Shown here: positions 1 to 64,000 of the stretch, one piece after another
Layout of the letters: the number at the start of each line of letters is the position of its first letter
Numbering within the stretch: the first letter of the stretch is position 1
Virus record (IMG/VR): IMGVR_UViG_3300045988_033140
Coordinates: 41,447 to 105,446 of that record
Source: a virus
Direction: 5' to 3' (one strand)
Length of the DNA stretch: 64,000 nt
Position numbers and translations under genes: made by a program
The notes under the pieces: generated by a model
What the model was told of the DNA's origin: nothing
What the model saw: the letters and a program-made list of their open reading frames with translations, nothing else
Database searches by the model: none

Positions 1-1653
1 TGGATAACCGTAACTACTCGTGGATGTATCACCTAAATACATGATACGCGTAGCATTACTAGTATAATAACTATACGCAAAATTCTTACCTTGGGTACAT
101 TCTGCTTTACTAATAGAGCTATTAGCAACAGATAATGGAGAATAAGAATCAAGACCAAATTCTCTTTCTGAAAGCAAGAATACTGTTTCATCATTATAAG
201 TTACATCGCCATTACGAGAACTATTAGTAGATGGACAAGTGCCTTTTTTAATAGTCTTAATAGAGGCTTTACCGGGAAAAGCGTTATAATAGTTTTGACA
301 TAGACTTCTAGCAGTAGAACCAATCCAAACTGCGTTACTACCGAAAGAGGTATACTGGGATAAGCAGTTCTTAGTCTGGAACGTAACTGTATTATTAGCA
401 TCTTGATCTACGCCGATAACTCTAATTAAGTGAGTAGTAGTACCTAAAACTGGGCTCGAAAGCGTTACAGATTTAGTTGTGCCAAGAATAGCACCGCCAT
501 TACTAGTTTTAATAGAGGTGCCAGTATGAGAAGCAAGATAGTTCTTTAAACCAGCAAACCATGCCGCATCAACAGTACCACCATCAGCGCCCCAAGACCA
601 ATATTCTGCGCTAACAGTAATAGTCTTACTAGAAGGCGCAGTATGGTTAGTGCCTGCAGCGACGCTAATGGTAATAGTTTTTGCGGAAACCGCAGTAGAA
701 CCATTACCTTTAATAGTAAGAGTATTGCCATTAAGAGATAAGGTCAAACCAGAAATACTAGTAGGACTATAGCTAATAGCACCATTGCCCGCGCGAGTAA
801 TAGTAACAGCTACGCCGGAGCTATAGTTATTACCATTAATGGCTACTATCGTTGGACTTACACTCAAACTACCTGCCGCCTTGTTGATTGTCCAATTAAC
901 ATTGATTGCGGTAGTGGTTCCGTCCGTCCAGCGATAGTTACTACCGGGCGTAAAACTAGCTGCATAAGTCCCCGCATTAGTAGCAGATGTAGTACCACCA
1001 ATAGTCATGTAACTAGTGTTATAGTTATTCCAATAACTGGTGCTATTGATGGATTGCGGATTCCCGTTATAGGTAAGATTATTCTTCCACGTAGGTTTAG
1101 CTATAGATTTACGATTGACTGTAACATTAAAAGTCGCAGTTTGAGTAACTCCATTTTCTGTGTAGCTAACTGTAACTACTTGATTTCCAATAGTTGAAAA
1201 AGTTTTTGGAGAGCAAGAATAACTAGTTACCGGTTTAGTCTGAGAATCGGAATAACTAGCAGTAACAACCATACCAGTAGTAACTAAAGTATCTCCATAC
1301 TCATAGGTTAACTTATTAGGTTTAGTAGTTATAGTAATCGCGGAGAGCCTATGCGTGACTGTGACTGCTAGAGTCGTAGTGCAAGTTTCTCCGCCTTCAG
1401 AGTAAGTGATGGTTACGGAAGTAGTACCATCAGTTAAGACGCTAGGGGATACAGAATATCCACTAACTTCTGCGGTTGCTAGAACCGCTTGCCCAGTACC
1501 GTAAGATGCGGTAACGACCATACCGGCGCTATTGAAGCTGTCGCCCGCAAGATAGCTGGTCTTAGTAGGCTTAGTGGTGACTTCGATCTTCATAAGAACG
1601 ATGCCGCTTCCTCCACCTTTTCCGCCTTGCTCAGCTAAAATACACTTAGGCAA
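1..1653 (-). CDS. Tail fiber / receptor-binding-like protein with repeated Ig-like (Big_2-type) domains; partial, runs off the window start
   Basis: Hand translation of the minus strand from 1653 gives an uninterrupted >540-aa frame with no stop of any kind. It has repeated ~80-aa modules (TKPTKTSYLAGDSFNSAGMVVTASYGTGQ..TVTVT). Start is TTG at 1653-1651, 8 nt after a GGAGG. The track ORF 1574..1801 lies antisense to this frame and is considered spurious. Confidence 0.55.
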   Translation of the reverse strand, partial: MPKCILAEQGGKGGGSGIVLMKIEVTTKPTKTSYLAGDSFNSAGMVVTASYGTGQAVLATAEVSGYSVSPSVLTDGTTSVTITYSEGGETCTTTLAVTVTHRLSAITITTKPNKLTYEYGDTLVTTGMVVTASYSDSQTKPVTSYSCSPKTFSTIGNQVVTVSYTENGVTQTATFNVTVNRKSIAKPTWKNNLTYNGNPQSINSTSYWNNYNTSYMTIGGTTSATNAGTYAASFTPGSNYRWTDGTTTAINVNWTINKAAGSLSVSPTIVAINGNNYSSGVAVTITRAGNGAISYSPTSISGLTLSLNGNTLTIKGNGSTAVSAKTITISVAAGTNHTAPSSKTITVSAEYWSWGADGGTVDAAWFAGLKNYLASHTGTSIKTSNGGAILGTTKSVTLSSPVLGTTTHLIRVIGVDQDANNTVTFQTKNCLSQYTSFGSNAVWIGSTARSLCQNYYNAFPGKASIKTIKKGTCPSTNSSRNGDVTYNDETVFLLSEREFGLDSYSPLSVANSSISKAECTQGKNFAYSYYTSNATRIMYLGDTSTSSYGYP

Positions 1654-1907
1654 GATTATAACCTCCTTCGTATCTAGCTCTTTTAAAAATGCCAAAAGAT
1701 TTTCCGAGAAAAAGTACACTTTTTTATGGGAAAAATACTTCCAGAAACTAGATAATAAAAAATTGGGAAAAAGGTATAGAAACCCTTTTCCCTTCAAGTA
1801 GGTATCTTACCTTTTCAGATATACATAAAAAACAAGCTAAGAAAATTATTTATGATTGACCAAAGCCCAGTTAAGTGTACTTTTTTGAAGATGAAAGGAG
1901 AATTAAA

Positions 1908-2201
1908 GTGAGCTTAAAATGTATTCTGCAAGATCAATAGATTAAACCAATAACATTTACTGTAACACTTTTTGCTAATAATTGGATTGATAATAAACAA
2001 ATTATTGAAAATAATAATTTTATTGTAAATAAATATGCATATATAATTAGTCCAACAGGAGATAGTTTTCTCGCTTGTAACAATGCAATTGTTTATATAG
2101 ACAATGTAGTTGAAACTGGTAAAATAACATTTCATTGTATTGAACCTCCTTCAACAGATTTAATAATGAATGTTTTAAAAACGGAGGTAATAACATTATG
2201 A
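1908..2201 (+). CDS. Hypothetical 97-aa protein; contains one in-frame TAG read as Gln
   Basis: GTG start 7 nt after GAAAGGAG. The frame stays open through a TAG at codon 11 to a TGA that overlaps the next ATG (ATGA), indicating translational coupling. Confidence 0.4.
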
Positions 2202-3478
2202 GTTTAGTTTTTTATATGAGCGGTGGAGGAAGTAATATTCGTCTATCAAAAATTGAAATTATTTCACCACCAGAAAAAATAAATTATAAACATGGAGAAC
2301 AATTTTCTTCTGCGGGAATGACTGTGCGGGCAACATACAGTAATGGCGCTACAAGGATGGTTACTGACTTTACGTGTTTACCCAGTAGAGCGCTGAAATT
2401 TACAGATGAAAAAATCACTGTAGTTTACGCAGAAAATGGTATTACCAGGAGTGCAGAGCAGTCGATCAGCGTGGGGTCTCCCGTTGTTATCACGGACGTA
2501 AGACAGCTACCATACACTTACAATCTAAAGGGCTGCGGCAAGTATAATAATCAATATCTGATGGTCGGCAACGACGCAAGCTGGAACATATATGGGACGA
2601 TTGCTCCTGTGAGCGGGCAGGTCAACAACTTTAAAATGAATGTATCAGGAACATATCCTGCTGCGGGTATGCTTGTAACTGACACACGCATTGATATCCC
2701 TATAACAAACAAGTATGGCGGTACGCTCTATAAAAATCGGTATAAGATTGCTCTTACAGTAGCTGACTTCTTAGCAAAAAAGCAAGGATTTCAGGTCACT
2801 ACTGGTGCCAATATTCGCATGAATTGCGTCACCGAGGGCGACAATGGCTATATTTATACGGGTGGTAAAGGCGCAAATGAGGAATCCTGCATCGCCTATG
2901 TGTCCAAATCAGCGGCGGTAACTACAAACCTGGCAGTACGGAACTTCGGATCGTATGGCGAAATCATTGACATTGCGTCCTGCAAGGATTCTACTGGTGC
3001 AAGTCACTTGGCGGCGTTAACAGAAAATAACAAAATTCTGTATAAAGATTTGGGTGCCAGCGGGGAACTAAACGGGTCTTTTATTACTCAGGCCCACACT
3101 ATGGTAAAAATTGGAATGTTACCAGATAACACGGAGATGTATCGCTGTGCCATCGTCCACAAAGAATCGAATAATAATTTTTATTTATATTCTCAGAACC
3201 CAAATAGTCCGGGCAAGAACAGTTACCCCGCAATTGCGTCAGGTGACAGCACCATCTTAGGTGTTGGGGCAATTGATAACTATGCAATTGTAGTCTTTGC
3301 TGATGCCGCAGGAAATGCGAAAATTTACGTTAATGAAGATTGGGAAAATGGTAAAACATATTCATTGGGTGCCATGGCTCCTCTTGCCATGTGTAAAATT
3401 GAAAATGGTATTGGTGTGATTTGTAAAACAAATACAGCCAATACATTAGTTATTAAAGAAATTACTTTAACAACATGA
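2198..3478 (+). CDS. Structural protein with N-terminal Ig-like (Big_2-type) domain; putative tail fiber / receptor-binding protein
   Basis: Intact 426-aa ORF with GGAGG 10 nt upstream. The N-terminus (IEIISPPEKINYKHGEQFSSAGMTVRATYSNGATRMVTDF) resembles the repeats of the divergent gene at 1..1653. Confidence 0.55.
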   Translation: MSLVFYMSGGGSNIRLSKIEIISPPEKINYKHGEQFSSAGMTVRATYSNGATRMVTDFTCLPSRALKFTDEKITVVYAENGITRSAEQSISVGSPVVITDVRQLPYTYNLKGCGKYNNQYLMVGNDASWNIYGTIAPVSGQVNNFKMNVSGTYPAAGMLVTDTRIDIPITNKYGGTLYKNRYKIALTVADFLAKKQGFQVTTGANIRMNCVTEGDNGYIYTGGKGANEESCIAYVSKSAAVTTNLAVRNFGSYGEIIDIASCKDSTGASHLAALTENNKILYKDLGASGELNGSFITQAHTMVKIGMLPDNTEMYRCAIVHKESNNNFYLYSQNPNSPGKNSYPAIASGDSTILGVGAIDNYAIVVFADAAGNAKIYVNEDWENGKTYSLGAMAPLAMCKIENGIGVICKTNTANTLVIKEITLTT

Positions 3479-3498
3479 TTACTGAATAATTTTACCAA

Positions 3499-3538
3499 AA
3501 AATTTGGCAAAGTTGTTAAATCAACTTTGCCAAATTTT
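3499..3538 (+). terminator. Perfect 17-bp inverted repeat (AAAATTTGGCAAAGTTG-ttaaat-CAACTTTGCCAAATTTT) followed by TTTTCATT; terminator or operator-like palindrome
   Basis: Seen directly, 20 nt after the stop of 2198..3478. A related TTGGCAAAA motif recurs twice at 4660-4690. Confidence 0.4.
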
Positions 3539-3561
3539 CATTATATAATGAGGTGATAAAG

Positions 3562-4167
<606 letters not shown>

Positions 4168-4216
4168 TCAATCTTCCTTTTGTTTGATATATTATATACA
4201 ATAAGGAGGAATTATT

Positions 4217-4600
4217 ATGCCAGAAATTGTGATTCAAATTATCCAGGTGTGTGTTATTCCTTTACTCGGTATCTTGACTAAATTCCTCGTGGATTATTTA
4301 TCCGCAAAACGAGATGAAATTAACTCTAAGACCGACAATGAGATTGCTCAGAAATATACCAATATGATTTATCAGACTGTCGTTGATTGCGTTATTGCAA
4401 CCAATCAGACCTATGTAGATAGCTTGAAGAAATCTGGAAGCTTCGATGAAGCAGCTCAGAAGGAAGCATTTAACCGCACAATGAACGCTATTATGACTAT
4501 TCTAAGTGACGATGCTAAGGAATATATTACCGAAGCTACAGGTGACTTAAATACTTATCTCACTCAGTTAATCGAGGCCGAGGTTAATAAGCGTAAATAA
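4217..4600 (+). CDS. Holin_LLH-family protein (phage holin superfamily 6-like), single N-terminal TM
   Basis: 127-aa ORF with AAGGAGG RBS and an N-terminal hydrophobic helix. The conserved LKKSGSFDEAAQKEAF block is typical of LL-H-type holins. Confidence 0.5.
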   Translation: MPEIVIQIIQVCVIPLLGILTKFLVDYLSAKRDEINSKTDNEIAQKYTNMIYQTVVDCVIATNQTYVDSLKKSGSFDEAAQKEAFNRTMNAIMTILSDDAKEYITEATGDLNTYLTQLIEAEVNKRK

Positions 4601-4608
4601 CAAGAAAA

Positions 4609-4640
4609 AGGGAGCCTAATAGGCTCCCTATATTTTTTTT
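4609..4640 (+). terminator. Rho-independent terminator (AGGGAGCCT-aat-AGGCTCCCT + T9)
   Basis: GC-rich hairpin followed by a T-run immediately after the 4600 stop. Confidence 0.75.
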
Positions 4641-4745
4641 TCAAAAAAATTGGCAAAATTTTTGGCAAAAATGTAAAATCGTCCATAGACGATTTTCATA
4701 TACTAATGAAAGGTCAAAGGAAATATTTTTAGGAGGTAAAAAATT

Positions 4746-5144
4746 TTGGCAACTAATTATCCATACTATCCACAGCAACCTATGTATCCAAGACCAGGTA
4801 TTCAATATGTGGATCAGACCTAGCCGCAAATGGGTATTAAAGGCCGGCCTGTATCTTCTATTGAAGAGGCCCGTGCCATTAGCATTGATTTCGATGGCTC
4901 TGTATTTTATTTTCCTGATTTAGCAAATAGACGTATTTATACTAAACAAATAAACATGGATGGCACAGCCAGTCTTAATGTTTATGAGCTAAAGAATGAG
5001 CCAGTCGTCAGCTCTCCTCAGTATGTTACTAGAGAAGAGTTTGAGACTACATTAGCGCAATTAAAACAAGCTATGTTAGGAAAGGAGCCAGAATCTCAGC
5101 CCGCATCGGTATAGCCGCAGTAGACTGAGAAATTTAAGTTTTAA
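4746..5144 (+). CDS. Hypothetical Pro/Tyr/Gln-rich protein, 132 aa, 3 in-frame TAG (Gln)
   Basis: TTG start 9 nt after AGGAGG. The frame is open through TAGs at codons 26, 126 and 129 and ends at TAA. The track shows only the 4830..5114 fragment. Confidence 0.45.
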
Positions 5145-5157
5145 GGAGACATGAATT

Positions 5158-5391
5158 ATGAACCCAATGCAACTTATCCAAATGCTTAGGAGTGGACAGA
5201 ATCCTTAGCAACTCGCTATGAATCTGCTAGAAAGCTAGATGGGTGAGACCCCAATGGGTCAAAACCTTTTAAATCTAGCCAAGAATGGTCGATCCGCAGA
5301 TATTGAGCAAATTGCTCGTAACTTAGCTAAACAATAGGGAATAGATTTCGACAAAGAATTTGCCGCCTTTAAAGAGATGCTTGGCCTTTAA
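5158..5391 (+). CDS. Hypothetical 77-aa protein with 3 in-frame TAG (Gln)
   Basis: ATG 9 nt after AAGGAG. The translation MNPMQLIQMLRSGQNP[Q]QLAMNLLES[Q]MGE...AKQ[Q]GIDF is a plausible small helical protein. It ends in TAA. Confidence 0.45.
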
Positions 5392-5418
5392 TCATCTTAT
5401 TAAAGGAGGAACATTTTT

Positions 5419-6270
5419 ATGTTCAATAATTCTAATGGCTATAGTCTAGCTGATATTGCGGCTGCTACTGGTGGTAACAACCGCAATGACGGTATGTGGG
5501 ACAACGGTGCGTGGTGGATTATTATCCTCTTCCTCTTCTGTTTCAACGGTGGTATGTGGGGTAATGGTTTCGGTCGCGGCATGGGCGCTGGATCTCCTGC
5601 ATATCAAGGAACTACCACTCGTGAAGAAATCGCTTATGGTTTTGATATGAATGGTTTACAAAATAGTATTCGTGGCGTACAGCAAGGCCTTTGCGATGGT
5701 TTCTATGCAATGAATACTGGAATGTTAAATAATTTTGCAGGTGTTAATAATGCAGTATGCTCTCTCGGTTATCAGACTGCTCAACTTGCTAACGGTTTAA
5801 CCTCTGATATTGTAGCTAATCGTTTTGCTGCACAACAGGGTGTATGCCAGGTTGAAAATGCTATCAATCAGGCTCGTTATGATAATACTATTGGTCAGAA
5901 TAGTATTGCTCGTGAGATTTCTGATTGTTGCTGCGAGAATGGTAGAGCTCTAGAGCGTGGTTTTGCTGATGTTAACTATAACATGGCTACTAATACTTGC
6001 GCTATCCAGACCTCTATGGCAAATCACACCCGTGACATTATCGACAGTCAGAATGCTGGCACTCGTGCTATCCTTGATTATCTCTGCCAGGAGAAAATCT
6101 CTGATCTCCAGAGTGAGAACCAGGCTCTCCGCCTTGCTGCATCTCAGCAAGCTCAGAACAACTATCTGGTCAGCCAGCTCGGCACTAAAGCACCTGTTCC
6201 CGCCTATGTGGTTGCAAACCCATACTGCAACTGCGGGACCGCAACTTATGGTTGCGGCTTAACTGCCTAA
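5419..6270 (+). CDS. Hypothetical 283-aa protein with one TM segment and a Gln/Cys-rich C-terminal region
   Basis: Intact ORF with AAAGGAGG RBS. No TAG despite 30 Gln codons. Confidence 0.5.
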   Translation: MFNNSNGYSLADIAAATGGNNRNDGMWDNGAWWIIILFLFCFNGGMWGNGFGRGMGAGSPAYQGTTTREEIAYGFDMNGLQNSIRGVQQGLCDGFYAMNTGMLNNFAGVNNAVCSLGYQTAQLANGLTSDIVANRFAAQQGVCQVENAINQARYDNTIGQNSIAREISDCCCENGRALERGFADVNYNMATNTCAIQTSMANHTRDIIDSQNAGTRAILDYLCQEKISDLQSENQALRLAASQQAQNNYLVSQLGTKAPVPAYVVANPYCNCGTATYGCGLTA

Positions 6271-6329
6271 ATTAACCTATAAGGGGAGAGTAATCTCCCC
6301 TTATATTAAAAACAAGGAGGATTTGTATT

Positions 6330-6752
6330 ATGGAAATTACCGCTAATGCTGTGCAAACAGTCGCGGCTAATCAAGATGTTTTATTCACAAATGTTGCTAT
6401 CGCAGGCAACTCTTCTACCGTTCATCGTAGCGGTAGTGGTCAAGTAACTTTAAGAGGTTTGACTAATTGCCAGTGTCGTGCGCGTTTTCGCGTGTCCTTT
6501 GGAGGTAATATTGCGGTTCCCGCGGATGGTACTGCTGGGCCAATTTCATTAGCTATTGCTATTGATGGTGAACCTATCAATACCACTACCATGATTTATA
6601 CGCCAACCGCAGTTAGCACTTATGGTAATATTTTTGGTGCTATCTTTATTGATATTCCACGTGGATGCTGTGGAAAAGTAAGCGTAAGAAATATCTCTAC
6701 TATTCCAGTAAGTGTTCAAAATGCTAATCTAATTGTTGAAAGGGTGGCTTAA
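6330..6752 (+). CDS. Hypothetical protein with possible C1q/TNF-like (BclA C-terminal-like) jelly-roll domain
   Basis: Intact 140-aa ORF with AAGGAGG RBS. Sequence style (VLFTNVAIAGNSS..GQVTL..ISLAIAIDGEPINTT..NANLIVERVA) resembles BclA-CTD/C1q trimeric tips. Weak call. Confidence 0.35.
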   Translation: MEITANAVQTVAANQDVLFTNVAIAGNSSTVHRSGSGQVTLRGLTNCQCRARFRVSFGGNIAVPADGTAGPISLAIAIDGEPINTTTMIYTPTAVSTYGNIFGAIFIDIPRGCCGKVSVRNISTIPVSVQNANLIVERVA

Positions 6753-6755
6753 TTT

Positions 6756-7325
6756 ATGGAACGACTAAAGCATATGGAAGAAGTCTTGATGGGCTGTGTT
6801 CAGGCACAGTTAAGTCATCTTGATACAGTAGATACTGAGGAATTAGGTCAGGCTATTAATATGATTAAAGACCTTGAGCAGGCTAAGTATTACTGCTCTA
6901 TTGTCAAGGCAATGGAAGAAGCCGAAGAGGACGAAACTAAAGAAAAGAGCCATCACCATAGAGATATGGATAGAGTATATGGAAGAATGTATTATGAGGG
7001 TCCAGACGGCCGTTATCCATGGAAAAAGCGCGATCGCGATGAAGATTGGGAGAGTTATCCTTATTATCCTGAACGTGGACGCGAGATTGATATTCGCGAT
7101 TCTCGCGAAGGCCGCAGTCCAATAACTCGTCGTATGTATATGGAATCTAAACAACTCCATAAAGATAAGACAGAAAAGGTTAAAGAATTAGAGAAGTATA
7201 TGCAGGAACTCTCTGAGGACATCGTAGAAATGATTGATGGAGCTTCTCCAGAAGAGCGTCAAGTTCTAGAGAAGAAAATGACTAGCTTGACCAATAAGAT
7301 CGCGCAGTTAAACCTCAATGCTTAA
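6756..7325 (+). CDS. Hypothetical acidic coiled-coil protein (189 aa)
   Basis: Intact ORF, highly charged (E/D/K/R-rich). Confidence 0.45.
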   Translation: MERLKHMEEVLMGCVQAQLSHLDTVDTEELGQAINMIKDLEQAKYYCSIVKAMEEAEEDETKEKSHHHRDMDRVYGRMYYEGPDGRYPWKKRDRDEDWESYPYYPERGREIDIRDSREGRSPITRRMYMESKQLHKDKTEKVKELEKYMQELSEDIVEMIDGASPEERQVLEKKMTSLTNKIAQLNLNA

Positions 7326-7650
7326 TATTAACGGGGTAAGTTGGAGGATATTGCTAGTACCTCCAACTTCCTCTACTCTTGCTAGGAGCGATGGGTCATT
7401 AGCTTCTGGTGCTTGTGATAATGATACTAAATGTATCTATATCAATGAGAATCTTAATTCTTCTTTAATGAAGAGAGTGTTATGTCACGAAATAACTCAT
7501 GCTGCTATGTTCAGCTATGAAACTGATTTAACCGTTGAACAAGAGGAGCTATTAGCAGATTTAATAGCTACTTATGGACAGGAAATAATTTCTAAAACCA
7601 ATGATATATTTCAACGATTAAAAGCAAATAAAGGGGACTTGTCAAGTTAA
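7318..7650 (+). CDS. Putative Zn metallopeptidase domain protein (HExxH; ImmA/IrrE, M78-like)
   Basis: KCIYINENLNSSLMKRVLCHEITHAAMF matches the I-x-I-N..R..L-x-H-E-x-x-H arrangement of ImmA/IrrE-type peptidases. Its start overlaps the upstream gene by 8 nt. Confidence 0.4.
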   Translation: MLNINGVSWRILLVPPTSSTLARSDGSLASGACDNDTKCIYINENLNSSLMKRVLCHEITHAAMFSYETDLTVEQEELLADLIATYGQEIISKTNDIFQRLKANKGDLSS

Positions 7651-7670
7651 AGACAAGTCCCCTTTATTTT
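7633..7670. terminator. Bidirectional terminator hairpin (GGGGACTTGTC-aagttaaa-GACAAGTCCCC + TTTATTTT)
   Basis: 11-bp GC-rich stem followed by a T-run. It sits between the convergent genes ending at 7650 (+) and 7672 (-). Confidence 0.7.
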
Positions 7671-7671
7671 G

Positions 7672-8103
7672 TTATTCGGGTTTAATTGGTAGTTCCAATG
7701 CTAATTCGTAATATTCTTTAGCTTGACCATTTCCGCCTAATCCAGAATATATTCGATAAAACTCGCTTAATTGGTCATATTGCTCTTGCGTCATATAACT
7801 CTATTTAATATAAGCTTTACAAAGCTAAACCAAACGGAATTTATAAGACGAAATAATTAGCTGCATATGACTTTTCTCAATATCTTTAGTTTCCATGATA
7901 TATTTTCGAAGTTCTTCGATTTCTTTCTGAATCGGTTCAATACGAGAATCTATAGTTTTTTCTAACTCAGTGTCTTTACTCTCTTCAAGTAATTTTTTGT
8001 AATTCTTTAACTAGCTATGTAAGTATTTACAAAAAGCTAAGGCTCCCGCTGATACTAAGCCGAAAAAAATTTCAACTAAATGTTCAGCAATAAAAGTAAA
8101 CAT
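7672..8103 (-). CDS. Hypothetical membrane/coiled-coil protein, 143 aa, 3 in-frame TAG (Gln)
   Basis: ATG follows GGAAGGAGG. N-terminal TM (FIAEHLVEIFFGLVSAGALAF). 144 codons in frame end at TAA (7672) and include three TAG codons (after YLHS, RLV and AYIK). Confidence 0.5.
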
Positions 8104-8178
8104 AAAATCCTCCTTCCTTAAACCTCTCAAGAAATTTAAGAGTTAAGAAAGGAGGATTATTTTATTTAGACCGCATCC

Positions 8179-8658
8179 TTACCAAGCGCATTTATTCTTC
8201 TTGATATGATGTGTCCCGATACATACAGCATCCGCGATATCCTAGATAACATGGATACCATAATTCTATTCTACATATAGTTGAGCATTCTTTTTCTATT
8301 CTGCTCTTGTTCGACCCTTAATGCCTAAAGTAGATTTCCAAGATGCGGCGAGAACTGTTGAATGAGGAATCTGGATTTCTTGTAGTAACTCTGATACAAC
8401 TCCATAAACCTCTGCCAAGACCTTAAAGGTCTAAACATTATTAGCCACATTGTTCTATTGCTAAATATCTTCAAAGATTACTTCGTCGATATTATAATCT
8501 GCAACTAAAGTCTAAATACCCTATCGCAACTAAACTAGTCTAATATCAGTATTTGGATCATCTAAAGAAATCTTGCCGTAGGACTTCAATTCACCATCTT
8601 CAAAGATAGCCCACCCAGTAACCTTTGAGGCTTGGTCGAGGGCTAACAAGCGACTCAT
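8179..8658 (-). CDS. RuvC-like Holliday junction resolvase, 159 aa, about 11 in-frame TAG (Gln)
   Basis: MSRLLALDQASKVTGWAIFEDGELKSYGKI is a RuvC N-terminus with the catalytic Asp. Further acidic residues (IFED, DIADAV) sit at expected positions. Start overlaps the dUTPase stop (TAATG). 160 codons are in frame only if TAG is sense. The track ORF 8625..8984 (+) is considered spurious. Confidence 0.75.
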
Positions 8659-9224
8659 TACTTACTTGTAGAACCGAATCCGCCTACGCGCTCGCCTGTC
8701 GCAGCATCATCATCGGTTACTCCATAAGTATGAATAATTCCTTGCCCGATCTTATCTCCACGTTTAAGCTGAATAGCAAAAGGAGAAAGATTGATAATCT
8801 GGAAGAAGATTTCACCCTCATTATCAGGGTTATCGCAATAATCGGCGTCAATGATACCGATACTATTACCAATAATCAACCAATGCTTAAGAGGGGTAGA
8901 ACTGCGGGCACTCAGTTCGAGGTACTGACCAGGCTCAAGATGACACTTCATACCGGTAGATACAAGAGGAATTTTTGCTTTTAGTTCCTTAGTAAGAGCC
9001 GCCATTTCATCAAGAGAAAGCGGGTCAATAAAGCCATAGAAGTCTTCGTGGCGTTCCTTCTCAAATAAATCATCCTGAATCTTGGTTCTTAGAAAATCAT
9101 AGGGAGGAATCACAATATCCTCCGCTACTACAAAATCATAACCTGCGGAATTGGCGGTTGCACGAGTCGGCAGGGGTAGATCAACATCCGCAAAACGGGA
9201 AACTTTTTCGAAATAACAGCTCAT
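8658..9224 (-). CDS. dut: dUTPase
   Basis: Intact 188-aa ORF with trimeric dUTPase motifs (AGYD, GIIDADY, RVGGFGSTSK). Confidence 0.85.
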   Translation of the reverse strand: MSCYFEKVSRFADVDLPLPTRATANSAGYDFVVAEDIVIPPYDFLRTKIQDDLFEKERHEDFYGFIDPLSLDEMAALTKELKAKIPLVSTGMKCHLEPGQYLELSARSSTPLKHWLIIGNSIGIIDADYCDNPDNEGEIFFQIINLSPFAIQLKRGDKIGQGIIHTYGVTDDDAATGERVGGFGSTSK

Positions 9225-9466
9225 TACTCTTCCTCCATACTGATAGGCATAACCCCTTCAGGGTCTTTCTCATTGTCGATAGTAATAGTAGCAGTCACAA
9301 GCTGATACTCTTCAATGATCTCGCCTTTTGCCTTAATATATTTAGTAGCGTACTTAAAGGAAGTTAACTCGCCAATACAATTCTTGTCAAGCCACTTCCG
9401 CAGACGAAGAGCATCTTCGACAGTAGGTACGCGATACACATTCGTTGTTTTCAAAGTATACATCAT
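9224..9466 (-). CDS. Hypothetical protein (80 aa)
   Basis: Intact ORF in a coupled string of small genes (TAATG overlap with the upstream gene). Confidence 0.4.
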   Translation of the reverse strand: MMYTLKTTNVYRVPTVEDALRLRKWLDKNCIGELTSFKYATKYIKAKGEIIEEYQLVTATITIDNEKDPEGVMPISMEEE

Positions 9467-9723
9467 TAAATACCTTCCACTTCAATTTTTTGCTTTGTGT
9501 AATTACTTGTAATTAACTGTTGTCTAATTTCTTCTACTACATGGGATGGAGCATCAATCTTTACAGAAAAGATATTAGTTGCATCCGCAAGTAAACCAAT
9601 ATTCTTTGCAAATTCAGAGATATTGGAGTCGATTACTGTCTGCTACTGAGAATCATCTCGGCAGATATAAACACGGGATTCCGCAGAAAATGGATCGTAA
9701 TGAACTACTAATACATCGTTCAT
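9466..9723 (-). CDS. Hypothetical protein (85 aa) with 1 in-frame TAG
   Basis: ATG overlaps the TGA of the upstream gene (ATGA). Translation MNDVLVVHYDPFSAESRVYICRDDSQ[Q]QTVIDS...EVEGI; TAA stop overlaps the next ATG. Confidence 0.4.
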
Positions 9724-10064
9724 ACTTCAATCACCCCTTGTGTATAGTCAAACATGGCATACATTGAGCAAGTTTTATCTTGCTGAATCCAGAATTCGAC
9801 CATGTCATTTTGCACTTCGATGCCTTTTAAAACGCCCAATGTTTTAGCAACATCAATCATTTCAAAAGCCATCTTCTTTACATCATGCTCTTGATTATAG
9901 GTATATACAGTGTAGTATCTACCATCTACATTTAACATCATGTAGTATTTAGAGTCATGCTCAGTTAGAAACTGTTCAAGCTTTTCAGTTGCCCTGCGGA
10001 TTTCAGCCTTCGGCATCTTAGGAAGCTTGTTATAAGCAATCTAGTTCATTTCATATAAGGTCAT
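9720..10064 (-). CDS. Hypothetical protein (114 aa; N-terminus extended through 1 TAG relative to the track ORF)
   Basis: ATG with AAAAGGAGA RBS at 10064. It reads MTLYEMN[Q]IAYNKLPKMPKAEIRR... in frame with the track ORF 9720..10016. Confidence 0.4.
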
Positions 10065-10093
10065 AGCAATTCTCCTTTTCTTTTATTATAATA

Positions 10094-10726
10094 TCATAAA
10101 ACTTTAGTTCTGTCAATTAGAATGGCTCCTAAAGAGTTGCCAATAAGTGCCACTATAAAGAAAGGAAACATTTCATAACAGAAAGAACCAGAAGCTATAA
10201 AATAACATAGGTCTGCAATACAGTGTTCACCGCCAAAGAGGATAAAACCCGCAACACATAATGGAACCATATATGGAGCAGAATTGCGGAAACAAGAGAC
10301 AGCCGTATACATAAACATACCACATACTATTGCTTTTATCATTACTAATCCAAGTGGAAGAGCTAGTTTGGTAGCGACCAAAGAAATGGCCGCAGAGTGC
10401 GGGAAGAACAAGAGTAAGCATACTCCAATTAGATTACCAACGAGAATTGTAGTAATGTTTTGCATATCTGCGGGATTCATATGTATAAACCCTATTACGC
10501 CAGTATATAACTTAAAGTTCATATTAAGAATGGTTAGAAGTCCTATAGAAAAGAGAAAGGCTCCTACTATTCCGCCGACTTGAAGATAAATATAACTAGC
10601 TATGGCAATCATCATGCCACCAAAAATGGAATTAATTAGCATCATGTAAGGTAATGATGCGCTGATTGCGGCTACCGCGCATAGGCAAGGTAATATCTCG
10701 CTCAGCTTGAATATAAGGGCCATCAA
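10094..10726 (-). CDS. Polytopic membrane protein (about 6 TM), possible small transporter; start uncertain (10726, 10723 or about 10648)
   Basis: Intact 210-aa ORF, almost entirely hydrophobic helices. Its 5' end overlaps the 3' end of nrdG in another frame. Confidence 0.45.
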   Translation of the reverse strand: MMALIFKLSEILPCLCAVAAISASLPYMMLINSIFGGMMIAIASYIYLQVGGIVGAFLFSIGLLTILNMNFKLYTGVIGFIHMNPADMQNITTILVGNLIGVCLLLFFPHSAAISLVATKLALPLGLVMIKAIVCGMFMYTAVSCFRNSAPYMVPLCVAGFILFGGEHCIADLCYFIASGSFCYEMFPFFIVALIGNSLGAILIDRTKVL

Positions 10727-11114
10727 TCAAGACATCCGCAGTCTTAAGGATTTCCCGCATATTGGTATCAGAAGAATGAAGAAGGTCTTCATATTTATTA
10801 CCTGTCCAAATGTAGATTTTAGTATCCGGTAGCTCTTTCTTTACTGTTGTTACAATCAAGCGAGTAAGGAATGAGTTATTCTGGCATAAAGGTTCTCCAC
10901 CCATGACACATAGATTTCTATGTATCCCATTAGCTTTCAATCCAGTAATGATTGATTGCAAAGTATCTTGTGTAAACTCTCTTCCACCATCAAAATCCCA
11001 AGTCTCAGGGTTGTGACACCCCTCACAATGGAAGGGGCATCCCTGAGTAAAGAATGATAGGCATACGCCCGGCGCTGAAGAAAAGTCATTATAAATAATT
11101 CCTGCGTAACGAAT
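10632..11114 (-). CDS. nrdG: Anaerobic ribonucleotide reductase activating protein (radical SAM), non-canonical start
   Basis: The track ORF lacks the N-terminus. Extending in frame gives IRYAGIIYNDFSSAPGVCLSFFTQGCPFHCEGCHNPETWDFDGG, the NrdG Cys cluster and NP..W motif. No ATG/GTG/TTG is available. ATT lies 8 nt after GGAGG and 3 nt after the nrdD stop. Confidence 0.65.
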   Translation of the reverse strand: MRYAGIIYNDFSSAPGVCLSFFTQGCPFHCEGCHNPETWDFDGGREFTQDTLQSIITGLKANGIHRNLCVMGGEPLCQNNSFLTRLIVTTVKKELPDTKIYIWTGNKYEDLLHSSDTNMREILKTADVLIDGPYIQAERDITLPMRGSRNQRIITLHDAN

Positions 11115-11117
11115 AGG

Positions 11118-13370
11118 TCATTCCTCCAATCGACCAGCGTGTTTTACTCTATCATTTGTTTCTGCAATTTTACCTGCGTTGAATGCGGTTGTATAGTTAC
11201 CAGTTAGATAGCCAGTTACTCGTCTAAGCTGTTGGATATGATGACTCCCGCAAACAGGACAATGGTCGTTAAACTCGTCCATGAAACCACAGTCAAGACA
11301 AGTATCATTAGGAACATTGATAGCAAAGTAGGGAATATCATGTTCCATGGCGTAATGTACTAGAGTTTCTAAAGCATCAATATTATTCTTGACGCCACTA
11401 TCAAGTTCGACATAAGTGATACACCCAGCGGAAGAATATCCAGTTAATTGACTCTCAATGTCAATCTTATCAAATGGAGACATTTCTTTCCATACGGGGA
11501 CATGAATAGAGTTAGTGAAATAATCTCTATCACTTACATTAGGAATTTCTCCGTACTTCTCTTTGAACTTTGTCATAGCTGTGTAGCAAAGATTCTCAGC
11601 AGGAGTATAATATACACCAAAGTTTAAGCTGTATTGCTCCTTAAACTCTGCGCATCTATCTTTAAAAAGCTGCTCAATCTGCTTTGCTAGCTTCATACCT
11701 TCTGGAGTAGTATGATCTTGACCAATAAGGATTTGCAGAGTTTCAGCTAGACCCAATTGACCAAGAGCAAGAGTACCATGCTTAAGAGCACTACGAGTAT
11801 TCTTACCGTCATAGCCTATCATTAAGCCGTTCTCATACATGAATTTGGCGGATGCCGCAGGTTGGGAGCAGATATAATCAAAACGTTCAATTAGCATATC
11901 TTTTGCTTCATGGATCTTCTGGTCAAGTTTATAGAGGAATCTGTCAATTAGAATTTGTCTATCATCAAAAGAATGATGGCCTTTTACATCTGCATCAAAG
12001 TTAATCTTACACTCCATAGCAAGAGTAGGCATGATAATAGTTACAGGACAAATATTGCCGCGTCCATCTTTTGTTTGACCGTTAACTCCATCATCATGAT
12101 TTATATCCCAACCATTCGCGGTTCTACAACCCATCGTACTAAAGTATGTGCGTGGATCGTTTCGATCATATCCTGCATTACCAGACCAATCAACATTAGC
12201 ATAATTAGGATAGAGTCTAGTTGCAGTAGATCTTAGGGCCAGTCTGAACAAATCATAGTTTGGATCGCCTGGCTTTTGATTGATACCTTTCATGCATTGG
12301 AAGATACCGCAAGGGAAGATAGAAGTTTTATGCAGTCTACCGAGTCCCTCGATAGAAACATCAAGCAATGCTTTTGTAACCATTCTACCTTCTGGTAGAG
12401 TGCAAGTACCATAGTTGATAGAAGTGAATGGTAATTGATTACCAGAACGAGATTGAAGAGTATTAAGATTATGATACATACCTTCTACAGCTTGATGCAC
12501 TTCTTTAACAGTCATATCAAGAGCATATTGATATGCTTTATCATAAATCATATATTCATTATCTTCAATTCCAGCAGTATCTGGGATATGGTCAAAAAGC
12601 TCTTTATCGGAGATATTCTCAATATACTTTAAACCTTCAATATAATGTTTTCTAAAACTTTTTCTTACATAAGGAACCATAGTCCAGTCAAGATGGGTAG
12701 CACTTACTCCACCAAATTGCTGTAAGGATTGAAGCTGGAAAATAACAGCAACCAACTGGAAAGCAGTATTCACAGAACCTGCGGGCCGCACGTCAGTCTG
12801 TCTAGTATTGAAACCTTTTGCGAGTAGATCATCAAAAGGAATAGAAAGACAGTTGTGCATACCAACTGCATAAGCAGATAGGTCATGGATATAAATTTCA
12901 TTGTTCTCGTGATTGCGGCGAGCCATATCAGAAACGCAGTAATCTAGAGCGTATCTCTTCATTTGCAAGTCAGACCCTGCGCCAACTCGACCGCCGAATG
13001 ACATTTCATCGACATTAGCGTTCTAATTCTCAATGGCTGTACCGTTAATCTTCTCAGAGAAAGCCTTAATAAAATCGTCTCTACCGGAGCGCGCAACTTC
13101 TCGCTTATAGCGATAACGAATATAGGTTTTAGCTACATCCTTGCGTTCAGACCGCATGAGGAAGTCTTCAACCATGTCTTGAATTTCCTCAACAGAGATA
13201 ATTTTATCTGTGGTCTTTACACTATACTTAATTTCATCAGCAATATCATTTGCTGTATCTTCTTCATATAAAGTGCCATCAACTTCGATAAAAGCCTTAT
13301 TGATGGCGTTAACGATTCTTTGCTTATCAAATGGTACAAGGATACCATTTCTCTTTTTCACTTGTAGCAA
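11118..13370 (-). CDS. nrdD: Anaerobic (class III) ribonucleoside-triphosphate reductase with N-terminal ATP-cone; single gene joined through 1 in-frame TAG
   Basis: The 628-aa ORF has the glycyl-radical motif RVTGYL and C-terminal Cys4. The upstream 115-aa ORF (VKKRNGILVPFDKQRIVNAINKAF, ATP-cone) ends in TAG exactly in frame (..AIEN[Q]NANVDEMSFGG..). TTG start 8 nt after GGGAG. Confidence 0.85.
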
Positions 13371-13435
13371 TCAAAACACTCCCTTGTATTATTTTTATGA
13401 ACGGATACTATATCTGGTGTTTTTGATAAGCAAAT

Positions 13436-13990
13436 TTAACAAAATTGCCCAGCTATAAGATCGACGGCATGAAGTAAATCGCCTGCATCTTGATTTTTAA
13501 TTACTTGATAATCAATATCCTCTAAATCTTCAAAATCTTGTTCGTCAGTTGAGAAGCGTCTGATAATTTCTTGGATATCAGGATTCTCTTCTCTGTTTAG
13601 CTGTCTGATTAGACGTTCTTTATCACTAGTCTGCACATAATACACAGTTAAATCTACGAAATTATCTTCCATTAGGCATCTAATACCTTGAGGATTAAAG
13701 ACGCCTATATTGATTTTATCTTTTGATAAACTAGATAAAGTAGTCCCATAATGCCAGTCATTAAATTCAGTTGCTTCTAGCATATCGCCATTAAGGACTT
13801 TCTCTGTGAATTGGTCAATTGTTAAGAAGTGATAATTTACTCCCTCTTGTTCTCCTTCGCGAGGAGGACGAGTAGTACAACTCACAATCTCATTAAATTT
13901 ATCAGGGTCTACTTTAACGAGAGCGCGAAGGATTGTATCCTTCCCGCTCCCGGCTTTGCCAAACAAAGCGATGACTTTGACTTTATTCAT
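13436..13990 (-). CDS. Guanylate kinase-family nucleoside monophosphate kinase
   Basis: P-loop GKAGSGKDT plus TTRPPREGEQEGVNYHF matches the GMP-kinase signature. Confidence 0.6.
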   Translation of the reverse strand: MNKVKVIALFGKAGSGKDTILRALVKVDPDKFNEIVSCTTRPPREGEQEGVNYHFLTIDQFTEKVLNGDMLEATEFNDWHYGTTLSSLSKDKINIGVFNPQGIRCLMEDNFVDLTVYYVQTSDKERLIRQLNREENPDIQEIIRRFSTDEQDFEDLEDIDYQVIKNQDAGDLLHAVDLIAGQFC

Positions 13991-16900
13991 CTTCTTCTTC
14001 CTCCCCAGTCGCTCTCTCGCTTCTTAAAACAAGAGAACCATCAGCAGTCACTTCATCAATATGATATAACTGGTGACCATTAGAACTTGCATACTTCTTA
14101 GTTACAAATTCATCGCCTCTACGGATACCTTGCACCATAATCATGTTTCCACGATTGAACCAAGACTTCTCAATGACGGTTTTAGTTCCATCACTATTCT
14201 TGCGGAAGGTCTGCCTATCAAACAAGGCGAAATACTCCTGTCTAAATTTAACAGATACTACACCTGTTGTTGTAAGTAGATACACAACACTCTTAGTCTT
14301 ATTTTTTGCAATGCAAGTTCCGCAGATTCTATTGAGTTTATAGATTGGAATAATAGATGCGCCTTTCTTAAAAGTTTTTTCAATAATTGGCTCTTCAGGC
14401 AGAGAGAAGAAATCTACTAAACCATACTTTTGAGTATTCACATTACTTAATTCGTGGTCATGGTAATAGAAGCACAGAACTTCCATTTCCCAAGAGGAAA
14501 TATTTCCTTTAGCATACTTTTCCCAATCTTGCATGAAGATTCGAGTATTCAGTTCATCAAGAATACTATCTTTATTTTCTTTAATCCAATCTCTGAATAT
14601 ATCCATTTCCTTTTGATAGAAGTTATCCCAATCTTTTACATTAAAGAGGAACATATCATTCTCATTCACGATATTCTCCTCGATGCCCCCGACTTGCGTA
14701 CTAAGCTCATAAATGAAGTCAACCGCTCGTTCATCCAACTTATAATAAGTCCCATCATACTTACATTCTGCTTTTAGATACCGATTGAACTCATAGATCC
14801 TGCGCGCAAGAACTTGCTCTTCTGTATTTTCAGGCAGAAGACCGTAGCGGATAAGGCCTGGCATATTTTGTAGAGTTAAACGCTTTTTTCTATCACAGGT
14901 CATCCATAAATATTGTACCATAGCTTCTTTACGATTACAGAATTGATCAAAAGCACCACCCTTAATAAGAGCAATCATAGCTTGCTTATTAGGTGTTACT
15001 CTATAATAAAAATCAACCATAGATACATATGGACGTTTTGCGATAATCTCTTTAATCAAATCATTGTTGACATTAGTTAAACCCTTTAGACCAAACAGGA
15101 TTTGATTGTTCTCTGCGTCGGGCTTAAATCCAAGAGCAGAATGGTTAATATCAACAAGAGATACCTTAATGCCTTTGTTACGAATTTCACCAATAGCCTT
15201 TGCTAACTTTGTATAGTCAGATTGCTCGCCCTCATCTTCATCAATAGCACCACTATTAACGATTAAGTACGCGGTATTCCAATACACAGGATTGAAATGT
15301 GTAGCGAGATAAAGAGTCTGCATACCAACGAAGCTATAAGCAAGAGCATGGATTACAGAGAATGAGTAGCCCATCTGCGGGCCGAGTCCAAATTTCCAAA
15401 CATACTTGCCTAACATTTCTGACTTTGCTGTATCCAGAACCTTCTGATGAAGTTCTGGAATCTTATCCATCAGTTTCTTACCAACAATCTTTCTTGCGGC
15501 GTTGGCTTCAGCCAGACTAAAGTTGCAGATATCTGGATCCCGCAACATCTTCATCAACTGTTCTTGAGAGGGAGGTACACCATAAGAAGATAAGAAGTAA
15601 GGCTCCAAAGTTTTCTGCTCTTGTTTTGTCAGACCATTATTATCCATCTCTTGATACCACAAAGAGATATTATTCTTATATCTGACATATTTTTCCATCG
15701 GAGTTTCTGCGCCCGGTTCAGAAGCCATAAGACGCATCAAACCATTAGCGTCCGCCATTTCGAGAGGATTATGCGGACGGATTTTCTTGGCTGCCTGTGC
15801 GCCAACCGCGCTATCAAACTGGAAACAACCGATTACATCACCATTTGCCAGAGCAGTCCACATTGCTTCATCATCCTGCGGAAGAACAGATGGGTGCAAA
15901 TACTTATCATAAGCCTCTCTAAGAGTTAAATCTTTTTCAATAACGTCATCGGCTTGAAGAAGTTCAATAGTCTGAATAATAATATCCTGCACACTTGTTA
16001 GCAGAAAGTCATATTTCACAGAGCCTGCGGCTTCCTGGTCATGCAGATCCCACTGAGTAATCAATGCGCCCTTTGGAGTACGCATAACTGCGGCGGAATC
16101 ATAGATATTTTCATCAAAGAGAATAACACCAGATGCGTGACTACTTCTCTTATTTACCATGCCCTGAATACGAACAATAATGTCTAATAGTCCGTCATAC
16201 TGCGAAACCGCAGTTACAAATGCTTTAACAGGTTTTCTGCCTTTCTCTTGATTACCATTGACGACATCTTCAATTGGCCACAAGAAACCACGCTCTTGAG
16301 GAATCAAAGAACTCAAATATTGTGCTTCATCAACATCAATACCATCGGGATATTCCTCAGAACGATAACCTCTACACGCAGTCAAGATTGCGGACTTCGT
16401 ACCTTCTGTACCGAAAGTACAAACCTGGACTAGACCAAGTTCTCCTCTTTCCTTGCGGATTTCGGCAAAAATCTTCTGAATTTTAGACGGCGCCAAGTCA
16501 AGATCGATATCGCCTAACTCAACGCGTTCATCGTTAATGTAACGCCAGAAAGGTAAGTCCCATTCGATGGGGTCAAGCTGAGTAATACCAAGGAGATAAT
16601 GGTTTAAAGCTGCACACGCAGAACCACGACCTGCACCGACTGTACTTCCGCAATTCCAGAACAAATCTACATAGTGCTTCAATGTATTAGGGTATGCGAA
16701 CATACAGGTCTGCAACTTCTCGCCAATAACTCTCTTTACTCTTGCTTCTTCTTCAAGTCTTTCCCAATACTCTTTCTTGTGGATAAGACCCTTCTCCTGC
16801 ATTGCAATGATGCATTCCTGAATCCAATATTTCTCTTGCTCATTATCAGATTCAATCAAGGAAGTTAGCACTTTATAATCGTCACGGAAAGTATCCATCA

Positions 16901-17879
16901 TATTTTCTGGAACTCGTGACCAATCATATTTATTATAATGAGTTACTTCTACTTCTGGAATAGACTGATGCTTCTCAAGAGAATAAAACTCAATCTTATC
17001 CTTGATTTCATTAGAATTGTCGTAGATCCAATAAATTGTATTTAAGTCGTAGCTAGACAAAAGTAAATCTGTTGCCTCTTGCTCAGACATAAGATAAGTA
17101 AACTCATAAAATGAATCAACTTCTCTTTCTCCACCTTTGGAATTAAGATAAGATTTATGCACATATCTGTCTTCTTTGGTGAGATAGTGAGCGTCAGTAC
17201 CAACGCATACTTTTACATCAAATGCTTTAGCGATACTAAGCATTCTCTTATTTGCAATGATCTGCTCCTCGTTATTCGCTGGCGCACACTCTATATAAAA
17301 ATCATCTTTACCAAAGACATCAATACCGAACTCCATAAAGTCGATAATCTGCTCGTGGTAACGACGTGCATTATTTTCATCGTTAGCTTTTTCGCAAGCA
17401 TCAAGGTTTAGAATAGACTGTCCCAATTCTCCACCGATACAAGCAGTTGTGCCAATAATATCTCCCTTAAATCTTTGCATGATCTCTTTGAGTTCAGATT
17501 TAAGGAGCGGCACTCTTTCCATTCGACGGTCATAATAACCGTTTGTCCATGCAATAGAGGACAACTCTTTTAGACCTCTATAGCCATGTTCATTCTTTGC
17601 GAGAAGAATAAAGTGATAATACTTCTGACCCATTTCTCGCGTATCGGTCAGATAGATTTCGTTACCCAATGCAATAGTAAACTCAGGATGAGTGTTCTGT
17701 AGTTTTTTAGCATATTTGTTGACTCTCATATGAGCACTCAACGATTCGTGGTCTGTAATTGCGATTCCTGTCAATCCAAGCTCGATAGCTTTATCAATCA
17801 ACTCTTCCGGGTGATTTATACAGTCGAGAAGACGGAGATTGCTATATTCTGTATGAGCATGATTGTTGAAATAACTCAT
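13983..17879 (-). CDS. DNA polymerase III alpha-type replicative polymerase with N-terminal PHP domain (1298 aa)
   Basis: Intact ORF with N-terminal PHP motif (HAHTEYSNL..ITDHESL). Size and architecture fit DnaE/PolC-like polymerases. No in-frame TAG. Confidence 0.9.
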   Translation of the reverse strand: MSYFNNHAHTEYSNLRLLDCINHPEELIDKAIELGLTGIAITDHESLSAHMRVNKYAKKLQNTHPEFTIALGNEIYLTDTREMGQKYYHFILLAKNEHGYRGLKELSSIAWTNGYYDRRMERVPLLKSELKEIMQRFKGDIIGTTACIGGELGQSILNLDACEKANDENNARRYHEQIIDFMEFGIDVFGKDDFYIECAPANNEEQIIANKRMLSIAKAFDVKVCVGTDAHYLTKEDRYVHKSYLNSKGGEREVDSFYEFTYLMSEQEATDLLLSSYDLNTIYWIYDNSNEIKDKIEFYSLEKHQSIPEVEVTHYNKYDWSRVPENMMDTFRDDYKVLTSLIESDNEQEKYWIQECIIAMQEKGLIHKKEYWERLEEEARVKRVIGEKLQTCMFAYPNTLKHYVDLFWNCGSTVGAGRGSACAALNHYLLGITQLDPIEWDLPFWRYINDERVELGDIDLDLAPSKIQKIFAEIRKERGELGLVQVCTFGTEGTKSAILTACRGYRSEEYPDGIDVDEAQYLSSLIPQERGFLWPIEDVVNGNQEKGRKPVKAFVTAVSQYDGLLDIIVRIQGMVNKRSSHASGVILFDENIYDSAAVMRTPKGALITQWDLHDQEAAGSVKYDFLLTSVQDIIIQTIELLQADDVIEKDLTLREAYDKYLHPSVLPQDDEAMWTALANGDVIGCFQFDSAVGAQAAKKIRPHNPLEMADANGLMRLMASEPGAETPMEKYVRYKNNISLWYQEMDNNGLTKQEQKTLEPYFLSSYGVPPSQEQLMKMLRDPDICNFSLAEANAARKIVGKKLMDKIPELHQKVLDTAKSEMLGKYVWKFGLGPQMGYSFSVIHALAYSFVGMQTLYLATHFNPVYWNTAYLIVNSGAIDEDEGEQSDYTKLAKAIGEIRNKGIKVSLVDINHSALGFKPDAENNQILFGLKGLTNVNNDLIKEIIAKRPYVSMVDFYYRVTPNKQAMIALIKGGAFDQFCNRKEAMVQYLWMTCDRKKRLTLQNMPGLIRYGLLPENTEEQVLARRIYEFNRYLKAECKYDGTYYKLDERAVDFIYELSTQVGGIEENIVNENDMFLFNVKDWDNFYQKEMDIFRDWIKENKDSILDELNTRIFMQDWEKYAKGNISSWEMEVLCFYYHDHELSNVNTQKYGLVDFFSLPEEPIIEKTFKKGASIIPIYKLNRICGTCIAKNKTKSVVYLLTTTGVVSVKFRQEYFALFDRQTFRKNSDGTKTVIEKSWFNRGNMIMVQGIRRGDEFVTKKYASSNGHQLYHIDEVTADGSLVLRSERATGEEEEDE

Positions 17880-17908
17880 AAACTATCTCCTTTACCTTTT
17901 ATATAAAT

Positions 17909-17937
17909 ATTATAGCATAATTAAATACAAAAAGCAA
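17909..17937 (-). promoter_or_regulatory. Sigma70-like promoter (TTGCTT-17-TATAAT) upstream of the polymerase gene
   Basis: The -10 is at 17909-14 and the -35 at 17932-37, minus strand. Member of the recurring promoter family. Confidence 0.4.
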
Positions 17938-17941
17938 GTTA

Positions 17942-19102
17942 TCAATCTTTTAATACCAAGGTTAATTTCTGCGAAGCCCTTGTTACAGCTGTGTATAGCC
18001 ATCTTGCATGATCTGCTCTTTTAAGGACTTCTTCAAGTACCAGAACTTTATCATACTCGCTACCCTGACTCTTATGCACTGTAATACAATAGCCATAATC
18101 AAATTGCTCTGGCCGTAACTGCTTAGGAAACATTCGGAAGTTTTCTTTATTGACAGTCGCTTCTTTTGTAGTAATAAGCTTATAGTCCATCAAGAGTTCA
18201 TGGAATACTTGATCACGAGGATCTGTTTCGTCAATAGTTTCTGGCGCAAAATCAATGATACACATGGGATTAAGCCATGGGTTAGGGTAAGTAGCAATCT
18301 CTTCGATTGTGCCGATGGTTCCATTAACAAGAGCATCACCTGTGGCAGTAATCTTATCCCAGTTATTCTTAAGACAAATAACTTTATCTCCAACAATAGG
18401 AGCAGGAATATCTTCGCCATATCGCATATTACGATAATAATTATTCATAGTATGACGAGTGATATTCTTACCACAAAGAATTTGATCAGCCCATGTGAAC
18501 ATACCATCGCAAAGGTCTCTCTGTCGAACGACGTTGATTTCTGAACCCTTGTAAGGTTTAATAATCTTACCAGCACGAATATCTGCGGACAGGCGGATAA
18601 TTTCGCTTTCTGCGGCCTGGCGCATAATTTCGTCAAGGAAGATATGCGGATGGTCGAGGATGCCATTCTCCTCGCCAATAGGAGGCAACTGGCCTGGGTC
18701 GCCGCAAGCAATTACATAAACATTATGCGATAGTAATAGCTCCCACATCTGTTTTGGTAGCATAGATACCTCATCTACGACGACAATGTCACAATCAGAG
18801 TTAAGCGATTCTCTCGGAATATGAATGAAAGTGCCATCAGCTCGCTGTAAGGATTTGTAGAGTAGTCGATGTGCAGTCATCGCAGTCGGACAACCTTTAT
18901 TTCTTAATACTTGTGCGGCTTTGCCAGTATAAGCAATATAGGCTACTCGTTCGGGGTTGACATCTAGAGCAGAAATAATGAACTTAATAAGAGTTGATTT
19001 ACCTGTTCCAGCGTAGCCTGAAATCACGGTATAAGGTTCATTCTGGTGATATCGCTCTACTGCGATTCTCAATCCTTCCTCTTGCTTACGTGTTAGTTCC
19101 AT
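17942..19102 (-). CDS. RecD/Dda-like SF1 DNA helicase
   Basis: Walker A (GYAGTGKST) and C-terminal SF1 motifs (ITVHKSQGSEYDKVLVL, AVTRASQKL). Confidence 0.7.
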   Translation of the reverse strand: MELTRKQEEGLRIAVERYHQNEPYTVISGYAGTGKSTLIKFIISALDVNPERVAYIAYTGKAAQVLRNKGCPTAMTAHRLLYKSLQRADGTFIHIPRESLNSDCDIVVVDEVSMLPKQMWELLLSHNVYVIACGDPGQLPPIGEENGILDHPHIFLDEIMRQAAESEIIRLSADIRAGKIIKPYKGSEINVVRQRDLCDGMFTWADQILCGKNITRHTMNNYYRNMRYGEDIPAPIVGDKVICLKNNWDKITATGDALVNGTIGTIEEIATYPNPWLNPMCIIDFAPETIDETDPRDQVFHELLMDYKLITTKEATVNKENFRMFPKQLRPEQFDYGYCITVHKSQGSEYDKVLVLEEVLKRADHARWLYTAVTRASQKLTLVLKD

Positions 19103-19295
19103 TTTCCTTCTCCTTAATTACTGCATCTACTTTAGCTTTCAAGTCATATAAATCTTCTAGCTTTACATCATAAAGTAGTCTAGTATTCATCGGTAGCATA
19201 ATTAAATCATCATCTAATTTATAGGAGAGTTGCTCATATAGCGAGACTGCTTCTGAAATATTCATGCTAGTTAAATCTACATATAAAATATTCAT
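19086..19295 (-). CDS. Hypothetical small protein (about 69 aa)
   Basis: ATG with AAAGGAAAAG RBS. It overlaps the RecD-like start. Confidence 0.35.
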   Translation of the reverse strand: MNILYVDLTSMNISEAVSLYEQLSYKLDDDLIMLPMNTRLLYDVKLEDLYDLKAKVDAVIKEKENGTNT

Positions 19296-19321
19296 ACCAC
19301 TTTTCCTTTCCAAAAATAGTA

Positions 19322-19366
19322 AACCCTGTTTTAGTTTTGACGAACGGCCGTCTAGGTTCCGGCCAG
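19322..19366. other. GC-rich imperfect hairpin (TTGACGAACGGCCG...CGGCCAGTTCGTCAA) in an AT-rich intergenic spacer
   Basis: Seen directly. Its stability is unusual for this genome. It lies between the lysozyme gene stop and the next gene start. Confidence 0.3.
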
Positions 19367-19383
19367 TTCGTCAATTCCTTATT

Positions 19384-20148
19384 TTAACTTATGAAGTAAT
19401 TATATGCAGCAATAGCATTTTGCTGTCGCGTATAATAGCTCCCAGAACCGCATCTCTCATAGCATTTAGCAAATGCCAGAGCGGCGCTTTTAATGTCGGT
19501 TAAATCTAAGAAACTATTGTAATCAAAGTTTCTCTTATAAACATAACCGAATGTATCGAACTCGTACTCAATAGTATCTCGCAGATAGTCGCATTGCTCT
19601 TCTAACGAGGCTCCCCATACATTTGAGTAGGCTTTATTCCATTGACATATACCATAATATCCGTTACCAGAAATCGTGGCTTGAATGTCTAATGTGTTAC
19701 CTCCAGTTTCAGCCATTATATTACCAAGAATGCCAGCACAAACTTGGTTACTGTAGCCCAGATCTTTGAAGTAGGTCCATATATAAGTAGCTGTTGGGTA
19801 CTCTTCTTCCTTTTGATGCCAATGTTCCATGAGTTGGTCATATACGCTTTGATATTTCATTCTCAAAGCATTTGCATCAGCGTGTTCTTGTTTTGCTAAT
19901 ACAATGACGTCATGGTCTTCACTATAGCCTAGCTATCTAGCAGCTTCAGCCATTTGATGTGCGGCGTTCATATTCGAGATTTGTTCCGCAATAAGCTCAA
20001 CCAATGTATCCATATCATCAAGAGTATAACTAACAGTTTCGTTATACGGTACGGAATAGGCTTGAGTAGTGACCACTAGGCCATAGCCACATCCGCATAA
20101 AGACAATATAATGATTAAACTTGTGATAACTTTAATAAAACGACTCAT
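19384..20148 (-). CDS. Lipoprotein-signal lysozyme (Phage_lysozyme2-like domain), joined through 1 in-frame TAG
   Basis: The 71-aa ORF has a lipobox (LSLCGCG) and ends in TAG in frame with the 160-aa lysozyme-like ORF (..AAR[Q]LGYSEDHDV..LRMKYQ..). The catalytic domain resembles the N-terminal domain of the endolysin at 37523..38930. Confidence 0.6.
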
Positions 20149-20215
20149 TTGATTGTTCCTCCTTTAGTAAGAGGTCGCGCAATCATTAAAAATAATATTC
20201 CTGACGATTTATAAT

Positions 20216-21934
20216 CTCATAATTCTAGATAATAAGTTGTGGTGTTACACTATTGAAGTATTTATTTACTTCGGCCTTACCCACAAGATTAATAGTCACG
20301 CAACCGTTTTCGCTGAACAAACTATCCAGCTCCTCTTCGCTTGATTTAAACTTGATGCAAGTAACTCCGTTGGGTAATTGGATCTTCAACGTGGGGTTCC
20401 TATCTCTTGCCATGAGTGTAATCATGTCTTTTGTTACTGCAACATTTTCCACCGCGATAAGTGGTTCATCAACATTTTGACCCCAAAGATTTTTCATGTT
20501 ACCTAGTTCAAGAATTTCTTTAGGATTAAAGTTGTTTACAGAATGAATAAAATCCACTTTATAGCTTGGTGAAAATTCTATATCCTTGAGTGCATTATCG
20601 GCATATTCGAGAAAGGCATCAAAATTCTCGTCTAAGATACCGAAACCAAATGCATTAGGATGACCTTCAGCGAGATAAACTAAACCGCTATCTCGACAAA
20701 AGCCTCTGAAATCATTTAGCTTAGATTTCTCATATCCACGCGCCGAACCGCTCCAAGCGATTTTCCCATCTTCTTCTACTTCCACTAACAATGCCACAGG
20801 CCGCTGATATTCTGCCATAAGTTTGTTAGCAATTAAACCAGTGATACCTCTATCAAAAGAGGGATGTTCTAATTTAATTAACAAAATCTTATGATCGAGA
20901 AGTTTATTATCCTCGATGATTGCTTTAACCTGTTCAACTGCGGCGTCCTGATTTCTTGTTTGCCGATTCTTGACATTAGTGCAAGTTCGCAAACTTTGTT
21001 CCAATCTTGTCTCTTGCTGACCAGAGCATCCTCTCTTAGTTGAAGGAACTAAATCAAAGGCTTTCCAGTTAAGCATAGACTCAAATAATAAAGTCTTTTC
21101 AGCCATTGTTCCAACTCTTGTAATTGAGTTAATAAGTGGTACAATGTAGAAAGCAACCCCGATAGGAGTAGGGTGATCGCCTAACTGGTAATGATTCTTT
21201 TCTGCCATACCTTTGATAAATGGATTTTGAATTTGATTTAATCCAGTCTGAACTAGATAGTGTGTTTCAAAATCTCTTAAATCCATCATATCTCCAACCA
21301 AGCCAATAGCTACTATATCCAAGAATTGATCCGCTTTCTGTTGATCTGCGGGAAGCAGAGAATCAATAAATTGACATAGCTTATAAACTACACCAACACC
21401 GGAAAGCGATTTAGTAGGATAATCACAAAGTTGATTATTCACGATACAAGCATATTCTGAAATTCTCTCAGCCTAGTGGTGATCCAATACAAGAACTTCA
21501 ATGCCCTTATCATGAAGAGCCTTGTGAATATCATAGTCATTAGAGCTTGAATCTGGAGCAATGACTAATGTTGTCTCTGGTGGAATCAACTCAGGGTTAA
21601 TACCATGAATCTTACCATCGTGAAAACTATATGAAATATGCGATATAGCAGATGGGAATACAGCATGGATATAATTCAATAACAAAGCTGCTGAAGTATA
21701 TCCATCGCAGTCGCTATCCACTTGCACATGAATATGAAAACTATCTTTACTAAGTTGATTAAAAATCATCTTAGCTGCACTCTCAATATTTTTGAGTAAA
21801 AGGGGTGATAAATTATCTGATTCTGATACATTAAGATAATGGTCAATATCTTCAAATTTAATTCCTCTATTTGTCAACACCTGTTCAATAGCGGAGTAAC
21901 CGTCATGAATAGGCTTAATCAGCTAATAATCCAT
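20216..21934 (-). CDS. RecJ-like DHH/DHHA1 ssDNA exonuclease, 572 aa, 3 in-frame TAG (Gln)
   Basis: ATG at 21934 lies 6 nt after GGAGG. It reads MDY[Q]LIKP..VLVLDHH[Q]AERISEYACIVNNQL..QLII[Q]NY and stops at TGA. The DHH motif sits at the first junction, and the two track ORFs are in frame across TAG. Confidence 0.75.
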
Positions 21935-21945
21935 GATTTACCTCC

Positions 21946-23049
21946 TTAACCTTTTGGAATAATTCGTTCGGCTAATAATTTCTCAAAAACTTGCGGCCCT
22001 TGATCAATAGGACTAGCTTTATAAGGGGAAATCATAGCTTTGTCGAATATAGCTGTTACTCTTATAGAGTTATTATATTTATTATAAAAATGAATAAGCT
22101 TAGCTTTTAATCGCTTAAACTCATCATCACTAATTTCTTGGAACTGTCTATCAAGAGCAATCACAATTTCTCTCGCGCCAACTTGTTTCAACAAATCAAC
22201 CTGATAGCTCGATAAGCTACTTCCGCAAATAGCGACAGAAATATCATTCTCATGTCCATAATATGATTGATACATCAAACAAGACTTTTCGCTCTCAAAA
22301 ATAATTGCCGCGTGGATTTTAGCGATATTATCTTTGCTATTGTTTAAGTTATACAGATTCATACTTAATGGATGATTGTATAATTGCTTACCAATCAATA
22401 GAGGTCTATATTTGCCATATCTCTCAGCTTCATCTGCCGCTAAAGAGCGACCTCTAATACCAATCAAACGATTATCAATATCAAAATGCGGAATTGTGAT
22501 TTGCTCGCCGCCTGGATAGTAGCCAATGAGATTCTTCTTACTCACTTCATCACTAATTCCTTCTTGCTCCCAACGGGAGATTCGTGGATAAGCAAAGCGA
22601 GTAAGAATAACTGGATCATATTCTTTTAGCTGAACCATAGGTTTCTTTTCTGGAAGCCGCAAATTGTGTTTCTTAAATATGTCCCAGTCTTTTAACTCCG
22701 ATTGTTCCTCTTGTTTTTCGATACCATCAAAACCAAAGTACGATGCTATATAATCCATAGCATCGTACATTTCCCATTTCAGTTGCTTTTGATTTTTCAT
22801 TACCTTGATACATAGGTCAAAGATATCAAAAGTAGGATCAATACAGCCAGTATAGCATCTAAACAATCGAGTATTAGTGTAATAATAAAGCTTGCGGGAA
22901 CCCTCGCCAGGTAGATTGTGACAAATGGTCTGGGAGATAAGTCCTCCATCTGTGTACTCAGGCTCACCTCCCCAAGCTTCTACCAAGTCATAAATCTGCT
23001 CTAGTTCTAGTTTCTCCTTTAGCTCGTCTTTATCATAATAACGAGACAT
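21946..23049 (-). CDS. DNA primase (DnaG-like, CHC2 zinc finger + TOPRIM)
   Basis: CHNLPGEGS..KLYYY..LFRCYTGC zinc-binding motif. Intact 367-aa ORF. Confidence 0.8.
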   Translation of the reverse strand: MSRYYDKDELKEKLELEQIYDLVEAWGGEPEYTDGGLISQTICHNLPGEGSRKLYYYTNTRLFRCYTGCIDPTFDIFDLCIKVMKNQKQLKWEMYDAMDYIASYFGFDGIEKQEEQSELKDWDIFKKHNLRLPEKKPMVQLKEYDPVILTRFAYPRISRWEQEGISDEVSKKNLIGYYPGGEQITIPHFDIDNRLIGIRGRSLAADEAERYGKYRPLLIGKQLYNHPLSMNLYNLNNSKDNIAKIHAAIIFESEKSCLMYQSYYGHENDISVAICGSSLSSYQVDLLKQVGAREIVIALDRQFQEISDDEFKRLKAKLIHFYNKYNNSIRVTAIFDKAMISPYKASPIDQGPQVFEKLLAERIIPKG

Positions 23050-23222
23050 TACTCAATAATAACGAGATGAGTTACTGTACCACGCAGACCATAACTCTCA
23101 TTGATGATACCCATTACATACTGATAAGGGTTCTTTTTTGCTTCATCATCCTTACGAGTAGAAAGGATACCATCAAACTGCTTCTTAGTAATCTGATAAT
23201 CAATAGCCTTAGAGTTCTTCAT
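23049..23222 (-). CDS. Hypothetical small protein (57 aa)
   Basis: ATG 8 nt after GGAG. Its stop overlaps the primase ATG (TAATG). Confidence 0.3.
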   Translation of the reverse strand: MKNSKAIDYQITKKQFDGILSTRKDDEAKKNPYQYVMGIINESYGLRGTVTHLVIIE

Positions 23223-23234
23223 ATTATCTTCTCC

Positions 23235-24776
23235 TTAATTATTATCCCAAGCACTGGGTTCATCATCTACAATAACCTTAATATCTTCAATACCAACCAT
23301 CTCATGGTGCCAAGTGGTACAAAACTGAGGGTGAATACGACAAGTACCTAAATCCGCGGTACACCATAAGAACACGCCCTTATAAGAGCCTCGTCTATTT
23401 TTATAGACAGAGAGTTTAATGTTCGGTCTTTGAAGATTGGGGTTTGCTTCAAGAATTGGTTCTAGCTTTGCTAAATCTTCTTCTGAAACGCCTAATAAAA
23501 TCATACCTACGTCAGCTCGGTCTGCAATACTTTTTGCACCGCGCAATAAGTTTTGGTCAGGCGTTTCGCTATCTTTATAATCACCATTTAACTGAGTAGC
23601 AGACATAATAAAGACGCCATATTTATTTGCCAAATCCTTTAGTCTCGCAGAAAGCATGAACAAAATATTATCTTCTCTCAAACGAATACCACCAGTTTTC
23701 TTGGTAATCTCTTCCAAGATTTTAAGAGAAGTCTGAATGTAATCAAACAAAACGTACTTAACATCATGCTCACGGATATTCTTCTTAATCTTATTCTCTA
23801 CATCCTGCAAAGAGAAATCTGGCAATTCTTCAATCCAAATTGGACTATCTTTAATTATCTTTGCAGCTTCAACAACTCGCTCTCTTTCTCCTTCGAGATA
23901 TTGACCATTAAGGATATGTTCCTCATTTACACAAGATAAAAAAGCCAACATCATTGTTTGAACTTCTCCTTTATCTTGCTCTGTAGCAATAAAGAGTGTC
24001 GGTTGAGACGCGCCATTTTTAATCCAACCAAACTGTTCATGGTAGATGCGGTTACACGCAAAATTGCAAGCATCAGCAATCATACTTCTCGTTTTACCGA
24101 TACCAGTAGCTGCGGACCGCAAGTAATATTTTCGCAATCTTGCTCCTCTTGTTACTGTATTGATGAGAGGCCCATAGAGAGGAATACCGACCTCTGGATG
24201 TTTCTCAAGGTCTTCGATCAACTCCATGATACCGTCACCGGCTTGATATCCAAGACCTAAATCATCATCAATATACTTACTCTTGATTTCATCAATCTTA
24301 GTATCAATTGTATTTGCAATATCAACCAGTGAAGTTGCATCCAACCAATCTTCCTGTTGTTGGCGCTTTTTGGTATCGAGTAGATTATCAGGATCATATA
24401 ATCCACTTACATCTACTCCATAGCTATCATAAGCTCTCAACAGAGTAAACTTTTTCAACCTACCATAATAATAATTAAAGGTGTCTTGACGAGCATTTTG
24501 AGAAGCTTCTAATAGATACTCAACACCCTTATTCTTCTTAAAGATTGCATCAAATTTAGGTCGGTTAGCCAAATAGTCGATAATAGCGTCAATATTAACC
24601 TGGCTGCCTGTCAGATGAATATTATACATACTACCGAATACAATCTTGTGAAAATCTTCTACAAAGTCTTCTTCGTGGATAATATATTTGTCTGTGTCAT
24701 CGAGAATTGCGGCATTATTGAAGACACAACCGATAATCTGTGTGATAGCAGCAGTATCAACATAACTACTATTCAT
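23235..24776 (-). CDS. Replicative DNA helicase (DnaB family)
   Basis: Intact 513-aa ORF with a DnaB N-terminal domain and RecA-like core (GIGKT Walker A). GGAGG RBS. Confidence 0.85.
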   Translation of the reverse strand: MNSSYVDTAAITQIIGCVFNNAAILDDTDKYIIHEEDFVEDFHKIVFGSMYNIHLTGSQVNIDAIIDYLANRPKFDAIFKKNKGVEYLLEASQNARQDTFNYYYGRLKKFTLLRAYDSYGVDVSGLYDPDNLLDTKKRQQQEDWLDATSLVDIANTIDTKIDEIKSKYIDDDLGLGYQAGDGIMELIEDLEKHPEVGIPLYGPLINTVTRGARLRKYYLRSAATGIGKTRSMIADACNFACNRIYHEQFGWIKNGASQPTLFIATEQDKGEVQTMMLAFLSCVNEEHILNGQYLEGERERVVEAAKIIKDSPIWIEELPDFSLQDVENKIKKNIREHDVKYVLFDYIQTSLKILEEITKKTGGIRLREDNILFMLSARLKDLANKYGVFIMSATQLNGDYKDSETPDQNLLRGAKSIADRADVGMILLGVSEEDLAKLEPILEANPNLQRPNIKLSVYKNRRGSYKGVFLWCTADLGTCRIHPQFCTTWHHEMVGIEDIKVIVDDEPSAWDNN

Positions 24777-25309
24777 GTATCTTCCTCTCCTTCATCTAAG
24801 AATGTAAATAATTGCCGCGTATGCTTCATTGGCTCTCTCTCAGGAGGAACAATGTGAATTTCTCGTACAGGCAAATTATACTTCTGAATTTCTACTCCCT
24901 TATTGCGCTCTTGAGCTTCCCATAAAGCTCTCCAATAATCAAATGCTTTATCATATACCCAAGGAATAATACCGATACCACCGTTAGCTTTTTCAATCGG
25001 GTTACCCTTAACTTCAAAGAAAAATTTTAGCGTTTTTCTCATTCCAGAATAGCTATAATTTTTTTCTTTTCTAAAGGTGTCCATCTGTTTCCTAATTTTA
25101 ACTGGGATAGTGCTAACTCCAAATAATTCCTTGATATATTCTTCTAATTCACGCTTGTCTTTTTCTTCTTGAGTTTGATTTTCTTCTTCTGTCCTCGCAC
25201 AAGCTACATGAGCATATCGTCTTGCGTTTGGTTTTACGAAAGGCTCGGTATTAGCATCAAACATCTGGCCGCAGTATAAGCACTTCACCATATGTTTTGC
25301 CATAATCAT
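24773..25309 (-). CDS. Hypothetical protein with N-terminal Cys-rich zinc-ribbon motif
   Basis: Intact 178-aa ORF with N-terminal CLYCG..HVAC. Confidence 0.45.
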   Translation of the reverse strand: MIMAKHMVKCLYCGQMFDANTEPFVKPNARRYAHVACARTEEENQTQEEKDKRELEEYIKELFGVSTIPVKIRKQMDTFRKEKNYSYSGMRKTLKFFFEVKGNPIEKANGGIGIIPWVYDKAFDYWRALWEAQERNKGVEIQKYNLPVREIHIVPPEREPMKHTRQLFTFLDEGEEDT

Positions 25310-25339
25310 TACGCTCCTTTCTTTACATTTTCTATAACT

Positions 25340-25368
25340 ATTATACCATAATTATGATAAAAAATCAA
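25340..25368 (-). promoter_or_regulatory. Sigma70-like promoter (TTGATT-17-TATAAT), preceded by a hairpin at about 25358-25392
   Basis: Perfect -35/-10 with 17-nt spacer on the minus strand. Confidence 0.5.
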
Positions 25369-25405
25369 AAGGAGAGTATTCATACAAGAATACCCTCCTT
25401 TAATC

Positions 25406-26380
25406 TTAGCCCTTAATTAGAAGCTCCAAGTCATGAACAATAAGGTCAATTTGTTCAGCTTGCTCAGGAGTACATTCTCCGACTTTCTTTCCCTTACCAA
25501 GATACTTGTCAACAATAGCAGTAATCTTACCGGCATTAGACTGATTAGCAGACATCAACTCACCAACCAGTTCTTGAAAACGAGCATTTAGTCGATCAAA
25601 ATCATAAATTACATCTTCTGTAACTACCTGAGTAGCTTCATCAGAAATAAACTTACCACCAGTTTCCTCTGCCTGCTTGTCGATAGCTTCCGCGATCGCA
25701 CTTACTAAGTTATCATAAGTAAATTCAATAGAATTGGGAATATACTTGAAACGAGAACCTGCTACGTAACGAGGAGTACCTCTCATAAAGAGACGAGTTT
25801 GAACACCTTCATCAGTATTTACAGAAGTAGAATAACCGATAATGTCGCAAGTTCTTTCGCAAATCAGACGGCCTCTCTTATCAAGAGTGGGAACGATTTG
25901 ATTATATTCGTTGCCCTCTTCATCCTTAAATACCTTGTCAGTAGAGTGGGAAATCAAAATCAGACCATAATTCAACTGAAGAATCTTGCGGATTGCCTCG
26001 TCAAATTCGGTGCCAACCATGGAGTAACCCTTACCATAAGCAAGGTCTGCGATGGTATCAACACCCTCACGATTACAAATATATTTTTCACAATAGCTGT
26101 AAGCAATATCCGCGGTGTCGATAACAATAGTCTGGAACTTTTCTTGTACTTCTGGAGTCTTTAACTCTGTAAAGAGCTTCTTAAATTCACCCCAGCTATT
26201 GATAGGCTGGGCATATACACCCGGCAATGCGTTATAACCTTTCTCGAAAGCGAGAAGAAGTGCGCCGGGAAATTTACTGGCAATTGTAGTCTTACCAGAT
26301 TTAGGAGTGCCATAGAATAAAACGGAATATCCTCTTAAATCTCTTGATACTTCATGTGGTTTAAGGTCAAGCAAACTCAT
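25406..26380 (-). CDS. RecA-fold ATPase (Sak4/AAA_24-like recombination/replication ATPase)
   Basis: N-terminal P-loop YGTPKSGKTT in a 324-aa protein, sited in the replication module. Confidence 0.45.
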   Translation of the reverse strand: MSLLDLKPHEVSRDLRGYSVLFYGTPKSGKTTIASKFPGALLLAFEKGYNALPGVYAQPINSWGEFKKLFTELKTPEVQEKFQTIVIDTADIAYSYCEKYICNREGVDTIADLAYGKGYSMVGTEFDEAIRKILQLNYGLILISHSTDKVFKDEEGNEYNQIVPTLDKRGRLICERTCDIIGYSTSVNTDEGVQTRLFMRGTPRYVAGSRFKYIPNSIEFTYDNLVSAIAEAIDKQAEETGGKFISDEATQVVTEDVIYDFDRLNARFQELVGELMSANQSNAGKITAIVDKYLGKGKKVGECTPEQAEQIDLIVHDLELLIKG

Positions 26381-26425
26381 AATTATTTTTCTCCTTTAAT
26401 TATTTTATTTATAATGAGGAAATGA

Positions 26426-26451
26426 AAGGGGTAGATAACTACCCCTTATTT
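26426..26451. terminator. Terminator hairpin (GGGGTAG-ataa-CTACCCC + TTATTT)
   Basis: Seen directly, just past the 26454 stop. Confidence 0.55.
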
Positions 26452-26453
26452 AA

Positions 26454-27410
26454 TTAAAAGTTGTAGTCGCCCTTCGCAGGAGCCGCAGTTGCCTTAGAAG
26501 CACCACCCGCAGCCGCGTTACCACGAGAAGCTTGATACTCGTCCTGGCGCTTCTTAATCTCAGCAAGATGAACCTCACGAGCGGTCATCATCTCACCCAA
26601 TTCAGAAGCCAACAGAGTATCCTCGCTGTCCCACTCATAAGTCTCAGGCTGTGCCCAGTTAATCACAAAATCACGCTGAGAAGTACGAGTTTCCTTTACA
26701 ACAGCTTCGCCAAATGCACTCTCTTCCTCAGTCTTACGCACAATAGTTTTGGATACCTGAATACCCTGAACTCTGGTAAAGACAGGAGAACTAGAGGAAG
26801 CGCCGAGATTTTCGAAATAATCGAGAGCTTTTGCGGGAGCGTATGGCTCATAAACGCTAAACTCAACAGGGAGTAGAGCATTACGGAAATCAAACACGCA
26901 ACCCTTAACAATTACCTTTTCGGGTGTTTCTTTCTCTTCATCAGCCTCAACACGACGAACATTAGTAATTACCATATCGGTATTGAAAGTTGCACGGCTC
27001 TTAGGCTCGCACAGCTCTTGTACCTGATGTACAAAGCCACCCTCGTTGCGGCGAACAGATACCAGATTACCATCCTTATCATACCACTCATTTAGACCAA
27101 TGGCAGTATCAATACGAACCTTACCTGCGTTCTCCTTACCATGCTCCATCACAGAACCAATCTTGTTGTCAATGATGGACTGGAGAACATTAAAGGTATT
27201 GTTAGGCTTACCCTTAGCGGTCACCGCAGTTACATAGGTGAAATGCACCTGTACCACATTGAGCATCTCGTCATCAGTTGCCACGCTAAGAGTACCACTA
27301 ATAAACTCAGTACCGGGATTCTTAGAGTTTGGACCGCTCTCCTTCATTTCCAGCTTGTGCTCGTAAACATAACCTTCAACATGGGATTCATTCTTCATTT
27401 TCTTACTCAT
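26454..27410 (-). CDS. Hypothetical protein, possibly ssDNA-binding; GC-richer than surroundings
   Basis: Intact 318-aa ORF. Position next to the Sak4-like gene and the Gly/Ala-rich acidic C-terminus suggest an SSB. Weak call. Confidence 0.3.
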   Translation of the reverse strand: MSKKMKNESHVEGYVYEHKLEMKESGPNSKNPGTEFISGTLSVATDDEMLNVVQVHFTYVTAVTAKGKPNNTFNVLQSIIDNKIGSVMEHGKENAGKVRIDTAIGLNEWYDKDGNLVSVRRNEGGFVHQVQELCEPKSRATFNTDMVITNVRRVEADEEKETPEKVIVKGCVFDFRNALLPVEFSVYEPYAPAKALDYFENLGASSSSPVFTRVQGIQVSKTIVRKTEEESAFGEAVVKETRTSQRDFVINWAQPETYEWDSEDTLLASELGEMMTAREVHLAEIKKRQDEYQASRGNAAAGGASKATAAPAKGDYNF

Positions 27411-27783
27411 TGTTCAAATTCTCCTTATAAGCGTTAATATCAAAATTTTTGCCCTTTTCCGTCAAGCTATAAATGACAGGATTCTGGCCATATTTATCTA
27501 CAAACCCATCAGATACGAGTTTACGAATAGCTCCAGATACTTTGCGAGATGAAATAACCATTCCGTCTGCGATATCTTTTGCTTTCAAACTCGTAGCATC
27601 ACAAGTCTGTAAATATTCAAGGATTGAAAGTCCACTTTCTGTGAACATGGGTTTCTCCATACCTTGCTGCGCAAGGAGGAGATTATAGACATCTTGTACT
27701 TCATCGGGAAGTACAACTGGCTCCTTGCAATTCTGCACTAGCCAGTCGAAGTAATCAGTAAATGCTTTGTACTTATTATTCAT
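27403..27783 (-). CDS. Winged-helix (MarR-like) transcriptional regulator
   Basis: wHTH region (GLSILEYLQ..AKDIADGMVISSRKVSGAIRKLVSDGFV). Confidence 0.5.
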   Translation of the reverse strand: MNNKYKAFTDYFDWLVQNCKEPVVLPDEVQDVYNLLLAQQGMEKPMFTESGLSILEYLQTCDATSLKAKDIADGMVISSRKVSGAIRKLVSDGFVDKYGQNPVIYSLTEKGKNFDINAYKENLNNE

Positions 27784-27813
27784 TTAATCCATTTCCTTAC
27801 CTTTTATACATAT

Positions 27814-27842
27814 ATAATAACATAAAATTAAAGAAAAATCAA
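27814..27842 (-). promoter_or_regulatory. Sigma70-like promoter (TTGATT-17-TATTAT)
   Basis: Seen on the minus strand, upstream of the MarR-like gene. Confidence 0.4.
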
Positions 27843-28357
27843 CTGACCCTATCATACCGCCAAAATTGATATTTGATGTCGTTATATGAGGCCATTGAGT
27901 CTTCCTCAATAGCATTCCATTCTTTTGATTCATCAAGATTAGGGAAAAAGGTATCAATATTATCATGACTTGCATAGATTTTTGTTACATAAACTCTATC
28001 GCAATAGGGGAGAAGAGCATTGTAAATCTGTCCTCCACCAATAACAAAAATATCCATATCACAAGCCTTAATGTAATCAAGAGTTCCCTCTAATGGCATT
28101 GCAACAGTTAGATCTCCAAGAATAGAAATCACCCCATTTGAAACCATTGAGTTAGAAACAATAATATTGATACGGTCTGGAAGCCTTGGTAGAGCATCCT
28201 TTTTAGGAAGACTCTCCCAAGTATTGCGTCCCATTACCACAACATTATATTTAGTCAACTCTTTGAAATGTTTTAGATCAGCAGGGATATGTTCTAATAG
28301 TTGACCTTGATAACCAATTCCCCAATTCTCGTCTACCGCAACAATAGCAGAAATCAT
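27839..28357 (-). CDS. Dihydrofolate reductase
   Basis: MISAIVAVDENWGIG..VVMGRNTWESLP is the DHFR signature. Confidence 0.85.
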   Translation of the reverse strand: MISAIVAVDENWGIGYQGQLLEHIPADLKHFKELTKYNVVVMGRNTWESLPKKDALPRLPDRINIIVSNSMVSNGVISILGDLTVAMPLEGTLDYIKACDMDIFVIGGGQIYNALLPYCDRVYVTKIYASHDNIDTFFPNLDESKEWNAIEEDSMASYNDIKYQFWRYDRVS

Positions 28358-29205
28358 ATACCCAACTCCAACTTTAACTGCGGCTTCATGGGAGAGTAAT
28401 TTTCCATCGTAAAATCATCAATGGTCATGTCATAGAAATTAGTTTTCTCAGAATTTAGATGCAATATAGGATTCTTGCAAGCATCATCGCCAAAGAACAT
28501 ACTATTGAAAAATCTTGAAATCATTTCATGTGCAGCATCCATATGACGGTCATAAATCTGTTCATTAGCCACTACATGACTAAATACTCCAGGTTTATAA
28601 CCAGTATGACGAGCAATCATCATCAAGAGCGCCGCATACTGGATTTCATTGATACCACCGGGACCAGAAGCAGTAAGCATATCGCCGCTACGCTGAACCA
28701 GCATCATATCAAGATATTCTCCACGAACATTCCAGATGGTTAGAAACGCGCAAGGTGCCAATCCCGCAGTTTCACGAAGATCAGCTTCCTGCCATAAAGA
28801 AACTACCTTGCGGCGACCATATGGGTCATTCTCAATATCCTTAATCAAGTTATTAATTAAATCATATCGACTTACTGTTGCTCCATAACGTTGACCAATC
28901 GTACCATCGCCGATATCCCAATCGCCCCACCAATTAACTCCCATTTCTTCCATCTTAGCGATCTCATTTGTGGGCTTTTGATAGATAGTAAAGATTTCTT
29001 TAATACCAGTTTTCCAAGCCATTGGCCGCAAGGTACAAATAGGAAACTCTCCTTTAGACAAATCATAGGTGCGAAAATTATGATTTACAGAGAGAGTATG
29101 CGCGGGAGTGCCATCGGCGTAATGTGGTCTTGGGTTAATGTCCTTATATCCATTGTCAAGAATAAGGTTGATTGTTTCAACCATATAATTGTCTGCTTTA
29201 TTCAT
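28354..29205 (-). CDS. thyA: Thymidylate synthase (ThyA-type)
   Basis: Intact 283-aa ORF with ThyA motifs (RPMAWK, LAPCAF). Its stop overlaps the DHFR start (ATGA). Confidence 0.9.
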   Translation of the reverse strand: MNKADNYMVETINLILDNGYKDINPRPHYADGTPAHTLSVNHNFRTYDLSKGEFPICTLRPMAWKTGIKEIFTIYQKPTNEIAKMEEMGVNWWGDWDIGDGTIGQRYGATVSRYDLINNLIKDIENDPYGRRKVVSLWQEADLRETAGLAPCAFLTIWNVRGEYLDMMLVQRSGDMLTASGPGGINEIQYAALLMMIARHTGYKPGVFSHVVANEQIYDRHMDAAHEMISRFFNSMFFGDDACKNPILHLNSEKTNFYDMTIDDFTMENYSPMKPQLKLELGI

Positions 29206-29517
29206 TCAGTTATCGTCTCCCACAGTATTTGTGTATCCTACAATGTTAAATTGATCGAGCCATCCATCTAGTTCATCAATAACAGCAATACATTTCATAC
29301 CTCTCGCTTTTGTTAGAAAATATCCATAGCTAATAAATCCTAAATTCTGCGGTAGATTACGCTCTTTTGTTAATTCTAAGAACTTTTTAACCATTAGTTG
29401 AGGATGTTGAGTAACAAAGAGCACCATCTTATCAGGATATTTATATGCTAAATCATTTGCATAGCGCATTAAGCTAGTTGTCTTGCCTGCACCACGACTC
29501 GCAATCACTTTAAACAT
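29206..29517 (-). CDS. Small P-loop NTPase (103 aa), function unknown
   Basis: P-loop SRGAGKTT. Confidence 0.4.
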   Translation of the reverse strand: MFKVIASRGAGKTTSLMRYANDLAYKYPDKMVLFVTQHPQLMVKKFLELTKERNLPQNLGFISYGYFLTKARGMKCIAVIDELDGWLDQFNIVGYTNTVGDDN

Positions 29518-30431
29518 TATGAACCTCCACGAGTGCTATTTAATCCATAGTCTTTTGTTTTATAGAAGTCAATCCAATAAGTTTCACGTTCATTTAATGA
29601 AGCTCTAGGGACTTCTTCTAATACTTCAAAGATAAAGTTATACTATCCAGATTTTTGCATTGTTTGATAAAGCTTATTAGTGGCAGGCCCATATGCTAAA
29701 GAAGACTTGATATGCTATCTAAATCGTTCTTTAATATCAACAGACTAACCGATATAAGCCTACCCAGTTGTTAAATCGGTAATTTTATAGATGCCGCAGA
29801 CCTTCGTTGCTTTAGAGAATAATCTTGTCATAAGCGTATCATACGAAGGTTTATAATAAGTTTCCCAAATTAGCTTATCTATTGCTTCTTTCTTAAAGAA
29901 ACGCTTCTATAATTCACGGAGCAATTCAATATCACTAATATCTATTTCATCAATAGCCAGACGATAATAATCCTAATCTGCGGCAATCGCTTCTTGGCGC
30001 TATTGAGCCTAGATATAAGATAACTATTTAGCCTCCAATTCATGGAGTTTATCTTGCTAATGTGAAATTTGATTAGTTATCTACTGAAGTTCTGCTAAAT
30101 GATATTTTTCTTTAGCTTGATATGTTTCATCAAGCTCTTTACTTTTCTTTTCAAATTGAGCCTTAGCGCTCTCTTCCGCTCGCTATTCAGCGCTTTCCCG
30201 CAACTTATTCGCAGTATCGTTTAAAGAATTGACAATTTCATTATGTGATATAATATCTTCTTTTACTTTTGCTAATTCTCTCTATTTCAATGCAATATCT
30301 TGTTCAATACGTTTATTTTCTTCTTGTCTTTCTTTATTTATCAATACTACCTAAAGCCGATTATTGCGGAGATATAAAACATATCCTATTAACGCAAGAA
30401 TAACCAAGCCTGATAATATATAATAAATCAT
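29517..30431 (-). CDS. GIY-YIG nuclease-domain protein (N-terminal TM + coiled coil + C-terminal GIY-YIG), 304 aa, about 14 in-frame TAG (Gln)
   Basis: The C-terminus reads GIYKITDLTTG[Q]AYIG[Q]SVDIKERFR[Q]H..ETYWIDFYKTKD, with the canonical YIGQS motif encoded by TAG. 305 codons are in frame to a TAA that overlaps the next ATG. No listed track ORF corresponds to this frame. Confidence 0.7.
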
Positions 30432-30435
30432 AAGT

Positions 30436-30478
30436 AAATTAGATCGGTAAGAGGTATACCCTCTTACCGATCTAATTT
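30436..30478. terminator. Perfect 19-bp stem hairpin (AAATTAGATCGGTAAGAGG-tatac-CCTCTTACCGATCTAATTT)
   Basis: Seen directly, between the 30480 stop and the 30431 start. Confidence 0.6.
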
Positions 30479-30479
30479 A

Positions 30480-30743
30480 TTACTCCTGGGCATCAGGATC
30501 GAAAGCCAAGCCCTTGTCAGTCAAGCGAAGATACTTAACTTTCTGATGGGAGCCATCGGCAAGCTCAACCTCAGCGGGCTCACGCACACCATAGTCCTTA
30601 CGCTGCAGAGCAGAGGTAAAAATACCATCAACCTGGCGCTTCTCAAGACCAAGAGCTTCAGCCACATCAGCGGCAGTTAAATCCTTGTCAGTATTGTCCT
30701 TTAGATAATCAAAAACCTTACGAGTATTTTCCTTCATAGCCAT
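30480..30743 (-). CDS. Small HTH DNA-binding protein (87 aa); GC-rich outlier (~48% GC)
   Basis: Intact ORF with a helix-turn-helix-like LTAADVAEALGLEKRQVD. Codon usage is GC-rich relative to its neighbours. Confidence 0.4.
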   Translation of the reverse strand: MAMKENTRKVFDYLKDNTDKDLTAADVAEALGLEKRQVDGIFTSALQRKDYGVREPAEVELADGSHQKVKYLRLTDKGLAFDPDAQE

Positions 30744-30767
30744 TGTAATAATCTCCTCTAAAATGTA

Positions 30768-30968
30768 TTATTTAATTTTCGATGCAATTAAAGCATCAAT
30801 TTCCAGTAAAGCATTTATCCCATCAGGAAGAGCCATAATCTAGTTAGTTAACTGCATAATTCGGTCTTCTGCATGGGCTTTTTCCTCTTTTGAGGAATTT
30901 TCATCTTGGTGAATAAGCTCACATTTGTAGATTTCATCTGCGAACCGCTTCATCTGTTTACGGGTCAT
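30768..30968 (-). CDS. Hypothetical small protein (66 aa) with 1 in-frame TAG
   Basis: ATG follows AAAGGA. It reads ..IMQLTN[Q]IMALPDG.. to TAA. Confidence 0.35.
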
Positions 30969-31010
30969 ACAATCTGTCCTTTTACTATTGCTTTTCTGAA
31001 TTACATATAT

Positions 31011-31039
31011 ATTATATCAGAAAATATTTTTTAAGTCAA
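31011..31039 (-). promoter_or_regulatory. Consensus sigma70 promoter (TTGACT-17-TATAAT) overlapping the ligase stop
   Basis: The -35 (31034-39) and -10 (31011-16) are both perfect hexamers on the minus strand. Confidence 0.55.
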
Positions 31040-32184
31040 CAAAAAATTTCTGATATTACGCAATCTTTTGCATCCTTATCGTCTCTTTTACACTTGAAGA
31101 CAGGATGCCGCAAAGTATGCTCTTTCTTATCAATTTGCATACAATCAAGAGCAATAACATGACCAAGCCACAAATCGGGATTCTCAGTCATCTCTCTCTT
31201 ATTATCGTCAGTTAATCCAGAACTAACTGTACCTAAGTCAACAAGTTCCCCATTATCATTGTACGCACCAATCCTAATTGCGGTTTTCCAGCCAAGAAAA
31301 TAAGGCTTAGTTACGGGTCTGTAAATATGAGGATTATGAAAATAATCTTCATAATATTGACCTTCACTTAATAGCCAAGTATATTCACCATCTTGACTTC
31401 GCTCACCGCGCTCTTCCCAATATTCCCAAGTGGCCAATTCCTTACCGGTATACTCCTTTGTAGCATCGCAAAAACCAGTACAAATTAAATCAATAGAATC
31501 CATCTGTTTAACTTTAATAGTAGACCAGGCGGGTCTTTTACCAGGGGTATATGGATAGTCTTTCTTCTTTAGAACTGCACCTTCGCCGCCAGATTTCAAG
31601 ATACGAGAGATTTCAGCTTCCATATCTTCGTCAACACGAGTAGCAAGTCTCAAGAAACTGTACTGGTTGAGATCATGTTTCTTCCAGATTGCTGCAAGAA
31701 TTTTATAGCGCAAATCCGCTGGTGAGTCAATAAGATTGACTGTATCATATGCAATAATATCATGCACATAATAATGGATTGGTTCTTTCTCTTGTCTCTT
31801 GATAGCAAGAGCAGGTAAACACCCCATAATACTTACAGTATCTTTCGATGTACCGCCGGGAACATAAATTTCTCCAATGAGAATTGTTCCTGCGGGAAGG
31901 CAGTTCAATGCCTCTTTTAAGTGGGGTACATTGTCACTTTTTTCTGTAAGGATACCAGATAGTTTACTTACTGTGCGACCAAAAAGATAAGAATGATTTT
32001 CAGTTTTTACAAACTGATAAAATGCTCCGTCAATCTTCTCTTCAAGAAAATATTCCCCATTAGAACATACTTCAGAGAGCATGGATTCCTTTCCCGCAGG
32101 CAACTTCCAAATAAGCATTGGCTCAATCATTAAGTTTTCTGCTTCAGGATATAATTCATGTATCTTATCTTTATCAAAACTCAT
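31036..32184 (-). CDS. ATP-dependent DNA ligase
   Basis: Adenylation motif KIDGAF and OB-fold C-terminus. 382 aa. Confidence 0.85.
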   Translation of the reverse strand: MSFDKDKIHELYPEAENLMIEPMLIWKLPAGKESMLSEVCSNGEYFLEEKIDGAFYQFVKTENHSYLFGRTVSKLSGILTEKSDNVPHLKEALNCLPAGTILIGEIYVPGGTSKDTVSIMGCLPALAIKRQEKEPIHYYVHDIIAYDTVNLIDSPADLRYKILAAIWKKHDLNQYSFLRLATRVDEDMEAEISRILKSGGEGAVLKKKDYPYTPGKRPAWSTIKVKQMDSIDLICTGFCDATKEYTGKELATWEYWEERGERSQDGEYTWLLSEGQYYEDYFHNPHIYRPVTKPYFLGWKTAIRIGAYNDNGELVDLGTVSSGLTDDNKREMTENPDLWLGHVIALDCMQIDKKEHTLRHPVFKCKRDDKDAKDCVISEIFC

Positions 32185-32209
32185 TTATTGTTATTCCCTT
32201 TCTTTATAT

Positions 32210-32241
32210 AAATATATTATAATAATTAAAAAGAAAAGTCA
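32210..32241 (-). promoter_or_regulatory. Sigma70-like promoter (TTGACT-17-TAATAT) upstream of the ligase gene
   Basis: Seen on the minus strand between the topoisomerase A stop and the ligase start. Coordinates approximate. Confidence 0.35.
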
Positions 32242-32276
32242 ACTAAGAGAAAGAATGGGTGTACCCATTCTTTCTC

Positions 32277-34640
32277 TTATACTTGCGTAATAGAAATCAC
32301 TTGTTCGTTGTTCTTCAGCATGATATTGCCCATGGAAATTCGCCCAAGAGTGGGAACGTCTTTACCGCTAATAACAATAGAAGACTTATCGCCATTGATA
32401 AGGAGATTATCACTTTCTTTGATAATCTCCGCTCCGGCGATTTCTCCCTTATAGCAGAGTAATCCCTTGCCTCCCCGGTTCTGCAAAGTAAGTCCATCAA
32501 TCTGCATTTTCTTACCTAAGCCATTCTTGGAAACAATAGCGAGATAATCTGCGGGATCCACGATCGGCAATGCCGCGATTACACTGTCGCCATCATTTAG
32601 TTTCATGCCCTTGACACCTTGCGCTGTGCGAGAAGAGATAGGCATTTCCGCGGTTCCAAATCGAATAGCCATACCATTCTTTGTTACCAATAACATTTGC
32701 TCTTGATTGATAAATGTAACATCTGCAAGTTCATCGCCATCTTTAAAACTGATAGCGATAATACCCGTACGTTTCATCTTATCATATTCATCAAGAGGAA
32801 CCTTCTTGATAGTACCATTCTTCGTGGCAAAGAAGATAAACTTCTTATCTGTATCTCTGGTCATTGTTGTAAATGCCATAGGTTTCTCGCCATTCTCAAA
32901 CTCAATTAGGGTGGAGATAGGCGTTCCGTTAGACGCATTTGTACCTTCTGGGATATTATCCACTAATACACGATACATCTTGCCCTTAGAGGAGAATACC
33001 ATCAAGGTATCTTGTGTATTAGTTTTTTGCGAGAAGAGAACAATATCACCGGTTTTAACACCAGTAGTATTACGTTTTTGAGCTTTGAAGTTCTTAGCAT
33101 CAATACGCTTAATAGTATTCTTTTTAGTCACTACAACTACGCAATCTTTCGGCTCAACAACGACTACTTCTTTCTCTTGCTTAGGAATGTCTGTATTAAG
33201 TAGCTTAGTTCTGCGAGCATCGCCATAAGTGTCTCTTAGCTGAGTAATCTTAGAGATTAAGACTTTATTTCTTACTTCTTTATCAGTTAGGATTTCAATA
33301 CACTTAGCAATAAACTCTTTCTTTTCTTTTAACTCATTGACCAATTCTTCTTTATCAATACGAGTTAATTTACCGAGTTTCATATCGAGAATTGCGTTTG
33401 CCTGCACTTCATCAACAGAGAGAAAATCCATTAGTTTAGCTCTCGCATCGGCTCGCCCCGCAGATTGTTTAATCAATGCAATTACTTCATCAATCTTATC
33501 AACCGCGGCAATCAGACCCTCAAGGATATGTGCTCTTGCTTCAGCTTTCTCTTTATCGAAAGTTGTGGCGTTAACAAGAACTTCCTCTTGATGGTTGACA
33601 TAAGCATGAAGTAAGTCAACCATAGAGCATAGCTTAGGAGTGCCATTGACGATATAATTCATGTTATAGGATAAAGTGGACTGTAAATCTGTCAGCAAGA
33701 ATAATTTATTCAATGCTTTAGATACAGATACTCCATCTTTTACATGGAATACCAGCTTGTTCTGGCCGATATTAGATTCATCGTCGAAGTCATCAATCAA
33801 CTCACTCAAAACATCAATATTCTTCTCAATCTGTTCCTTAATCTTATTGCGGTAGGTGCGATAAGGGATACTGGTAAAAATAATGTCTTGCCCATCAATC
33901 TCATAATCACCCTGGATTTTTAGAGAGATATTAGACTTACCGGACGCAAAAGCCGCCCGCACATCTTTAATATTAAGAACTGTACCGCCGAGAGGAAAGT
34001 CTGGACCAGGGATGTAAGATAGCACTTCATCAATAGTTAGGTCCCCCTTTTCAATCAAAGCAATAGCAGCATTACATACCTCTGTCAGATTGTGCGGAGC
34101 GGAGTTATGCGCCATAGAAATACCGATTGCCTGACGACCGTTACAGATTGCGTTAGGGAATAGTGAAGGAAGAATGATAGGTTCCTGGAACTCACCATTA
34201 TAAGTCTCTTTAGTAGGAACGACATTCTTACTAAAGTCATTCATCATCAAATCGGTAAACTTAGAAGGTTTAGCCTCAGTATAACGGGAAGACGAGAACA
34301 TATCGTTATTTTCCTGCGTGCCCAACTGTCCCTGTCCAGTTACAAGAGGATAGCGCATGAGGAACTCCTGCGCCATCTTCCGCAGAACACCATAGCAGGC
34401 AATATCACCATGGAAGTAAGAGGTTGCCAGAGTAGAACCAATAATGGCATTACACTTTTTAGTCTTGCTCTTGTTATCCATCTTTAGATAACTTTCCATA
34501 GTCCAAAGAATCTTTCGCTGAGCGCTAAGGAGACCATCTTCCGCGGCAGGAATCGCACGATCGGTTAGAACTTCTTCTGCATAAGTTAGAAAGTTATCTT
34601 TAGCTTCATCAAGAATATCAACTTCTGTAATCAAACTCAT
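32277..34640 (-). CDS. Type II topoisomerase, A (breakage-reunion, GyrA/ParC-like) subunit
   Basis: Intact 787-aa ORF with the TOP4c domain (AAEDGLLSAQRKILW, active-site region). Confidence 0.85.
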   Translation of the reverse strand: MSLITEVDILDEAKDNFLTYAEEVLTDRAIPAAEDGLLSAQRKILWTMESYLKMDNKSKTKKCNAIIGSTLATSYFHGDIACYGVLRKMAQEFLMRYPLVTGQGQLGTQENNDMFSSSRYTEAKPSKFTDLMMNDFSKNVVPTKETYNGEFQEPIILPSLFPNAICNGRQAIGISMAHNSAPHNLTEVCNAAIALIEKGDLTIDEVLSYIPGPDFPLGGTVLNIKDVRAAFASGKSNISLKIQGDYEIDGQDIIFTSIPYRTYRNKIKEQIEKNIDVLSELIDDFDDESNIGQNKLVFHVKDGVSVSKALNKLFLLTDLQSTLSYNMNYIVNGTPKLCSMVDLLHAYVNHQEEVLVNATTFDKEKAEARAHILEGLIAAVDKIDEVIALIKQSAGRADARAKLMDFLSVDEVQANAILDMKLGKLTRIDKEELVNELKEKKEFIAKCIEILTDKEVRNKVLISKITQLRDTYGDARRTKLLNTDIPKQEKEVVVVEPKDCVVVVTKKNTIKRIDAKNFKAQKRNTTGVKTGDIVLFSQKTNTQDTLMVFSSKGKMYRVLVDNIPEGTNASNGTPISTLIEFENGEKPMAFTTMTRDTDKKFIFFATKNGTIKKVPLDEYDKMKRTGIIAISFKDGDELADVTFINQEQMLLVTKNGMAIRFGTAEMPISSRTAQGVKGMKLNDGDSVIAALPIVDPADYLAIVSKNGLGKKMQIDGLTLQNRGGKGLLCYKGEIAGAEIIKESDNLLINGDKSSIVISGKDVPTLGRISMGNIMLKNNEQVISITQV

Positions 34641-34654
34641 AAAATCACTCCTTA

Positions 34655-36553
34655 TTACTCAAAATTGAAACCGAGTTCGTTAGCATTATCGTAGATATAC
34701 TGCTTGCGAGGTTCAACTGCGCTACCCATCAGAATATTAAGTAATTCTGTGGTTTTCTCGGCGTCAGAGATAGAAATACGCTTGTATCTCTCGTTCATAA
34801 AGCAGACCTTCTGCAAATCTTCAGGATTCAACTCGCCAAGGCCCTTAGCACGCAGTAAGTCATACGAACCACTATGGCTATTTTTCCACTCTGTTAATTC
34901 ATCTTCCGAATAGCAATAATATTCTTTTCCCTTTTGACGAATAATATACAATGGAGTTACAGCTCTATATAGTTTACCAGCTTCCACGAGAGGCCGCATA
35001 TAGGTATAGAAGAAAGTGATAAGCAAAAGCTCAATGTCTGCGCCATCACTATCTGCATCAGAAGTAATGACAATCTTATCAAAATTCATCTTATTAACAT
35101 CAAAAGAAGAATCAAATCCCGCGCCAATTACACGCACAATATCTGACATCTCTTGATTCGCAAGAATCTTGTCTACCGCAGTTTTCAGCGGAGAGACAAT
35201 CTTTCCTCGTAGCATATAGATGCAGTCAGTCTTGGGGTTGCGGGCCTCCACCGCAGATGCGCCTGCTGACAAGCCCTCTACGAGAAGAAGATTACGGTTT
35301 TTAGGATTCTTATTCGTGCAATCAATAAACTTGTTACTGATTTGCATTTTTGCCTTAAGGCCAGTTTCCTTTTTCGCTTTTACTCCACGAGCCGCGTCTC
35401 TTGCCTTACGAGCCGCTTCTCTAGCTTTACGAGCATTAAGTGCCTTATCCGCGATTCCCTTAATATCTTTCTCGTTTGCGGCAAACCAATACTGAAGCTC
35501 CTCAGCAATCGCCGCGGTAAAAGGTTTCATATCCAACTTAACAACTCTGCTCTTAGTCTGAGCGTCATATGCAACACCAGGAGCGGTTACATTAAAGGCA
35601 ATATACATACCTTCCTGACAATCTTCACCGGTGAGATTTTCGTCCTTATCTTTTAGCCACCCTTTTTCACGGAAGAACTTATTCATCTCTCTCGTGAGGA
35701 TGGTTTTAATTTGCGTAATATGCGGACCTGAATCTGTAAGACCGGTATTTACATAAGGAACAATGGTTGCAGAATAAGCATTTGTATAGGTCAGAACTAA
35801 ATCCAGCTTGTTCTTGCCATCAGAAAAATTGAAGTTTAAGCGGTTCTTCAAGATTTCCTTACCTTTAACTGCTTCATCTACTAAGTCCATCAGACCATTC
35901 TTAGAAGCGAAGACAACCTGCGGCTGCCCCTCTCTATTCAACTCGATAGTCAAACCGGGACACAGGCACGCAATTACCTTGAAAAGATTGATAATAACTG
36001 GCATATCTACTTCTGGATGCGTGAAGAACTCTTCATTAGGTTGCCACTGGACTAAAGTACCAGAAGGATGATCCTTATTAGCCCATGCACCGACGTCTCG
36101 CTTGTCAAAGACGCCTTCCTTGAACCAGATATGCTCATATCTACCATTTCGATGAGTAATTACCTCAAGCCAATGAGATAGATAAGTCGTCAGCTTACTA
36201 CCGATACCATTCAGACCGAGGGCAGTACCCTCATAAACGCCATCGTCAGAATACTTACCAGAAGTGTTCAATACGCTAAAGGATGCTTCGAGCACAGTTT
36301 TACCATCATCGCGTTTGGCATTAGGAATAAAACCCTGGCCATTATCTTCCACAATAATGGTATTATCATTCTTAATGGTAACAATAATCTTATTACCATG
36401 GCCTGCTTTAAATTCATCGACCGCGTTAGATACAATTTCAATCAATAGCTGAGTAGAATACTCAGTACTACCGACGTAAACGCCCGGCCGCAGTCTTGTA
36501 AACTCTAATGGAGAAAGTGACTCGATTGATTTCTCGTCATATAGTTTTCCCAT
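34655..36553 (-). CDS. Type II topoisomerase, B (GHKL ATPase + TOPRIM, GyrB/ParE-like) subunit
   Basis: GHKL Bergerat fold (EDNGQGFIP), TOPRIM (LLVEGLSAG) and C-terminal region. 632 aa. Confidence 0.85.
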   Translation of the reverse strand: MGKLYDEKSIESLSPLEFTRLRPGVYVGSTEYSTQLLIEIVSNAVDEFKAGHGNKIIVTIKNDNTIIVEDNGQGFIPNAKRDDGKTVLEASFSVLNTSGKYSDDGVYEGTALGLNGIGSKLTTYLSHWLEVITHRNGRYEHIWFKEGVFDKRDVGAWANKDHPSGTLVQWQPNEEFFTHPEVDMPVIINLFKVIACLCPGLTIELNREGQPQVVFASKNGLMDLVDEAVKGKEILKNRLNFNFSDGKNKLDLVLTYTNAYSATIVPYVNTGLTDSGPHITQIKTILTREMNKFFREKGWLKDKDENLTGEDCQEGMYIAFNVTAPGVAYDAQTKSRVVKLDMKPFTAAIAEELQYWFAANEKDIKGIADKALNARKAREAARKARDAARGVKAKKETGLKAKMQISNKFIDCTNKNPKNRNLLLVEGLSAGASAVEARNPKTDCIYMLRGKIVSPLKTAVDKILANQEMSDIVRVIGAGFDSSFDVNKMNFDKIVITSDADSDGADIELLLITFFYTYMRPLVEAGKLYRAVTPLYIIRQKGKEYYCYSEDELTEWKNSHSGSYDLLRAKGLGELNPEDLQKVCFMNERYKRISISDAEKTTELLNILMGSAVEPRKQYIYDNANELGFNFE

Positions 36554-36555
36554 AT

Positions 36556-37059
36556 TTAACCTCCATACATATCTAATACTTGCTGTTCTGTAATCTTGCC
36601 TGTTGCTAATTGGTCAGCAAGCTCATTAAACAGCGTTCCATTATGTCCTTTTACATATCTTAAATCAACCCGTAATCCTTCTTTAGTTGTTAATCTATCG
36701 TATTCGAGAATTAAGTCCTTATTCTCTAAAGGTTTATTGCCGGCACGGACCCAGCCATTCGCCTTCCAATTCTTAATCCAATTAGTGAAACTGTTGACAC
36801 AATACATAGAATCACTATAAACAATAGGAGTAAAGAAATCGCCGTCTTTCGCACCATAATGAGTTAATGCCCACAAAATTGCGGACATTTCCATTCTATT
36901 GTTTGTTGTTCCATCTGCGCGTTCAGAATATGCAGCGATAACTTTATAGGTTGACGGATCTTGATGCGGTTCCGCTTCGCAAACTATAACTCCAAAACCA
37001 CCTTTTGCGTCTTTCGTGCCATTCTTTAAGGTTGAGCCGTCTGTATATATCACTATCAT
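36556..37059 (-). CDS. rnhA: Ribonuclease H (RNase HI)
   Basis: MIVIYTDGS..GGFGVIV and catalytic DEDD-type residues. 167 aa. Confidence 0.85.
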   Translation of the reverse strand: MIVIYTDGSTLKNGTKDAKGGFGVIVCEAEPHQDPSTYKVIAAYSERADGTTNNRMEMSAILWALTHYGAKDGDFFTPIVYSDSMYCVNSFTNWIKNWKANGWVRAGNKPLENKDLILEYDRLTTKEGLRVDLRYVKGHNGTLFNELADQLATGKITEQQVLDMYGG

Positions 37060-37117
37060 TCGCTATACCTCAAATACTTCATTTATTTTTAAGTTCTCCT
37101 TTTTTATTTCTGAATAT

Positions 37118-37146
37118 ATAATACCATATATTTTATAAAAAATCAA
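37118..37146 (-). promoter_or_regulatory. Sigma70-like promoter (TTGATT-17-TATTAT) upstream of rnhA
   Basis: Seen on the minus strand. Confidence 0.4.
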
Positions 37147-37166
37147 GCTTAAAATAAGAAAAGGCT

Positions 37167-37196
37167 TAGTAGATTATTAAATCTACTAAGCCTTTA
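37167..37196. terminator. Terminator hairpin (GGCTTAGTAGATT-atta-AATCTACTAAGCC)
   Basis: Seen directly, 4 nt past the holin-like gene stop. Confidence 0.6.
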
Positions 37197-37199
37197 ATA

Positions 37200-37523
37200 T
37201 TAGATGGTTGCCTCATCCTCGATTATCTGCTGCTATTGTTGCTCACACATAGCTAAATCATAGGTAATTCCACCCTTGCGGTGATCAGATTTACTCATAT
37301 TTAAGTAAAAAGAACAAACAATACCATGCGCAGACCAGGGTAATCCTACTAATGCACTAATCCATGGAAGAGTGCCTAAATAGCCAAGATGTACGCAATA
37401 GAAAGCAAGAGCAATACCAGAGATAGTTACAATCCACAATAAAGAGCGAATATCGCAAATAAGTTGTTTAGAAAATTCTCTTTTCTAGTTGTGTCTTCTT
37501 TTTCCTCTTGTTTGACGAGTCAT
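37200..37523 (-). CDS. Holin-like small membrane protein (107 aa, 2 TM), 2 in-frame TAG
   Basis: ATG overlaps the endolysin stop (TAATG). TM segments WIVTISGIALAFYCVHLGYL and LPWISALVGLPWSAHGIVCSF, with a charged C-tail. The track shows only the 37233..37439 fragment. Confidence 0.5.
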
Positions 37524-38930
37524 TATTGACCACTCTTTTCAGCATAACGTTTTAGAACGGCTGCAAATTCGCCGCGAGTCATAAAACGCTTTGGCATTAA
37601 TTGACCCTTTTCATTGCCATTGATTAAGCCATTAGCTTGTGCCCAAGTCATCGCATCTTGTTCCCAAGTAACTGGTTGCGCAGCGAGCTGGCTTAAATAT
37701 ACATTCATCATTTCGTTGAATTTCTCTTGAGTCATATCTTCATCATCCTCCTCGATAACTTTAGACTGCATTAAAGCAGCAACATCTTTGCGAACAGTCG
37801 TCATATCTTTGCCATATTTCTTGAACCAGTGGTATACATCGGCATGATTACTGCCGAGACCCAACTGATAACTATCCTGATGACAGAGAATTGTTGGGAC
37901 TGTTACGCCATTTACATTTACAAAACCATTTGGATTGATATTATATGTTTTACATAAATAAGCTGTCAATTCGCAAGCTTCTTGGTAAACTTTAGCGAAG
38001 TAGTTGGGATCACTTAGATTGTCTTCGCAAATTTCAAATTGAATCCATCCAGTATTACAACTACCTTTAGACCCTGAGCCGCAACCCCAAGGTCTATAAT
38101 TCCAAGGTAACGTTTGTACTGCGGCTACACTTCCATCAGCAAGAGCACCAATCCAAGCGTTTACACCCGCTTGCTATGAGCTATGATTCCAATCGGTTCT
38201 ACTGGTATTTTTACCAATTTTAGCAATCAGAGATTGATAATTTTTATCATTCTCAGATGGTTGGACATAACGCTTAATAGTTTTATTATTAGCTCCTGTG
38301 CTATGCCAGAGTACACCTTTAATATCCATTTTACGGGTTTGTTTATAACAGGTACTATTAGTCATCATGCAAACCAATGGTTGATTGGCGTTTGAATATT
38401 TCATCTTAGCCATTTCCTCCTTTTGCGTTGAATATGTATTGAAATAACGTTGGCTGTATAAAGCCCGCTGTTTTAGCGCATCGGAACTTTGATCTGCCGG
38501 TCGTTCAAACTGAGTGACCACTAAATTAGATGCTTCTTCAACAGATGAGGTAGTCTTTAAGATTTTTAATAGCTAGGAATAACTTGTAGTTAGTTCCTGA
38601 TATAAAAAATCTAGTTGAGTGTTCAAGTCACCAATAGACTTTCCTCGACTTTTACACAGCTAAAACAGACCTTGTTTGCGGCTCTAATATGTCCATTGAG
38701 CTAAACCATATCCAGCAGAATCATGCGTGAAATTGGTATAGGAACCATTATCAACAGCCGCAGTATACGAGGCATCGTTCATTCCTAACTTGCTCTCATA
38801 TGAGTTCTATAAGTTAGTTGGAATAAGTCCACTTTCCGCGAATAGATTCCCCATTAGACCTGCGGCGCCGCAGTTATTTAATCCTTTTGATTTGAGATAA
38901 TCCCAAATAACTTGAGCATTATCTGCCAAT
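37523..38930 (-). CDS. Endolysin: Phage_lysozyme2-like domain + N-acetylmuramoyl-L-alanine amidase (Amidase_2) + C-terminal SLH domain; about 5 in-frame TAG
   Basis: TTG start 8 nt after GGAGGTGAGG. The N-terminal domain reads GNLFAESGLIPTNL[Q]NSYE..GYGLAQWTY[Q]SRKQGLF[Q]L..ELTTSYS[Q]LL..EASNLVVTQFERP. It continues in frame through TAG into the amidase_2 region and the SLH domain (WEQDAMTWAQANGLINGNEKGQLMPKRFMTRGEFAAVLKRY). The two track ORFs 38174..38521 and 37523..37969 are fragments. Confidence 0.75.
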
Positions 38931-38961
38931 AGCCTCACCTCCAATTAGGGTATAAAAATAG

Positions 38962-38986
38962 GTCGAGGGATTTCTCCCTCGACCTT
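38962..38986. terminator. Terminator hairpin (GGTCGAGGG-atttct-CCCTCGACC) with flanking T/A runs
   Basis: Seen directly, downstream of the phoH-like stop. Confidence 0.6.
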
Positions 38987-38990
38987 ATTA

Positions 38991-40265
38991 TTAAATTTTA
39001 TCAGCGATAGACGCAATCTCACTACGATAGATATTCTTAAGAGTTACCTCTCCATAAATATTCTTACCTCTGAATACTTTTGATACTCTCCGCATACCAT
39101 TATTTGCACCAGAGAAATGAATATCATCAACCTGAGTTTTTTCATCACCATCAATAATGCAAATACAATCTTCACCAACGCGCTGTAAAGCGAGTTTCAT
39201 TAGTGTGCGATCAAGGTTTTGAGCTTCAGAAATATAGATACCTGCGTTCATACCAGATGTATCATAACCACGAATATCAGAGAATGGTAGTAAAACTAGT
39301 TTACCTTCTGCGATTAGTCTCTCAACTTCCTCTCGACCGCCAAACTTACTACTTAGCAAGTTGCCAATCTGAGAGTCAAGTAGCTTTTCATCTTTTGTTC
39401 CAGGATAGTATCCGAGACGAGCAGAATTAGCAGTAGCAACAGTGTTGCAGAAGATAATAATCTTATCTAGTTCATGGGCTTCCAGTTTTGCCATTAAGTA
39501 AGCAAGAGAAACGAAAGTCTTGCCGCTACCAGCTGGACCTTTAACAAGAGTTAGCTTGTTATTACGCAAACTATCGAATAGCATCTTCTGATAAATATCT
39601 CCAGAGTATGGAGAAATTTTACCAAACCATTTAGAGTTAATAGTCTTAGAAGAAAGATATCTAAACTCTTCGCCTGTCCAAACCCGCAAATCAACAATCT
39701 CTCCATTACTATTTTTTAGGATAAGATACTGCCCTGGTAATAGATTAAAGGAATTATCGTTCGGGTTCTGGTAGAAATCTGCTAGAGCCTCGTCGCTATA
39801 AGTAACTTCAAGATAGCCAGTATAATCGTCTACTTCTTCTGAAACGCTTTCAATCATTCCATTACCAAAGAAGCAATTAGCGATATGCTTTAGACTTAAA
39901 TCGTTAGTTACAAAGACAATATCTTTTTCTTTGTCGCACGCGATAGCGTCAGACAAAATACGGGTATCATCAGTAATATCGAAATCAGCTTCTTTAATTA
40001 CAAGCTCGTTATATACTTTATGTGGAATTACTTCATATTTATCTGGATATTCTTCAAATAAATGGAGTAATAGACGCGCCGAATACTTGATGTCAGCATC
40101 CTTATTTGAAGCTGTCTTAATTCTCTCTAATTCTTTTAGGGTAATTGAGGAAACTAAGAAAGGATCCCTATCTTGCTCAAATAGACTTTCTCCGGCTAAC
40201 AAAAGGGAGCAAGTATCGTAGAAGTATCTATCTGTTGGAAACCGTACATCATTATTCATGGTCAT
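38991..40265 (-). CDS. PhoH-like ATPase with N-terminal PIN-like domain (PhoH2/YlaK-type)
   Basis: Walker A GPAGSGKT. The N-terminal PIN-like region begins MTMNNDVRF. Start chosen at an internal Met to avoid overlapping the upstream gene. Confidence 0.65.
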   Translation of the reverse strand: MTMNNDVRFPTDRYFYDTCSLLLAGESLFEQDRDPFLVSSITLKELERIKTASNKDADIKYSARLLLHLFEEYPDKYEVIPHKVYNELVIKEADFDITDDTRILSDAIACDKEKDIVFVTNDLSLKHIANCFFGNGMIESVSEEVDDYTGYLEVTYSDEALADFYQNPNDNSFNLLPGQYLILKNSNGEIVDLRVWTGEEFRYLSSKTINSKWFGKISPYSGDIYQKMLFDSLRNNKLTLVKGPAGSGKTFVSLAYLMAKLEAHELDKIIIFCNTVATANSARLGYYPGTKDEKLLDSQIGNLLSSKFGGREEVERLIAEGKLVLLPFSDIRGYDTSGMNAGIYISEAQNLDRTLMKLALQRVGEDCICIIDGDEKTQVDDIHFSGANNGMRRVSKVFRGKNIYGEVTLKNIYRSEIASIADKI

Positions 40266-40479
40266 CTTCCTCTTCGAATATAGTGGCAAATCCGATTGCC
40301 CCGGAATGAGTTTCTCCTTCACTAAGTTTATTAATCGCAACATTATGACGAACAATCCTTTCATTTATATTAGCTTTAATAAGTTCAATAGCACTTATAA
40401 TTTCGCTAATACTATTGAGTAAGGTGGCACCTACTGTGATAAGGAGAACTCCAATTAAAATATTTACCAATAAAACCAC
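40252..40479 (-). CDS. Small membrane protein (N-terminal TM, acidic C-terminus)
   Basis: 75-aa ORF. Start ambiguous (GTG/TTG near GAGGTG). Confidence 0.35.
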   Translation of the reverse strand: MVLLVNILIGVLLITVGATLLNSISEIISAIELIKANINERIVRHNVAINKLSEGETHSGAIGFATIFEEEDDHE

Positions 40480-40513
40480 CTCTTATATTATTATAATAAA
40501 TAAGAGAAGTTTG

Positions 40514-40978
40514 TTAATTATTCTCGGCCTTCTGTCTAAAGCGTTTGACAGACTCAATAGCTTTATCTTGACCAAGAATATATTTATGTAACATATTTTT
40601 CTCTTTATCAAGAGCCTCTTTAAGAGCGTCGGCTCTATATTTGCAGCGCATCATATTTCGATTAAAAGCGCCCAATGGGTCCACTTCCGCAGGAGTTTTA
40701 ACTCCAAGACCTAATACCTCTTGATAAAACTGATTACGAACATTAAACTTATCTTTCTCTTGTTTATAAAAATGTGTAAGAGCTTGGATTCTCGCTCTAG
40801 ATAGAGCAATGTTATATCCAACTTTTTTAGAGTAGAAGCCCTCATCCCTCTTGCTTAAATTAGCTGTACCACAAAAACTTTTGCCATTGTAACGAATTAT
40901 TACAACAGTAGCACCTTTTTCTTCCCAATATTCTTTCATAGTCACAGGAGCCTTATATATAGCTTTAACCAAATTCAT
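40514..40978 (-). CDS. Hypothetical protein (154 aa)
   Basis: Intact ORF. ATG 8 nt after GGAG. Confidence 0.45.
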   Translation of the reverse strand: MNLVKAIYKAPVTMKEYWEEKGATVVIIRYNGKSFCGTANLSKRDEGFYSKKVGYNIALSRARIQALTHFYKQEKDKFNVRNQFYQEVLGLGVKTPAEVDPLGAFNRNMMRCKYRADALKEALDKEKNMLHKYILGQDKAIESVKRFRQKAENN

Positions 40979-41119
40979 ATAGTTTTATTCTCCTTATTTA
41001 AATCTTTATCTATATGATAGCAAAATTTTATAGATAAATCAAATTTGCCCTATTTCTCCGAAAAATTTGCTGGGCCTATGCGTGCGGAAACTCGGAGATC
41101 GACGATACTAGCGACAAAA

Positions 41120-41152
41120 AAAAGAACCGCGCTCTTACGAACGCGGTTCTTT
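41120..41152. terminator. Terminator hairpin (GAACCGCG-loop-CGCGGTTC) flanked by A8 and TTTAAAA
   Basis: Seen directly, downstream of the SPFH gene stop. Confidence 0.65.
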
Positions 41153-41156
41153 AAAA

Positions 41157-42653
41157 TTACTCCTTATTAGAGGAGTCTGCCAACTTGCCACCGAGAAAAC
41201 CGGTGAGCAAGGTTTTCACATCAATACCGAGGGATTCACTCAGTCCCTCAGAAACCTGAGCGACATTCTTGATAATGTTGCCAGACAGTTTGCTGGTGTC
41301 ATCACCAAACATTACAATCTTGTCAACATTGGTGTACGCCTGACCGGTAGCCTGAGCAATAGCAGGCAACTGCTGGAAGTACAGCTTGAGGGCTTCCATC
41401 TGCATATCCATCTTGGCAGCTTCGCCATACTGCTTCATGGCTTCTGCCTTCTTCATAAGGCCTTCAGCTTCTGCCTCAGCCTTAGCCTGAATCGCGGCAG
41501 CCTCAGCTTCACCACGAGCCTTAGTAGCCGCAGCTTCTGCTTCGCCCTGAACACGAACAGCCTCAGCTGTAGCACGCTGGGCTTCAGCTCTCTGCTCTGC
41601 TTCAAAACGCTCGGCTTCAGCGGTTTTCTGACGCTCATATAGGTCTGCTTCAGACTGCTTCTGAGTAGCGTATAGCTTAGCATCAGCTTCCTGCTGAGCC
41701 GCATACTTCTTGGCTTCCGCAGTCTTCTTAACCTCGGCCTCCAAAGCACGCTCTTTAATGGCGACTTCGCGCTCCTTCAGGTCAATCTCCTTTTCCTGAC
41801 GAGCAATGTCAGCATCTGCCGCGGCCACATCGCGCAGTTTACGCTGGTTCTCAGATTCGATTTCCATAGCAGCGTTAGCCTGAGCCTGCTTGGTATCCGC
41901 CTCCTGCTTCAACTGAGCCTTCTGAATAGCCAGACTGTTATTACGCTTGGCAATCTCTTCCTCAGCCTTCACGCGGGCATCATTAGAAGCCTTAGCGTTT
42001 TCAGCCTCGGCCACTGCGATCTCGCGCTGGGCGTTAGACTTAGCAATTGCGGCGTCCTTGCGGATCTGCTCGACGTTATCAATACCGAGATTGGTGATAA
42101 CATCATTGTCATCAGAGAAGTTCTGGACATTGAAAGAAACCAGCTCCAGACCAAAACGAGCCAGGTCAGGTACAGCATTTTCCTGTACCTTTTCGGAGAA
42201 GGCCTTGCGGTCGCCGACCATTTCAGTTAGCTTCATCTGGCCCACAATCTCACGAATATTGCCTTCCAAAAGATCGTTAATCTTCTGTGCGATCTGATCG
42301 CGAGAGACATTTAGGAAGTTCTGAGCAGCAAGAGCAATCATCTCTTCACTCTGACCCACGCGTACAGAAACGGTAGAATCGACTCGCACATTGATGTATT
42401 CAGCCGTCGGCACGGCAGAGCCAGTCTTAACATCAATCTGAATGGCTCCTAGTGCCAGCTTATCCAGTCGCTCCAAGAAGGGAATCTTGATGCCAGCCTT
42501 ACCGACCAAAATACGAGGTTTCTTGTGCAGACCAGAAATGATATAGGCAACATCAGGTGGAGCCTTTACATAACCAGAAGCCAAGAGGGCGATAAGAGCA
42601 ATAGCAATAATCACCACAGGAACAAAAGGAAGAATAGTCATCAAAATTTCCAT
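41157..42653 (-). CDS. SPFH/band-7 (flotillin/YqiK-like) membrane protein; GC-richer than average
   Basis: N-terminal TM, SPFH core, and a long Ala/Glu/Lys/Gln-rich coiled-coil C-terminal half. 498 aa. Confidence 0.7.
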   Translation of the reverse strand: MEILMTILPFVPVVIIAIALIALLASGYVKAPPDVAYIISGLHKKPRILVGKAGIKIPFLERLDKLALGAIQIDVKTGSAVPTAEYINVRVDSTVSVRVGQSEEMIALAAQNFLNVSRDQIAQKINDLLEGNIREIVGQMKLTEMVGDRKAFSEKVQENAVPDLARFGLELVSFNVQNFSDDNDVITNLGIDNVEQIRKDAAIAKSNAQREIAVAEAENAKASNDARVKAEEEIAKRNNSLAIQKAQLKQEADTKQAQANAAMEIESENQRKLRDVAAADADIARQEKEIDLKEREVAIKERALEAEVKKTAEAKKYAAQQEADAKLYATQKQSEADLYERQKTAEAERFEAEQRAEAQRATAEAVRVQGEAEAAATKARGEAEAAAIQAKAEAEAEGLMKKAEAMKQYGEAAKMDMQMEALKLYFQQLPAIAQATGQAYTNVDKIVMFGDDTSKLSGNIIKNVAQVSEGLSESLGIDVKTLLTGFLGGKLADSSNKE

Positions 42654-42711
42654 GTGTTACTCCTTAATATATATTAAATTGTTTATTCATAAATCAATGC
42701 GTTAGCATTGT

Positions 42712-43398
42712 TTATCCATAGTAGCCTCCATCGGGAGGATCTCGCTTATAAGATTTACAAAACTCAGGGACACCGCCACAATTAGGATAGGTATACATAC
42801 ACTTATCGCATCTTATGATAGGGCTTGACTCTTCAATCTATAGCTGCGCCTTACACTCCTCAACCTTTTCATTCATTTCCTTGATAACATCATCAAGAAG
42901 AACAGGATAACATTCATGAGAGTCAACTCCCACATGGTACATAAATGGAATTTCATTGTAGAAGTTGGAGGTCTGATGGGTATGACCAAAAAGATTACAA
43001 GTCACCTGCTTGAGAGACTCTTTCTCAAGGTTGCCGGTCAAAGTAGGATAATGAGAAGCATAGAAATGATACTTGCGGTAGGTAAAAGCGTAAGCATCAA
43101 ATACAGGAATACCAGCCTTAAGATAGGCTTCTCTACGATTAGGGGTATCATGGTTACCACCAACCACGAGCTTAAGACCATTCATGCGATTGAGCAAAGC
43201 AAGTCCTTCTTCGAGCTTATCAGCCCCACCAAGCATGAGGTCGCCGCAGATAATAAGTGTATCTTCCGGTGCCACACACTCATTATTCTTCTTTACGATA
43301 GTTTCATTCATCTCTTCAACGCTTTCAAAACCACGGGCTTTCCAGATGAACTCCTTATCGTGATTGAAGTGATAGTCGCTAGAAATCCAAATATTCAT
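42712..43398 (-). CDS. Calcineurin-like metallophosphoesterase with a C-terminal Cys-rich tail reached through 1 in-frame TAG
   Basis: Metallophosphoesterase motifs (DYHF, GDLMLGG, GNHD, FGHTH). The track ORF ends in TAG. The frame continues ..ECKAQL[Q]IEESSPIIRCDKCMYTYPNCGGVPEFCKSY.. to TAA. Confidence 0.6.
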
Positions 43399-43412
43399 TT
43401 TATCACCCTCTC

Positions 43413-43916
43413 TTAATGGTGCACACGCACCTCGATATTAGAAAATCCCCAATTGGTTTTAGGAAACTCTTTTTCAGTAGGAATAGAAAATCCCTTCTTC
43501 ATCTTCTTAATTGCGGAATCGGTGATTCTGGCAACGCCAGTCCGCTGAGCATTACGCTCAAGAGCGGTTTCGACAGGGACATCAATGACTTCAAAGGTCA
43601 ATTTGGTATGCGGATCTGCGATCAACCGACCAAGGAGCTTTGCACGAGAAGCGGGGCTAATATGAGTCGCATCCGCAAACACAACATCAATACCAAGTTC
43701 CATAGCTTCGTTAATCTGTCGGACAAATTCGTCGAATACTTCAACTTCTTTGTCAAAGTAGCTATCACGATCGGTCAAAATGGACTGCCGCACGAAATCT
43801 CTAGAGACTACGCAAGTGGTGCGATGTTCTTCTTCGATTCGTTCTACCTCTTGCTTCACCCAAGTAGATTTTCCGCTACCGGGTACTCCAACCATGACTT
43901 TTAGTTCAGTTGTCAT
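43413..43916 (-). CDS. P-loop polynucleotide kinase-like protein (T4 Pnk / PnkP kinase-domain-like)
   Basis: GVPGSGKST Walker A in a 167-aa kinase-fold protein. It is adjacent to the calcineurin-type phosphoesterase, a split Pnkp-like arrangement. Confidence 0.5.
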   Translation of the reverse strand: MTTELKVMVGVPGSGKSTWVKQEVERIEEEHRTTCVVSRDFVRQSILTDRDSYFDKEVEVFDEFVRQINEAMELGIDVVFADATHISPASRAKLLGRLIADPHTKLTFEVIDVPVETALERNAQRTGVARITDSAIKKMKKGFSIPTEKEFPKTNWGFSNIEVRVHH

Positions 43917-44179
43917 TATCTTAACCTCCGTTCGACTTCAGCCATCACCCAAGCAATATCTTCATCAGATACCTCGGTTTCAAACTGAATAGAGCAATTT
44001 TCACCTTTTACTCTTGCTTCAATGAGCAAATTAACAGCATCTTCAAGGTCCTGCTGATGCTCTATAAAAGGAGAAAAAGCTCGATTCTCTTGAGCACAAG
44101 AACATGGGACAGGAGACCAAAGGTCGGACTTGCATCTTGGACTATCGTGATAACCTAACATACCATGCGAATGAGTCAT
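43916..44179 (-). CDS. Hypothetical Cys/His-containing protein (87 aa)
   Basis: Intact ORF. Stop overlaps the kinase start. Confidence 0.4.
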   Translation of the reverse strand: MTHSHGMLGYHDSPRCKSDLWSPVPCSCAQENRAFSPFIEHQQDLEDAVNLLIEARVKGENCSIQFETEVSDEDIAWVMAEVERRLR

Positions 44180-44334
44180 TACTTTTCCTCCTGTTCAATA
44201 AACTGCTGAATGATAGCCATTGATTTTTCAATGTCATTTAGCTCGTCATCAATGAATACGCCGCTCCAATCCAGACTATCAATAATACCATCAAGGGTTT
44301 CCAACGCTTTAACAGCGTCATTTTTAGTGACCAT
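44179..44334 (-). CDS. Hypothetical small acidic protein (51 aa)
   Basis: ATG after AAGGAAG. TAA overlaps the next ATG (TAATG). Confidence 0.3.
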   Translation of the reverse strand: MVTKNDAVKALETLDGIIDSLDWSGVFIDDELNDIEKSMAIIQQFIEQEEK

Positions 44335-44368
44335 ACTTCATAACTTCCTTTCTTAACTTTCTATATAT

Positions 44369-44397
44369 ATTATAATATATATTTATAAAAAAATCAA
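44369..44397 (-). promoter_or_regulatory. Sigma70-like promoter (TTGATT-17-TATAAT)
   Basis: The -10 is at 44369-74 and the -35 at 44392-97, minus strand. It sits immediately after the terminator hairpin at 44395..44430. Confidence 0.5.
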
Positions 44398-44430
44398 AAG
44401 GTTCTAAGAATTAGAACCTTTTGATTTTTA
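44395..44430. terminator. Terminator hairpin (CAAAAGGTTCTAA-gaa-TTAGAACCTTTTG + ATTTTT)
   Basis: Seen directly. Confidence 0.65.
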
Positions 44431-44431
44431 T

Positions 44432-44911
44432 TTAATTAGTTTGATCAGTAAAATAGACTTGTGAAAGTTCACCAATGTCCTCAATCTCGCAATCGTTTAT
44501 TTCAAATGGCCAATCTACCCATAAATCAATATGATTTTCTAAAAAATTTAATGGATCTTTCTTAAAAGTTTTATAATCTTCCTCAGATAGTTCAAGTTCT
44601 CCATGGTAATATCCGCCTCGTAAATAACCAGTAACCCAATCTACTTCTGCATCTATAGTAACTTTATGAGTTACCTCAATTGGATTGTCAAGAGAGATAT
44701 AATATTTTTTGCCATTGATTTTTTTCCAAAATGAATAATTACTCTTTGGATAGCCGACTTTTCTTTCTAGAATATCTTCCTTGGTATTAGACTGCAACAC
44801 AATGGCTGGGTTTTTACGCGGATCTTGACCAATTGGGTGGAAATCTACTCCATCCGCGCCGGTAATTTCAAACCATTCTTTCCATCCTGTTCCTTTTTGC
44901 CATTCAGCCAT
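44432..44911 (-). CDS. Hypothetical protein (about 159 aa)
   Basis: Start set at the ATG 8 nt after AGGAGG, which overlaps the Thg1-like stop. Confidence 0.4.
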   Translation of the reverse strand: MAEWQKGTGWKEWFEITGADGVDFHPIGQDPRKNPAIVLQSNTKEDILERKVGYPKSNYSFWKKINGKKYYISLDNPIEVTHKVTIDAEVDWVTGYLRGGYYHGELELSEEDYKTFKKDPLNFLENHIDLWVDWPFEINDCEIEDIGELSQVYFTDQTN

Positions 44912-44913
44912 TG

Positions 44914-45744
44914 TTATTCCTCCTGACATTGGATTAGAGATTCGATATACTCACGTCCCTCTCCGACAAATAGCGGAATATTTTTATCAATTTCCCAGCT
45001 AGAGCGAGTTACACCATCGGTCTCAGTTGTAACCTTGATGCAACAAGAACCATGCTTATACATAGGATGAAAGTCTTCCCAAGAAATCCCTTTCTCCGTG
45101 ATTAACATCTCTTTGATTTTCTCACAAGATTTACCTTGGAGTTCTTTGTGAGAGAAATTAGCCTGACCTACCATCTGAATAGAATTGCGGGTTGCATCTA
45201 GCTGACGCCAATAGACAAGGTTGGTGACCTCTTCCTTGGGGATATTGAAACAACGAGCATCAAACATGGCGCCCATTTGTGCTTTTACTGCATAAGTCTG
45301 GCCCAAATCATCTTGTGGGTAAGGGTTATCCATAGTCGCATGAGCGGCATAATAATCTAGATTCCTATGCCGAACTCCTTCATTAAATGCTTTGTTGAAA
45401 GCCATCGTTGCCATAGAAGCAGCGATAGAGCACATTTTCTGTACCTCGTAATCAAACCAAGCAGAGCTGTTGAGCCGCTTGTAATCAACAAGGATAAGAG
45501 TGATTTCATCACTTTGGGTATACCCTAATACGCACCCTTGAATGTTTTCACAGAGATATTTCATGGTATCCTGCATCGCACTAATCAGCACATCGTCAAA
45601 AGGCTTACTGAAACCACGGGTAAAGGTGTGGAAAGCTTTACCGTCAATGCGAATTGCAACTGGGGTACGGCGCATTAACTTAGTCTTAGGAACGCTTTCA
45701 TAGAACTCTTTCATCCGAGTTCCAAGTTCATCATAAATAGGCAT
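44914..45744 (-). CDS. Thg1-like protein (tRNA-His guanylyltransferase family, 3'-5' nucleotidyl transferase)
   Basis: VAIRIDGKAFHTFTRGF and GYTQSDEITLIL match Thg1 catalytic motifs. ATG 10 nt after AAGGAG. Confidence 0.75.
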   Translation of the reverse strand: MPIYDELGTRMKEFYESVPKTKLMRRTPVAIRIDGKAFHTFTRGFSKPFDDVLISAMQDTMKYLCENIQGCVLGYTQSDEITLILVDYKRLNSSAWFDYEVQKMCSIAASMATMAFNKAFNEGVRHRNLDYYAAHATMDNPYPQDDLGQTYAVKAQMGAMFDARCFNIPKEEVTNLVYWRQLDATRNSIQMVGQANFSHKELQGKSCEKIKEMLITEKGISWEDFHPMYKHGSCCIKVTTETDGVTRSSWEIDKNIPLFVGEGREYIESLIQCQEE

Positions 45745-45772
45745 TTTCAATCTTCTCCTTTCTTATACATAT

Positions 45773-45801
45773 ATTATATAATAAAATAATAAAAAAATCA
45801 A
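45773..45801 (-). promoter_or_regulatory. Sigma70-like promoter (TTGATT-17-TATAAT) fused to the terminator hairpin at 45799..45822
   Basis: Same unit as at 44369..44430. Confidence 0.5.
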
Positions 45802-45830
45802 GGGAGCTTTTTACTCCCTTGATTCTTCTT

Positions 45831-46094
45831 TTAATCCTTGCTCTTTCCGAGATTACTGGTCCTAAAATAGCTACCAATCCAACCGAGCGTACCGGCGCAA
45901 AGTGGAATCATATCCTTGGTAAACCAAGTTGTCTGGAACAAAGTATTTAGACCATCAGTGAGAATATTACCAATGGTAATAGAAGCCACTCATCCTCCGA
46001 AATAGCACAGCCAAAAAGAGATAAAGGGAAGAACGAGTACTGTTGCAATTATCAAAGCAATAGCTCCCAGAATAGCCAGAAAATCATCCATCAT
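45831..46094 (-). CDS. Small membrane protein with an internal in-frame TGA (codon 35), or two tiny ORFs
   Basis: ATGATG 9 nt after GGAG. It reads MMDDFLAILGAIALIIATVLVLPFISFWLCYFGG[TGA]VASITIGNILTDGLNTLFQTTWF.. to TAA. Continuous hydrophobic helices lie on both sides of the TGA. Confidence 0.25.
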
Positions 46095-46112
46095 AATAAT
46101 AAACTCCTTATA

Positions 46113-46394
46113 TTAAAATAAAACATCGCACTCAAACTGAACGCTATAGGCAGAACGAGGATGACTTTTACATCTATCAACCCACTCATAATGCCCCAAT
46201 ACAGCTTCTTCTCTAGTGGCATAACGTGCCACAATAACCATATTATGGTTTCCTCGCCAAACCGCGGTTTCATAACCTTGGTCTGCGGTCAGACAAGTGT
46301 CAATAGTATAATCATCAACCTGATCGCGCCCAATGAGATCGGAATCGTGATTGTTGTAAACAATACCAAATATTAAATCCATAAGATTATCCAT
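46113..46394 (-). CDS. Hypothetical protein (93 aa)
   Basis: Intact ORF. Confidence 0.4.
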   Translation of the reverse strand: MDNLMDLIFGIVYNNHDSDLIGRDQVDDYTIDTCLTADQGYETAVWRGNHNMVIVARYATREEAVLGHYEWVDRCKSHPRSAYSVQFECDVLF

Positions 46395-47118
46395 TGCGTT
46401 TCCTCTTTTCCTTCTTTTTCGTAGCTACATCAATAGTCTGTCGATGTACAGAGTAGATTTTTGAGGTAAGCCCATTCTTCATCAACTTATTTAGATTGAC
46501 TGGGCTGTAGTTAATTGCGTCAGAGCAAACATTTAGATGTCTGTCATCATTTTTGTGACGACGATCATGGACATGACCATGAATATTAAACACCCAAGGC
46601 ATCATAGGAAGAGGCTCATGGGAGAGAATGAGTTTTTCCCCAATCATGAGAGGTCCCTCATAGATCTCGTCAAATAGATTATTGTCCGCAAAGACTTCCC
46701 AATACTCAAAAGGGGAATGGAAGTCATACCCCTCGGTAATAGAATACTGACAACCGGGGTAGACGCGTTTCATTTCATCAAGAGCCTCAGATTTTTGAAA
46801 GACTTCTTTGGGGAACTTGCGAGAAATCTTTTTGCGCTCATAATTACTGCGGCCGGCGTCATGGTTCCCCATAATAAGTACCTTATAACCACGAAGTTTA
46901 GCGCACATAGCCGGGTCGCCGCAGTCTCCCAAGATAATCAGAACATCTTTCTTACCAACTTTGCTATTGATAAGTTTAACCTGCTCTTCATCGGAAGGAC
47001 GACCTGGAGTTCCAGCGGCGAGTTCTTTATCACCAAAATGAGGATCTGAATATACCCAAGTTGTCTGTCCATTCCATCTTTCGTTAAAGACTTTATACAG
47101 TCCGGGAATCATCACCAT
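46387..47118 (-). CDS. Calcineurin-like metallophosphoesterase
   Basis: DPHFGD, GDCGD and GNHD motifs. Confidence 0.65.
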   Translation of the reverse strand: MVMIPGLYKVFNERWNGQTTWVYSDPHFGDKELAAGTPGRPSDEEQVKLINSKVGKKDVLIILGDCGDPAMCAKLRGYKVLIMGNHDAGRSNYERKKISRKFPKEVFQKSEALDEMKRVYPGCQYSITEGYDFHSPFEYWEVFADNNLFDEIYEGPLMIGEKLILSHEPLPMMPWVFNIHGHVHDRRHKNDDRHLNVCSDAINYSPVNLNKLMKNGLTSKIYSVHRQTIDVATKKKEKRKRNG

Positions 47119-47855
47119 TCCTCCTTCTTAGAAAGGTCAATTGCGTCGGCAGCATTAAAGATATGTTCATCAAAGCTGTCTAAGTCTAACAATACAGTAT
47201 AACCAGTATACCAACTTGCACAATCCAAATCAACTTTGTGGTCTTGTGCATACCACCAAGCTCCACCATCCCAATCTGGAATTTCATCGCTCCAGTTATT
47301 TCGTTTTAACAGATATGGAATAGGAGTATGGCCGTGCACGCAAATTTCTTTATCACCAAAAATAGGCTCCTTAGAGTGCCAATGGCATCTATCCCAAAGT
47401 AAATCGTCGTCATTAGGGATAGCATCATCCTGCATTGGATTAAAGCCAGCATGACAGAGATGAATAGTGATTCCCTGTTCATTTACATATTTCTTATAGG
47501 TTGGTAGTTTCTTGAGATAATTCCACCAGCCAGTTTTCATTGGTTCTAAAAGCCAGTCAAGGAAAGTTTCTCCACCCCCATTTTGAGAAAGTAAAGCAAA
47601 GTTTTTCCCAAGTACTCCGCATCCTTCTCTCCGCACTTCATCTTCCATGGCTTTTACCAGCATATCTTCATGGTTGCCTTTAAGATAGATAAAACGCTTA
47701 TCTTGAGCAACTGCCTTGATAGTCTCCCAAGGATTTGGACCTCTATCTCCGGCATCGCCGAGAAAATAAACCGTATCATCGGGTTGTAAGAAATCCTGAA
47801 TCTGCTTCAGTAGATCCAATCTACCGTGCAAATCAGAGCACGCATATGTAGCCAT
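47112..47855 (-). CDS. Ser/Thr-protein-phosphatase-like metallophosphoesterase (lambda PPase / ApaH-like)
   Basis: DLHG, GDAGDRG and GNHE motifs. Confidence 0.7.
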   Translation of the reverse strand: MATYACSDLHGRLDLLKQIQDFLQPDDTVYFLGDAGDRGPNPWETIKAVAQDKRFIYLKGNHEDMLVKAMEDEVRREGCGVLGKNFALLSQNGGGETFLDWLLEPMKTGWWNYLKKLPTYKKYVNEQGITIHLCHAGFNPMQDDAIPNDDDLLWDRCHWHSKEPIFGDKEICVHGHTPIPYLLKRNNWSDEIPDWDGGAWWYAQDHKVDLDCASWYTGYTVLLDLDSFDEHIFNAADAIDLSKKEEW

Positions 47856-47992
47856 TATTCTTCCATCTCCTTTTCAATGATTTCAATAGCTTCTCGCAAA
47901 TCGTCAGCAAGACAAATTGGAGCTTCCCACTCATTAGCTTCTGCCCATTCAAGATCAAGCTTGAGATTCTCAAGTAGTGAAAATAAATCCAT
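47855..47992 (-). CDS. Hypothetical small acidic protein (45 aa)
   Basis: In-frame ATG to a TAA that overlaps the next ATG. Weak RBS. Confidence 0.25.
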   Translation of the reverse strand: MDLFSLLENLKLDLEWAEANEWEAPICLADDLREAIEIIEKEMEE

Positions 47993-48004
47993 TATATCCG
48001 TCCT

Positions 48005-48250
48005 TTAGTGTAACTTCATCAGATCAGAAAGATAGCACCAATCTTTGATATACTGAGGGAAAAACTCCATGTACTGCTCGCCAGAGTCTTCGATAAAATG
48101 GATATGTCCATCACGCCAAGTCTGCACAGAAACAATGGAGGCTTCAGGATAAGCATACCCACGAGTAGCCTCTTCATTGAGACGGATAAACACCTTACTG
48201 CCAGGCACAGGCAATTCACCATTCTTAATAGTATGGAACATTTCTTTCAT
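48005..48250 (-). CDS. Hypothetical protein (81 aa)
   Basis: Intact ORF immediately downstream of a promoter/terminator unit. Confidence 0.4.
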   Translation of the reverse strand: MKEMFHTIKNGELPVPGSKVFIRLNEEATRGYAYPEASIVSVQTWRDGHIHFIEDSGEQYMEFFPQYIKDWCYLSDLMKLH

Positions 48251-48277
48251 ACTCTTTCTCCCCTCTCTTATACATAT

Positions 48278-48306
48278 ATTATATAATATATTTTATAAAA
48301 AATAAA
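48278..48306 (-). promoter_or_regulatory. Sigma70-like promoter (TTTATT-17-TATAAT) fused to the terminator hairpin at 48304..48327
   Basis: Seen on the minus strand. Confidence 0.45.
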
Positions 48307-48325
48307 GAGAGCCGTAAGGCTCTCT

Positions 48326-49087
48326 TTATACCTCCCAATCGCGCGTTGAGTAATATCTAGGGCAAGAAGGCATCGGTTTTACCTTGTGGAGATTGCGCTT
48401 ATGTCGCTCTTCAATGTTTTTATAAACATCATAAGATGGATAATGTCCTTGCAGTAGGAAGTTATCGAGTTCATCATAGGTAAATCCAAGATTATCTTCA
48501 TCTGTCTTGCCACTAAGACCATCTTCTGGCGCTTTAAAGATAAACTCGTTAGGGATACCAAGTGCTTTGCCAATCTGCCGCACTTCTGAAACTGTATATT
48601 CAGATAGTACGGAGAAATCGCCAGCTGCGTCTCCGAACTTAGTGGAATAGCCAATAAAATCCTCGCTCTTATTACAAGTGTTTGCTACCCTGCCATGTTC
48701 ACGTGCGGCAATCGCGTAAAGGACGGCCATGCGGATGCGGGCTGGAGAATTAGAGGTAATCTGTGGAATGCTTTCGACCGAGCCTTCAAAATTATAGCCG
48801 ACGTCGATAGCATTATATAGAGATTTGCAAACTTCGTCGATATTAACCTCATAACTATCAATACCGAGATAGTCAATTACTTTATTGGCAACATCAATGT
48901 CATGCTGATTGCCCTGTGGCATTTTTACACCAATAACCCTATTCTTTCCGAGCGCTTTAACAAGCAGGGCCGCAGTTACGGTGCTATCTTTGCCACCAGA
49001 AATACCAATGATAGCTTTGCAATCTGGACCATTATTTACGAAGTAATCCTTAATCCAATTAGTGATATTGGTAATTACGTTCTCCAT
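48326..49087 (-). CDS. nadE: NH3-dependent NAD+ synthetase (NadE, PP-loop ATPase)
   Basis: PP-loop SGGKDS and typical length (253 aa). Confidence 0.7.
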   Translation of the reverse strand: MENVITNITNWIKDYFVNNGPDCKAIIGISGGKDSTVTAALLVKALGKNRVIGVKMPQGNQHDIDVANKVIDYLGIDSYEVNIDEVCKSLYNAIDVGYNFEGSVESIPQITSNSPARIRMAVLYAIAAREHGRVANTCNKSEDFIGYSTKFGDAAGDFSVLSEYTVSEVRQIGKALGIPNEFIFKAPEDGLSGKTDEDNLGFTYDELDNFLLQGHYPSYDVYKNIEERHKRNLHKVKPMPSCPRYYSTRDWEV

Positions 49088-49500
49088 GTTTTCAGTTCTC
49101 CTTCTGCTTCTAGTTTACTGTATAGCATATCTAATGCCGTGTAAGCGCTACCAAGTCCTGCTCTATCATCAAGCAAAATATTATAATACAGTTTTCTTGT
49201 TGGCTTACGCTTCTCAATCAGAACATCCTCATTGATTGCATCAAAAGGAATGTTATTCTGATTGAGATAATCTGCAATATATGGATATCGCTCTTCCTGA
49301 GAAGCACTAAATACCACGAGCTTAGCATAGGGCTGCCATTTCCGCAACATTTCACTTACACGCTCGTAAGTATAATCTTCGTCACGGAAATTATGAACCG
49401 TGTAATCAAAGTCGAAGGCGATAATAATATCACCATACCGCTTATATTCATCATAAAGTCTATCAACTACTCTATTGATGTCGAGGAATGGATCGTTCAT
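49075..49500 (-). CDS. Small HAD-like phosphatase/nucleotidase candidate
   Basis: HAD motif I FDFDYTV in a 141-aa protein. Confidence 0.35.
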   Translation of the reverse strand: MNDPFLDINRVVDRLYDEYKRYGDIIIAFDFDYTVHNFRDEDYTYERVSEMLRKWQPYAKLVVFSASQEERYPYIADYLNQNNIPFDAINEDVLIEKRKPTRKLYYNILLDDRAGLGSAYTALDMLYSKLEAEGELKTWRT

Positions 49501-51221
49501 TAGAAACCCTCCTTATACAACCGTGCACGGATATCGTGCAAAGTGTCCTCTTTAATCATGTTGCCATCACGGAATACAGGTTGAAGCAGATTATCTTCAC
49601 CAAGATGTTCTGCCCAAGTTAGTTCATCTTCATAACTCTGACCATCAAGAGCTACTCGACAGCAGCCTTTTTGAGATTTCTTCCAGCTAAGAGCCTTGGG
49701 TTGCTTGTAAATCATAATAGGCTTACCATTTGCATCTTCCGCGTAAGTTGCCTTAACAGCAATACCAAAGGTATCACGAGTGTAAGGATTGAAGCTGCCA
49801 TCTTCCTCAAGACACATAAAGGAGAAAGAGCCAACACCAAGAGAAACATTGTTAATAGCAAATCCATTATTCTCAAGGCGTTGATAAATACGAGCGCAAC
49901 GCTGAGGAGTAATACTGTCACCATAGATAGCTTTAATGTGAGGATCAAGGACCCTATAACCCTTGCTATTGATGGTTCCACCGAAAATATCCCACAGACA
50001 CCAGACAGTTCCCTTATCCTCAGAAGTAAGCTCATAGTTTTCAGTCAGCTTAACATCATAGCCTTCAATGTACCAATATTTGCAATCAGTCCAAGCGCCG
50101 CGCTCATTAGTCCATTCGACTGTAATGTCAGCGAGAGCATATTCTCCATTGTAAGAGAAAATCTGCTGAGTATCCTTATCCAAGTCCCGCTCAAAGAACT
50201 CAGCAATGAACTCACTTGGATCATCTTTTAGGTTCTCCCACTCCTGCTCGTCGAGATAGATGATTTCCTTACCTGCGATAATCTCAACAGGGTCGCCGCT
50301 ATCACCACGGATAGAAAGACAACCATCATGTGCCATGATTTCATCTTTCAAGTGCGGGAGAATTTTCTCTACGAGATTCCAATAGTCGTAACTATCAGAC
50401 ACCATAGAAAAATTGTGGTGAGGATAAATCTCTGTCAGAAGTCTGCGGATGTGAGTAATCTCGTCTCCATCAACCGCGTAGTTAGAGCACATGACACTAT
50501 GCTCGGTAGAGATTGCGCCATAAGCAACAGATTCCTTAGTGCAGTCGCAGTTATAGTTCTTCTCAAGCCACATAATTGCGGGAACAGTCGCGGTGTTCAG
50601 GAAAGATAGACACCAACCCGCAGAACTCTTAATTGCGGATTCCGCGGATTGCTGACCGCGCATAGAGAAATCACCAAGCAGTCGAGCTACAGGAACATTG
50701 TCGTCGCAACTCATGTCACGGTATTTCTGCACAATCTGGCGATACCGATAGCCAACTTCCGCGGATACCTGCGTATGCCACATGGTGGCAGACAGAAGGG
50801 TCTCAATAGTATTCACCAACCAAACGAAGTTGGGGTGAGTGTTGGTAATCTCGATCTGCGGGACGCCGATCGCGGTTCTGGTGCCTTCAGGGACAGCAGA
50901 GATTTCCAGAGGAAGATAGCCCAGTCGATGCAAATCTCTAATTTTCTCAGACTGAAATGCACCTGGACCGAGAGTAGCGTTGAGAACTCGCTCGTACTCT
51001 GCGACAACTTCCTCTTCTGGACGATTAAAGAAGTTATCGTTAAAACCCTCAATGAGATACTCCTTAATAAATGCCTGTAGACCGAACAAAGTTACCTTGT
51101 CTACATCCTTAAGGCGGCTCATACGAGGAGTGTAGTAGCTAACCATCTTAGTTAGTCCAACGGGATACTGTTCATGATGGGTACTCTTATAAAAGTCAAT
51201 CATCAAAAGAGGATTAAACAT
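49500..51221 (-). CDS. nadV: Nicotinamide phosphoribosyltransferase (NadV/NAMPT)
   Basis: N-terminal MIDFYKSTHHEQYP signature. 573 aa. Confidence 0.85.
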   Translation of the reverse strand: MFNPLLMIDFYKSTHHEQYPVGLTKMVSYYTPRMSRLKDVDKVTLFGLQAFIKEYLIEGFNDNFFNRPEEEVVAEYERVLNATLGPGAFQSEKIRDLHRLGYLPLEISAVPEGTRTAIGVPQIEITNTHPNFVWLVNTIETLLSATMWHTQVSAEVGYRYRQIVQKYRDMSCDDNVPVARLLGDFSMRGQQSAESAIKSSAGWCLSFLNTATVPAIMWLEKNYNCDCTKESVAYGAISTEHSVMCSNYAVDGDEITHIRRLLTEIYPHHNFSMVSDSYDYWNLVEKILPHLKDEIMAHDGCLSIRGDSGDPVEIIAGKEIIYLDEQEWENLKDDPSEFIAEFFERDLDKDTQQIFSYNGEYALADITVEWTNERGAWTDCKYWYIEGYDVKLTENYELTSEDKGTVWCLWDIFGGTINSKGYRVLDPHIKAIYGDSITPQRCARIYQRLENNGFAINNVSLGVGSFSFMCLEEDGSFNPYTRDTFGIAVKATYAEDANGKPIMIYKQPKALSWKKSQKGCCRVALDGQSYEDELTWAEHLGEDNLLQPVFRDGNMIKEDTLHDIRARLYKEGF

Positions 51222-51238
51222 TGTATCAATTCCTTTCC

Positions 51239-52084
51239 TTAAATGATTTCTTGTAGTTTGTAGACAGTAATGTCATCACTAAAGAGGATATCATGTCCTA
51301 GCGAATCAGTTGTATAAACGTGTTTAATCAAACCACTTTCGAGTAACTCACCCTTGAAAATAGAATCTTCGCAGTGAGTGATGAAGAGGTAAATATCTGC
51401 GGCGCCCGCATCTTTCAGAGCCTGCGCTGAATGGTAGAATGTACCGCCCTTAGAACAAATATCATCAACAATGAGGATATTCTTGTCTTTTACAATCTCT
51501 CTATTGATAATATCCACACCGAGAATTTTGCCAGTTTCCCAATTTCTGCGCTTCATGCCGAAACTATAAGGGCGCTGACAATTCTCAGAATATCTCTTCA
51601 TAGCCCCTTCGTCGGGATAATACATGACAAGATTATCGTTTCCGATATCGAGTAAAGTGCGTTCAACGAACATAGTATTCGGACGATTTTCCACTCTATC
51701 AATTAGCGCAGGTGTTACATTACTATGAGCATCATAGATAACTACCTTGGTGAAATCAAGAGAGTTGATAATATCTGCAAAACTCTTGAGAGTGAATACA
51801 TCGGTTGCGTCCTTAACTCTATCCATGCGGGCGTGCGGACAGTAGGGCATATAAAGTGTGACATTTTTACAATCAGCATAGTGCTTCCGCAGGCAAATTA
51901 GCGAGAACAATTCTGCATCGTTGTTATACTTCCAGTAGATATCGACATTATAGGTCTTAAATAAGGAATCTTTAGGAGCAGTCATGTGCAGCGTTCCATC
52001 TGGAAAATGATCTTGACTAACTGGTATCCAAGTTTTATCCTCAAAACTCCAAGCTTTGTCTATTCTAGAGCGAACAAATAGCAT
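51239..52084 (-). CDS. prs: Ribose-phosphate pyrophosphokinase (PRPP synthetase)-like
   Basis: PRPP-binding loop VDDICSKGGT and PYCPHARMDR. Confidence 0.7.
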   Translation of the reverse strand: MLFVRSRIDKAWSFEDKTWIPVSQDHFPDGTLHMTAPKDSLFKTYNVDIYWKYNNDAELFSLICLRKHYADCKNVTLYMPYCPHARMDRVKDATDVFTLKSFADIINSLDFTKVVIYDAHSNVTPALIDRVENRPNTMFVERTLLDIGNDNLVMYYPDEGAMKRYSENCQRPYSFGMKRRNWETGKILGVDIINREIVKDKNILIVDDICSKGGTFYHSAQALKDAGAADIYLFITHCEDSIFKGELLESGLIKHVYTTDSLGHDILFSDDITVYKLQEII

Positions 52085-52095
52085 ATTAAGCCTCC

Positions 52096-52644
52096 TTAAA
52101 CAATTTCAATCTGGCAAGATTCCATAACTTTAAGAGCTGCTTCATGTGCTGCAACACTCGTACCAGCGCACCAGTCTTTGTGACACTTGATCTTCTGATT
52201 AGGACGAAAAGCCCGCATGATAAGAGCATTGGACACCACACAAATGTCGGTGCATACGCCGCAAATTTCAATGGTAGTATCTTCATCTACTGACATATTT
52301 ACAGACATACTTCCCCAAATGAAAGTGCCAAAGGTATCCTTATCGACGATGTAGAGATTCTTCACCTTGGAAACTCCATTAACGAGTTCAGGAATAATCT
52401 CCCATCCTTCAGTATCCTTGATACAATGCGGGACCGGTAGGAACTTTCCTTCCAATGTATCCAGATAATCTGGGCCATGGGTATCACGGGTGAAAATTAC
52501 CGTGTCATATTCATTGATGTGCGCAGCAATATTCTTCGCAGCCACTTGCGCGGCTTCAGAGCCAAGAGACCCTGTTACGAAATCGTTCTGCATATCAATT
52601 ACAATTAGAATTTTCTGCATAATATAGAAAACTCCTTTCCTCAT
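52096..52644 (-). CDS. Isochorismatase-family hydrolase, probable nicotinamidase (PncA-like)
   Basis: ILIVIDMQNDF and a catalytic Cys (CGVCTDIC). Confidence 0.6.
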   Translation of the reverse strand: MRKGVFYIMQKILIVIDMQNDFVTGSLGSEAAQVAAKNIAAHINEYDTVIFTRDTHGPDYLDTLEGKFLPVPHCIKDTEGWEIIPELVNGVSKVKNLYIVDKDTFGTFIWGSMSVNMSVDEDTTIEICGVCTDICVVSNALIMRAFRPNQKIKCHKDWCAGTSVAAHEAALKVMESCQIEIV

Positions 52645-52655
52645 TCTTTATATAT

Positions 52656-52684
52656 ATTATAAAATATATTATTATAAAAATAAA
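52656..52684 (-). promoter_or_regulatory. Sigma70-like promoter (TTTATT-17-TATAAT) fused to the terminator hairpin at 52683..52715
   Basis: Seen on the minus strand. Confidence 0.45.
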
Positions 52685-52719
52685 GAGACTCTTATCAGCT
52701 AGATAAGAGTCTCTTGTAT

Positions 52720-53106
52720 TTAGTTTTCTAGTCCAATAGGAACGACATCCATAACACTATCGGGATACAAACTCCATCCGCCCCAAGCTTTCTTACTACC
52801 TTGAATTTCAGCTAGCTTTTGATTAGCGTCGATCATATCTGCTACATAGATAAGCGTATCGTCGTTAAACTGGTGTGACTGTGACATTTGCGTAATAATT
52901 GTTCGTTGAGTTTCAAAGGAAGCCAAAAAGCTTCTATACTCGCAGGTAGTTAAAAGCATTGCCAATGCAATAATAACTGCTACTATTCCAGTAAGCAGTG
53001 TACTTACAAGATAGAGTGTGCTATCCCAACAACTCTTATTGAGTGCCTTCAATGAAACACCAAAGACGATGATACAAATAAAAAGAATAATACCCCAGTA
53101 AAGCAT
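52720..53106 (-). CDS. Small membrane protein (128 aa, 2 TM)
   Basis: ATG 8 nt after AAGGAG. Confidence 0.4.
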   Translation of the reverse strand: MLYWGIILFICIIVFGVSLKALNKSCWDSTLYLVSTLLTGIVAVIIALAMLLTTCEYRSFLASFETQRTIITQMSQSHQFNDDTLIYVADMIDANQKLAEIQGSKKAWGGWSLYPDSVMDVVPIGLEN

Positions 53107-53118
53107 AATCTATACTCC

Positions 53119-53274
53119 TTAATCTTCAAAATGATTGGCAAGGTGTAAAAACATAAAAGAAAAATTTCCTGCAATAAAACCAGTAATATAAATAGCAGAA
53201 GGAGGGACTATTGTTGCTAGCATAGAGCCAACAACAATAGTAATCAGCCACAGACCGTAGAAGATAATTCTCAT
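53119..53274 (-). CDS. Tiny membrane protein (51 aa)
   Basis: Its ATG overlaps the RNA ligase TGA (ATGA). One long hydrophobic stretch. The track ORF 53126..53509 in this region is considered spurious. Confidence 0.3.
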   Translation of the reverse strand: MRIIFYGLWLITIVVGSMLATIVPPSAIYITGFIAGNFSFMFLHLANHFED

Positions 53275-54539
53275 ACTTCGTCCTGTGCCTCCTCCATATC
53301 GGGAGTAGTCTCAGTCTCTTTGATAATACCCTCAAGTACCTTGAACTCGTAAGTCTTAGACTTGAAAGCAGTGAAGGTGCGGCGGTTAACGATACGAACC
53401 ACAACGCCCTCTTTAACATGAGTTTTGCCGATAGGATCGGCCAAGTCCTCGAAATACTTGTTAATGCGGTCCTGCAAGTCCTCGGCAGTAGTGAACTTGA
53501 AGTTCTCAATCACCGGGACACGATTAAAGCCATGCTTCTCACACCAAGCAGTAATCTCGTCAGGAGTCCACTCGCGCTGACCATTCTCGGAAGTAATGCG
53601 ATAAATCCACATATGAGACTCACCGGGCTTGCAGCCGTAGGAGAAGATAGACTTCTTACCGAACAACTTTTGGAAAGCCTTATCTTTTAGCTTGGAGTTA
53701 TCGCCGATAGGCATGATGGTATCGTTCTCAGAGGGACCGTAGTACCCCACTACCTCGTAAAAGACCTCCATACCAGGATCAAGATGGGGTTTCAATGCCT
53801 CATGGTGAGACATACGAAATAGATCATTGCCGTAGTAGCCCTGAGAGTTCTCAGTTACAACGCAACGGCGCGTACCGAGAACATAAGCCTGCTTCAGACG
53901 CTTCTTCATATGGAATAGACGACGGAAGAAGCCATTAGGTAGCTCAGCAAAGGTGTTCATGGATCGCTGAGAAGTGCCATGCATCTTAAGAGTCATATTC
54001 AGCTCATCGCCGGGACGGAACTTATCCAGATTGTATGCAAGCTGCTCGGTGTCAGTGTGCATTGCAAACTCAGGATAGGTAATACCCTCTGCCTTACGAC
54101 CCTTGTAGGAAGTCTTAGGAGTGGTGCTCGGAGTCTTACGCTTAGGGATATACTTACGGCAGAACTCCTTGCCATTGATAGTATTTACCTTATTTCCGTT
54201 CTTCCAATGCTGATTGCCAAAAACCTCATAGACACGCTCAAGAGAGATGACGATGCCAGAACTCTCGTTGCCACGAAGCTTGATAGCCCGCACGTGAGAG
54301 CTATTTTCCAAGTATCCGCCTTGAGGAGTGCCATCAAGATTCTTCCGATATAGGGTGAAAGCGTCACCGAACCATCTCTCGATCTCTCCGTCCGTAGGAA
54401 GATAAAGCACTAACTCATTCTCCTTCATATTGGGTCCAACAATAACACCTTCATTAAAACAATCTGCCAACCACAGATTATCAGAATTAGGATCTTTATG
54501 GAGATTATTCAGTTTTGTCACTAGAGCGTAATAAGCCAT
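53271..54539 (-). CDS. ATP-dependent RNA ligase (Rnl2/Rnl5-like nucleotidyltransferase with KxHG motif)
   Basis: Motif I LKMHGTS matches T4 Rnl2 (KIHGTN). N-terminal OB-like domain. 422 aa. GC-richer than surroundings. Its 5' end overlaps the upstream homing-endonuclease gene by ~38 nt, so the true start may be internal. Confidence 0.55.
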   Translation of the reverse strand: MAYYALVTKLNNLHKDPNSDNLWLADCFNEGVIVGPNMKENELVLYLPTDGEIERWFGDAFTLYRKNLDGTPQGGYLENSSHVRAIKLRGNESSGIVISLERVYEVFGNQHWKNGNKVNTINGKEFCRKYIPKRKTPSTTPKTSYKGRKAEGITYPEFAMHTDTEQLAYNLDKFRPGDELNMTLKMHGTSQRSMNTFAELPNGFFRRLFHMKKRLKQAYVLGTRRCVVTENSQGYYGNDLFRMSHHEALKPHLDPGMEVFYEVVGYYGPSENDTIMPIGDNSKLKDKAFQKLFGKKSIFSYGCKPGESHMWIYRITSENGQREWTPDEITAWCEKHGFNRVPVIENFKFTTAEDLQDRINKYFEDLADPIGKTHVKEGVVVRIVNRRTFTAFKSKTYEFKVLEGIIKETETTPDMEEAQDEV

Positions 54540-55254
54540 TTAATTCCTGTTCCTCCTCTTTACTAATTCGTTTATAGATAAAACCTTTATATGTATTTCT
54601 CTATCCATTTAATACTCGATAAATTGCTTTATCGGTCTTTGCTTCTGGGCAAAATTCTCGATACGCCGAAATTGCAGTAGGAAAAATAGCTAATAATTGA
54701 CCATCTTTATCATACTTGGCAATCGGCTATCTTCTTGCTTCCAGTGCCTTTTTCTTTGCATCTTCTCGATGACCATCTTGATAAGCTTGCTTTAATTTTT
54801 CACTTCGCTCTTCTTTTAAGGAAGGATTGTCGATAAACTTCTATTTTAGAGAGTTGCTAATCTTTTCATTTCTTTCGTGACTATAAGTCCGATTTTTAGC
54901 AGCTAAAGTCATATGTCGTCGATATTCTGGATCCTCCCATAGCAACTTAACAGATTCGCCTATCTATTTTCTAACTTCTTCCGTTTGATAATTTCCGCCC
55001 GGAGAGACATTGTAACCAAAATCTGTATCTAAAAGATTTAATTCTTTGATTGTGTCTATCTCTTTTTGTTGAATTAAATCTTCATTATCAGACTCTAATA
55101 TCACTTCTTTAGTTACATTTTCCCAGCCATATTTTTCTATAGCATATCCGACGCGCTATCCTTTATATCTTCCTGATGCTCGCTGTTCGATAGAATTTTT
55201 AGTAATTCCGCAGTATTTTTTCCCATTTGGGAAAGTGTATAAATAACAGATCAT
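54502..55254 (-). CDS. Free-standing GIY-YIG homing endonuclease (I-TevI-like with NUMOD-like region), 250 aa, about 7 in-frame TAG
   Basis: ATG 8 nt after AGGAGG. The N-terminus reads MICYLYTFPNGKKYCGITKNSIEQRASGRYKG[Q]RVGYAIEKYGWENV. It is followed by NUMOD-like KNRTYSHERNEKISNSLK[Q]K. The frame is open only if TAG is sense. No listed track ORF corresponds to this frame. Confidence 0.65.
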
Positions 55255-55312
55255 CTAAATAACCTCCTAAATCTTTCTACTTATATTAAAAGTCATTAGG
55301 AGGTTATTTAGA
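55255..55312 (-). promoter_or_regulatory. RBS-sequestering stem-loop (16-bp perfect inverted repeat CTAAATAACCTCCTAA/TTAGGAGGTTATTTAG) immediately 5' of the homing-endonuclease ATG
   Basis: The 3' arm contains the AGGAGG of the endonuclease gene. The hairpin also sits 20 nt past the upstream gene stop, so it may double as a terminator. Confidence 0.45.
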
Positions 55313-55337
55313 AGTTTTGTCCAATTGCTACTTCATT

Positions 55338-55628
55338 TTATTCCTCTTCATTCACATCGTAGCCTTGACTAATCATGACTGCTACAGCCTTATAAACCAT
55401 GCGTCCAAGGCTCTTAGACTTGCCCTTCCGCGCAAGTCCCATTTCAATCAGATTGCCGATAAGTCTTGCCATTTTCTGAGAAGTCAACGGCTGAAGAATC
55501 ATATCTTGGCTTTTGATTTCATCAATCGTCATGGCTTCCTCGGACTCATTCAAGATGCTAAGAATACGCATCTTGTATTCTCCCTCTTTTTCGGGAGAAG
55601 GGCGATGAACTCTTACTCTTCCAGGCAT
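55338..55628 (-). CDS. Hypothetical protein (96 aa)
   Basis: Intact ORF. Confidence 0.4.
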   Translation of the reverse strand: MPGRVRVHRPSPEKEGEYKMRILSILNESEEAMTIDEIKSQDMILQPLTSQKMARLIGNLIEMGLARKGKSKSLGRMVYKAVAVMISQGYDVNEEE

Positions 55629-55847
55629 TTACTTAACCCCCTTGTAGGAAATGACCTCAAGATTTTCAATCTTTGTGGAAATAGATGTCTTACCAGTATA
55701 GACTACTGCAATCTTGGTGTTTCTATCAACGCAGATGACTTTACCAGTGCGACCGTCTCTCACTCTTACGATAGTTCCATCACAAACATAGGGCATCATA
55801 TAGCTATCTCCTCTCTTGTTACATCGTAATGTCGATACCTTTTTCAT
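55629..55847 (-). CDS. Hypothetical protein (72 aa)
   Basis: Intact ORF. Confidence 0.4.
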   Translation of the reverse strand: MKKVSTLRCNKRGDSYMMPYVCDGTIVRVRDGRTGKVICVDRNTKIAVVYTGKTSISTKIENLEVISYKGVK

Positions 55848-56223
55848 GCAGGATATTGATACACTCCTGCAAATAAGCGTCGTCGTGTTCAGGGTAAATC
55901 ATATTACCCTGCTTAGCAGATTCATAAATCTCTTCATACTTAGAATCAGAAATCCATGTATCCTCACCTAATGTACTTCCTCGCCAGTTAGGATTCTTCC
56001 AAATCTTATCTGGATGATAGCCACGCTTCTCCATCTCGTCCATAATCAGATAATGATAAGCGACAAGTAGAGCAGGGTCATGTGTAAAAGCGTAGTCTAC
56101 AGTTGCGTGTTTCTTGCCCCAGCCTTTTCCTCTCAAAGCCGCACATTCTCGATGCTGACCCAAGAGGCGCTGACGGTCAAGATAGGGAATAAGTTTTTGA
56201 TGCCAGATACGAATGGTTATCAC
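55819..56223 (-). CDS. Hypothetical protein, possibly pyrimidine-dimer DNA glycosylase (T4 endonuclease V-like)
   Basis: Loose similarity of WHQKLIPYLDRQRLLGQHRECAALRGKGWGKKH to the DenV N-terminal helix. Weak call. Confidence 0.3.
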   Translation of the reverse strand: MITIRIWHQKLIPYLDRQRLLGQHRECAALRGKGWGKKHATVDYAFTHDPALLVAYHYLIMDEMEKRGYHPDKIWKNPNWRGSTLGEDTWISDSKYEEIYESAKQGNMIYPEHDDAYLQECINILHEKGIDITM

Positions 56224-56250
56224 TTCTTTCTTCCTTAACTTTCTATATAT

Positions 56251-56280
56251 ATTATAATATATTTTATGATATTTTTCAAA
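56251..56280 (-). promoter_or_regulatory. Sigma70-like promoter (TTGAAA-18-TATAAT)
   Basis: Seen on the minus strand upstream of 56223. Confidence 0.4.
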
Positions 56281-56369
56281 TAGATATTTATTTTGGCCAA
56301 AAGTTGATATACACTCATTATCATTTTTTAGATAACAATAGAGAAAATAATGAAAGGGGCAGATTGTCT

Positions 56370-56633
56370 ATGTATTCTCAGATGATGAGCGGAGAAAAAG
56401 TAACTCCCTATTTAGTGCGTCTAGTAGCTGATACTGAAGACGAGATTGCCACCCTTCCTACCCACTATGCCCCTGGCAGCACTTGCGAGGTTGTCGCAAC
56501 TTCTACAGTTTATAGATTGAACAACCAGGGTCAATGGATTAAACAAAAGTCAAGTGGTGGCGGAGGCGGTGGGACAGTTGTCGTTGAAGGCAGCTTAGCC
56601 GATATTGCAGACATTGATAAATTATTTGGTTAA
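56370..56633 (+). CDS. Hypothetical protein (87 aa) with Gly6 linker
   Basis: ATG 9 nt after GAAAGGGG. It lies inside the larger alternative-start ORF in the track. Confidence 0.4.
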   Translation: MYSQMMSGEKVTPYLVRLVADTEDEIATLPTHYAPGSTCEVVATSTVYRLNNQGQWIKQKSSGGGGGGTVVVEGSLADIADIDKLFG

Positions 56634-56646
56634 GGAGTGAGTCCTA

Positions 56647-56904
56647 ATGGCAGTCGCATTAGAAAACCTTATTGACCTTAACCTTTTATCTCACTATGAT
56701 ACAAAACTCAAAGAATGGGTTAAGGAACAGATTAAAAAAGGTGGAAGCATTGAAGTAACACAGCGTTCTGAGCTTCCTGAGGTAGGCGAAGAAGGCAAAA
56801 TCTACTTTGTAGAAGATGCCATCTTGCAATATACCGCAGCAAATGGCTATCAAAAGATCGGTGGAACTGGAAGTCCGCAGAAAATTGAGTGGCATGACTT
56901 TTAA
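56647..56904 (+). CDS. Hypothetical protein (85 aa)
   Basis: AAGGAG RBS. Plus-strand islet inside a minus-strand block. Confidence 0.45.
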   Translation: MAVALENLIDLNLLSHYDTKLKEWVKEQIKKGGSIEVTQRSELPEVGEEGKIYFVEDAILQYTAANGYQKIGGTGSPQKIEWHDF

Positions 56905-56908
56905 TTAA

Positions 56909-56947
56909 AAAGGGTCGAAGTATTTAATACTTCGACCCTTTATTTTT
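56909..56947. terminator. Strong bidirectional terminator (AAAGGGTCGAAGTATT-taa-TACTTCGACCCTTT + T8)
   Basis: 14-bp stem between the convergent genes ending at 56904 (+) and 56948 (-). Confidence 0.75.
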
Positions 56948-57742
56948 TTATCTACCCATATAATAGTTTGGATCCTTCTTCAACCACCAGTCGATGTTCT
57001 CAGGGTCTTGCCAACGCTCCCAAATTGTATCAAGAGATTCAATGTCATGGAAATACATTTCTGCGCCAGGTCGGATTAACCGATCGTCATGGTAGTGGCC
57101 GCAGAGCCATACTTCCCAATCAACTTTACTTTTGATATCTTCAAGCCAAAGTTCCATACTCTTATCTACTTTTGATTGGTCAAGACCAGAGAGAAACAAA
57201 TCTCTTGGCTCCCAAGAAATGGGACAAGTATGGGTTAGGACAAAATCGTAACGCTTGCCCTCAACCCATGCGCCAATTTCATCCATTTCTTTTTTGGTTA
57301 GCTGTTCGTCCTTGAACCAACCAGTCCAGCTATCTGTATCTTCTGGACGGCCTCCAAGTCGATACCACTTATCTACGGAATATGCCCCGCCGATAACAAG
57401 GACAGAGTAGTCATGAATGTTGTAGCTCTCTCCATCAAAAAGGTATCTGATATTCGGAAATTCTGGCTCATAATAGACGCCGCCATCGACGTCTTCGTCA
57501 TACATTTGCTCCATGGAAAGGTTTTCTGGACGCTCTTCATGGTTTCCGCGAACCGCGTAAATGCGGAAGCCTGTATTATTAACATTCCTTTTATTCTTGC
57601 GGTCTGTCTTATTCAGATAGAAATTAAGCCCCATATCGCCAAGAATAATCAATGCAGTTTCATCAGGAGGATATCCAATATGACTAAGTCTTTCAAGGAC
57701 TTGACCATGAGTATCTCCTGTAACAAGCCAGTTTTTAATCAC
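56948..57742 (-). CDS. Calcineurin-like metallophosphoesterase
   Basis: GDTHG, GDMGLN and GNHEE motifs. Confidence 0.65.
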   Translation of the reverse strand: MIKNWLVTGDTHGQVLERLSHIGYPPDETALIILGDMGLNFYLNKTDRKNKRNVNNTGFRIYAVRGNHEERPENLSMEQMYDEDVDGGVYYEPEFPNIRYLFDGESYNIHDYSVLVIGGAYSVDKWYRLGGRPEDTDSWTGWFKDEQLTKKEMDEIGAWVEGKRYDFVLTHTCPISWEPRDLFLSGLDQSKVDKSMELWLEDIKSKVDWEVWLCGHYHDDRLIRPGAEMYFHDIESLDTIWERWQDPENIDWWLKKDPNYYMGR

Positions 57743-58532
57743 TTAGGATTTCTCCTTTCAATGCACTTTTTACGATATTGTACTGTACGTCATCTAGCAG
57801 TTCATCAACTGCGGTATCAAAAGTTTTACCAACCTTTTCGCAGAAAGCGTCTGCAGTTTTAATTACATCAGCAATCGCTGCATCTGCGGAAGTGCGAGCC
57901 TGTTCAAGGTTAAAGTATCCCTGCTTAACAGCTACGAGAAACTCTGGATGCTTAGGATGCAAGCACGCTTCATAAGATTCACCACTAATGTATCTATGGA
58001 TGTACTCCTGAACTCGCAGGAGATGATGAAGCTGTTTTGGGTCGTATCCATATTCAGCCAATACTTCCAACTTACTAGGATACTCGTGTTCCATGGCATG
58101 ATACTTCTCCATAGCAATACCCTTCATAGTTTTAACTGCGCTATATGGAGAATAATGGGCAATCTGTTCGCGCGCCATAGTCAGGCGGCCCCATTCACTT
58201 TCAAAGAGAGGGTTTAAACAAGCATAAGGGGTAAACAGAATTTCAATGAAGTTAAGGTTTTGCTTGCGAAAGGTGGCGAGCATTAAGCGAATATCCTTTA
58301 AGTCAGTATGCTCGTTATTTGCTCTTACATGAGTGGTGCTAATAGGTTTCTTGTTGAGAACTATTTCATCAAAAGTGGGAGTAACAATCAGCTTTGTATC
58401 AACATCACTCTTAGGAGTTTCAAGACCATAGTTCTGAGAACCTTGCAGGAAAATACCGACGATTCTGGATTCGTCGAATCTCTGCAAACTTTCATCGAGA
58501 TGGTCATAGACTCTACTCATAACATCAGTCAT
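57735..58532 (-). CDS. Polymerase-beta-superfamily nucleotidyltransferase (minimal NTase fold), substrate unknown
   Basis: GS..DxD signature FLQGSQNYGLETPKSDVDTKLIV followed by a helical domain. ATG 9 nt after GGAGG. Confidence 0.5.
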   Translation of the reverse strand: MTDVMSRVYDHLDESLQRFDESRIVGIFLQGSQNYGLETPKSDVDTKLIVTPTFDEIVLNKKPISTTHVRANNEHTDLKDIRLMLATFRKQNLNFIEILFTPYACLNPLFESEWGRLTMAREQIAHYSPYSAVKTMKGIAMEKYHAMEHEYPSKLEVLAEYGYDPKQLHHLLRVQEYIHRYISGESYEACLHPKHPEFLVAVKQGYFNLEQARTSADAAIADVIKTADAFCEKVGKTFDTAVDELLDDVQYNIVKSALKGEILSD

Positions 58533-58827
58533 CACCAATAGCCTCCATTTCTTTAATATATCTTTCGGGAATAGGGTGTACGGTAATTAGTGTATCTTTG
58601 CCACGCCAGATATAAATGTTACCTCGATACACTCTAATAGAGCAGGTATTAGTCTGATCTCTCTTGTTCTGAAGATACGAGAAGAACTTAGGGAACTTCT
58701 GGAACTGATTGATAGTCGCACCAGATCGCTTAGCTTGTTTAGCCAACTTCTTAGCTTCTGCGAAACTCTCACATCCCTCAGTTCTCTGAACAATGCGCTC
58801 TTTGCTATGACGAGTAATTTTTCCCAT
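58525..58827 (-). CDS. Hypothetical protein (100 aa)
   Basis: Intact ORF. Confidence 0.4.
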   Translation of the reverse strand: MGKITRHSKERIVQRTEGCESFAEAKKLAKQAKRSGATINQFQKFPKFFSYLQNKRDQTNTCSIRVYRGNIYIWRGKDTLITVHPIPERYIKEMEAIGDD

Positions 58828-58829
58828 TA

Positions 58830-59075
58830 TTACAACACTTCCTCTCTTTCTGTCGCCTCTAGATAGGTTCGAATAACATCAGCCTTACTCTCAAGGCTAT
58901 TTGCTTCCTCGATTAAATTCTGCGCTTTCCAGTATAGCTGAGTAGCGAATTTGTCTAGCTCTTCTCTTGATTTGTCAAAAAGACCAGGATATTCTGCTTC
59001 GAGATCTTCTAAATCTTCTTCCTCATACCACTTTAGATTGAGTTCTGAAAACTTACCCATTAAATCTTCCTCCAA
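58830..59075 (-). CDS. Hypothetical acidic protein (81 aa)
   Basis: Intact ORF. Confidence 0.4.
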   Translation of the reverse strand: MEEDLMGKFSELNLKWYEEEDLEDLEAEYPGLFDKSREELDKFATQLYWKAQNLIEEANSLESKADVIRTYLEATEREEVL

Positions 59076-59242
59076 GTAAAAGGATTATAATAAACTATTT
59101 CGTTGCAAGCAGGACAAACTGTCAAAAGTCGACCGGTGCCAAGCCCACGGGTAACTTCATTAAACCTACAATGAAAAACGCACTTGCATTTTTTGCATTT
59201 AACTCGATAGCCAATATGTCTCTGCTTTCCAATAATAATCAT
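59060..59242 (-). CDS. Small zinc-ribbon protein (60 aa)
   Basis: CKKCKC..CPAC pairs. Confidence 0.4.
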   Translation of the reverse strand: MIIIGKQRHIGYRVKCKKCKCVFHCRFNEVTRGLGTGRLLTVCPACNEIVYYNPFTWRKI

Positions 59243-59547
59243 TATCTAATCTCCCTCCATCCATTCTTCTCAATGATTGCTCTCATATTTTGAACGCCGA
59301 CAGGATTCATGCTATGAATATGAACAGGATAATTGCGACCAGTTTTTTCCAACCAATTGAGCAAGTTAATGTAATCGCCACCATTTTTAGCATATTCACC
59401 AGCATCGTGGTCAATATCAATAAGTTCAAAAGGGTCTTCCATGAATTCAGCCTTTGTAATAAGAAGCATGGCTTCATGTGTACTTCTGGCCCAAGCCCAT
59501 TCAGCACCAAATGGAGCAATGCGTACATCATCAATCCACAGTTTCAT
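59242..59547 (-). CDS. Hypothetical protein (101 aa)
   Basis: Intact ORF. Confidence 0.4.
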   Translation of the reverse strand: MKLWIDDVRIAPFGAEWAWARSTHEAMLLITKAEFMEDPFELIDIDHDAGEYAKNGGDYINLLNWLEKTGRNYPVHIHSMNPVGVQNMRAIIEKNGWREIR

Positions 59548-59562
59548 TATATACCTTCTTTC

Positions 59563-60141
59563 TTAATTAAATAATTCTGGAGCAACTCGTGGGCTATAGT
59601 TACGAGTTTCAATCAGGTGATTATGATTGTTATGTGCGTTAAGAATATCCTTTCCCTTGGCATTGCCAATAGCAATCATATAACCGAGATGATCTTTAGC
59701 TTCTCTTCTCTTAATTCGACAAGTTTTAAGCATACGGCCTAGTTTGACGAAAATGATGTTTCCAGGAGAGGTAAACTCAAACTTGTGGAGCAAATCTTCT
59801 TGCAATTTATCTTGCTCAGACTGTACAGTTGCATAATATTTCGTGATAGCCGGAATCTTTTCAGCAGCTTTGCCAAAGATTTCTACAGCCTGCCGCAGTT
59901 CCTCATAAGCAGCCTCTGCTTCTTCTTTTGTTAAAGTAGGAATGGGGTCTTCGCTGGCTCCCTTACCATCAAGAGTAAGATACTGCAATTCCTGCAGTTT
60001 ATCTTTTAAACTATTCTTTGCATACTTCTGAGCTGCCTCTAAGGTATTGAACCTACCAGCCGCATAAATATTATCAGTCCAATGATTTTCCTTGGCATAA
60101 GCATAATATTTATTTTCTTTAATCCACAGAATAACAAACAT
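59563..60141 (-). CDS. Hypothetical protein (192 aa)
   Basis: Intact ORF. Confidence 0.4.
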   Translation of the reverse strand: MFVILWIKENKYYAYAKENHWTDNIYAAGRFNTLEAAQKYAKNSLKDKLQELQYLTLDGKGASEDPIPTLTKEEAEAAYEELRQAVEIFGKAAEKIPAITKYYATVQSEQDKLQEDLLHKFEFTSPGNIIFVKLGRMLKTCRIKRREAKDHLGYMIAIGNAKGKDILNAHNNHNHLIETRNYSPRVAPELFN

Positions 60142-60176
60142 TTATCGCAAACCCTCTTTCTTAACTTTCTATATAT

Positions 60177-60205
60177 ATTATATTATAATTTTTCAAAAAA
60201 ATAAA
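60177..60205 (-). promoter_or_regulatory. Sigma70-like promoter (TTTATT-17-TATAAT) fused to the terminator hairpin at 60204..60231
   Basis: Seen on the minus strand. Confidence 0.4.
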
Positions 60206-60235
60206 GGGGAGCTATATAGATAGCTCCCCTTATTC

Positions 60236-60442
60236 TTATACCGAGGGTACAGCTTTCGTAGAATCGCTGTTCACATCAGCGTTAGTGGCTGTAGTAACAG
60301 ACCAGTTATCTCTCGGATACGCTCCTGTAGTACATGGATTACAAGTAATCTTGTCACGCCAAAAATCTTCACAGGAACATTGTGACACCCAAGGCGCATT
60401 TACTTTATGACACCGAGGGCAAAGCCAACCTTCCATCATCAT
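60236..60442 (-). CDS. Small Cys-rich protein (68 aa)
   Basis: CPRC..CSC..CNPC. Confidence 0.4.
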   Translation of the reverse strand: MMMEGWLCPRCHKVNAPWVSQCSCEDFWRDKITCNPCTTGAYPRDNWSVTTATNADVNSDSTKAVPSV

Positions 60443-60454
60443 TGGTTTACCTCC

Positions 60455-61414
60455 TTAAAAATCCCAGCTATTACCATTGATAATAGCTTTCGCATACTTG
60501 TTATTTGCCATATCCTTAGCTTCAGACAGCTCGTTCTTAAGAATAGACAAAGTATCTTCGTCCATGCCCTTAAGTAGTGAGATAGACAGAACCTCGGACA
60601 GATTGTTGATTACCGTTTCGAGTTTTGCAATTCTATCAATAGTACGATAAGAAAACAAGCACTCAATGCCAGCCTTATCGGTAATCTCTCTGAAACGATG
60701 GCAGAAAGATACTAGACTCTTGTTGTTATCTGCCATAGCCATCTCAATCTTTTCAGAGTAGTCGATGTTCACCATAGCAAAACGATCAAGACTTGCTCTA
60801 TCCAAGCAATAGCGACCAGTGTAGTTATTATCTGCACCAGTACCAACCGTATTACCAGCAGCGATGACTCTAAAGTTAGGGTTTGCACTAACTTTGCCGT
60901 TGGGGAAGTCGAAGTATCTATTCGCGATGGCCGCGTTCAAAATAATCAGGGTCTCAGGGATAGACGCGTCCATCTCGTCCAAGAAGAACAGACCACCCTT
61001 CGTAAAAGCTTTATAAAACTGGGTTTCCTGATAATTGCCGTTGGCATCAATGAAGCCAGTTAGCTTGTACTCCTGCGTAACGGCATTGGTGAAATAAAAA
61101 TCCAGACCCAGAGATTCCGCGACCTGCTGACAAATGACATTCTTGCCAGTGCCCGCTTTGCCGGTCAGATAAACGGGGATATCCAGATTGACGATATTGA
61201 GTACTTCGTCAAACTTCTCATGCGTAGTGCCGCAAATCTTATGTGTCGCAGTCGGCATCCGCACTTCATGGATCTCCGGCAGGAAACCATAAGTCTCGTG
61301 AATTTTCTCATCAATCTGAGGATACACTTTCGCCAGGATTTCCTCCACATTCACGTCGACGACCGCATCAGTCACCGCCTTCATCATCGCTTCGAGCATC
61401 TTATCTCTATTCAT
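60455..61414 (-). CDS. MoxR-like AAA+ ATPase (AAA_5 / CbbQ-type)
   Basis: Walker A GKAGTGKN, Walker B FFLDEMD and sensor region. Start set at the ATG 9 nt after GGAGG. Confidence 0.7.
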   Translation of the reverse strand: MNRDKMLEAMMKAVTDAVVDVNVEEILAKVYPQIDEKIHETYGFLPEIHEVRMPTATHKICGTTHEKFDEVLNIVNLDIPVYLTGKAGTGKNVICQQVAESLGLDFYFTNAVTQEYKLTGFIDANGNYQETQFYKAFTKGGLFFLDEMDASIPETLIILNAAIANRYFDFPNGKVSANPNFRVIAAGNTVGTGADNNYTGRYCLDRASLDRFAMVNIDYSEKIEMAMADNNKSLVSFCHRFREITDKAGIECLFSYRTIDRIAKLETVINNLSEVLSISLLKGMDEDTLSILKNELSEAKDMANNKYAKAIINGNSWDF

Positions 61415-61415
61415 A

Positions 61416-62303
61416 TCAGCAGACCTCCATATATTTAAGAATTTCTTCAATATCATTTTCATGTTCAGTAATCCACGCACGGTTAATCACATAGGTATTT
61501 TTATCCTTGATAAGAGTCTTCAAAACTTCAAGCTCAGGCGGACGGCCATAATCATGAGAAAAATTTTCTACCATACCAGGACAAGTTTCAAGGTACTTAA
61601 AGCCAATTCGTCTAAACATTGCAGGGTGAATCATCGGGAAGCAGATTTTCTGCAAATTAAAGCGTTCGCCATAGCCTTTAATCTTCACAGTCGGGAAAAT
61701 AATCTGCTTAGTTCCTTTCGTAGGCATAAAACCAACCGACAATTCAGTTTGCACACCGGATAACTCAATGAGATTGATGGCGGATACAAGCGCCGAGCCC
61801 GCAGATGCCAGAACATCACTTTCTACGCCACAGCTACCGCCCGTAGCATAGATAATAGAGATAGTCTTTCTCTTCTTATGGAGTTTTTCCAGTGTAATCA
61901 TAGATTCCGGCAGTCCTTTAAGAGCATTGGGTACATTTGGAACAAATCCTACCACTCTATTTTGGACTATGGGCTTAGGAATTGAATTGTAGATTTTACT
62001 TGTCAGTTTCTTATTTTTAGCTAAGCTGCTCTTGATATTTTTAACCGGATCTTCATAGCCATGAATCAAGAGAGATTGAGCTTCTTCATAAGAAGAAGTG
62101 CCACTCCACTCTTCATTTCCACGTTCTTGAGACGAATCTTCGTTACGCATGAAGCTATTGTTTTCACGATTATTGATAGTATTCAGTAAACTGTAAATAC
62201 TACCAAAGTCTTCTCGATATAGAGAATAATCAGAAGCAGATTGTACTGGTGGTTCAAATGAAGATGTAAACAAACTTGGGAATGGCATTTCAAATGGATT
62301 CAT
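61416..62303 (-). CDS. Hypothetical protein (295 aa) encoded between the MoxR-like ATPase and the TROVE/vWA protein
   Basis: Intact ORF. No confident domain. Position suggests a partner of the AAA/vWA pair. Confidence 0.4.
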   Translation of the reverse strand: MNPFEMPFPSLFTSSFEPPVQSASDYSLYREDFGSIYSLLNTINNRENNSFMRNEDSSQERGNEEWSGTSSYEEAQSLLIHGYEDPVKNIKSSLAKNKKLTSKIYNSIPKPIVQNRVVGFVPNVPNALKGLPESMITLEKLHKKRKTISIIYATGGSCGVESDVLASAGSALVSAINLIELSGVQTELSVGFMPTKGTKQIIFPTVKIKGYGERFNLQKICFPMIHPAMFRRIGFKYLETCPGMVENFSHDYGRPPELEVLKTLIKDKNTYVINRAWITEHENDIEEILKYMEVC

Positions 62304-62336
62304 CTATGTAACTTCCTTTCCTTACCTTATATATTT

Positions 62337-62365
62337 ATTATATCATATATTAAATTATTTTTCAA
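62337..62365 (-). promoter_or_regulatory. Sigma70-like promoter (TTGAAA-17-TATAAT) followed by the terminator hairpin at 62368..62406
   Basis: The -10 is at 62337-42 and the -35 at 62360-65, minus strand. Confidence 0.5.
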
Positions 62366-62422
62366 TAAATAGAAAAGACGGGGAAATAGCAATTTTCTGG
62401 CCATTTCCCCGTTTGAAAGGGT

Positions 62423-63913
62423 TTAGTGGATCTGAGCGTAACGCTCGCTATCCAGCTTCTCAAGAATCAGATCGAGTTCGTCCTTGCCGCTGAGAATCTG
62501 CTGAATCATAACAGGGCTAAAGCCACTTACATAGCTAAAGCCGTCACCGATTGCGGGAATGTTGTTATTGCGGGCGTTCAAGTTCCAGAAGATGCAGCTA
62601 GGCATCTTGTAACCATAGCGTGCCCACTTAGCCTTCATACTCTCAAAGAGAGTCTGGATGGCATCGCTGTGCATGCCATATCCCCAGCTACCCCGATCAG
62701 TAGAGTTACTGATAACACACTTGTCAAACTCCATATCAGAGAAGATATAGATGCGAGTAGGCATATCCTCAGGCTTTACACTTTGCTTCATTGCGGTGCT
62801 GAGCAGCATATCGAAGACAGCTTCGATATTAGTGTTCATACCCCAATCTGCACCAATGCAACGGCACAACTTATCGGTAATGTCTGCCCCCTCGAACTTC
62901 ACCAACTCAGGATTACCAGAGAAGGTAATGAAGTGGTTGGCAAAAGGACCGTGCGCCTTATCTGCGATGTACGCACCCATAGAAACCGCAGCCTCCATAG
63001 GAACACCGGTCATAGAGCCAGAAACATCGACAACAGCAATGCCATTCTCGATATTATCACCGTAGTAGTTAGGAAGGTTCTCCCAATACTTCTGAAGCAT
63101 CAGACGATCAGGATCGCCCAATCCCTTACGATTGGCTTCAAAGGCACGATGTGCAATGTCATGAGGATAGAGAGCACTGGCGTTAACCTTAGTCTCAGTG
63201 TCCTTAGCAAAAGCCTCGTACTTAGCCTTAATCATATCGCGGCGAGCAAACGCATTGCGATAAATTACGCCGGCGCGAGAAGGAATCTTATCGAACTCAA
63301 TCTCGTCCCAACGATTCTCAGACATGAGGCGCTCGACAATGCGAATGCGCTCACGCAGAGTAGAGAGAGTCTTACGGTACTGCTTAGCAGTCATGCCGAA
63401 ATGATTGCGGGTAATCACCGCCAAATGGCGAGATTCCTTAGAGCTGGTATTCTCAGACTTCAGCCACTTAGCAAGCAGAGAAGGAGTCTTGCAAGAAACA
63501 TCCAAAGCCAGCTGATGGCGCATCAAATTGAAAGCGTCCTTCTCCAGAGGAGTGCCAACGAAGATATACAGGTCATCCCAGCGACCGTACTCAGGCACAA
63601 ACTGGAGATTACGACGCATAGCCTCAGTTTCGTAAGAAGCGAGCCAATTGGTTACGACGCGGAAGAAACGACGCTCGCCCTGGCCGCCGCGCACATCACG
63701 CAAATAGAACAGGCACTTCAAAGCATGAGCTTCATCCTCGTCAAAAGCAGCCTTGAACAAAGTGATGCAATCTGCGTCAGAGCGAGTGCGATATGCTCCA
63801 CCAAGCGCGAACAAATCCATAAGACCATTCAAAGTAGACTTATGGGTAATGGCACCATTCTCAGTCAAGGTAAAGTTGGTATCTTGCTTCATAGCGTTCA
63901 TAAAAGTATTCAT
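62423..63913 (-). CDS. TROVE-like + vWA (MIDAS) protein, Ro60/Rsr-like (DUF2828-type); GC-richer than average
   Basis: Intact 496-aa ORF. N-terminal block LFALGGAYRTRSDADCI..LFYLRDVRGGQGERRFF. C-terminal vWA MIDAS VVDVSGSMTG. Confidence 0.5.
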   Translation of the reverse strand: MNTFMNAMKQDTNFTLTENGAITHKSTLNGLMDLFALGGAYRTRSDADCITLFKAAFDEDEAHALKCLFYLRDVRGGQGERRFFRVVTNWLASYETEAMRRNLQFVPEYGRWDDLYIFVGTPLEKDAFNLMRHQLALDVSCKTPSLLAKWLKSENTSSKESRHLAVITRNHFGMTAKQYRKTLSTLRERIRIVERLMSENRWDEIEFDKIPSRAGVIYRNAFARRDMIKAKYEAFAKDTETKVNASALYPHDIAHRAFEANRKGLGDPDRLMLQKYWENLPNYYGDNIENGIAVVDVSGSMTGVPMEAAVSMGAYIADKAHGPFANHFITFSGNPELVKFEGADITDKLCRCIGADWGMNTNIEAVFDMLLSTAMKQSVKPEDMPTRIYIFSDMEFDKCVISNSTDRGSWGYGMHSDAIQTLFESMKAKWARYGYKMPSCIFWNLNARNNNIPAIGDGFSYVSGFSPVMIQQILSGKDELDLILEKLDSERYAQIH

Positions 63914-64000
63914 CGTATCAATCTCCTTTTGATTTTTAGTTACTCACTTGGACAAGGGAGATTAGATTCTAGACCTTATCTTTTCGGTTCCGTTGGGTTT

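What the first reader, a model, noticed from the sequence alone, without database searches (positions are those of the whole stretch)
42712..58532. Multi-component RNA/tRNA end-healing and repair toolkit
Within about 16 kb the phage encodes a P-loop polynucleotide-kinase-like protein (43413..43916) directly next to a calcineurin-type phosphoesterase (42712..43398), a split PnkP-like kinase/phosphatase pair. Nearby are an Rnl2/Rnl5-like ATP-dependent RNA ligase (53271..54539), a Thg1-like 3'-5' nucleotidyltransferase (44914..45744), a pol-beta-fold NTase (57735..58532) and three further metallophosphoesterases. Together these resemble the T4 Pnk+Rnl1 strategy for repairing tRNAs cut by anticodon nucleases, extended with 5'-end rebuilding (Thg1-like). 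In a phage that depends on a suppressor tRNA, tRNA integrity may be especially critical.
Basis: inference. Interest (0 to 1): 0.7.

Follow-up and report, generated by a model that had tools for sequence, protein, structure and literature searches.

The report
Phage RNA-end repair gene island
A large gut-type phage that reads the TAG stop codon as an amino acid carries, next to its big tRNA gene array, a conserved set of enzymes predicted to heal, rebuild and re-join broken RNA ends; this kind of toolkit is already described for large phages.

Summary
Profile and structure searches give exactly the predicted families: a polynucleotide-kinase-type P-loop kinase (43413-43916), an adjacent metallophosphoesterase (42712-43398, complete only if TAG is read through), an Rnl5-type ATP-dependent RNA ligase (53271-54539), a bacterial-type Thg1-like 3'-5' polymerase (44914-45750), a RlaP-like pol-beta nucleotidyltransferase (57735-58538) and three more intact metallophosphoesterases. 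None matches Mre11/SbcD or DNA ligase; a separate DNA ligase sits at 31036-32184.

New here:
- The kinase and phosphoesterase form a conserved overlapping gene pair, and a natural fusion protein of the two exists.
- RlaP and the 56948-57742 phosphoesterase form a second conserved pair.
- Near-identical relatives carry 28-36 tRNAs, a tmRNA and a tRNA(CTA) just beyond the window.

About 43% of the span is unrelated cargo: an NAD+ salvage cassette, a homing endonuclease and a DenV-like glycosylase. The extra phosphoesterases have no demonstrated link to RNA. The anticodon-nuclease target is inferred, not shown. Such phage toolkits were described by Burroughs and Aravind (2016) and Iyer et al. (2021), so this is a new member of a known kind.

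The parts
43413..43916 (-). Polynucleotide 5'-kinase-like P-loop kinase (167 aa), the 5'-OH end-healing candidate
   Evidence: Pfam AAA_33 at 63 bits (cut-off 27). PHROG 505 'polynucleotide kinase' at 3.6e-20. PDB matches: C. thermocellum Pnkp kinase domain 4GP7 at 7e-6, T4 PNK 1LY1 at 1e-4. GVPGSGKST, SRDFVR and ERNAQRT align with the C. thermocellum kinase catalytic elements.
42712..43398 (-). Metallophosphoesterase MPE1. The core is 42838-43398. An in-frame TAG at 42838-42840 is followed by a 42-aa CxxC...C...C / YKRDPPDGGYYG tail that ends at a TAA at 42712. Candidate 2',3'-cyclic phosphodiesterase / 3'-phosphatase partner of the kinase.
   Evidence: Pfam Metallophos and Metallophos_2; PHROG 547 at 8e-40; all metal-binding motifs present. 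The tail is conserved or fused in homologues. The kinase-then-MPE1 gene pair is conserved, and the fusion protein P0421 exists.
44914..45750 (-). Bacterial-type Thg1-like protein (TLP), a template-dependent 3'-5' nucleotide-adding enzyme. The likely start is the ATG at 45744.
   Evidence: Pfam Thg1 at 103.5 bits. PHROG 4717 at 1.6e-90. B. thuringiensis TLP 4KGK at 6.8e-61, against about 1e-7 for eukaryotic Thg1. RIDG and SDE carboxylates are conserved. There is a 35-aa insertion at residues 126-160. It has its own promoter-like site and an upstream terminator.
53271..54539 (-). Rnl5-type (DraRnl/NgrRnl-like) ATP-dependent RNA ligase, 422 aa, with an N-terminal OB-like module and a C-terminal nucleotidyltransferase domain. 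The sealing step.
   Evidence: Pfam RNA_ligase over residues 183-391. NCBIfam TIGR02306 over residues 9-191. PHROG 968 at 2e-49. The AF2 model's Foldseek top 13 hits are all Naegleria RNA ligase (5e-13), against 5e-6 for other ligase families. K185 (KMHGT), E262, E377-GVVVR and K393/K395 are invariant in 31 homologues.
57735..58538 (-). RlaP-like pol-beta-fold nucleotidyltransferase, the candidate 3'-end nucleotide restorer. The likely start is the ATG at 58532.
   Evidence: Pfam RlaP at 22.7 bits (cut-off 23). PHROG 388 at 2.5e-21. G33-S34 and D45-x-D47 are invariant. AF2 pLDDT 93. Structural neighbours are phage nucleotidyltransferases (TM up to 0.78) and kanamycin nucleotidyltransferase. 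It co-occurs with the ligase in 24 of 50 anchored loci and is adjacent to it in Lysinibacillus phage LC76P1.
56948..57742 (-). Metallophosphoesterase MPE4. It overlaps the RlaP-like gene by 8 nt and forms a conserved RlaP-then-MPE4 pair.
   Evidence: Pfam Metallophos at 34 bits; PHROG 1649 at 1e-22. It is adjacent to RlaP in 23 related loci with RlaP identity of 48-97%.
59242..59547 (-). cREC_REC (cyclic-phosphate-processing receiver) domain protein, a candidate 2',3'-cyclic-phosphate opener.
   Evidence: Pfam PF20274 at 60.6 bits (cut-off 27). Present near RlaP and the ligase in 23 of 50 anchored loci. The family was predicted to process cyclic phosphates and is linked to RNA ligases in PMC7824862.
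47112..47855 (-). Metallophosphoesterase MPE3 of the lambda-phosphatase / ApaH / PPP clade (GDxxDRG, GNHE). Membership of the toolkit is uncertain.
   Evidence: Pfam Metallophos at 43 bits. PHROG 246 'NinI-like Ser/Thr phosphatase' at 2e-28. PDB: ApaH at 4e-4, PP1 at 7e-4, C. thermocellum Pnkp phosphatase 4J6O only at 0.034.
46387..47118 (-). Metallophosphoesterase MPE2, a distant paralogue of MPE1 that overlaps MPE3 by 7 nt. Membership of the toolkit is uncertain.
   Evidence: Pfam Metallophos. PHROG 547 at 2e-29, the same family as MPE1. 35% identity to MPE1 over 82 aa.

Best explanation
The region is a conserved RNA-end processing and repair island that lies next to the tRNA array of a roughly 140-150-kb TAG-recoded phage. 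The replication genes resemble those of SPbeta and Enterococcus phage EF1.

Proposed pathway (inferred):
1. A host ribonuclease cuts an RNA, most plausibly a tRNA, leaving 2',3'-cyclic-phosphate and 5'-OH ends.
2. MPE1, possibly with the cREC protein and/or MPE4, opens and removes the 3' phosphate.
3. The kinase phosphorylates the 5'-OH.
4. If nucleotides were lost, the RlaP-like enzyme adds one or two to the 3' end, and the Thg1-like enzyme rebuilds the 5' strand of a helix by templated 3'-5' addition.
5. The Rnl5-type ligase seals the resulting nick within the folded, duplex-like RNA.

Shown here: the family identities, intact catalytic motifs, conserved gene pairs, a natural kinase-MPE1 fusion, and the neighbourhood.

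Inferred: the substrates, the order of the steps and the counter-defence purpose.

The NAD+ cassette, the homing endonuclease and the DenV-like gene inside the span are separate cargo.
For: - Family assignments and catalytic motifs.
- The kinase-then-MPE1 genes overlap or abut in 34 related loci (some from the same contig), with kinase identity of 35-99%. This includes distant contigs L097-L100.
- P0421 is a single 341-aa protein that is 45% identical to the kinase over residues 2-144 and 46% identical to MPE1 over residues 165-340.
- RlaP-then-MPE4 is adjacent in 23 loci.
- Of 50 loci anchored on the gene at 62423-63943, 34 have RlaP, 27 the ligase, 24 both, 23 cREC and 12 Thg1 within 8-10 kb.
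- When the 4.4-kb NAD cassette is absent (L003, L004, L005, L008), the RNA genes lie closer together.
- Cultured phages repeat the links: Bacillus phage Kirov has the ligase (41% identity) next to a polynucleotide kinase, and Lysinibacillus phage LC76P1 has the ligase next to the RlaP-like gene.
- A separate ATP-dependent DNA ligase is present at 31036-32184.
- None of these genes has an in-frame TAG except at the MPE1 tail junction, so they can be translated before any code switch.
- Literature: bacterial Thg1 genes associate with polynucleotide kinase and RNA ligase (PMC2904730). RlaP adds 1-2 NMPs to damaged RNA 3' ends (PMC12776372). Phage RNA-repair sets are described in PMC7824862.
Against: - No activity or substrate is known for any of these proteins.
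- The Rnl5 exemplars are nick-sealing ligases of duplexes, not anticodon-loop specialists like T4 Rnl1 (abstract; entry titles).
- MPE1 belongs to a very broad phage phosphoesterase family (1366 phage records) with no assigned RNA role.
- Thg1-like genes stand alone among replication genes in about 55 of 80 related loci.
- The genes fall into several predicted transcription units rather than one operon.
- The RlaP score is just below Pfam's cut-off.
- The ligase reaches only 39.7 bits against a TIGR02306 cut-off of 151.
Confidence: 0.65

Rival explanations
1. The enzymes serve the phage's own 28-36 tRNAs and tmRNA rather than counter-defence: maturation and quality control. In particular, the Thg1-like enzyme would add G-1 to the phage tRNA-His, whose gene has T at position -1 but keeps the templating C73. 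The RlaP-like enzyme and the phosphoesterases would trim or rebuild 3' ends.
For: - Near-identical relatives have the tRNA array starting about 165 bp beyond the window. It includes tRNA-His(GTG), tRNA(CTA) and a tmRNA.
- In 10 close relatives the tRNA-His gene reads ...GCCA|T|GTGGCTG...CAGTCAC|C|CCA: no encoded G-1, C73 present.
- The closest solved relative, B. thuringiensis TLP, adds templated G-1 to C73-tRNA-His with kcat/KM of 5500 M-1 s-1 (PMC3061083).
- PMC2904730 left open whether viral Thg1 serves tRNA-His maturation or repair.
Against: - In a small test the T(-1)/C73 arrangement was not tied to Thg1. T5 and the T4-like Serratia phage CHI14 also have T at -1; neither genus appears among the organisms named in the truncated Thg1 hit summaries, and their genomes were not searched directly for Thg1.
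- Bacillus phage G, which does have Thg1, encodes G at -1.
- Bacillus phage G's tRNA-His found no counterpart in the other Thg1-carrying Bacillus phages.
- B. thuringiensis TLP prefers 5'-truncated tRNAs to G-1 addition.
- Kinase, cyclic-phosphate healing and ligation steps are not needed for ordinary bacterial tRNA maturation.
Confidence: 0.2
2. The span is a general accessory or counter-defence island whose genes act independently. The phosphoesterases would degrade nucleotide immune signals or Np4N caps, or dephosphorylate proteins. The NAD cassette rebuilds NAD+. The ligase and kinase would act on other nucleic-acid ends. Co-location would then reflect a permissive insertion zone, not a pathway.
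For: - The span holds an NAD+ cassette that behaves as an insertion/deletion with its own terminators, mobile homing endonucleases at different sites in different relatives, and a DenV-like gene.
- MPE3 is ApaH / NinI / lambda-phosphatase-like.
- The cREC allele is only 56-60% identical between genomes whose flanking genes are 94-99% identical.
- The Kirov neighbourhood also mixes ligase and PNK with Prs and NAPRT genes.
Against: The kinase-MPE1 fusion, two conserved overlapping gene pairs and the repeated ligase-RlaP-cREC-Thg1 neighbourhood across 35-60% identity argue for functional coupling of at least the core genes.
Confidence: 0.12
3. The genes process DNA ends (repair or replication): Mre11/SbcD-like nucleases, a DNA ligase and a DNA kinase.
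For: T4-type polynucleotide kinases also act on DNA (established knowledge). The neighbourhood contains DNA-metabolism genes: DenV-like, gyrase, PolIII alpha and a RecJ-like gene.
Against: - No phosphoesterase matched Mre11/SbcD in Pfam, PHROGs, NCBIfam or PDB.
- The ligase matches RNA-ligase profiles and the Rnl5 fold.
- A canonical ATP-dependent DNA ligase is encoded separately at 31036-32184.
- Thg1-like and RlaP enzymes are RNA enzymes.
Confidence: 0.03

Closest known systems
Phage T4 tRNA repair (Pnkp + Rnl1, with Rnl2 and the RlaP-family NrdC.11)
   Same: The logic is the same: 5'-kinase plus 3'-phosphate removal, then ATP-dependent sealing. It is phage-encoded, and a RlaP-family nucleotidyltransferase is present in the same genome.
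   Different: - The T4 phosphatase is a HAD (DxDxT) domain fused to the kinase. Here it is a separate calcineurin-type phosphoesterase.
- The ligase is Rnl5-type with an N-terminal OB module, not Rnl1.
- This phage adds Thg1-like and cREC proteins.
- The target nuclease is unknown.
Bacterial Pnkp (C. thermocellum Pnkp/Hen1; Capnocytophaga Pnkp1-Rnl-Hen1)
   Same: The order is kinase followed by a binuclear metallophosphoesterase. The kinase's best solved relatives are these proteins. The natural fusion P0421 reproduces the kinase-phosphoesterase architecture.
   Different: - It is split into two genes.
- MPE1 is of the PHROG 547 / YfcE / aq_1665 type, not the lambda-phosphatase type.
- There is no C-terminal ligase-like domain.
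- TIGR04075 scores 36 bits against a cut-off of 750.
- No Hen1 was seen among the genes scanned.
RNA-repair gene sets of large phages (Burroughs and Aravind 2016; Iyer et al. 2021, PMC7824862 section 3.4.9)
   Same: The parts list is the same: ATP-dependent RNA ligase, polynucleotide kinase, phosphoesterases (occasionally calcineurin-like), RlaP, sporadic Thg1, cRec, many tRNAs, and NAD+ salvage genes in the same genomes.
   Different: - This genome is below the jumbo-phage size range.
- It uses TAG as a sense codon.
- It has an Rnl5-type ligase, the kinase-MPE1 and RlaP-MPE4 pairs, and a TAG-gated tail on MPE1.
Bacillus phage Kirov and Lysinibacillus phage LC76P1 ligase neighbourhoods
   Same: The ligase is 39-41% identical. 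In Kirov it lies next to a polynucleotide kinase, with a nucleotidyltransferase, a Prs-like gene and an NAPRT-like gene within 8 kb. In LC76P1 it lies 250 bp from a RlaP-like gene.
   Different: The Kirov kinase is a 330-aa protein whose C-terminal part is unrelated to MPE1. No Thg1-like gene is annotated in the 19-kb Kirov stretch that was fetched.
Bacillus thuringiensis Thg1-like protein (PDB 4KGK)
   Same: E-value 6.8e-61, with conserved catalytic carboxylates. It is a template-dependent 3'-5' adder that repairs 5'-truncated tRNAs and adds G-1 opposite C73.
   Different: The phage protein has a 35-aa insertion at residues 126-160. Its substrates are untested.

Membership tests
Rnl5 (DraRnl/NgrRnl-type) ATP-dependent RNA ligase | N-terminal OB-like module preceding the nucleotidyltransferase domain | tested here: met
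   TIGR02306 matches residues 9-191 and Pfam RNA_ligase matches residues 183-391. Foldseek aligns the full length to Naegleria RNA ligase at E 5e-13; the next family is at 5e-6.
Rnl5 (DraRnl/NgrRnl-type) ATP-dependent RNA ligase | Covalent nucleotidyltransferase motifs I (KxxG lysine), III, IV and V | tested here: met
   K185-M-H-G-T, E262, E377-G-V-V-V-R and K393-x-K395 are invariant in 31 homologues. Assignment to the motifs is by pattern, not by a residue-level structural alignment.
Rnl5 (DraRnl/NgrRnl-type) ATP-dependent RNA ligase | Score above the curated NCBIfam TIGR02306 equivalog cut-off | tested here: not met
   39.7 bits against a cut-off of 151. This is a divergent relative, not an equivalog.
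Rnl5 (DraRnl/NgrRnl-type) ATP-dependent RNA ligase | Seals 3'-OH RNA / 5'-PO4 nicks in duplexes | not testable with these tools
   Needs biochemistry.
Polynucleotide 5'-kinase (T4 Pnk / C. thermocellum Pnk clade) | P-loop, plus catalytic Asp and Arg (S-x-D-x-x-R), plus an R-x-x-x-R lid | tested here: met
   GVPGSGKST, SRDFVR and ERNAQRT align to C. thermocellum GSSGSGKST, SSDFCR and ERNKNRT. Pfam AAA_33 scores 63 bits against a cut-off of 27.
Bacterial Pnkp (TIGR04075) | One polypeptide holding kinase, lambda-phosphatase-type phosphoesterase and ligase-like domains | tested here: not met
   There are two separate genes. TIGR04075 scores 36 bits against a cut-off of 750 and matches the kinase part only. 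MPE1's best solved relative is aq_1665 (1XM7), not the Pnkp phosphatase.
Bacterial Pnkp (TIGR04075) | Hen1 methyltransferase partner | not tested
   Not every ORF of the window was scanned. None of the roughly 45 proteins scanned matched a methyltransferase.
Thg1 / Thg1-like protein (PF04446), bacterial TLP clade | Pfam score above cut-off, conserved catalytic carboxylates, and closer to bacterial TLP than to eukaryotic Thg1 | tested here: met
   103.5 bits against a cut-off of 29.2. The RIDG Asp and the SDE pair are conserved. B. thuringiensis TLP scores 6.8e-61, against 7e-8 to 5e-7 for human, yeast and Candida Thg1.
RlaP (PF10127) RNA-ligase-associated pol-beta nucleotidyltransferase | Pfam score at or above the gathering cut-off | tested here: inconclusive
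   22.7 bits against a cut-off of 23. Some homologues at 64-96% identity carry a precomputed PF10127 hit and most do not. A Listeria phage homologue is annotated as this family.
RlaP (PF10127) RNA-ligase-associated pol-beta nucleotidyltransferase | hG[GS]...DxD active site and genomic association with RNA ligases | tested here: met
   G33-S34 and D45-V-D47 are invariant. It occurs with the ligase in 24 of 50 anchored loci and is adjacent to it in LC76P1.
RlaP (PF10127) RNA-ligase-associated pol-beta nucleotidyltransferase | Structural match to a solved RlaP | not testable with these tools
   No RlaP structure appeared in the PDB copy. The best matches were kanamycin nucleotidyltransferase and HalB at TM about 0.43. 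The AlphaFold database library was unavailable.
cREC_REC (PF20274) | Pfam score above cut-off | tested here: met
   60.6 bits against a cut-off of 27, covering profile positions 1-87 of 88.
T4-type anticodon-nuclease counter-defence (Pnkp + Rnl1) | Rnl1-type ligase and a HAD phosphatase fused to the kinase | tested here: not met
   The ligase is Rnl5-like; T4 Rnl1 scores only 2e-4 in the fold search. The kinase is a standalone 167-aa protein.
T4-type anticodon-nuclease counter-defence (Pnkp + Rnl1) | Restores tRNA cut by a host anticodon nuclease | not testable with these tools
   Needs infection assays.

The most novel reading that the evidence does not exclude
The island is a tRNA-maintenance system for a phage that switches the genetic code. 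It would keep the phage's own tRNA set, including the amber suppressor, functional.

It would have two unusual features:
1. The Thg1-like enzyme adds G-1 after transcription to a phage tRNA-His that lacks an encoded G-1 but keeps C73. That would be a eukaryote-style maturation step in a bacterial virus.
2. MPE1 is made in two forms. A short enzyme is made before the suppressor tRNA is expressed. A long form with a zinc-ribbon-like tail is made afterwards, so the code switch itself would remodel the repair machinery.
Probability: 0.15. Interest if true: 0.65.

Novelty: new member of a known kind. Interest (0 to 1): 0.4.

Why it matters
The finding shows that RNA-repair sets are not confined to jumbo phages. 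A very abundant family of metagenomic phages of about 150 kb, which read TAG as a sense codon, carries one next to its tRNA array.

It supplies testable units:
- a kinase-phosphoesterase pair with a natural fusion;
- a RlaP-phosphoesterase pair;
- an Rnl5-type ligase in a phage.

These could identify which host RNA-cutting defences act in the host community; that this is the gut is inferred only from the sample sources of the nearest public records.

It also offers a concrete system for an old question: are viral Thg1-like enzymes for tRNA-His maturation or for repair?

The overall concept is already in the literature, so the finding extends it rather than changing it.

Tried and rejected
- Megablast of the 16-kb span against cultured phages gave no match.
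- Sequence searches of the PDB with the ligase, its 31-sequence profile, the RlaP-like protein, its profile and MPE4 gave nothing meaningful. Structure prediction plus Foldseek was needed.
- The AlphaFold database library (afdb50) was unavailable.
- Rfam over the whole window gave no family, so there is no evidence for group I introns around the homing endonucleases or for Y-RNA-like partners.
- ARAGORN found no tRNA in the window. The tRNAs lie just outside it.
- A related-locus search with a left-edge gene found nothing.
- Kinase fusions were absent among the top 120 MPE1 homologues. One was found only by the exhaustive representative search with the kinase.
- Hypothesis that the Thg1-like gene tracks phage tRNA-His genes lacking G-1: a small test went against it. 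T5 and CHI14 have T at -1 (no Thg1 hit listed for either genus; not checked directly), and phage G has Thg1 and an encoded G.
- Hypothesis that the phosphoesterases are Mre11/SbcD-like, or that the ligase is a DNA ligase: rejected.
- In most relatives the Thg1 neighbourhood lacks other RNA-repair genes (L022: adenylosuccinate-synthetase-like, AAA_24 and DnaB genes). Thg1 is therefore not an obligate partner of the kinase or ligase.
- A literature search on DUF2828/TROVE was uninformative.

Full report
**What is there**

The finding's span (42712-58532) lies in a run of minus-strand genes with strong Shine-Dalgarno sites and TAA or TGA stops.

  - Pfam AAA_33 scores 63 bits and PHROG 'polynucleotide kinase' scores 3.6e-20.
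  - Its best solved relatives are the kinase domain of C. thermocellum Pnkp, T4 PNK and Capnocytophaga Pnkp1.
  - The P-loop, the S-x-D-x-x-R catalytic element and the R-x-x-x-R lid are aligned.
- Four proteins are calcineurin-type metallophosphoesterases with complete metal-binding motifs: MPE1 (42838-43398), MPE2 (46387-47118), MPE3 (47112-47855) and MPE4 (56948-57742).
- The 422-aa protein at 53271-54539 is an ATP-dependent RNA ligase (Pfam RNA_ligase; PHROG 968 at 2e-49).
- The 278-aa protein at 44914-45750 is a Thg1 family member (Pfam 103.5 bits; PHROG 4717 at 1.6e-90).
- The 267-aa protein at 57735-58538 is a pol-beta-type nucleotidyltransferase that touches the Pfam RlaP threshold (22.7 bits against 23).

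**Coordinates and the TAG codon**

The extension is real.
- The 42-aa tail (CxxC...C...C, then YKRDPPDGGYYG) is conserved with amino-acid changes in close relatives.
- It is fused with no stop in L068 and in many database homologues (P0164, P0183, P0236, P0237, P0178).
- P0130, at 80% identity, has Arg where this phage has TAG.

TAG is a sense codon elsewhere in the window. An NrdD-like gene, a RecJ-like gene, a RuvC-like gene, a lysin-like gene and two GIY-YIG endonuclease genes need one to fourteen TAG read-throughs. Except at the MPE1 junction, the RNA-end enzymes contain no in-frame TAG, so they can be translated under the standard code.

**Which families, precisely**

- *Ligase.* The N-terminal 190 residues match the NCBIfam model for the Deinococcus DRB0094 ligase, but far below its cut-off.
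  - An AlphaFold model (pLDDT 71) finds Naegleria gruberi RNA ligase, the Rnl5 exemplar, as its 13 best PDB matches over the full length (5e-13).
  - Rnl3, REL1, T4 Rnl2, Rnl1 and DNA ligases are at least seven orders of magnitude weaker.
  - K185 (KMHGT), E262, E377-GVVVR and K393/K395 are invariant in 31 homologues.
  - The protein is therefore a divergent Rnl5-type ligase, not Rnl1- or Rnl2-like. Deinococcus Rnl is described as a template-directed sealer of nicks whose 3'-OH strand is RNA (PMC1807946 abstract).
  - A separate ATP-dependent DNA ligase is encoded at 31036-32184.
- *Thg1-like protein.* It is of the bacterial TLP type. B. thuringiensis TLP (4KGK) scores 6.8e-61, against about 1e-7 for eukaryotic Thg1. 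The catalytic carboxylates are conserved and there is a 35-residue insertion.
- *Nucleotidyltransferase.* It has the invariant G-S...D-x-D site. Its high-confidence model (pLDDT 93) resembles phage 'nucleotidyltransferases' (TM up to 0.78) and kanamycin nucleotidyltransferase. No solved RlaP was available for comparison.
- *Phosphoesterases.* MPE3 belongs to the lambda-phosphatase / ApaH / PP1 clade. MPE1 and MPE2 belong to the broad phage 'phosphoesterase' family PHROG 547, and MPE1's best solved relative is Aquifex aq_1665. None matches Mre11/SbcD.
Iyer et al. predicted this family to open cyclic phosphates and found it linked to RNA ligases.

**Is the grouping meaningful?**

- *Kinase and MPE1.* In 34 related loci (some from the same contig), with kinase identity of 35-99%, the MPE1 gene directly follows the kinase gene.
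  - In distant contigs the two reading frames overlap by 8-19 nt.
  - An exhaustive search with the kinase found mostly standalone proteins of about 165 aa. It also found P0421, a 341-aa protein that is 45% identical to the kinase at its N-terminus and 46% identical to MPE1 at its C-terminus.
  - This is the kinase-then-phosphoesterase order of bacterial Pnkp. The 'split PnkP-like pair' is the best-supported part of the finding.
- *RlaP-like gene and MPE4.* They overlap by 8 nt here and are adjacent in 23 loci down to 48% identity.
- *Wider neighbourhood.* Of 50 loci anchored on the homologue of the gene at 62423-63943 with at least 8 kb downstream, 34 have the RlaP-like gene, 27 the ligase, 24 both, 23 cREC and 12 the Thg1-like gene.
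- *Cultured phages.* Bacillus phage Kirov has a 41%-identical ligase next to a polynucleotide kinase. Lysinibacillus phage LC76P1 has the ligase 250 bp from a RlaP-like gene.
- *Thg1 stands apart.* The Thg1-like gene stands alone in about 55 of 80 loci, for example among adenylosuccinate-synthetase-like, AAA_24 and DnaB genes in L022. It is a looser associate.

**What does not belong**

- *NAD+ cassette.* A 4.4-kb block (about 48302-52715) encodes NadE, a small DxDxT protein, an NAMPT/Namat-like protein, a Prs/Adps-like protein and a nicotinamidase.
  - It is bounded by strong terminator-like hairpins and has its own promoter-like site.
  - It is absent from close relatives L003, L004, L005 and L008.
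  - It resembles the published NAD+ reconstitution pathway NARP1, extended with Preiss-Handler-type enzymes.
- *Homing endonuclease.* A TAG-rich GIY-YIG gene (54505-55254) sits just upstream of the ligase. It is missing from L001 and L003. L001 instead has an endonuclease-like insert between the kinase and MPE1.
- *Other cargo.* A DenV-like glycosylase (55819-56223) and two plus-strand ORFs (56304-56904) also interrupt the span.
- *Overall.* About 43% of the span is unrelated cargo, and predicted terminators split the rest into several units.

**Surroundings**

Relatives 95-99% identical to the window carry an array of 28-36 tRNAs plus a tmRNA, starting about 165 bp beyond the window's right end. 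It includes a 91-nt tRNA(CTA) and tRNA-His(GTG). More distant relatives have tRNA(CTA) genes in the same array.

The tRNA-His gene has T at position -1, C73 and an encoded CCA. This suggested that the Thg1-like enzyme adds G-1, because B. thuringiensis TLP does this efficiently on C73-tRNA-His. A small comparison went against a simple link.
- T5 and a T4-like Serratia phage have the same T(-1)/C73 arrangement. Neither genus appears among the organisms named in the truncated Thg1 hit summaries, but their genomes were not searched directly.
- Bacillus phage G has Thg1 and an encoded G at -1.

I keep this idea as a rival explanation at about 0.2.

**Mechanism**

The most likely reading, at confidence 0.65, is a heal-rebuild-seal pathway for RNAs cut by host ribonucleases.
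1. MPE1, and perhaps cREC and MPE4, remove 2',3'-cyclic or 3' phosphates.
2. The kinase phosphorylates 5'-OH ends.
3. The RlaP-like enzyme restores lost 3' nucleotides. RlaP adds one or two NMPs to damaged RNAs (preprint PMC12776372).
4. The Thg1-like enzyme rebuilds 5' strands by templated addition.
5. The Rnl5-type ligase seals the nick.

Family identity, intact active sites, gene pairing and the fusion are shown. Substrates, the order of steps and the defensive context are inferred from T4, bacterial Pnkp and the comparative literature. MPE2 and MPE3 may have unrelated roles, such as Np4N or signal-nucleotide hydrolysis or protein dephosphorylation.

**Novelty**

Anantharaman et al. 2010 noted the Thg1 - polynucleotide kinase - RNA ligase association and viral Thg1. 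Burroughs and Aravind 2016 and Iyer et al. 2021 described phage sets of ligase, kinase, phosphoesterases (rarely calcineurin-like), RlaP, Thg1 and cRec, together with many tRNAs and NAD+ salvage.

This locus is a new member of that kind. Its particulars are:
- an Rnl5-type ligase;
- two conserved enzyme-phosphoesterase pairs;
- a TAG-gated tail on MPE1;
- a TAG-recoded, very abundant metagenomic phage family whose replication genes resemble SPbeta and Enterococcus phage EF1.

Interest is moderate, at 0.4.

Noticed in passing
window 48302-52715: An NAD+ salvage/reconstitution cassette on the minus strand:
- NadE (48326-49087)
- a small DxDxT protein (49075-49500)
- an NAMPT/Namat-like protein (49500-51221)
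- a Prs/Adps-like protein (51239-52084)
- a nicotinamidase-like protein (52096-52644)

It is bounded by terminator-like hairpins and is absent from close relatives L003, L004, L005 and L008. It resembles the phage NARP1 counter-defence pathway plus Preiss-Handler enzymes.
   Followed up: partly
window 7672-38944 (e.g. 11118-13370, 20186-21937, 8179-8661, 37523-38944): TAG is used as a sense codon. NrdD-like, RecJ-like, RuvC-like and lysin-like genes are intact only if 1-9 in-frame TAGs are read through. Genes in the finding's span otherwise end in TAA or TGA.
   Followed up: partly
window 54505-55254 and 29517-30476: Two GIY-YIG homing-endonuclease genes are packed with TAG codons (7 and 14). 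The first sits just upstream of the RNA ligase and is absent from some near-identical relatives. L001 instead has an endonuclease-like insert between the kinase and MPE1 (L001 12620-13395).
   Followed up: partly
L181 4354-19350; L185 394-13982 (relatives 95-99% identical; the array begins about 165 bp beyond window position 64000): An array of 28-36 tRNA genes plus a tmRNA (tag DNNYFDSHMAA). It includes a 91-nt tRNA with anticodon CTA and a long variable arm, which is the likely amber suppressor. ARAGORN also calls two tRNAs with four-base anticodons (taaa, tgtt).
   Followed up: partly
L185 2473-2550 (and L181-L191, L172): The phage tRNA-His gene has T, not G, at position -1, while keeping C73 and an encoded CCA. 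It starts 1 nt after the CCA of tRNA-Arg. The same T(-1)/C73 arrangement is seen in T5 and Serratia phage CHI14. Bacillus phage G and Burkholderia phage FLC9 encode G at -1.
   Followed up: partly
window 42712-42837: The MPE1 tail motif (CxxC...C...C followed by YKRDPPDGGYYG) is strongly conserved at the C-terminus of many phage phosphoesterases and matches no Pfam family. Here it is reached only through a TAG codon, which could give short and long isoforms.
   Followed up: partly
window 59242-59547: The cREC gene is only 56-60% identical to its counterpart in genomes whose flanking genes are 94-99% identical. It looks like a swapped or fast-evolving allele.
   Followed up: no
window 60455-63943: Three genes lie between the RNA-end genes and the tRNA array: a MoxR-like AAA_5 ATPase (60455-61486), a DUF7192 protein (61416-62303) and a DUF2828/DUF7788 protein (62423-63943). 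The last gene is conserved at 55-99% identity in 80 related loci. Their function is unknown.
   Followed up: no
window 38991-42653: A PIN-PhoH protein (38991-40364) and a flotillin/SPFH protein (41157-42653) follow the kinase-MPE1 pair. The same order (kinase, MPE1, Band_7, PIN-PhoH) recurs in the distant contigs L099 and L100; L097 also carries Band_7 and PIN/PhoH genes, but in a different arrangement.
   Followed up: partly
window 55819-56223 and 56304-56904: A DenV-like pyrimidine-dimer glycosylase gene (Pfam Pyr_excise at 7.5e-23). Next to it are the only two plus-strand ORFs of the region, which have their own strong terminator at 56909-56941.
   Followed up: no
L022 6896-7987: In a related phage, an adenylosuccinate-synthetase-like gene (363 aa) lies near the Thg1-like gene. 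It may be PurZ-like, which would suggest a 2-aminoadenine genome. This was not examined.
   Followed up: no

Follow-up and report, generated by a model that had tools for sequence, protein, structure and literature searches.

Several pathways that restore NAD+ have been described in phages. NARP1 consists of Adps and Namat and forms NAD+ from ADP-ribose (ADPR), with the AMP moiety kept inside ADPR (Osterman et al. 2024, bioRxiv 10.1101/2024.02.11.579819), and structures from this pathway have been reported (PMC12774641, PMC13586617). NARP1-AP is composed of Adps, the Macro-domain protein Adpp, and Namat (Osterman et al. 2026, bioRxiv 10.64898/2026.01.28.702374). NARP2, represented by NadV (Nampt) and NatV (Nmnat) of phage KVP40, runs through PRPP and NMN and requires an adenylyltransferase. 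In the Preiss-Handler pathway of bacteria, the corresponding enzymes are PncA, PncB, NadD, and NadE.

Here we analyze a cluster of NAD+ genes in a 64,000-nucleotide stretch of DNA from a gut phage, hereafter the window (IMG/VR record IMGVR_UViG_3300045988_033140, positions 41,447 to 105,446). We estimate at about 0.6 the probability that it represents an extended form of the NARP1 operon that is complete in itself, a "deamidated NARP1" that would make NAD+ from ADP-ribose and nicotinamide via deamidated intermediates. Our direct observations concern sequence homology, the clades to which the proteins belong, patterns of residues, the linkage of the genes, and the boundaries of the operon.

Organization of the gene cluster

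The five open reading frames are contiguous and co-directional on the minus strand, from 48326 to 52644, as had been reported in the preliminary description of this DNA. They encode a PncA-like isochorismatase (52096..52644, 182 aa), a Prs-like protein assigned below to the Adps clade (51239..52084, 281 aa), a NadV/Nampt-like transferase of the Namat clade (49500..51221, 573 aa), a HAD-like protein (49075..49500, 141 aa), and NadE (48326..49087, 253 aa). The genes overlap or are separated by no more than 17 nt. The likely start codon of the PncA-like gene is not at 52644 but is the ATG at 52620, which is preceded by AAGGAG at 52637..52632. The upstream boundary was placed at 52671..52715 (minus strand) by a consensus scan and by reading the sequence. 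Consensus matches predict a hairpin at 52715..52683 that would terminate the preceding gene, and a promoter-like site, CTGATA-16-TATAAT, at 52698..52671. The predicted end of the operon is an intrinsic-terminator-like hairpin at 48302..48329 (minus strand), where a 12-bp stem is followed by a T run and overlaps the NadE stop codon. The operon sits amid RNA-repair genes of a kind typical for counter-defence, and the window is rich in genes of nucleotide metabolism.

More than 70 independent contigs of viral origin carry the same gene set, and the arrangement is thus not due to chance. The order nicotinamidase, Adps, transferase, HAD, and NadE is also that of WIC39685-WIC39689 in phage phAss-1 (OQ749652.1), where the HAD protein is 46% identical to that of the window and the transferase carries the same Asp-to-Ala and Ala-to-Ser changes described below. 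The phAss-1 transferase differs in being only 32% identical and in having an uninterrupted clamp motif, and that phage uses genetic code 15. The annotation of the phAss-1 cluster comes solely from homology, and the paper on this phage does not discuss it.

The Adps-clade enzyme and the transferase core

The five family assignments made initially were correct at the family level, from Pfam and NCBIfam matches and, for the HAD protein, from a fold match. The Prs-like protein matches Pribosyl_synth and ribP_PPkin (E 1e-25, under the curated cutoff) and falls below the NCBIfam cutoffs for Prs. It is 40% identical to the validated Adps of SPbetaL1 (162 bits, versus 62 bits for E. coli Prs), and the C-terminal α11-α12 module is absent, as in other Adps enzymes. 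It contains an HS[DN]VTPALI motif and equivalents of residues F18, R87, H121, D161, K185, D212, and D213, whose roles are known from ICP1 Adps (PMC13586617). The gene also adjoins a Namat-clade gene, as do 97% of Adps-clade genes by a published rule. The Prs-like gene is thus that of an Adps-clade enzyme, predicted to be an ADP-ribose pyrophosphate synthetase that converts ADPR to ADPR-PP. Its family had been named correctly, but its proposed function as a PRPP synthetase is disfavoured by the grouping with Adps, the failed Prs cutoffs, and the C-terminal truncation.

The transferase matches NAMPT_N and NAPRTase, and PRK09198 with E 9e-132. Its best PDB matches are 9W5X and 9W5W, the solved SPbetaL1 Namat (PMC12774641), at E 2e-121, whereas Nampt structures reach only about 1e-36 to 1e-42. 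A tblastn search against phages was bimodal, with NARP1-type enzymes at 1e-54 to 1e-134 and the NARP2 Nampt of KVP40/KP27 type at 1e-9 to 1e-22; the KVP40-type enzyme is 28% identical (E 5e-22). The designation as NadV therefore holds for the family, while an NMN-forming enzyme is replaced by a Namat-clade transferase predicted to use ADPR-PP. R36, F185, R188, R305, D307, G434, D435, G464, S465, F466, and T481-R482-D483 are all retained. The window enzyme shares with NARP1 the catalytic core of Namat, the arginine of the SCL, and the first aromatic residues of the clamp. Among the contacts seen in the NAD+ complex, all of those to the ribose-phosphate and most of those to adenine are conserved in both canonical and variant clades, and the adenine-stacking R36 and F466 are kept in the window enzyme.

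The window transferase contains two insertions. The first, of 9 residues, lies within residues 469-479 (49785..49817, minus strand) and interrupts the motif of the adenine "selectivity-clamp helix" defined previously (PMC12774641). The canonical GS[FY]T[Y]Q[Y]xTRD is GSFSFMC-LEEDGSFNP-YTRD in the window, where Tyr396 aligns to either Cys470 or Phe477. The second, of about 85 residues, follows the RGDSGDP segment (residues 319-402; 50016..50267, minus strand). Neither SPbetaL1 Namat nor the closest relative in GenBank has it; insertions do occur at this site in Bacillus phages and Felix-O1-like phages. With the clamp motif interrupted, ADPR-PP is not guaranteed to be the donor. The active-site residues of Adps are alike in canonical and variant operons, and the donor of the transferase is thus probably the same in both.

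The nicotinamide pocket and the accessory genes

The new part relative to known NARP1 is the remodelled nicotinamide pocket, as judged from the alignment. The residue that hydrogen-bonds nicotinamide, Asp215 in SPbetaL1 Namat and Asp219 in human Nampt (PMC12774641, PMC7096376, PMC9322656), sets the specificity of Nampt (PMC7096376, PMC9322656) and is replaced by Ala211 in the window (codon 50589..50591, minus strand). In SPbetaL1 Namat, the D215A substitution lowers activity 8-fold. The pocket residue Ala242 is replaced by Ser238 (codon 50508..50510, minus strand), a change that covaries with the loss of Asp215, and His187 is also lost. We aligned 156 transferases (150 representatives at 50% identity and six references), and 53 of these form a deep, large sister clade in which Asp215 is changed to Ala or Ser, Ala242 is changed to Ser, and His187 is lost. 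The residues at positions 215 and 242 change together with almost no exceptions, being D/A in 99 sequences, A, S, or V with S in 52, and mixed in 3. Position 187 is His throughout the 99 canonical sequences, and other residues predominate there among the variants, with no overlap between the residue profiles of the two groups.

In a set of about 85 retrieved loci, virtually all variant-type transferases are accompanied by NadE and, where the flanking sequence is included, by a PncA-like gene. Neither gene was found, within 8 kb or the available flank, at any of nine canonical-pocket loci. Exceptions or uninformative cases include locus L030, where no match to NadE was obtained, and the short contig P0172, where neither gene was seen. 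The linkage extends to divergent variant lineages with a canonical clamp (P0142, P0144, P0161, P0130, and phAss-1). In a neighbor-joining tree, the variants form one clade of 42 and a small basal group, and the association of the pocket with PncA and NadE is consequently largely a clade-level property that reflects few independent events.

The PncA-like protein matches Pfam Isochorismatase (E 2e-22), and its gene is conserved beside Adps across the variant clade. The best PDB matches include the pyrazinamidase/nicotinamidase entries 1ILW, 3S2S, 3PL1, 2H0R, and 3O90, although the top two, 5ZN8 and 6KUA, bear no label more specific than "Isochorismatase" and "Cysteine hydrolase". The catalytic D17, K102, and C135 and the metal-binding D54, H56, and H73 align with the matched structures. 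NadE is a single domain that lacks a glutaminase (NAD_synthase PF02540, E 6e-49; TIGR00552 score 166, cutoff 64). Of the 18 PDB matches listed, the depositors describe 16 as NH3-dependent or simply as NAD+ synthetases and 2 as glutamine-dependent enzymes. The best match is 3FIU, an NMN synthetase from Francisella with a preference for NaMN. Its score is only slightly above that of the ordinary archaeal NadE 2E18, and NaAD and NaMN are not distinguished as substrates by the sequence alone.

The HAD-like protein matches the BT0820-type HAD by sequence only at E 4e-4, but its AF2 model (pLDDT 92) has the capless HAD structure of BT_0820, 2OBB, as the best fold match. A set of 45 homologues shows no variation at D30-x-D32-x-T34, K103, and D111-D112. 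Homologues directly adjoin Adps-Namat in Bacillus phage BPS13, in phAss-1, and on a Cohnella chromosome. In many relatives of the window, the same operon slot is taken by a Macro-domain gene for a Poa1p-like ADPR-1''-phosphate phosphatase, and the two genes are mutually exclusive. The operon thus resembles NARP1-AP in having an embedded phosphatase gene and departs from it in the fold of the encoded protein, which lacks a Macro domain. This small capless (C0) phosphatase of the HAD family recurs as an accessory of NARP1, and its predicted substrate is a phosphorylated ADPR.

Proposed pathway and alternative explanations

The chemistry of the proposed pathway is deduced from sequence at every step, as is its role in counter-defence. 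The starting materials would be ADP-ribose and nicotinamide, the products of NADase immune effectors. The PncA-like enzyme would hydrolyze nicotinamide to nicotinate and NH3, and Adps would convert ADPR and ATP to ADPR-PP and AMP. The transferase would then form NaAD and PPi from nicotinate and ADPR-PP, and the NH3-dependent NadE would convert NaAD, NH3, and ATP to NAD+. The HAD protein may feed the pathway by converting phosphorylated ADPR, for example ADPR-1''-phosphate from aRES-type defences, to ADPR, which is the job of the Macro-domain Adpp in relatives. The pathway would share with the Preiss-Handler route the use of nicotinate, the nicotinamidase at the start, and the NH3-dependent amidation of NaAD at the end, but the formation of NaMN by PncB and its adenylylation by NadD would give way to Adps and a single transferase. 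Like NARP2, it would restore NAD+ in infected cells with an enzyme of the Nampt superfamily. Because the adenylate would stay within ADPR throughout, an adenylyltransferase would be unnecessary. A scan of approximately 47 open reading frames in the window (essentially all of those of at least about 126 aa) yielded no adenylyltransferase of the PF01467 type. Its absence had been noted correctly in the preliminary description and was regarded there as a gap, but nothing is missing from a pathway in which, as in NARP1, the AMP moiety never leaves ADPR.

The cluster could instead be a general metabolic module that supplies NAD+ for phage replication (ligase, ribonucleotide reductase, and redox reactions) whether or not immunity is active. 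This explanation bears on the biological role alone, and the proposed chemistry could hold alongside it. NARP2 raises NAD+ even when no defence system is present, and genes of nucleotide metabolism are abundant in the window. We nevertheless consider it unlikely, given that ADPR and nicotinamide are abundant mainly after NADase attack, that the phenotypes of NARP1 deletions depend on defence, and that the surrounding RNA-repair genes are typical of counter-defence.

It is improbable that the operon is a canonical NARP1 with two helpers, in which the transferase makes NAD+ directly while PncA and NadE boost the Preiss-Handler pathway of the host through host PncB and NadD. PncA and NadE do catalyze the first and last steps of the standard bacterial pathway, which together with the strong NARP1 membership speaks for this arrangement. 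The D215A mutant of SPbetaL1 Namat also retains some activity with nicotinamide. This arrangement offers no explanation for the restriction of PncA and NadE to the vicinity of transferases with Ser242 and without Asp215 and His187, never of canonical ones, and a phage nicotinamidase would draw on the same nicotinamide as the transferase of the phage.

A route through PRPP to NMN or NaMN, as first proposed for this cluster, would need an adenylyltransferase from the host (NadD, NadR, or NadM) or from phage DNA outside of the window to form NAD+ or NaAD, with NadE finishing the latter. The Pfam and NCBIfam names, the interrupted clamp motif, and the ability of Namat to accept PRPP in vitro at a reduced rate (PMC12774641) would accommodate it, and the genome, at about 145 kb, extends well beyond the 64 kb of the window. 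We find this route quite improbable in view of the Adps assignment, the retention of R36 and F466, the ADPR-specific accessory (Macro or HAD) in the operon slot, and the existence of natural Adps-Namat fusions (phrog_12872). In published surveys, no phage has both NARP1 and an Nmnat pathway. A Francisella-like route, in which nicotinate and PRPP give NaMN, the NadE homologue converts NaMN to NMN, and a host NMN adenylyltransferase completes NAD+, is highly improbable: it draws on the top match to 3FIU, which barely exceeds 2E18, it requires a PRPP-forming Prs contrary to the evidence for Adps as well as the host enzyme, and the window NadE has Gly20, Ala128, and Arg231 (read off the PDB-match alignment) at the positions of Tyr27, Gln133, and Arg236, the residues that presumably exclude NaAD from the Francisella enzyme.

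The initial view of a cluster that rebuilds NAD+, of the type deployed by phages against NADase immunity, is retained here with its role as a prediction, and it is the mechanism that is revised. Parallel amidated (NadV) and deamidated (PncA, NadE) branches fit poorly with a transferase that has lost the nicotinamide-binding Asp; this loss, and the tie of PncA and NadE to exactly that variant, point to one linear deamidated pathway. The operon has the adjacent Adps and Namat pair of NARP1, but the predicted product of its transferase is NaAD rather than NAD+, and a nicotinamidase and NadE have been added in nearly every variant locus examined. The altered pocket of the transferase and its linkage to PncA and NadE suggest that these phages may rebuild NAD+ by a previously undescribed route via nicotinic acid.

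Operon organization and assignment to NARP1

The five tightly packed genes on the minus strand at 48326-52644 were confirmed by ORF calls and profile searches, with the families proposed in the preliminary description. They encode a PncA-like isochorismatase (52644..52096, 182 aa; Isochorismatase, E 2e-22), a Prs-like protein (52084..51239, 281 aa; Pribosyl_synth/ribP_PPkin, E 1e-25), a NadV/Nampt-like transferase (51221..49500, 573 aa; NAMPT_N and NAPRTase, with PRK09198 at E 9e-132), a HAD-like protein (49500..49075, 141 aa; a weak BT0820-type HAD match, E 4e-4), and NadE (49087..48326, 253 aa; NAD_synthase, E 6e-49). The genes look like a single transcription unit, because a hairpin terminator and promoter-like site lie directly upstream of the first gene (52715..52671) and a second hairpin, with a 12-bp stem and a T run behind it, overlaps the NadE stop codon (48329..48302). 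The PncA-like gene probably begins at the ATG at 52620, which is preceded by AAGGAG, rather than at 52644.

The surrounding window covers the part of a large phage genome devoted to replication and nucleotide metabolism, with genes for Pol III alpha, gyrase, anaerobic RNR, ThyA, DHFR, and an SLH-domain protein. It contains no tRNA genes and hence no host clue from that source. Identity to close IMG/VR relatives is 93-99%, and their longest contigs span about 145-148 kb. A Megablast search of 50,697 phage records with the 4.3-kb cluster gave zero matches; relatives of the operon were reached by protein searches only, and the closest in GenBank originates from human faeces.

The published hallmark of NARP1 is a pair of adjacent Prs-like and Nampt-like genes. 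In this pathway the apparent Prs is Adps, an ADPR pyrophosphate synthetase, and the apparent Nampt is Namat, a transferase that couples nicotinamide to ADPR-PP and makes NAD+ directly (bioRxiv 10.1101/2024.02.11.579819). Here the two genes adjoin with a 17-nt gap. The Prs-like protein had been thought to supply PRPP, which was not borne out: it scores 162 bits (40% identity) against the biochemically validated Adps of SPbetaL1 and 62 bits against Escherichia coli Prs, its best cellular Prs match in the PDB has an E value of 9e-13, and its score of 90 with the Prs model TIGR01251 is under the cutoff of 113. According to one structural study, a defining feature of Adps is that the alpha11-alpha12 module at the C-terminus of PRPS has been lost (PMC13586617). 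This module is missing from the window protein, whose alignment stops ~35 residues short of the E. coli Prs end, and the same shortening is found in the Adps of ICP1, SPbetaL1, and wV8. The identity of a true PRPP synthetase was rejected on these grounds.

Residues of Adps were compared by alignment to the ICP1 and SPbetaL1 GenBank sequences, not to a structure. Phe18, Arg87, His121, Asp161, Lys185, Asp212, and Asp213 of ICP1 Adps correspond to F27, R86, H120, D158, K178, D207, and D208 of the window protein, and all seven are conserved in the Adps of 74 variant and 10 canonical operons, the two types being distinguished by the transferase pocket described below. No systematic active-site difference was seen between these two sets. 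The PP-loop at the donor site reads C210-S211-K-G-G-T in the window protein and Cys215-Asp216-x-Ala-Ala-Ser in ICP1; the validated SPbetaL1 enzyme also has Ser-x-Gly-Gly-Thr, and the ICP1 pattern is therefore not universal. The Prs-like protein belongs to the Adps clade and is predicted to convert ADPR and ATP to ADPR-PP. The 547-residue phage family phrog_12872 matches residues 75-218 of this protein and residues 399-567 of the transferase, and natural Adps-Namat fusions therefore seem to exist.

The transferase, which had been described as a PRPP-using, NMN-forming NadV, also belongs elsewhere. It matches PDB entries 9W5X/9W5W with an E value of 2e-121 and Nampt structures at only 1e-36 to 1e-42. 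The two entries are the Namat of SPbetaL1 according to the depositors' paper (PMC12774641). Scores from tblastn against the 50,697 phage records are bimodal, with an upper NARP1-type group at 1e-54 to 1e-134 (Felix-O1-like, ICP1, Staphylococcus K-like, and Bacillus phages) and a lower group of KVP40/KP27-type NARP2 enzymes at 1e-9 to 1e-22. The Nampt-like core (Arg306, Asp308, the TEHS histidine, Phe189, Arg192, Asp13', and Tyr15') is present as R305, D307, H241, F185, R188, D9, and Y11. The stacking residue of the selectivity-clamp loop, which may be Arg, Lys, or Tyr and is Arg40 in Namat, corresponds to R36 and is Arg in 45 of the 53 variant sequences. The clamp-helix motif GS-X-phi-X-phi-X-phi-TRD, where X is aromatic, is interrupted in the window enzyme, which reads GSFSF, then MC and a 9-residue insertion, then YTRD, so that the first two aromatics are retained and the third is displaced; the motif is intact in other members of the variant clade. 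The fetched ICP1 record has a split Namat N-terminus and was excluded from the N-terminal residue checks. An insertion of ~85 residues (50016-50267, residues 319-402) follows the RGDSGDP segment of the window transferase, and Bacillus and Felix-O1-like phages have insertions at the same site. P0193, P0136, P0125, and P0164 are among homologues of 800-1114 aa that carry 300-600 extra residues with no Pfam match.

We are highly confident that the operon belongs to NARP1. The preliminary description was correct that no adenylyltransferase is in view, since a Pfam search found no PF01467-type match among the ~47 ORFs scanned in the 64-kb window. The question that this absence raised is answered by known biology: NARP1 never takes ADPR down to a mononucleotide, and an adenylyltransferase is therefore not required. 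NARP2, in contrast, pairs Nampt with a phage NMN adenylyltransferase, and no such partner was found in the window.

The pyridine-base pocket of the transferase

The crystal structures of Namat show a hydrogen bond from Asp215 to nicotinamide, with Ala242 in the lining of the same pocket; the D215A mutant is 8-fold less active (PMC12774641). The equivalent residue of human Nampt, Asp219, has been described as the determinant of nicotinamide specificity (PMC7096376, PMC9322656). In an alignment of the window transferase to the SPbetaL1, Felix-O1-like, and KVP40-type enzymes, Asp215 is replaced by Ala211 and Ala242 by Ser238; the window sequence reads SFLNTATVPA where the others have SF.G[TS]D[TS].PA, and AISTEHS where the others have IPATEHS. 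The D219S substitution, from work by Khan et al. in 2006, reportedly makes Nampt accept nicotinic acid.

The distribution of this change was followed in ~85 fetched viral loci and in the best 150 representatives obtained when 1.84 billion proteins were searched exhaustively, with pocket classes assigned by column extraction from a MAFFT alignment. Positions 215 and 242 were found to covary almost perfectly: among the 150 best representatives and the references, 99 sequences have Asp/Ala, 52 have Ala, Ser, or Val with Ser, and 3 are mixed. All 99 canonical sequences have His at position 187, where the residue profile of the variants shows no overlap with theirs. Gly213, His207, Ser239, and Val304 likewise switch between the groups. 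The contacts of the NAD+ complex that are common to both groups comprise all of those to the ribose-phosphate and most of those to the adenine. We read this pattern as a change of base, with the ADPR-PP donor predicted to stay the same.

In a neighbor-joining tree built without the diagnostic columns, 42 of the 46 variant sequences form one pure clade and 3 more fall in a small basal group, the variants being placed as sister or basal to canonical Namat. On this tree the division between canonical and variant enzymes is a deep split and not scattered convergence. The variant clade is large, common in gut phages, and also found in bacteria. Given Ala211 and Ser238 and the clade-wide nature of the switch, the window transferase is a relative within the Namat clade for which the label of nicotinamide transferase is not warranted.

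Linked genes and genomic neighborhood

The pocket change correlates with the presence of PncA-like and NadE genes, a correlation that rests on few independent evolutionary events. Within the ~85 fetched loci, NadE is found alongside essentially every variant-type transferase (locus L030, with no NadE match, is an exception), and the PncA-like gene accompanies the variants wherever the flank is available. Both genes are absent from all 9 canonical-pocket loci, within 8 kb or the flank covered. Neither occurs in the canonical reference loci of Cohnella and BPS13, with several kb on each side, or in those of SPbetaL1, wV8, and ICP1, which are covered mainly upstream of the transferase because the records end ~0.3-1.3 kb past that gene. 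The linkage is kept in divergent variant lineages with the canonical clamp motif (P0142, P0144, and P0161) and in the lineage of P0130, which adds a CinA-domain gene; P0172, on a 4.6-kb contig, is uninformative. NadE is otherwise rare in deposited phages (51 of 50,697 records). The gut phage phAss-1 has the identical five-gene order with a transferase only 32% identical to that of the window, and the paper on this phage does not discuss the cluster. Its operon (OQ749652.1, 94500-103500) is flanked by a tRNA array. The phage uses code 15, in which TAG is reassigned, and translation of the operon genes with code 11 meets no internal stop. One further locus (L099, Logan SRR18474599_7485, 183-9228) carries an isochorismatase, Adps, a variant transferase, ABC-transporter components, a CinA-domain gene, and NadE. 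The CinA domain is the PncC-type NMN deamidase domain, and this locus further points to a deamidated theme, possibly combined with precursor uptake.

The PncA-like protein has the catalytic triad D17, K102, and C135 and the metal site D54, H56, and H73 when aligned to nicotinamidase structures; an additional metal-binding His of some PncA enzymes is Thr here. Its two best PDB matches are labelled "Isochorismatase" (5ZN8) and "Cysteine hydrolase" (6KUA), and its matches include the deposited pyrazinamidase/nicotinamidases 1ILW, 3S2S, 3PL1, 2H0R, and 3O90. A generic isochorismatase was considered and rejected given these solved relatives and the metal site, and the PncA-like assignment stands. 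The NadE assignment also holds, with a TIGR00552 score of 166 against a curated cutoff of 64; the protein has a single synthetase domain of the NH3-dependent type and no glutaminase domain.

The HAD family assignment was upheld as well. D30, D32, and T34 (DxDxT), K103, D111, and D112 are invariant among homologues, and the predicted model (pLDDT 92) has a Rossmann-like HAD fold whose best match is 2OBB, the structure of the capless HAD BT_0820, with CTD-type and PNK-type phosphatases next. A homologue lies directly beside the canonical Adps-Namat pair in Bacillus phage BPS13 and, judged by coordinates, in the related phages Kida and SalinJah, and another adjoins the Adps-transferase pair of phAss-1. 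On the chromosome of Cohnella ginsengisoli (JAPDHZ010000003.1, 6001-10463), an operon runs from the HAD homologue through Adps, canonical Namat, and a NUDIX/NrtR-like regulator to an ADP-ribosylglycohydrolase; it resembles a module by which the cell recycles ADPR under the control of NAD. By these gene contexts, the HAD protein is a recurrent NARP1 accessory. Many RefSeq phage records (e.g., NC_018857.1, 7283-7675) and phrog_1238 label it "phosphoheptose isomerase", which looks like a propagated misannotation; other records label the NARP1-associated HAD "polynucleotide kinase" or "hydrolase".

Among the variant operons, 14 loci have this HAD gene in the slot between the transferase and NadE, 41 have a Macro-domain gene there, 21 have neither, and none has both. 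No Macro-domain match was obtained in the window by profile search. The Macro gene of one relative, L002, is Poa1p-like (PF01661) and 42% identical to a FADO gene annotated as an ADPR-1''-phosphate phosphatase related protein. The Macro-domain Adpp family has been shown to extend NARP1, as NARP1-AP, against the aRES defence (bioRxiv 10.64898/2026.01.28.702374). The NARP1-AP phosphatase is a Macro domain, whereas that of the window is a capless HAD and at most a functional analogue. The slot exchange makes it plausible that this HAD takes the place of Adpp as a non-homologous substitute; an alternative substrate would be NADP-derived 2'-phospho-ADPR.

RNA-repair-type genes surround the operon at 42838-47855 and 53271-58538. 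These encode an RNA ligase (53271-54539), a Thg1-like tRNA-His guanylyltransferase (44914-45750), an AAA_33 kinase (43413-43916), four calcineurin-like phosphoesterases (42838-43398, 46387-47118, 47112-47855, and 56948-57742), and an RlaP-family nucleotidyltransferase (57735-58538). The set looks like a counter-defence island against anticodon nucleases. An RNA ligase is also near the operon in L002 and in a second fetched locus, L096. A 128-aa predicted membrane protein directly upstream of the operon (52720-53106) has a marginal similarity to KwaA, an anti-phage protein (E 0.006), that is probably not meaningful. An AAA_5 (MoxR-like) ATPase (60455-61480) is near a DUF2828/DUF7788 protein (62423-63913), and a related-looking pair is upstream of the NARP1 operon in L002 (1162-3234 and 4502-5605). 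A gene of the formate/nitrite transporter family (10094-10726; PF01226, E 1e-11) adjoins the anaerobic ribonucleotide reductase NrdD (11118-13004). Formate is the usual reductant for NrdD, and the two may be an auxiliary pairing. An SLH-domain protein and an SPFH/flotillin-like protein are encoded at 37523-37969 and 41157-42653; the SLH domain, taken with NrdD, is a hint that the host may be an anaerobic Gram-positive bacterium of the Bacillota, the kind of host predicted for phAss-1.

Proposed pathway and its alternatives

In the pathway that we propose, PncA would convert nicotinamide to nicotinate, Adps would convert ADPR to ADPR-PP, the variant transferase would combine nicotinate with ADPR-PP to form NaAD, and NadE would convert NaAD to NAD+. 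The HAD protein would recover ADPR from a phosphorylated form, and the ammonia from the nicotinamidase would balance that used by NadE. The probability of the whole chain is put at roughly 0.6, and its weak points are the interrupted clamp motif of the window enzyme and the preference of NadE for NaAD or NaMN. The broader proposal, that the sister clade of Namat makes NaAD from nicotinate and ADPR-PP, forms a "deamidated NARP1" with the nicotinamidase and NadE, and has the HAD protein as a substitute for the Macro-domain Adpp, stands in our estimate at even odds.

A general metabolic role instead of counter-defence is the alternative that survives best. It is compatible with the same chemistry, the RNA-repair surroundings are consistent with a counter-defence neighborhood, and we regard it as improbable. 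Somewhat less credible is a canonical NARP1 accompanied by independent Preiss-Handler helpers, which leaves the strict link of the two added genes to the pocket change unexplained. The original proposal of PRPP and NMN synthesis completed by a host adenylyltransferase is opposed both by the Adps evidence and by the ADPR-specific accessories in the operon slot, and we give it little credence. A Francisella-like route, in which NadE converts NaMN to NMN, is very improbable, the sole hint in its favor being 3FIU as the top PDB match of NadE.

The NAD+-rebuilding and related systems found in the literature are NARP1, NARP1-AP, NARP2, NARP3, and RyDEP. In the full texts available to the search, whose coverage is incomplete, NARP1 was not linked to NadE, nicotinamidase, NaAD, or a HAD phosphatase. 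At its core the operon is known NARP1; what seems to lack an earlier description is the branch through nicotinate and NaAD, together with the HAD accessory.

Depletion of NAD+ ranks with the most widespread strategies against phages, whose principal known countermeasure is NARP1. If the proposed pathway is correct, the variant transferase would catalyze a new enzymatic reaction in NAD biochemistry, phages would reuse ADP-ribose in two chemically distinct ways, and NAD+ would be reconstituted without dependence on free nicotinamide. The two types, both currently labelled "NadV/Prs", could then be told apart by sequence, with Asp215/Ala242/His187 in one and Ala or Ser215 with Ser242 in the other. 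For annotators, the absence of an adenylyltransferase does not make a phage "Prs + NadV" pair an incomplete pathway. The question raised is which host property or defence selects the nicotinate route, and a HAD rather than a Macro phosphatase; the nicotinate route could have evolved to cope with the removal of nicotinamide by hosts or defences.

What the first reader, a model, noticed from the sequence alone, without database searches (positions are those of the whole stretch)
60455..63913. MoxR-AAA + unknown + Ro60-like TROVE/vWA gene trio
A MoxR-type AAA+ ATPase (60455..61414), a 295-aa protein of unknown fold (61416..62303) and a 496-aa protein with a TROVE-like N-terminal region and a vWA MIDAS motif DVSGSM (62423..63913) form a co-directional cluster. 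The terminal gene has its own promoter and terminator (62337..62406). MoxR-vWA pairs are chaperone-like or conflict-system modules. Ro60/Rsr-like proteins bind misfolded RNAs and Y RNAs, and cellular rsr loci typically carry a Y-RNA gene and an RNA ligase. The noncoding flanks (62304..62422 and the truncated 63914..64000) are the obvious places for such an RNA. The cluster is adjacent to the RNA-repair genes, which suggests an RNA quality-control or counter-defence system.
Basis: inference. Interest (0 to 1): 0.7.

Follow-up and report, generated by a model that had tools for sequence, protein, structure and literature searches.

The report
Phage Ro60-like protein with Y-like RNA
The 496-residue protein is a diverged phage copy of the RNA-surveillance protein Ro60, encoded beside a previously uncatalogued family of small tRNA-like RNAs that probably bind it, while the AAA+ ATPase and the middle gene form a separate ATPase-plus-adaptor pair.

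Summary
All three ORFs are real and lie on the minus strand. They form two units, not a trio.

(1) 63913..62423 (Pfam DUF2828+DUF7788) folds as Ro60: a helical-repeat ring plus a vWA domain with a complete MIDAS. The six best PDB matches are all Ro60. No TROVE profile hit.

(2) A terminator and a strong promoter (62406..62337) separate it from 62303..61416 (DUF7192) and 61414..60455 (AAA_5). DUF7192 looks like a degenerate vWA domain, closest to NorD and Midasin MIDAS domains. This pair recurs without the Ro60-like gene in Staphylococcus, Listeria, Clostridium and Mycobacterium phages. The three genes are adjacent only in close relatives.

A 138-nt RNA ends at window 63969; the rest lies beyond 64000. 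Its layout is that of bacterial YrlA Y RNAs, with strong covariation.

Its family has short and long forms. It sits on the gene's strand next to DUF2828 genes in very different phages and is not recognised by Rfam.

The short forms resemble Dictyostelium Class I RNAs. That link is a hypothesis only.

Neighbouring genes (cREC, RlaP-like, phosphoesterase, RNA ligase) point to RNA repair or quality control.

The parts
63969..64000 (-). Last 32 nt of a 138-nt YrlA-like / permuted-tRNA-like small RNA, cut by the window end. The full RNA is L007 9808-9945, which would be window 64106..63969.
   Evidence: CM R1 hit at window 63969-64000, model positions 104-135, truncated 5'. Full element and covariation.
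62423..63913 (-). Ro60-like protein (496 aa): helical-repeat ring (Pfam DUF2828) plus a vWA domain (DUF7788) with MIDAS residues D296, S298, S300, T361 and D393.
   Evidence: Pfam and PHROG 850. AF2 model with pLDDT 89.4 and pTM 0.89. Foldseek top 6 hits are all Ro60, E 3e-8 to 7e-6, TM 0.47-0.60. MIDAS residues invariant in 96 sequences.
62375..62406 (-). Intrinsic-terminator-like hairpin (GGGGAAATGGC / GCTATTTCCCC) followed by a T-rich tail. It ends the Ro60-like transcription unit.
   Evidence: Read directly from the sequence. The loop has 9 nt, so the consensus scanner did not list it.
62337..62365 (-). Sigma-70-type promoter TTGAAA-17-TATAAT with an extended -10 TG, in front of the DUF7192-AAA operon.
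   Evidence: Best promoter match in 60000-64000, 11 of 12.
61416..62303 (-). DUF7192 protein (295 aa): a degenerate vWA-like domain without DxSxS, probably the adaptor of the ATPase.
60455..61414 (-). MoxR/CobS/Midasin-class AAA_5 ATPase (319 aa). Walker A is GKAGTGKN; Walker B is FFLDEMD.
   Evidence: Pfam AAA_5. PHROG 249. PDB sequence hits to Midasin AAA (7.6e-17) and CobS (8e-4). Motif alignment.
60236..60442 (-). 68-aa Cys-rich ORF (CxxC...CxC), the last gene of the same inferred transcription unit. Function unknown.
   Evidence: ORF list. Called as a gene on the parent contig. No Pfam hit.
60204..60231 (.). Strong bidirectional hairpin terminator that closes the DUF7192-AAA unit.
   Evidence: Terminator scan: 12-bp stem with a T-run on both strands.
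59242..59547 (-). Context gene: cREC (cyclic-phosphate-processing receiver domain).
   Evidence: Pfam PF20274 2.3e-16. Role as described in PMC7824862.
57735..58538 (-). Context gene: RlaP-like Pol-beta nucleotidyltransferase (RNA-ligase-associated family).
   Evidence: Pfam PF10127, 22.7 bits, just under the cut-off of 23.
56948..57742 (-). Context gene: calcineurin-like metallophosphoesterase.
   Evidence: Pfam PF00149 4.5e-8.
53271..54539 (-). Context gene: RNA ligase.
   Evidence: Pfam PF09414 4.8e-10.

Best explanation
There are two separate modules.

Module A is a phage Ro60-type ribonucleoprotein. The 496-aa protein is a diverged Ro60: an RNA-binding ring plus a vWA/MIDAS domain. It appears to be co-transcribed with two tRNA genes and a 138-nt small RNA that lie just upstream, at the end of the phage's tRNA cluster.

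That RNA has a terminal stem (AAGACCU/AGGUCUU) and a conserved single-stranded ACAGCAA next to the 5' strand of the stem. It also has an embedded tRNA-like domain in permuted order: variable hairpin, T arm, closed acceptor-like stem, D arm. This is the architecture of bacterial YrlA Y RNAs.

Inferred, by analogy with Rsr-YrlA: the stem plus ACAGCAA is the protein's docking site, and the tRNA-like part recruits tRNA-handling or RNA-degrading enzymes. The particle would then bind damaged or misfolded tRNA or rRNA during infection and pass it to decay, or to the phage's own repair enzymes encoded downstream (cREC, RlaP-like nucleotidyltransferase, phosphoesterase, RNA ligase).

Module B is an independent operon with its own promoter and terminator. 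It encodes a MoxR/CobS/Midasin-class AAA_5 ATPase and a degenerate vWA-like adaptor (DUF7192). It is built like NorQ-NorD, CbbQ-CbbO or CobS-CobT, which remodel a client protein using ATP. Its client is unknown.

Shown: the ORFs, the folds, the RNA structure and its genomic linkage. Inferred: binding, co-transcription and the biological role.
For: Protein. The AF2 model is confident (pLDDT 89.4). Its six best PDB matches are all Ro60, aligned over the full length (E 3e-8 to 7e-6). The next matches are vWA domains only, at E >= 0.027. MIDAS residues and many Arg/Lys in the ring are invariant across 96 homologues. Homologues in mycobacteriophages are annotated 'Ro-like RNA binding protein', and PHROG 850 is named 'RNA-binding protein'.

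RNA structure. With 8 sequences, 11 of 29 pairs change on both sides and 96% of cells pair, against 33-52% when partners are slid. With 21 sequences, 28 of 29 pairs change on both sides, and 96% pair against 39-47%. RNAalifold on its own recovers the terminal stem, T arm, acceptor-like stem and D arm: 22 pairs, 21 with compensatory changes.

RNA order. It matches YrlA as described in PMC4201824. Rfam YrlA is the best family for the Tourach element, full length but below threshold (23.1 bits, gathering score 69).

Linkage.
- All 74 CM hits at E <= 0.01 are on the gene's strand.
- In the whole Tourach genome the only significant hit (54 bits) lies 104 nt downstream of its Ro-like gene. That phage's 11 tRNAs lie 22 kb away with no hit.
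- A pattern scan of IMG/VR gave 120 stretches. 48 of them hold a DUF2828 homologue (26-98% identity), and all 48 are on the same strand. Among stretches with at least 3 kb on both sides, 13 of 23 hold one.
- A crude grammar scan found 211 elements on the gene strand and 31 on the other strand in 80 loci.
- The T5 tRNA region (25 tRNAs, no DUF2828) has no hit above 20 bits.

Module B. The adjacent AAA_5-DUF7192 pair recurs in four other phage lineages. Fusion proteins exist. DUF7192 has a vWA-like fold. Walker A Lys and Walker B DE are conserved.

Context genes.
Against: - No experiment shows that the RNA is made or that the protein binds it.
- There is no sequence-level TROVE match. Identity to Ro60 in the structural alignment is only 12%, and TM-scores are 0.47-0.60.
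- The RNAs sit mostly inside tRNA clusters, so part of the linkage could reflect shared placement in tRNA arrays. Tourach and T5 argue against that, but they are single genomes.
- The related loci share ancestry, so counts of loci are not independent events.
- The YrlA motif GNCGAAN0-1G is absent.
- Some genomes carry both modules (this phage, Tourach; for Listeria Pecentumvirus only across related phages), so a functional connection between A and B is not excluded.
Confidence: 0.65

Rival explanations
1. One reading: the three genes form one system. The MoxR-type ATPase, with or without the middle protein, loads, remodels or recycles the Ro60-like protein through its vWA/MIDAS domain.
For: The genes are adjacent and co-directional here and in the closest relatives. 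Two more public contigs probably carry both genes at about 71-73% identity of the Ro60-like protein, judged only by shared contig lengths of 10929 and 16234. Both modules co-occur in Tourach and, across related Listeria Pecentumvirus phages, in LP-125 and A511/LP-124. The Ro60-like vWA keeps a complete MIDAS, the kind of site that MoxR-class ATPase systems use.
Against: A terminator and a promoter lie between them. No AAA or DUF7192 lies within 5 kb in 73 of 80 homologous IMG/VR loci, nor in Tsamsa, PK-3, wV8, A511, CPX or ValKK3. About 236 Staphylococcus phage records carry the pair, while only 42 Staphylococcus records, of other phage types, carry DUF2828. At least 340 Escherichia, Salmonella, Vibrio, Campylobacter and Bacillus phage records have DUF2828, yet those groups do not appear among the AAA matches. 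The ATPase already has its own vWA-like neighbour.
Confidence: 0.15
2. The AAGAC...ACAGCAA elements are not partners of the protein. They are processing or punctuation signals of phage tRNA operons, decayed tRNA genes, or small mobile repeats with terminal inverted repeats.
For: Most copies lie between tRNA genes. The copy next to this gene resembles tRNA-Tyr: it has a GUA 'anticodon' hairpin, an encoded ACCA, and 72% identity to the Tsamsa tRNA-Tyr region. One relative (L012) carries a tRNA-Leu fused to the 3' half of the element. Elements occur several times per genome.
Against: In Tourach the three elements sit directly after the Ro-like gene, 22 kb from the tRNA cluster. T5's large tRNA cluster has none. 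The single-stranded ACAGCAA is conserved from mycobacteriophages to coliphages while the stems covary, which points to a binding site rather than an inverted repeat. Strand bias is 211 to 31. U33 of the 'anticodon' loop is not conserved.
Confidence: 0.12
3. The AAA_5-DUF7192 pair is a virion-assembly or cofactor-insertion chaperone, as proposed for MoxR-vWA pairs in an archaeal virus and in jumbo phages. It would be unrelated to RNA.
For: PMC7824862 cites a MoxR-vWA system required for tail assembly in Acidianus two-tailed virus and proposes a virion-assembly role for such pairs in jumbo phages. The closest structural relatives of DUF7192 (NorD, Midasin MIDAS) act on protein clients.
Against: In every phage examined the pair lies among early or nucleotide- and RNA-metabolism genes (RNA ligase, nucleotidyltransferase, phosphoesterase, PhoH), not among structural genes. 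That is weak evidence either way.
Confidence: 0.2

Closest known systems
Ro60 / Rsr (TROVE + vWA) with its Y RNAs: bacterial Rsr-YrlA/YrlB, as in the Salmonella rsr-yrlBA-rtcBA locus and the Deinococcus Rsr-Y RNA-PNPase complex
   Same: Predicted fold over the full length, with an intact MIDAS. One or more small RNA genes lie within a few hundred nt on the same strand. The long RNA has the YrlA order: 5' motif, V, T arm, closed acceptor-like stem, D arm, closing stem. Short forms without the tRNA-like part recall YrlB. RNA ligase and end-healing genes lie nearby.
   Different: No TROVE profile match and about 12% identity. The RNA motif is ACAGCAA, not GNCGAAN0-1G. Rfam YrlA scores 23 bits against a gathering score of 69, and gives no match for this phage's own copy. 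The genes are embedded in phage tRNA arrays. This phage's copy has a 7-bp acceptor stem with an encoded ACCA in the loop.
MoxR-class AAA_5 ATPase with a vWA partner: NorQ-NorD, CbbQ-CbbO, CobS-CobT, Midasin AAA ring with its MIDAS domain
   Same: An AAA_5 ATPase whose best solved relatives by sequence are Midasin and CobS. The adjacent gene has a predicted fold that best matches NorD vWA and Midasin MIDAS. The two-gene adjacency is conserved, and occasional fusions exist.
   Different: The partner has no DxSxS MIDAS; its strand reads ISIIYATGGSCG. Walker A ends in GKN in three lineages. No client is known. The PHROG label 'porphyrin biosynthesis' seems to rest on CobS similarity only.
Dictyostelid Class I RNAs (Rfam RF01414; Kjellin et al. 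2021, PMC7919456)
   Same: The short phage forms (58-82 nt) share the layout: 5' (A)AG, a short terminal stem whose sequence varies while pairing is kept, an unpaired ...UACAGCAA directly after the 5' strand, a variable middle, and a 3' end C-U/A-G. Compare Tourach GGTCACTAACAGCAATC...GTGACCAG with A. subglobosum GGUCGUCUUACAGCAAUC...GAAGACCUG. RF01414 is among the non-tRNA Rfam families matched by three phage elements, with matching boundaries.
   Different: Scores are 18-21 bits against a gathering score of 41.5. There is no DUSE promoter context. Class I RNAs are reported as unique to Dictyostelia, and their direct binder is an RRM protein. Whether Dictyostelium has a DUF2828 protein could not be tested here.
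Permuted tRNA genes and two-piece tmRNA
   Same: The T arm and 3' acceptor strand with ACCA lie upstream of the 5' acceptor strand and D arm. There are weak Rfam hits to permuted tmRNA (15 bits).
   Different: There is no tag reading frame. U33 is not conserved. The ends are closed by a conserved stem with the ACAGCAA motif. ARAGORN calls neither a tRNA nor a tmRNA there.

Membership tests
Ro60 / TROVE-vWA proteins | Ring of helical repeats followed by a vWA domain, seen as full-length structural similarity to solved Ro60 | tested here: met
   Foldseek against the PDB: 1yvr, 2i91, 9nfa, 1yvp and 9nen are ranks 1-6, E 3e-8 to 7e-6, TM 0.47-0.60, about 565-580 aligned columns. The model has pLDDT 89.4.
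Ro60 / TROVE-vWA proteins | Match to the Pfam TROVE profile (PF05731), or sequence similarity to solved Ro60 | tested here: not met
   No TROVE hit at E <= 1. phmmer and a 96-sequence profile against PDB sequences do not reach Ro60.
Ro60 / TROVE-vWA proteins | Complete MIDAS motif (DxSxS...T...D) in the vWA domain | tested here: met
   D296, S298, S300, T361 and D393 are invariant in 96 sequences.
Ro60 / TROVE-vWA proteins | Binds a Y RNA on its outer surface and misfolded RNA ends in the central hole | not testable with these tools
   Only genomic linkage to a Y-like RNA gene is shown.
YrlA Y RNAs (Rfam RF02553) | Order: 5' protein-binding motif, V, T arm, closed acceptor-like stem, D arm, with the ends paired | tested here: met
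   The named structure is supported by covariation, and RNAalifold recovers it. The order follows PMC4201824.
YrlA Y RNAs (Rfam RF02553) | Reaches the Rfam gathering score | tested here: not met
   There is no YrlA match at E <= 10 for this phage's element. The Tourach element scores 23.1 bits against 69. No gathering-level hit appears in the Tsamsa or PK-3 loci.
YrlA Y RNAs (Rfam RF02553) | Conserved GNCGAAN0-1G near the 5' end | tested here: not met
   The conserved motif is (U/A)ACAGCAA instead.
YrlA Y RNAs (Rfam RF02553) | Encoded within about 4 kb of the Ro60 gene on the same strand | tested here: met
   It ends 55 nt upstream of the start codon here. In IMG/VR, 48 of 48 are on the same strand, many within 70-700 nt. 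In Tourach it lies 104 nt downstream.
MoxR-class AAA_5 + vWA two-gene modules | AAA_5 ATPase with Walker A Lys and Walker B Asp-Glu | tested here: met
   Pfam AAA_5. GKAGTGKN and FFLDEMD are conserved across five phage lineages.
MoxR-class AAA_5 + vWA two-gene modules | Adjacent partner with a vWA fold | tested here: inconclusive
MoxR-class AAA_5 + vWA two-gene modules | Functional MIDAS (DxSxS) in the partner | tested here: not met
   The strand at residues 147-153 reads ISIIYAT, followed by GGSCG. No invariant Asp or Ser is at those positions in 74 sequences.
Dictyostelid Class I RNAs (Rfam RF01414) | Short terminal stem, an 11-nt CCUUACAGCAA motif after the 5' strand, about 60 nt, conserved ends | tested here: inconclusive
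   The layout and 7 to 9 of the 11 motif positions are shared. CM scores are 20.8, 20.1 and 17.8 bits against a gathering score of 41.5.
Known anti-phage defence systems (PADLOC) | Match to any PADLOC model | tested here: not met
   No hit for any of the three proteins.

The most novel reading that the evidence does not exclude
DUF2828-type Ro60-like proteins, which occur in phages, giant viruses and plants, have a dedicated class of RNA partners. These are defined by a terminal stem followed by unpaired (U)ACAGCAA.

The abundant Class I RNAs of dictyostelid amoebae have been orphans for about 20 years and are reported as unique to that group. On this reading they belong to the same class. They would be Y-RNA-like partners of a DUF2828 protein, and the uncharacterised pull-down protein DDB_G0281243 is the obvious candidate to check.

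The long phage forms add a permuted tRNA-like domain. In this phage that domain has a 7-bp acceptor stem and an encoded CCA, so RNase P could open it into a nicked molecule that might be aminoacylated.
Probability: 0.25. Interest if true: 0.85.

Novelty: new variant of a known kind. Interest (0 to 1): 0.68.

Why it matters
Ro60 and its Y RNAs are a conserved but still poorly understood RNA-surveillance system. Bacterial Y RNAs were found only by searching next to genes annotated as TROVE (PMC4201824).

DUF2828 proteins are not flagged as TROVE by Pfam. Homologues occur in at least 704 sequenced phage records, including Felix O1-like coliphages, Listeria A511, Campylobacter phages, KVP40-like vibriophages, large Bacillus phages and cluster L mycobacteriophages.

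I found no Rfam family that captures their companion RNAs and no paper in the searchable library that describes them. The library is incomplete, so earlier work may exist.

If the protein and RNA do form a particle, three things follow:
- Many well-studied phages carry an unrecognised small-RNA class inside their tRNA clusters.
- Genetically tractable systems become available for asking what a Ro60 particle does during infection, for example protecting or clearing tRNAs cut by host anticodon nucleases.
- The shared stem plus ACAGCAA signature gives a directly testable lead on the function of Dictyostelium Class I RNAs.

Separately, the AAA_5-DUF7192 pair is routinely mislabelled 'porphyrin biosynthesis'. 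It is better described as a MoxR-type ATPase with a degenerate vWA adaptor.

Tried and rejected
- Megablast of 60200-64000 against GenBank phages: no match.
- Rfam at gathering level over the whole window, and ARAGORN: nothing in the window.
- Rfam at E <= 10 over 60000-64000: only noise, and no RNA in 62304-62422.
- PADLOC and NCBIfam: uninformative.
- Sequence searches against the PDB with the single protein and with a 96-sequence profile did not reach Ro60. Only the fold comparison did.
- I first read the sequence upstream of the gene as a possible permuted tRNA-Tyr gene or a two-piece tmRNA. I rejected this. U33 is not conserved, there is no tag frame, and the same conserved ends and ACAGCAA occur in many copies that have no tRNA-Tyr features.
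- Several CM hits were discarded because they span the T arm of one tRNA and the D arm of the next (L001 4490, L074 2436, L033 3181, L079 780).
- A multi-locus Rfam search at E <= 1 listed neither YrlA nor Class I. Those matches appear only in short targeted searches.
- The afdb50 fold library, which could have shown eukaryotic relatives with organism names, was not available.
- Burroughs and Aravind 2016 (NAR) and the Sim et al. 2020 review could not be read.
- Literature searches for DUF2828, DUF7192 and DDB_G0281243 gave nothing functional.
- A conserved tRNA-Cys(GCA) directly upstream of the gene in about 40 of 80 loci was noted but not pursued.

Full report
**1. Observation**

The three ORFs exist at the stated coordinates, all on the minus strand.
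- 63913..62423 encodes 496 aa, with VDVSGSM at residues 295-301.
- 62303..61416 encodes 295 aa.
- 61414..60455 encodes 319 aa from the ATG. The public gene call on the parent contig uses that start.

Pfam gives DUF2828 (6.5e-27) plus DUF7788 (5.1e-46) and a weak VWA_2 hit for the first protein. It gives DUF7192 (1.7e-33) for the second and AAA_5 (2.9e-11) for the third. PHROGs gives family 850 'RNA-binding protein' (7e-129), family 1909 (unknown function) and family 249 'porphyrin biosynthesis'. PADLOC has no match. There is no TROVE profile match.

The window is part of a 144.5-kb metagenomic contig (L007). Window position equals 73914 minus L007 position.

**2. Transcription signals**

On the minus strand the stop codon of the 496-aa gene is followed by a hairpin, GGGGAAATGGC...GCTATTTCCCC, and a T-rich tail (62406..62375). 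Next comes TTGAAA-17-TATAAT with an extended -10 TG (62365..62337). This is the best promoter match in 60000..64000.

A 12-bp bidirectional terminator lies at 60231..60204, after the AAA gene and a 68-aa Cys-rich ORF.

On L007 a promoter-like site at 9198-9226 precedes tRNA-Leu(CAA), tRNA-Cys(GCA), the small RNA described in section 6, and the 496-aa gene.

So the 'trio' reads as two transcription units. This rests on consensus motifs and not on expression data.

**3. The 496-aa protein is Ro60-like**

An AlphaFold2 model built on 96 homologues is confident (pLDDT 89.4, pTM 0.89). Foldseek against the PDB ranks six Ro60 entries first: 1yvr, two chains of 2i91, 9nfa, 1yvp and 9nen. Their E-values run from 3e-8 to 7e-6, TM-scores from 0.47 to 0.60, and the alignments cover the full length. 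The next matches are vWA domains only, at E >= 0.027.

The MIDAS residues D296, S298, S300, T361 and D393 are invariant, as are many basic residues in the N-terminal part. Sequence methods do not reach Ro60.

The family is widespread. tblastn finds it in 704 phage records: Escherichia 120, Mycobacterium 95, Salmonella 77, Vibrio 56, Listeria 54, Staphylococcus 42, Campylobacter 40, Enterococcus 36, Bacillus 28 and Aeromonas 23. Some are annotated 'Ro-like RNA binding protein'.

Iyer et al. [quoted passage not shown] The protein assignment is therefore not new.

**4. The middle protein and the ATPase are a pair of their own**

The DUF7192 model (pLDDT 76.9) matches vWA/MIDAS domains.
- The top five Foldseek hits are all NorD in NorQ-NorD complexes (E 1e-3 to 7e-3), though TM-scores are low.

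DUF7192 has no DxSxS motif. The ATPase's best solved relatives by sequence are the Midasin AAA ring (7.6e-17) and CobS (8e-4). Walker A (GxxGxGK followed by N or T) and Walker B (DE) are conserved.

Adjacent AAA_5-DUF7192 pairs, confirmed by Pfam, occur in:
- Staphylococcus phage phiIPLA-RODI (gp033, gp032);
- Listeria phage LP-125 (gp092, gp091);
- Clostridium phage CS266P3 (gp043, gp044);
- Mycobacterium phage Tourach (gp140, gp139), 32 kb from its Ro-like gene.

Some database proteins fuse the two domains.

Conversely, none of Tsamsa, PK-3, wV8, A511, CPX or ValKK3 has the pair next to its DUF2828 gene. Among 80 IMG/VR loci only the closest relatives do.

The juxtaposition here is therefore specific to one clade.

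**5. The Ro60-like gene sits at tRNA clusters**

On L007 there are 11 tRNA genes in the 10 kb upstream, outside the window. The gene directly follows or precedes the tRNA array in several unrelated phages:
- Tsamsa and PK-3;
- wV8, where 22 tRNAs start 166 nt downstream;
- A511;
- CPX, where all five tRNAs lie just upstream.

It does not in ValKK3 or Tourach.

**6. A structured RNA next to the gene**

Between tRNA-Cys and the start codon lies this sequence (L007 9808-9945):

AAGACCUUAACAGCAAUAAAAAAUGGACUGUAAAUCCGUCGCUUAUGCUACGCAGGUUCGAAUCCUGCCCUCCCCACCACUAUAUGGCGGAGGUAGGGAAGUGGUUAAACCCAACGGAACCGAAAAGAUAAGGUCUAG

It contains, in order:
- a terminal stem;
- an unpaired ACAGCAA;
- a hairpin;
- a T arm;
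- a closed 7-bp acceptor-like stem with ACCA in its loop;
- UA;
- a D arm;
- a stem that closes the tRNA-like domain.

ARAGORN calls no tRNA or tmRNA there. Only its last 32 nt (63969..64000) are inside the window.

Copies 91-93% identical occur in phages whose Ro60-like proteins are only 54-59% identical. Copies 71% identical carry compensatory changes in every helix.

Covariation is strong:
- On 8 sequences, 11 of 29 pairs change on both sides. 96% of cells pair, against 33-52% when partners are slid.
- On 21 sequences aligned to the model, 28 of 29 pairs change on both sides. 96% of cells pair, against 39-47%.
- RNAalifold independently predicts the terminal stem, T arm, acceptor-like stem and D arm. 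That is 22 pairs, 21 of them with compensatory changes.

One caveat applies. The 21-sequence alignment was fitted to the model, and the sequences are related to each other.

**7. The RNA family and its link to the gene**

Covariance models R1 and R2 find a family with these features:
- the ends (A/U)AG(A/G)C...G(U/C)CU(U/A)G;
- ACAGCAA directly after the 5' strand of the terminal stem;
- 'long' forms of 104-140 nt with the tRNA-like domain;
- 'short' forms of 58-82 nt without it.

Members include Tsamsa (L001 4245-4368, and a short form at 5854-5915 about 90 nt before the gene), PK-3 (two long forms) and wV8 (one long and three short forms just after the gene). L007 carries a second long form at 3077-3188.

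Evidence that the RNAs go with the gene:
- All 74 R2 hits at E <= 0.01 are on the gene's strand.
- In the complete Tourach genome the only significant hit (54 bits, E 5e-9) lies 104 nt after the Ro-like gene. It is flanked by two short forms and then a terminator. That phage's 11 tRNAs lie 22 kb away and give no hit.
- T5's tRNA region has 25 tRNAs and several annotated stable RNAs. No T5-like phage appeared among the listed DUF2828 matches. Nothing there scores above 20 bits.
- A pattern scan of IMG/VR gave 120 stretches of arbitrary length. 48 of them contain a DUF2828 homologue (26-98% identity), and all 48 are on the same strand. Among stretches with at least 3 kb on both sides, 13 of 23 contain one. 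Twelve RNAs lie 70-480 nt upstream of the gene and seven lie 200-700 nt downstream.
- A crude grammar scan gives 211 elements on the gene strand against 31 on the other strand in 80 loci. Counts are at background level in T5, in the AAA loci and in the window itself.

**8. Relation to known RNAs**

The order of elements is that of YrlA (Chen et al. 2014, PMC4201824). That paper reported YrlA-like RNAs next to TROVE-annotated genes in 254 bacteria and 22 phages.

Rfam's YrlA model is the best family for the Tourach element. The match is full length but far below threshold (23.1 bits against 69). It gives no match for this phage's own copy. The YrlA motif GNCGAAN0-1G is replaced by ACAGCAA. No gathering-level Rfam family covers the elements in the loci tested.

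I therefore treat this as a diverged, uncatalogued relative or analogue of YrlA and YrlB, paired with the DUF2828 branch of Ro60-like proteins.

**9. An unexpected resemblance**

The second-best Rfam family for the Tourach element is Dictyostelium Class I RNA (RF01414). The same family matches two short forms in wV8. Scores are 20.8, 20.1 and 17.8 bits against a gathering score of 41.5, and the match boundaries coincide with the elements.

Class I RNAs have these features (PMC7919456):
- 42-65 nt long;
- begin with (AA)G;
- a 6-bp terminal stem whose sequence varies while pairing is kept;
- an unpaired 11-nt motif, CCUUACAGCAA, right after the 5' strand;
- end in CUGU.

They are reported to be unique to Dictyostelia.

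Published sequences look much like the Tourach short forms. Compare A. subglobosum GGUCGUCUUACAGCAAUC...GAAGACCUG with Tourach GGTCACTAACAGCAATC...GTGACCAG.

DUF2828 also occurs in plants and in mimivirus-like sequences. The same paper's outgroup table lists one Arabidopsis candidate with a CM score of 40. One of the four proteins pulled down with a Class I RNA, DDB_G0281243, has no known function.

I could not test whether Dictyostelium has a DUF2828 protein, because the fold library that carries organism names was unavailable. This remains a hypothesis, at roughly 25% probability.

**10. Context and mechanism**

Downstream on the same strand lie:
- cREC (PF20274, 2.3e-16);
- an RlaP-like nucleotidyltransferase (22.7 bits, cut-off 23);
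- a calcineurin-like phosphoesterase;
- an RNA ligase;
- NAD-related genes, namely an isochorismatase-family protein and a PRPP-synthetase-like protein.

Iyer et al. describe cRec, RlaP and RNA ligases as phage RNA-repair components. Tourach carries the same repertoire: PNK, RNA ligase, phosphoesterase, nucleotidyltransferase, NAD salvage genes and the AAA-DUF7192 pair.

The most likely mechanism, inferred by analogy with Rsr-YrlA, is a phage Ro60-like particle docked on the stem-ACAGCAA RNA. It would capture damaged or misfolded tRNA or rRNA and route it to decay or to the phage repair enzymes.

The AAA_5-DUF7192 pair is a separate ATP-driven remodelling module with an unknown client. A link between the two modules is not excluded but has little support.

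**11. Verdict**

It is wrong about a conserved three-gene system and about the 62304..62422 spacer.

The protein is a new member of a known kind. The RNA family and its pairing with DUF2828 proteins look like a new variant of the Ro60-Y RNA theme. I could not exclude prior description in papers outside the searchable library.

Noticed in passing
L007 9720-9806 (outside the window, 195 nt upstream of the gene start); L009-L088: A tRNA-Cys(GCA) on the gene's strand is the nearest upstream tRNA in about 40 of 80 DUF2828 loci, although the other tRNAs of the arrays differ. In this phage it is 87 nt long with a long variable arm, which is unusual for tRNA-Cys, and it carries an encoded CCA.
   Followed up: partly
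L089 6713-6778, 6879-6936, 7275-7342 (wV8); L213 42067-42118, 42263-42323 (Tourach); L001 5854-5915 (Tsamsa): Short (58-82 nt) stem-ACAGCAA RNAs without a tRNA-like domain resemble Dictyostelium Class I RNAs in layout, motif and ends. Rfam RF01414 matches them at 18-21 bits, below its gathering score of 41.5.
   Followed up: partly
L012 4803-4945: In one close relative, a tRNA-Leu(CAA) is fused at its ACCA end to the 3' half of the Y-like RNA, and tRNA-Cys is missing. This looks like a deletion between the two tRNA-like T-arm/ACCA segments.
   Followed up: no
L031, L032, L036, L039, L040, L067 and other related loci: ARAGORN tRNAs with a CUA anticodon (labelled tRNA-Pyl, i.e. amber suppressors) and one with UUA in the tRNA arrays of related phages. 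This hints at stop-codon recoding in this group of phages.
   Followed up: no
L215 8285-8645, 9809-9980, 10839-11084, 11878-11950, 18849-19567 (phage T5): T5's tRNA region carries annotated 'stable RNAs with unknown functions', some called tRNA-like. They do not match the model of the Y-like family (best 20 bits), so they are a different kind of RNA.
   Followed up: partly
window 51239-52644 and 55819-56223: A PRPP-synthetase-like protein and an isochorismatase-family (nicotinamidase-like) protein lie side by side, suggesting NAD salvage. Tourach likewise encodes a ribose-phosphate pyrophosphokinase and a nicotinamide phosphoribosyltransferase. A pyrimidine-dimer DNA glycosylase (PF03013) also lies in the region.
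   Followed up: no
window 60455-61414 and homologues: This ATPase family is annotated 'porphyrin biosynthesis' or 'CobS' in PHROGs and in many phage records. The match to the CobS equivalog is 22 bits against a cut-off of 559, so the label is not supported.
   Followed up: yes
window 62337-62365; L007 9198-9226; window 63914-63935: The signals are strong sigma-70-type promoters with an extended -10, and the gene has an AAGGAG ribosome-binding site. A homologue from a related contig is labelled 'MAG: Muribaculaceae', but these signals are more typical of Firmicutes than of Bacteroidota, from general knowledge. The closest cultured-phage homologues are from Bacillus phages.
   Followed up: no
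L007 3077-3188 and 579-719: The same phage genome carries a second long Y-like RNA (73.5 bits) about 6.8 kb upstream of the gene. It may also carry a further, atypical stem-ACAGCAA element.
   Followed up: partly
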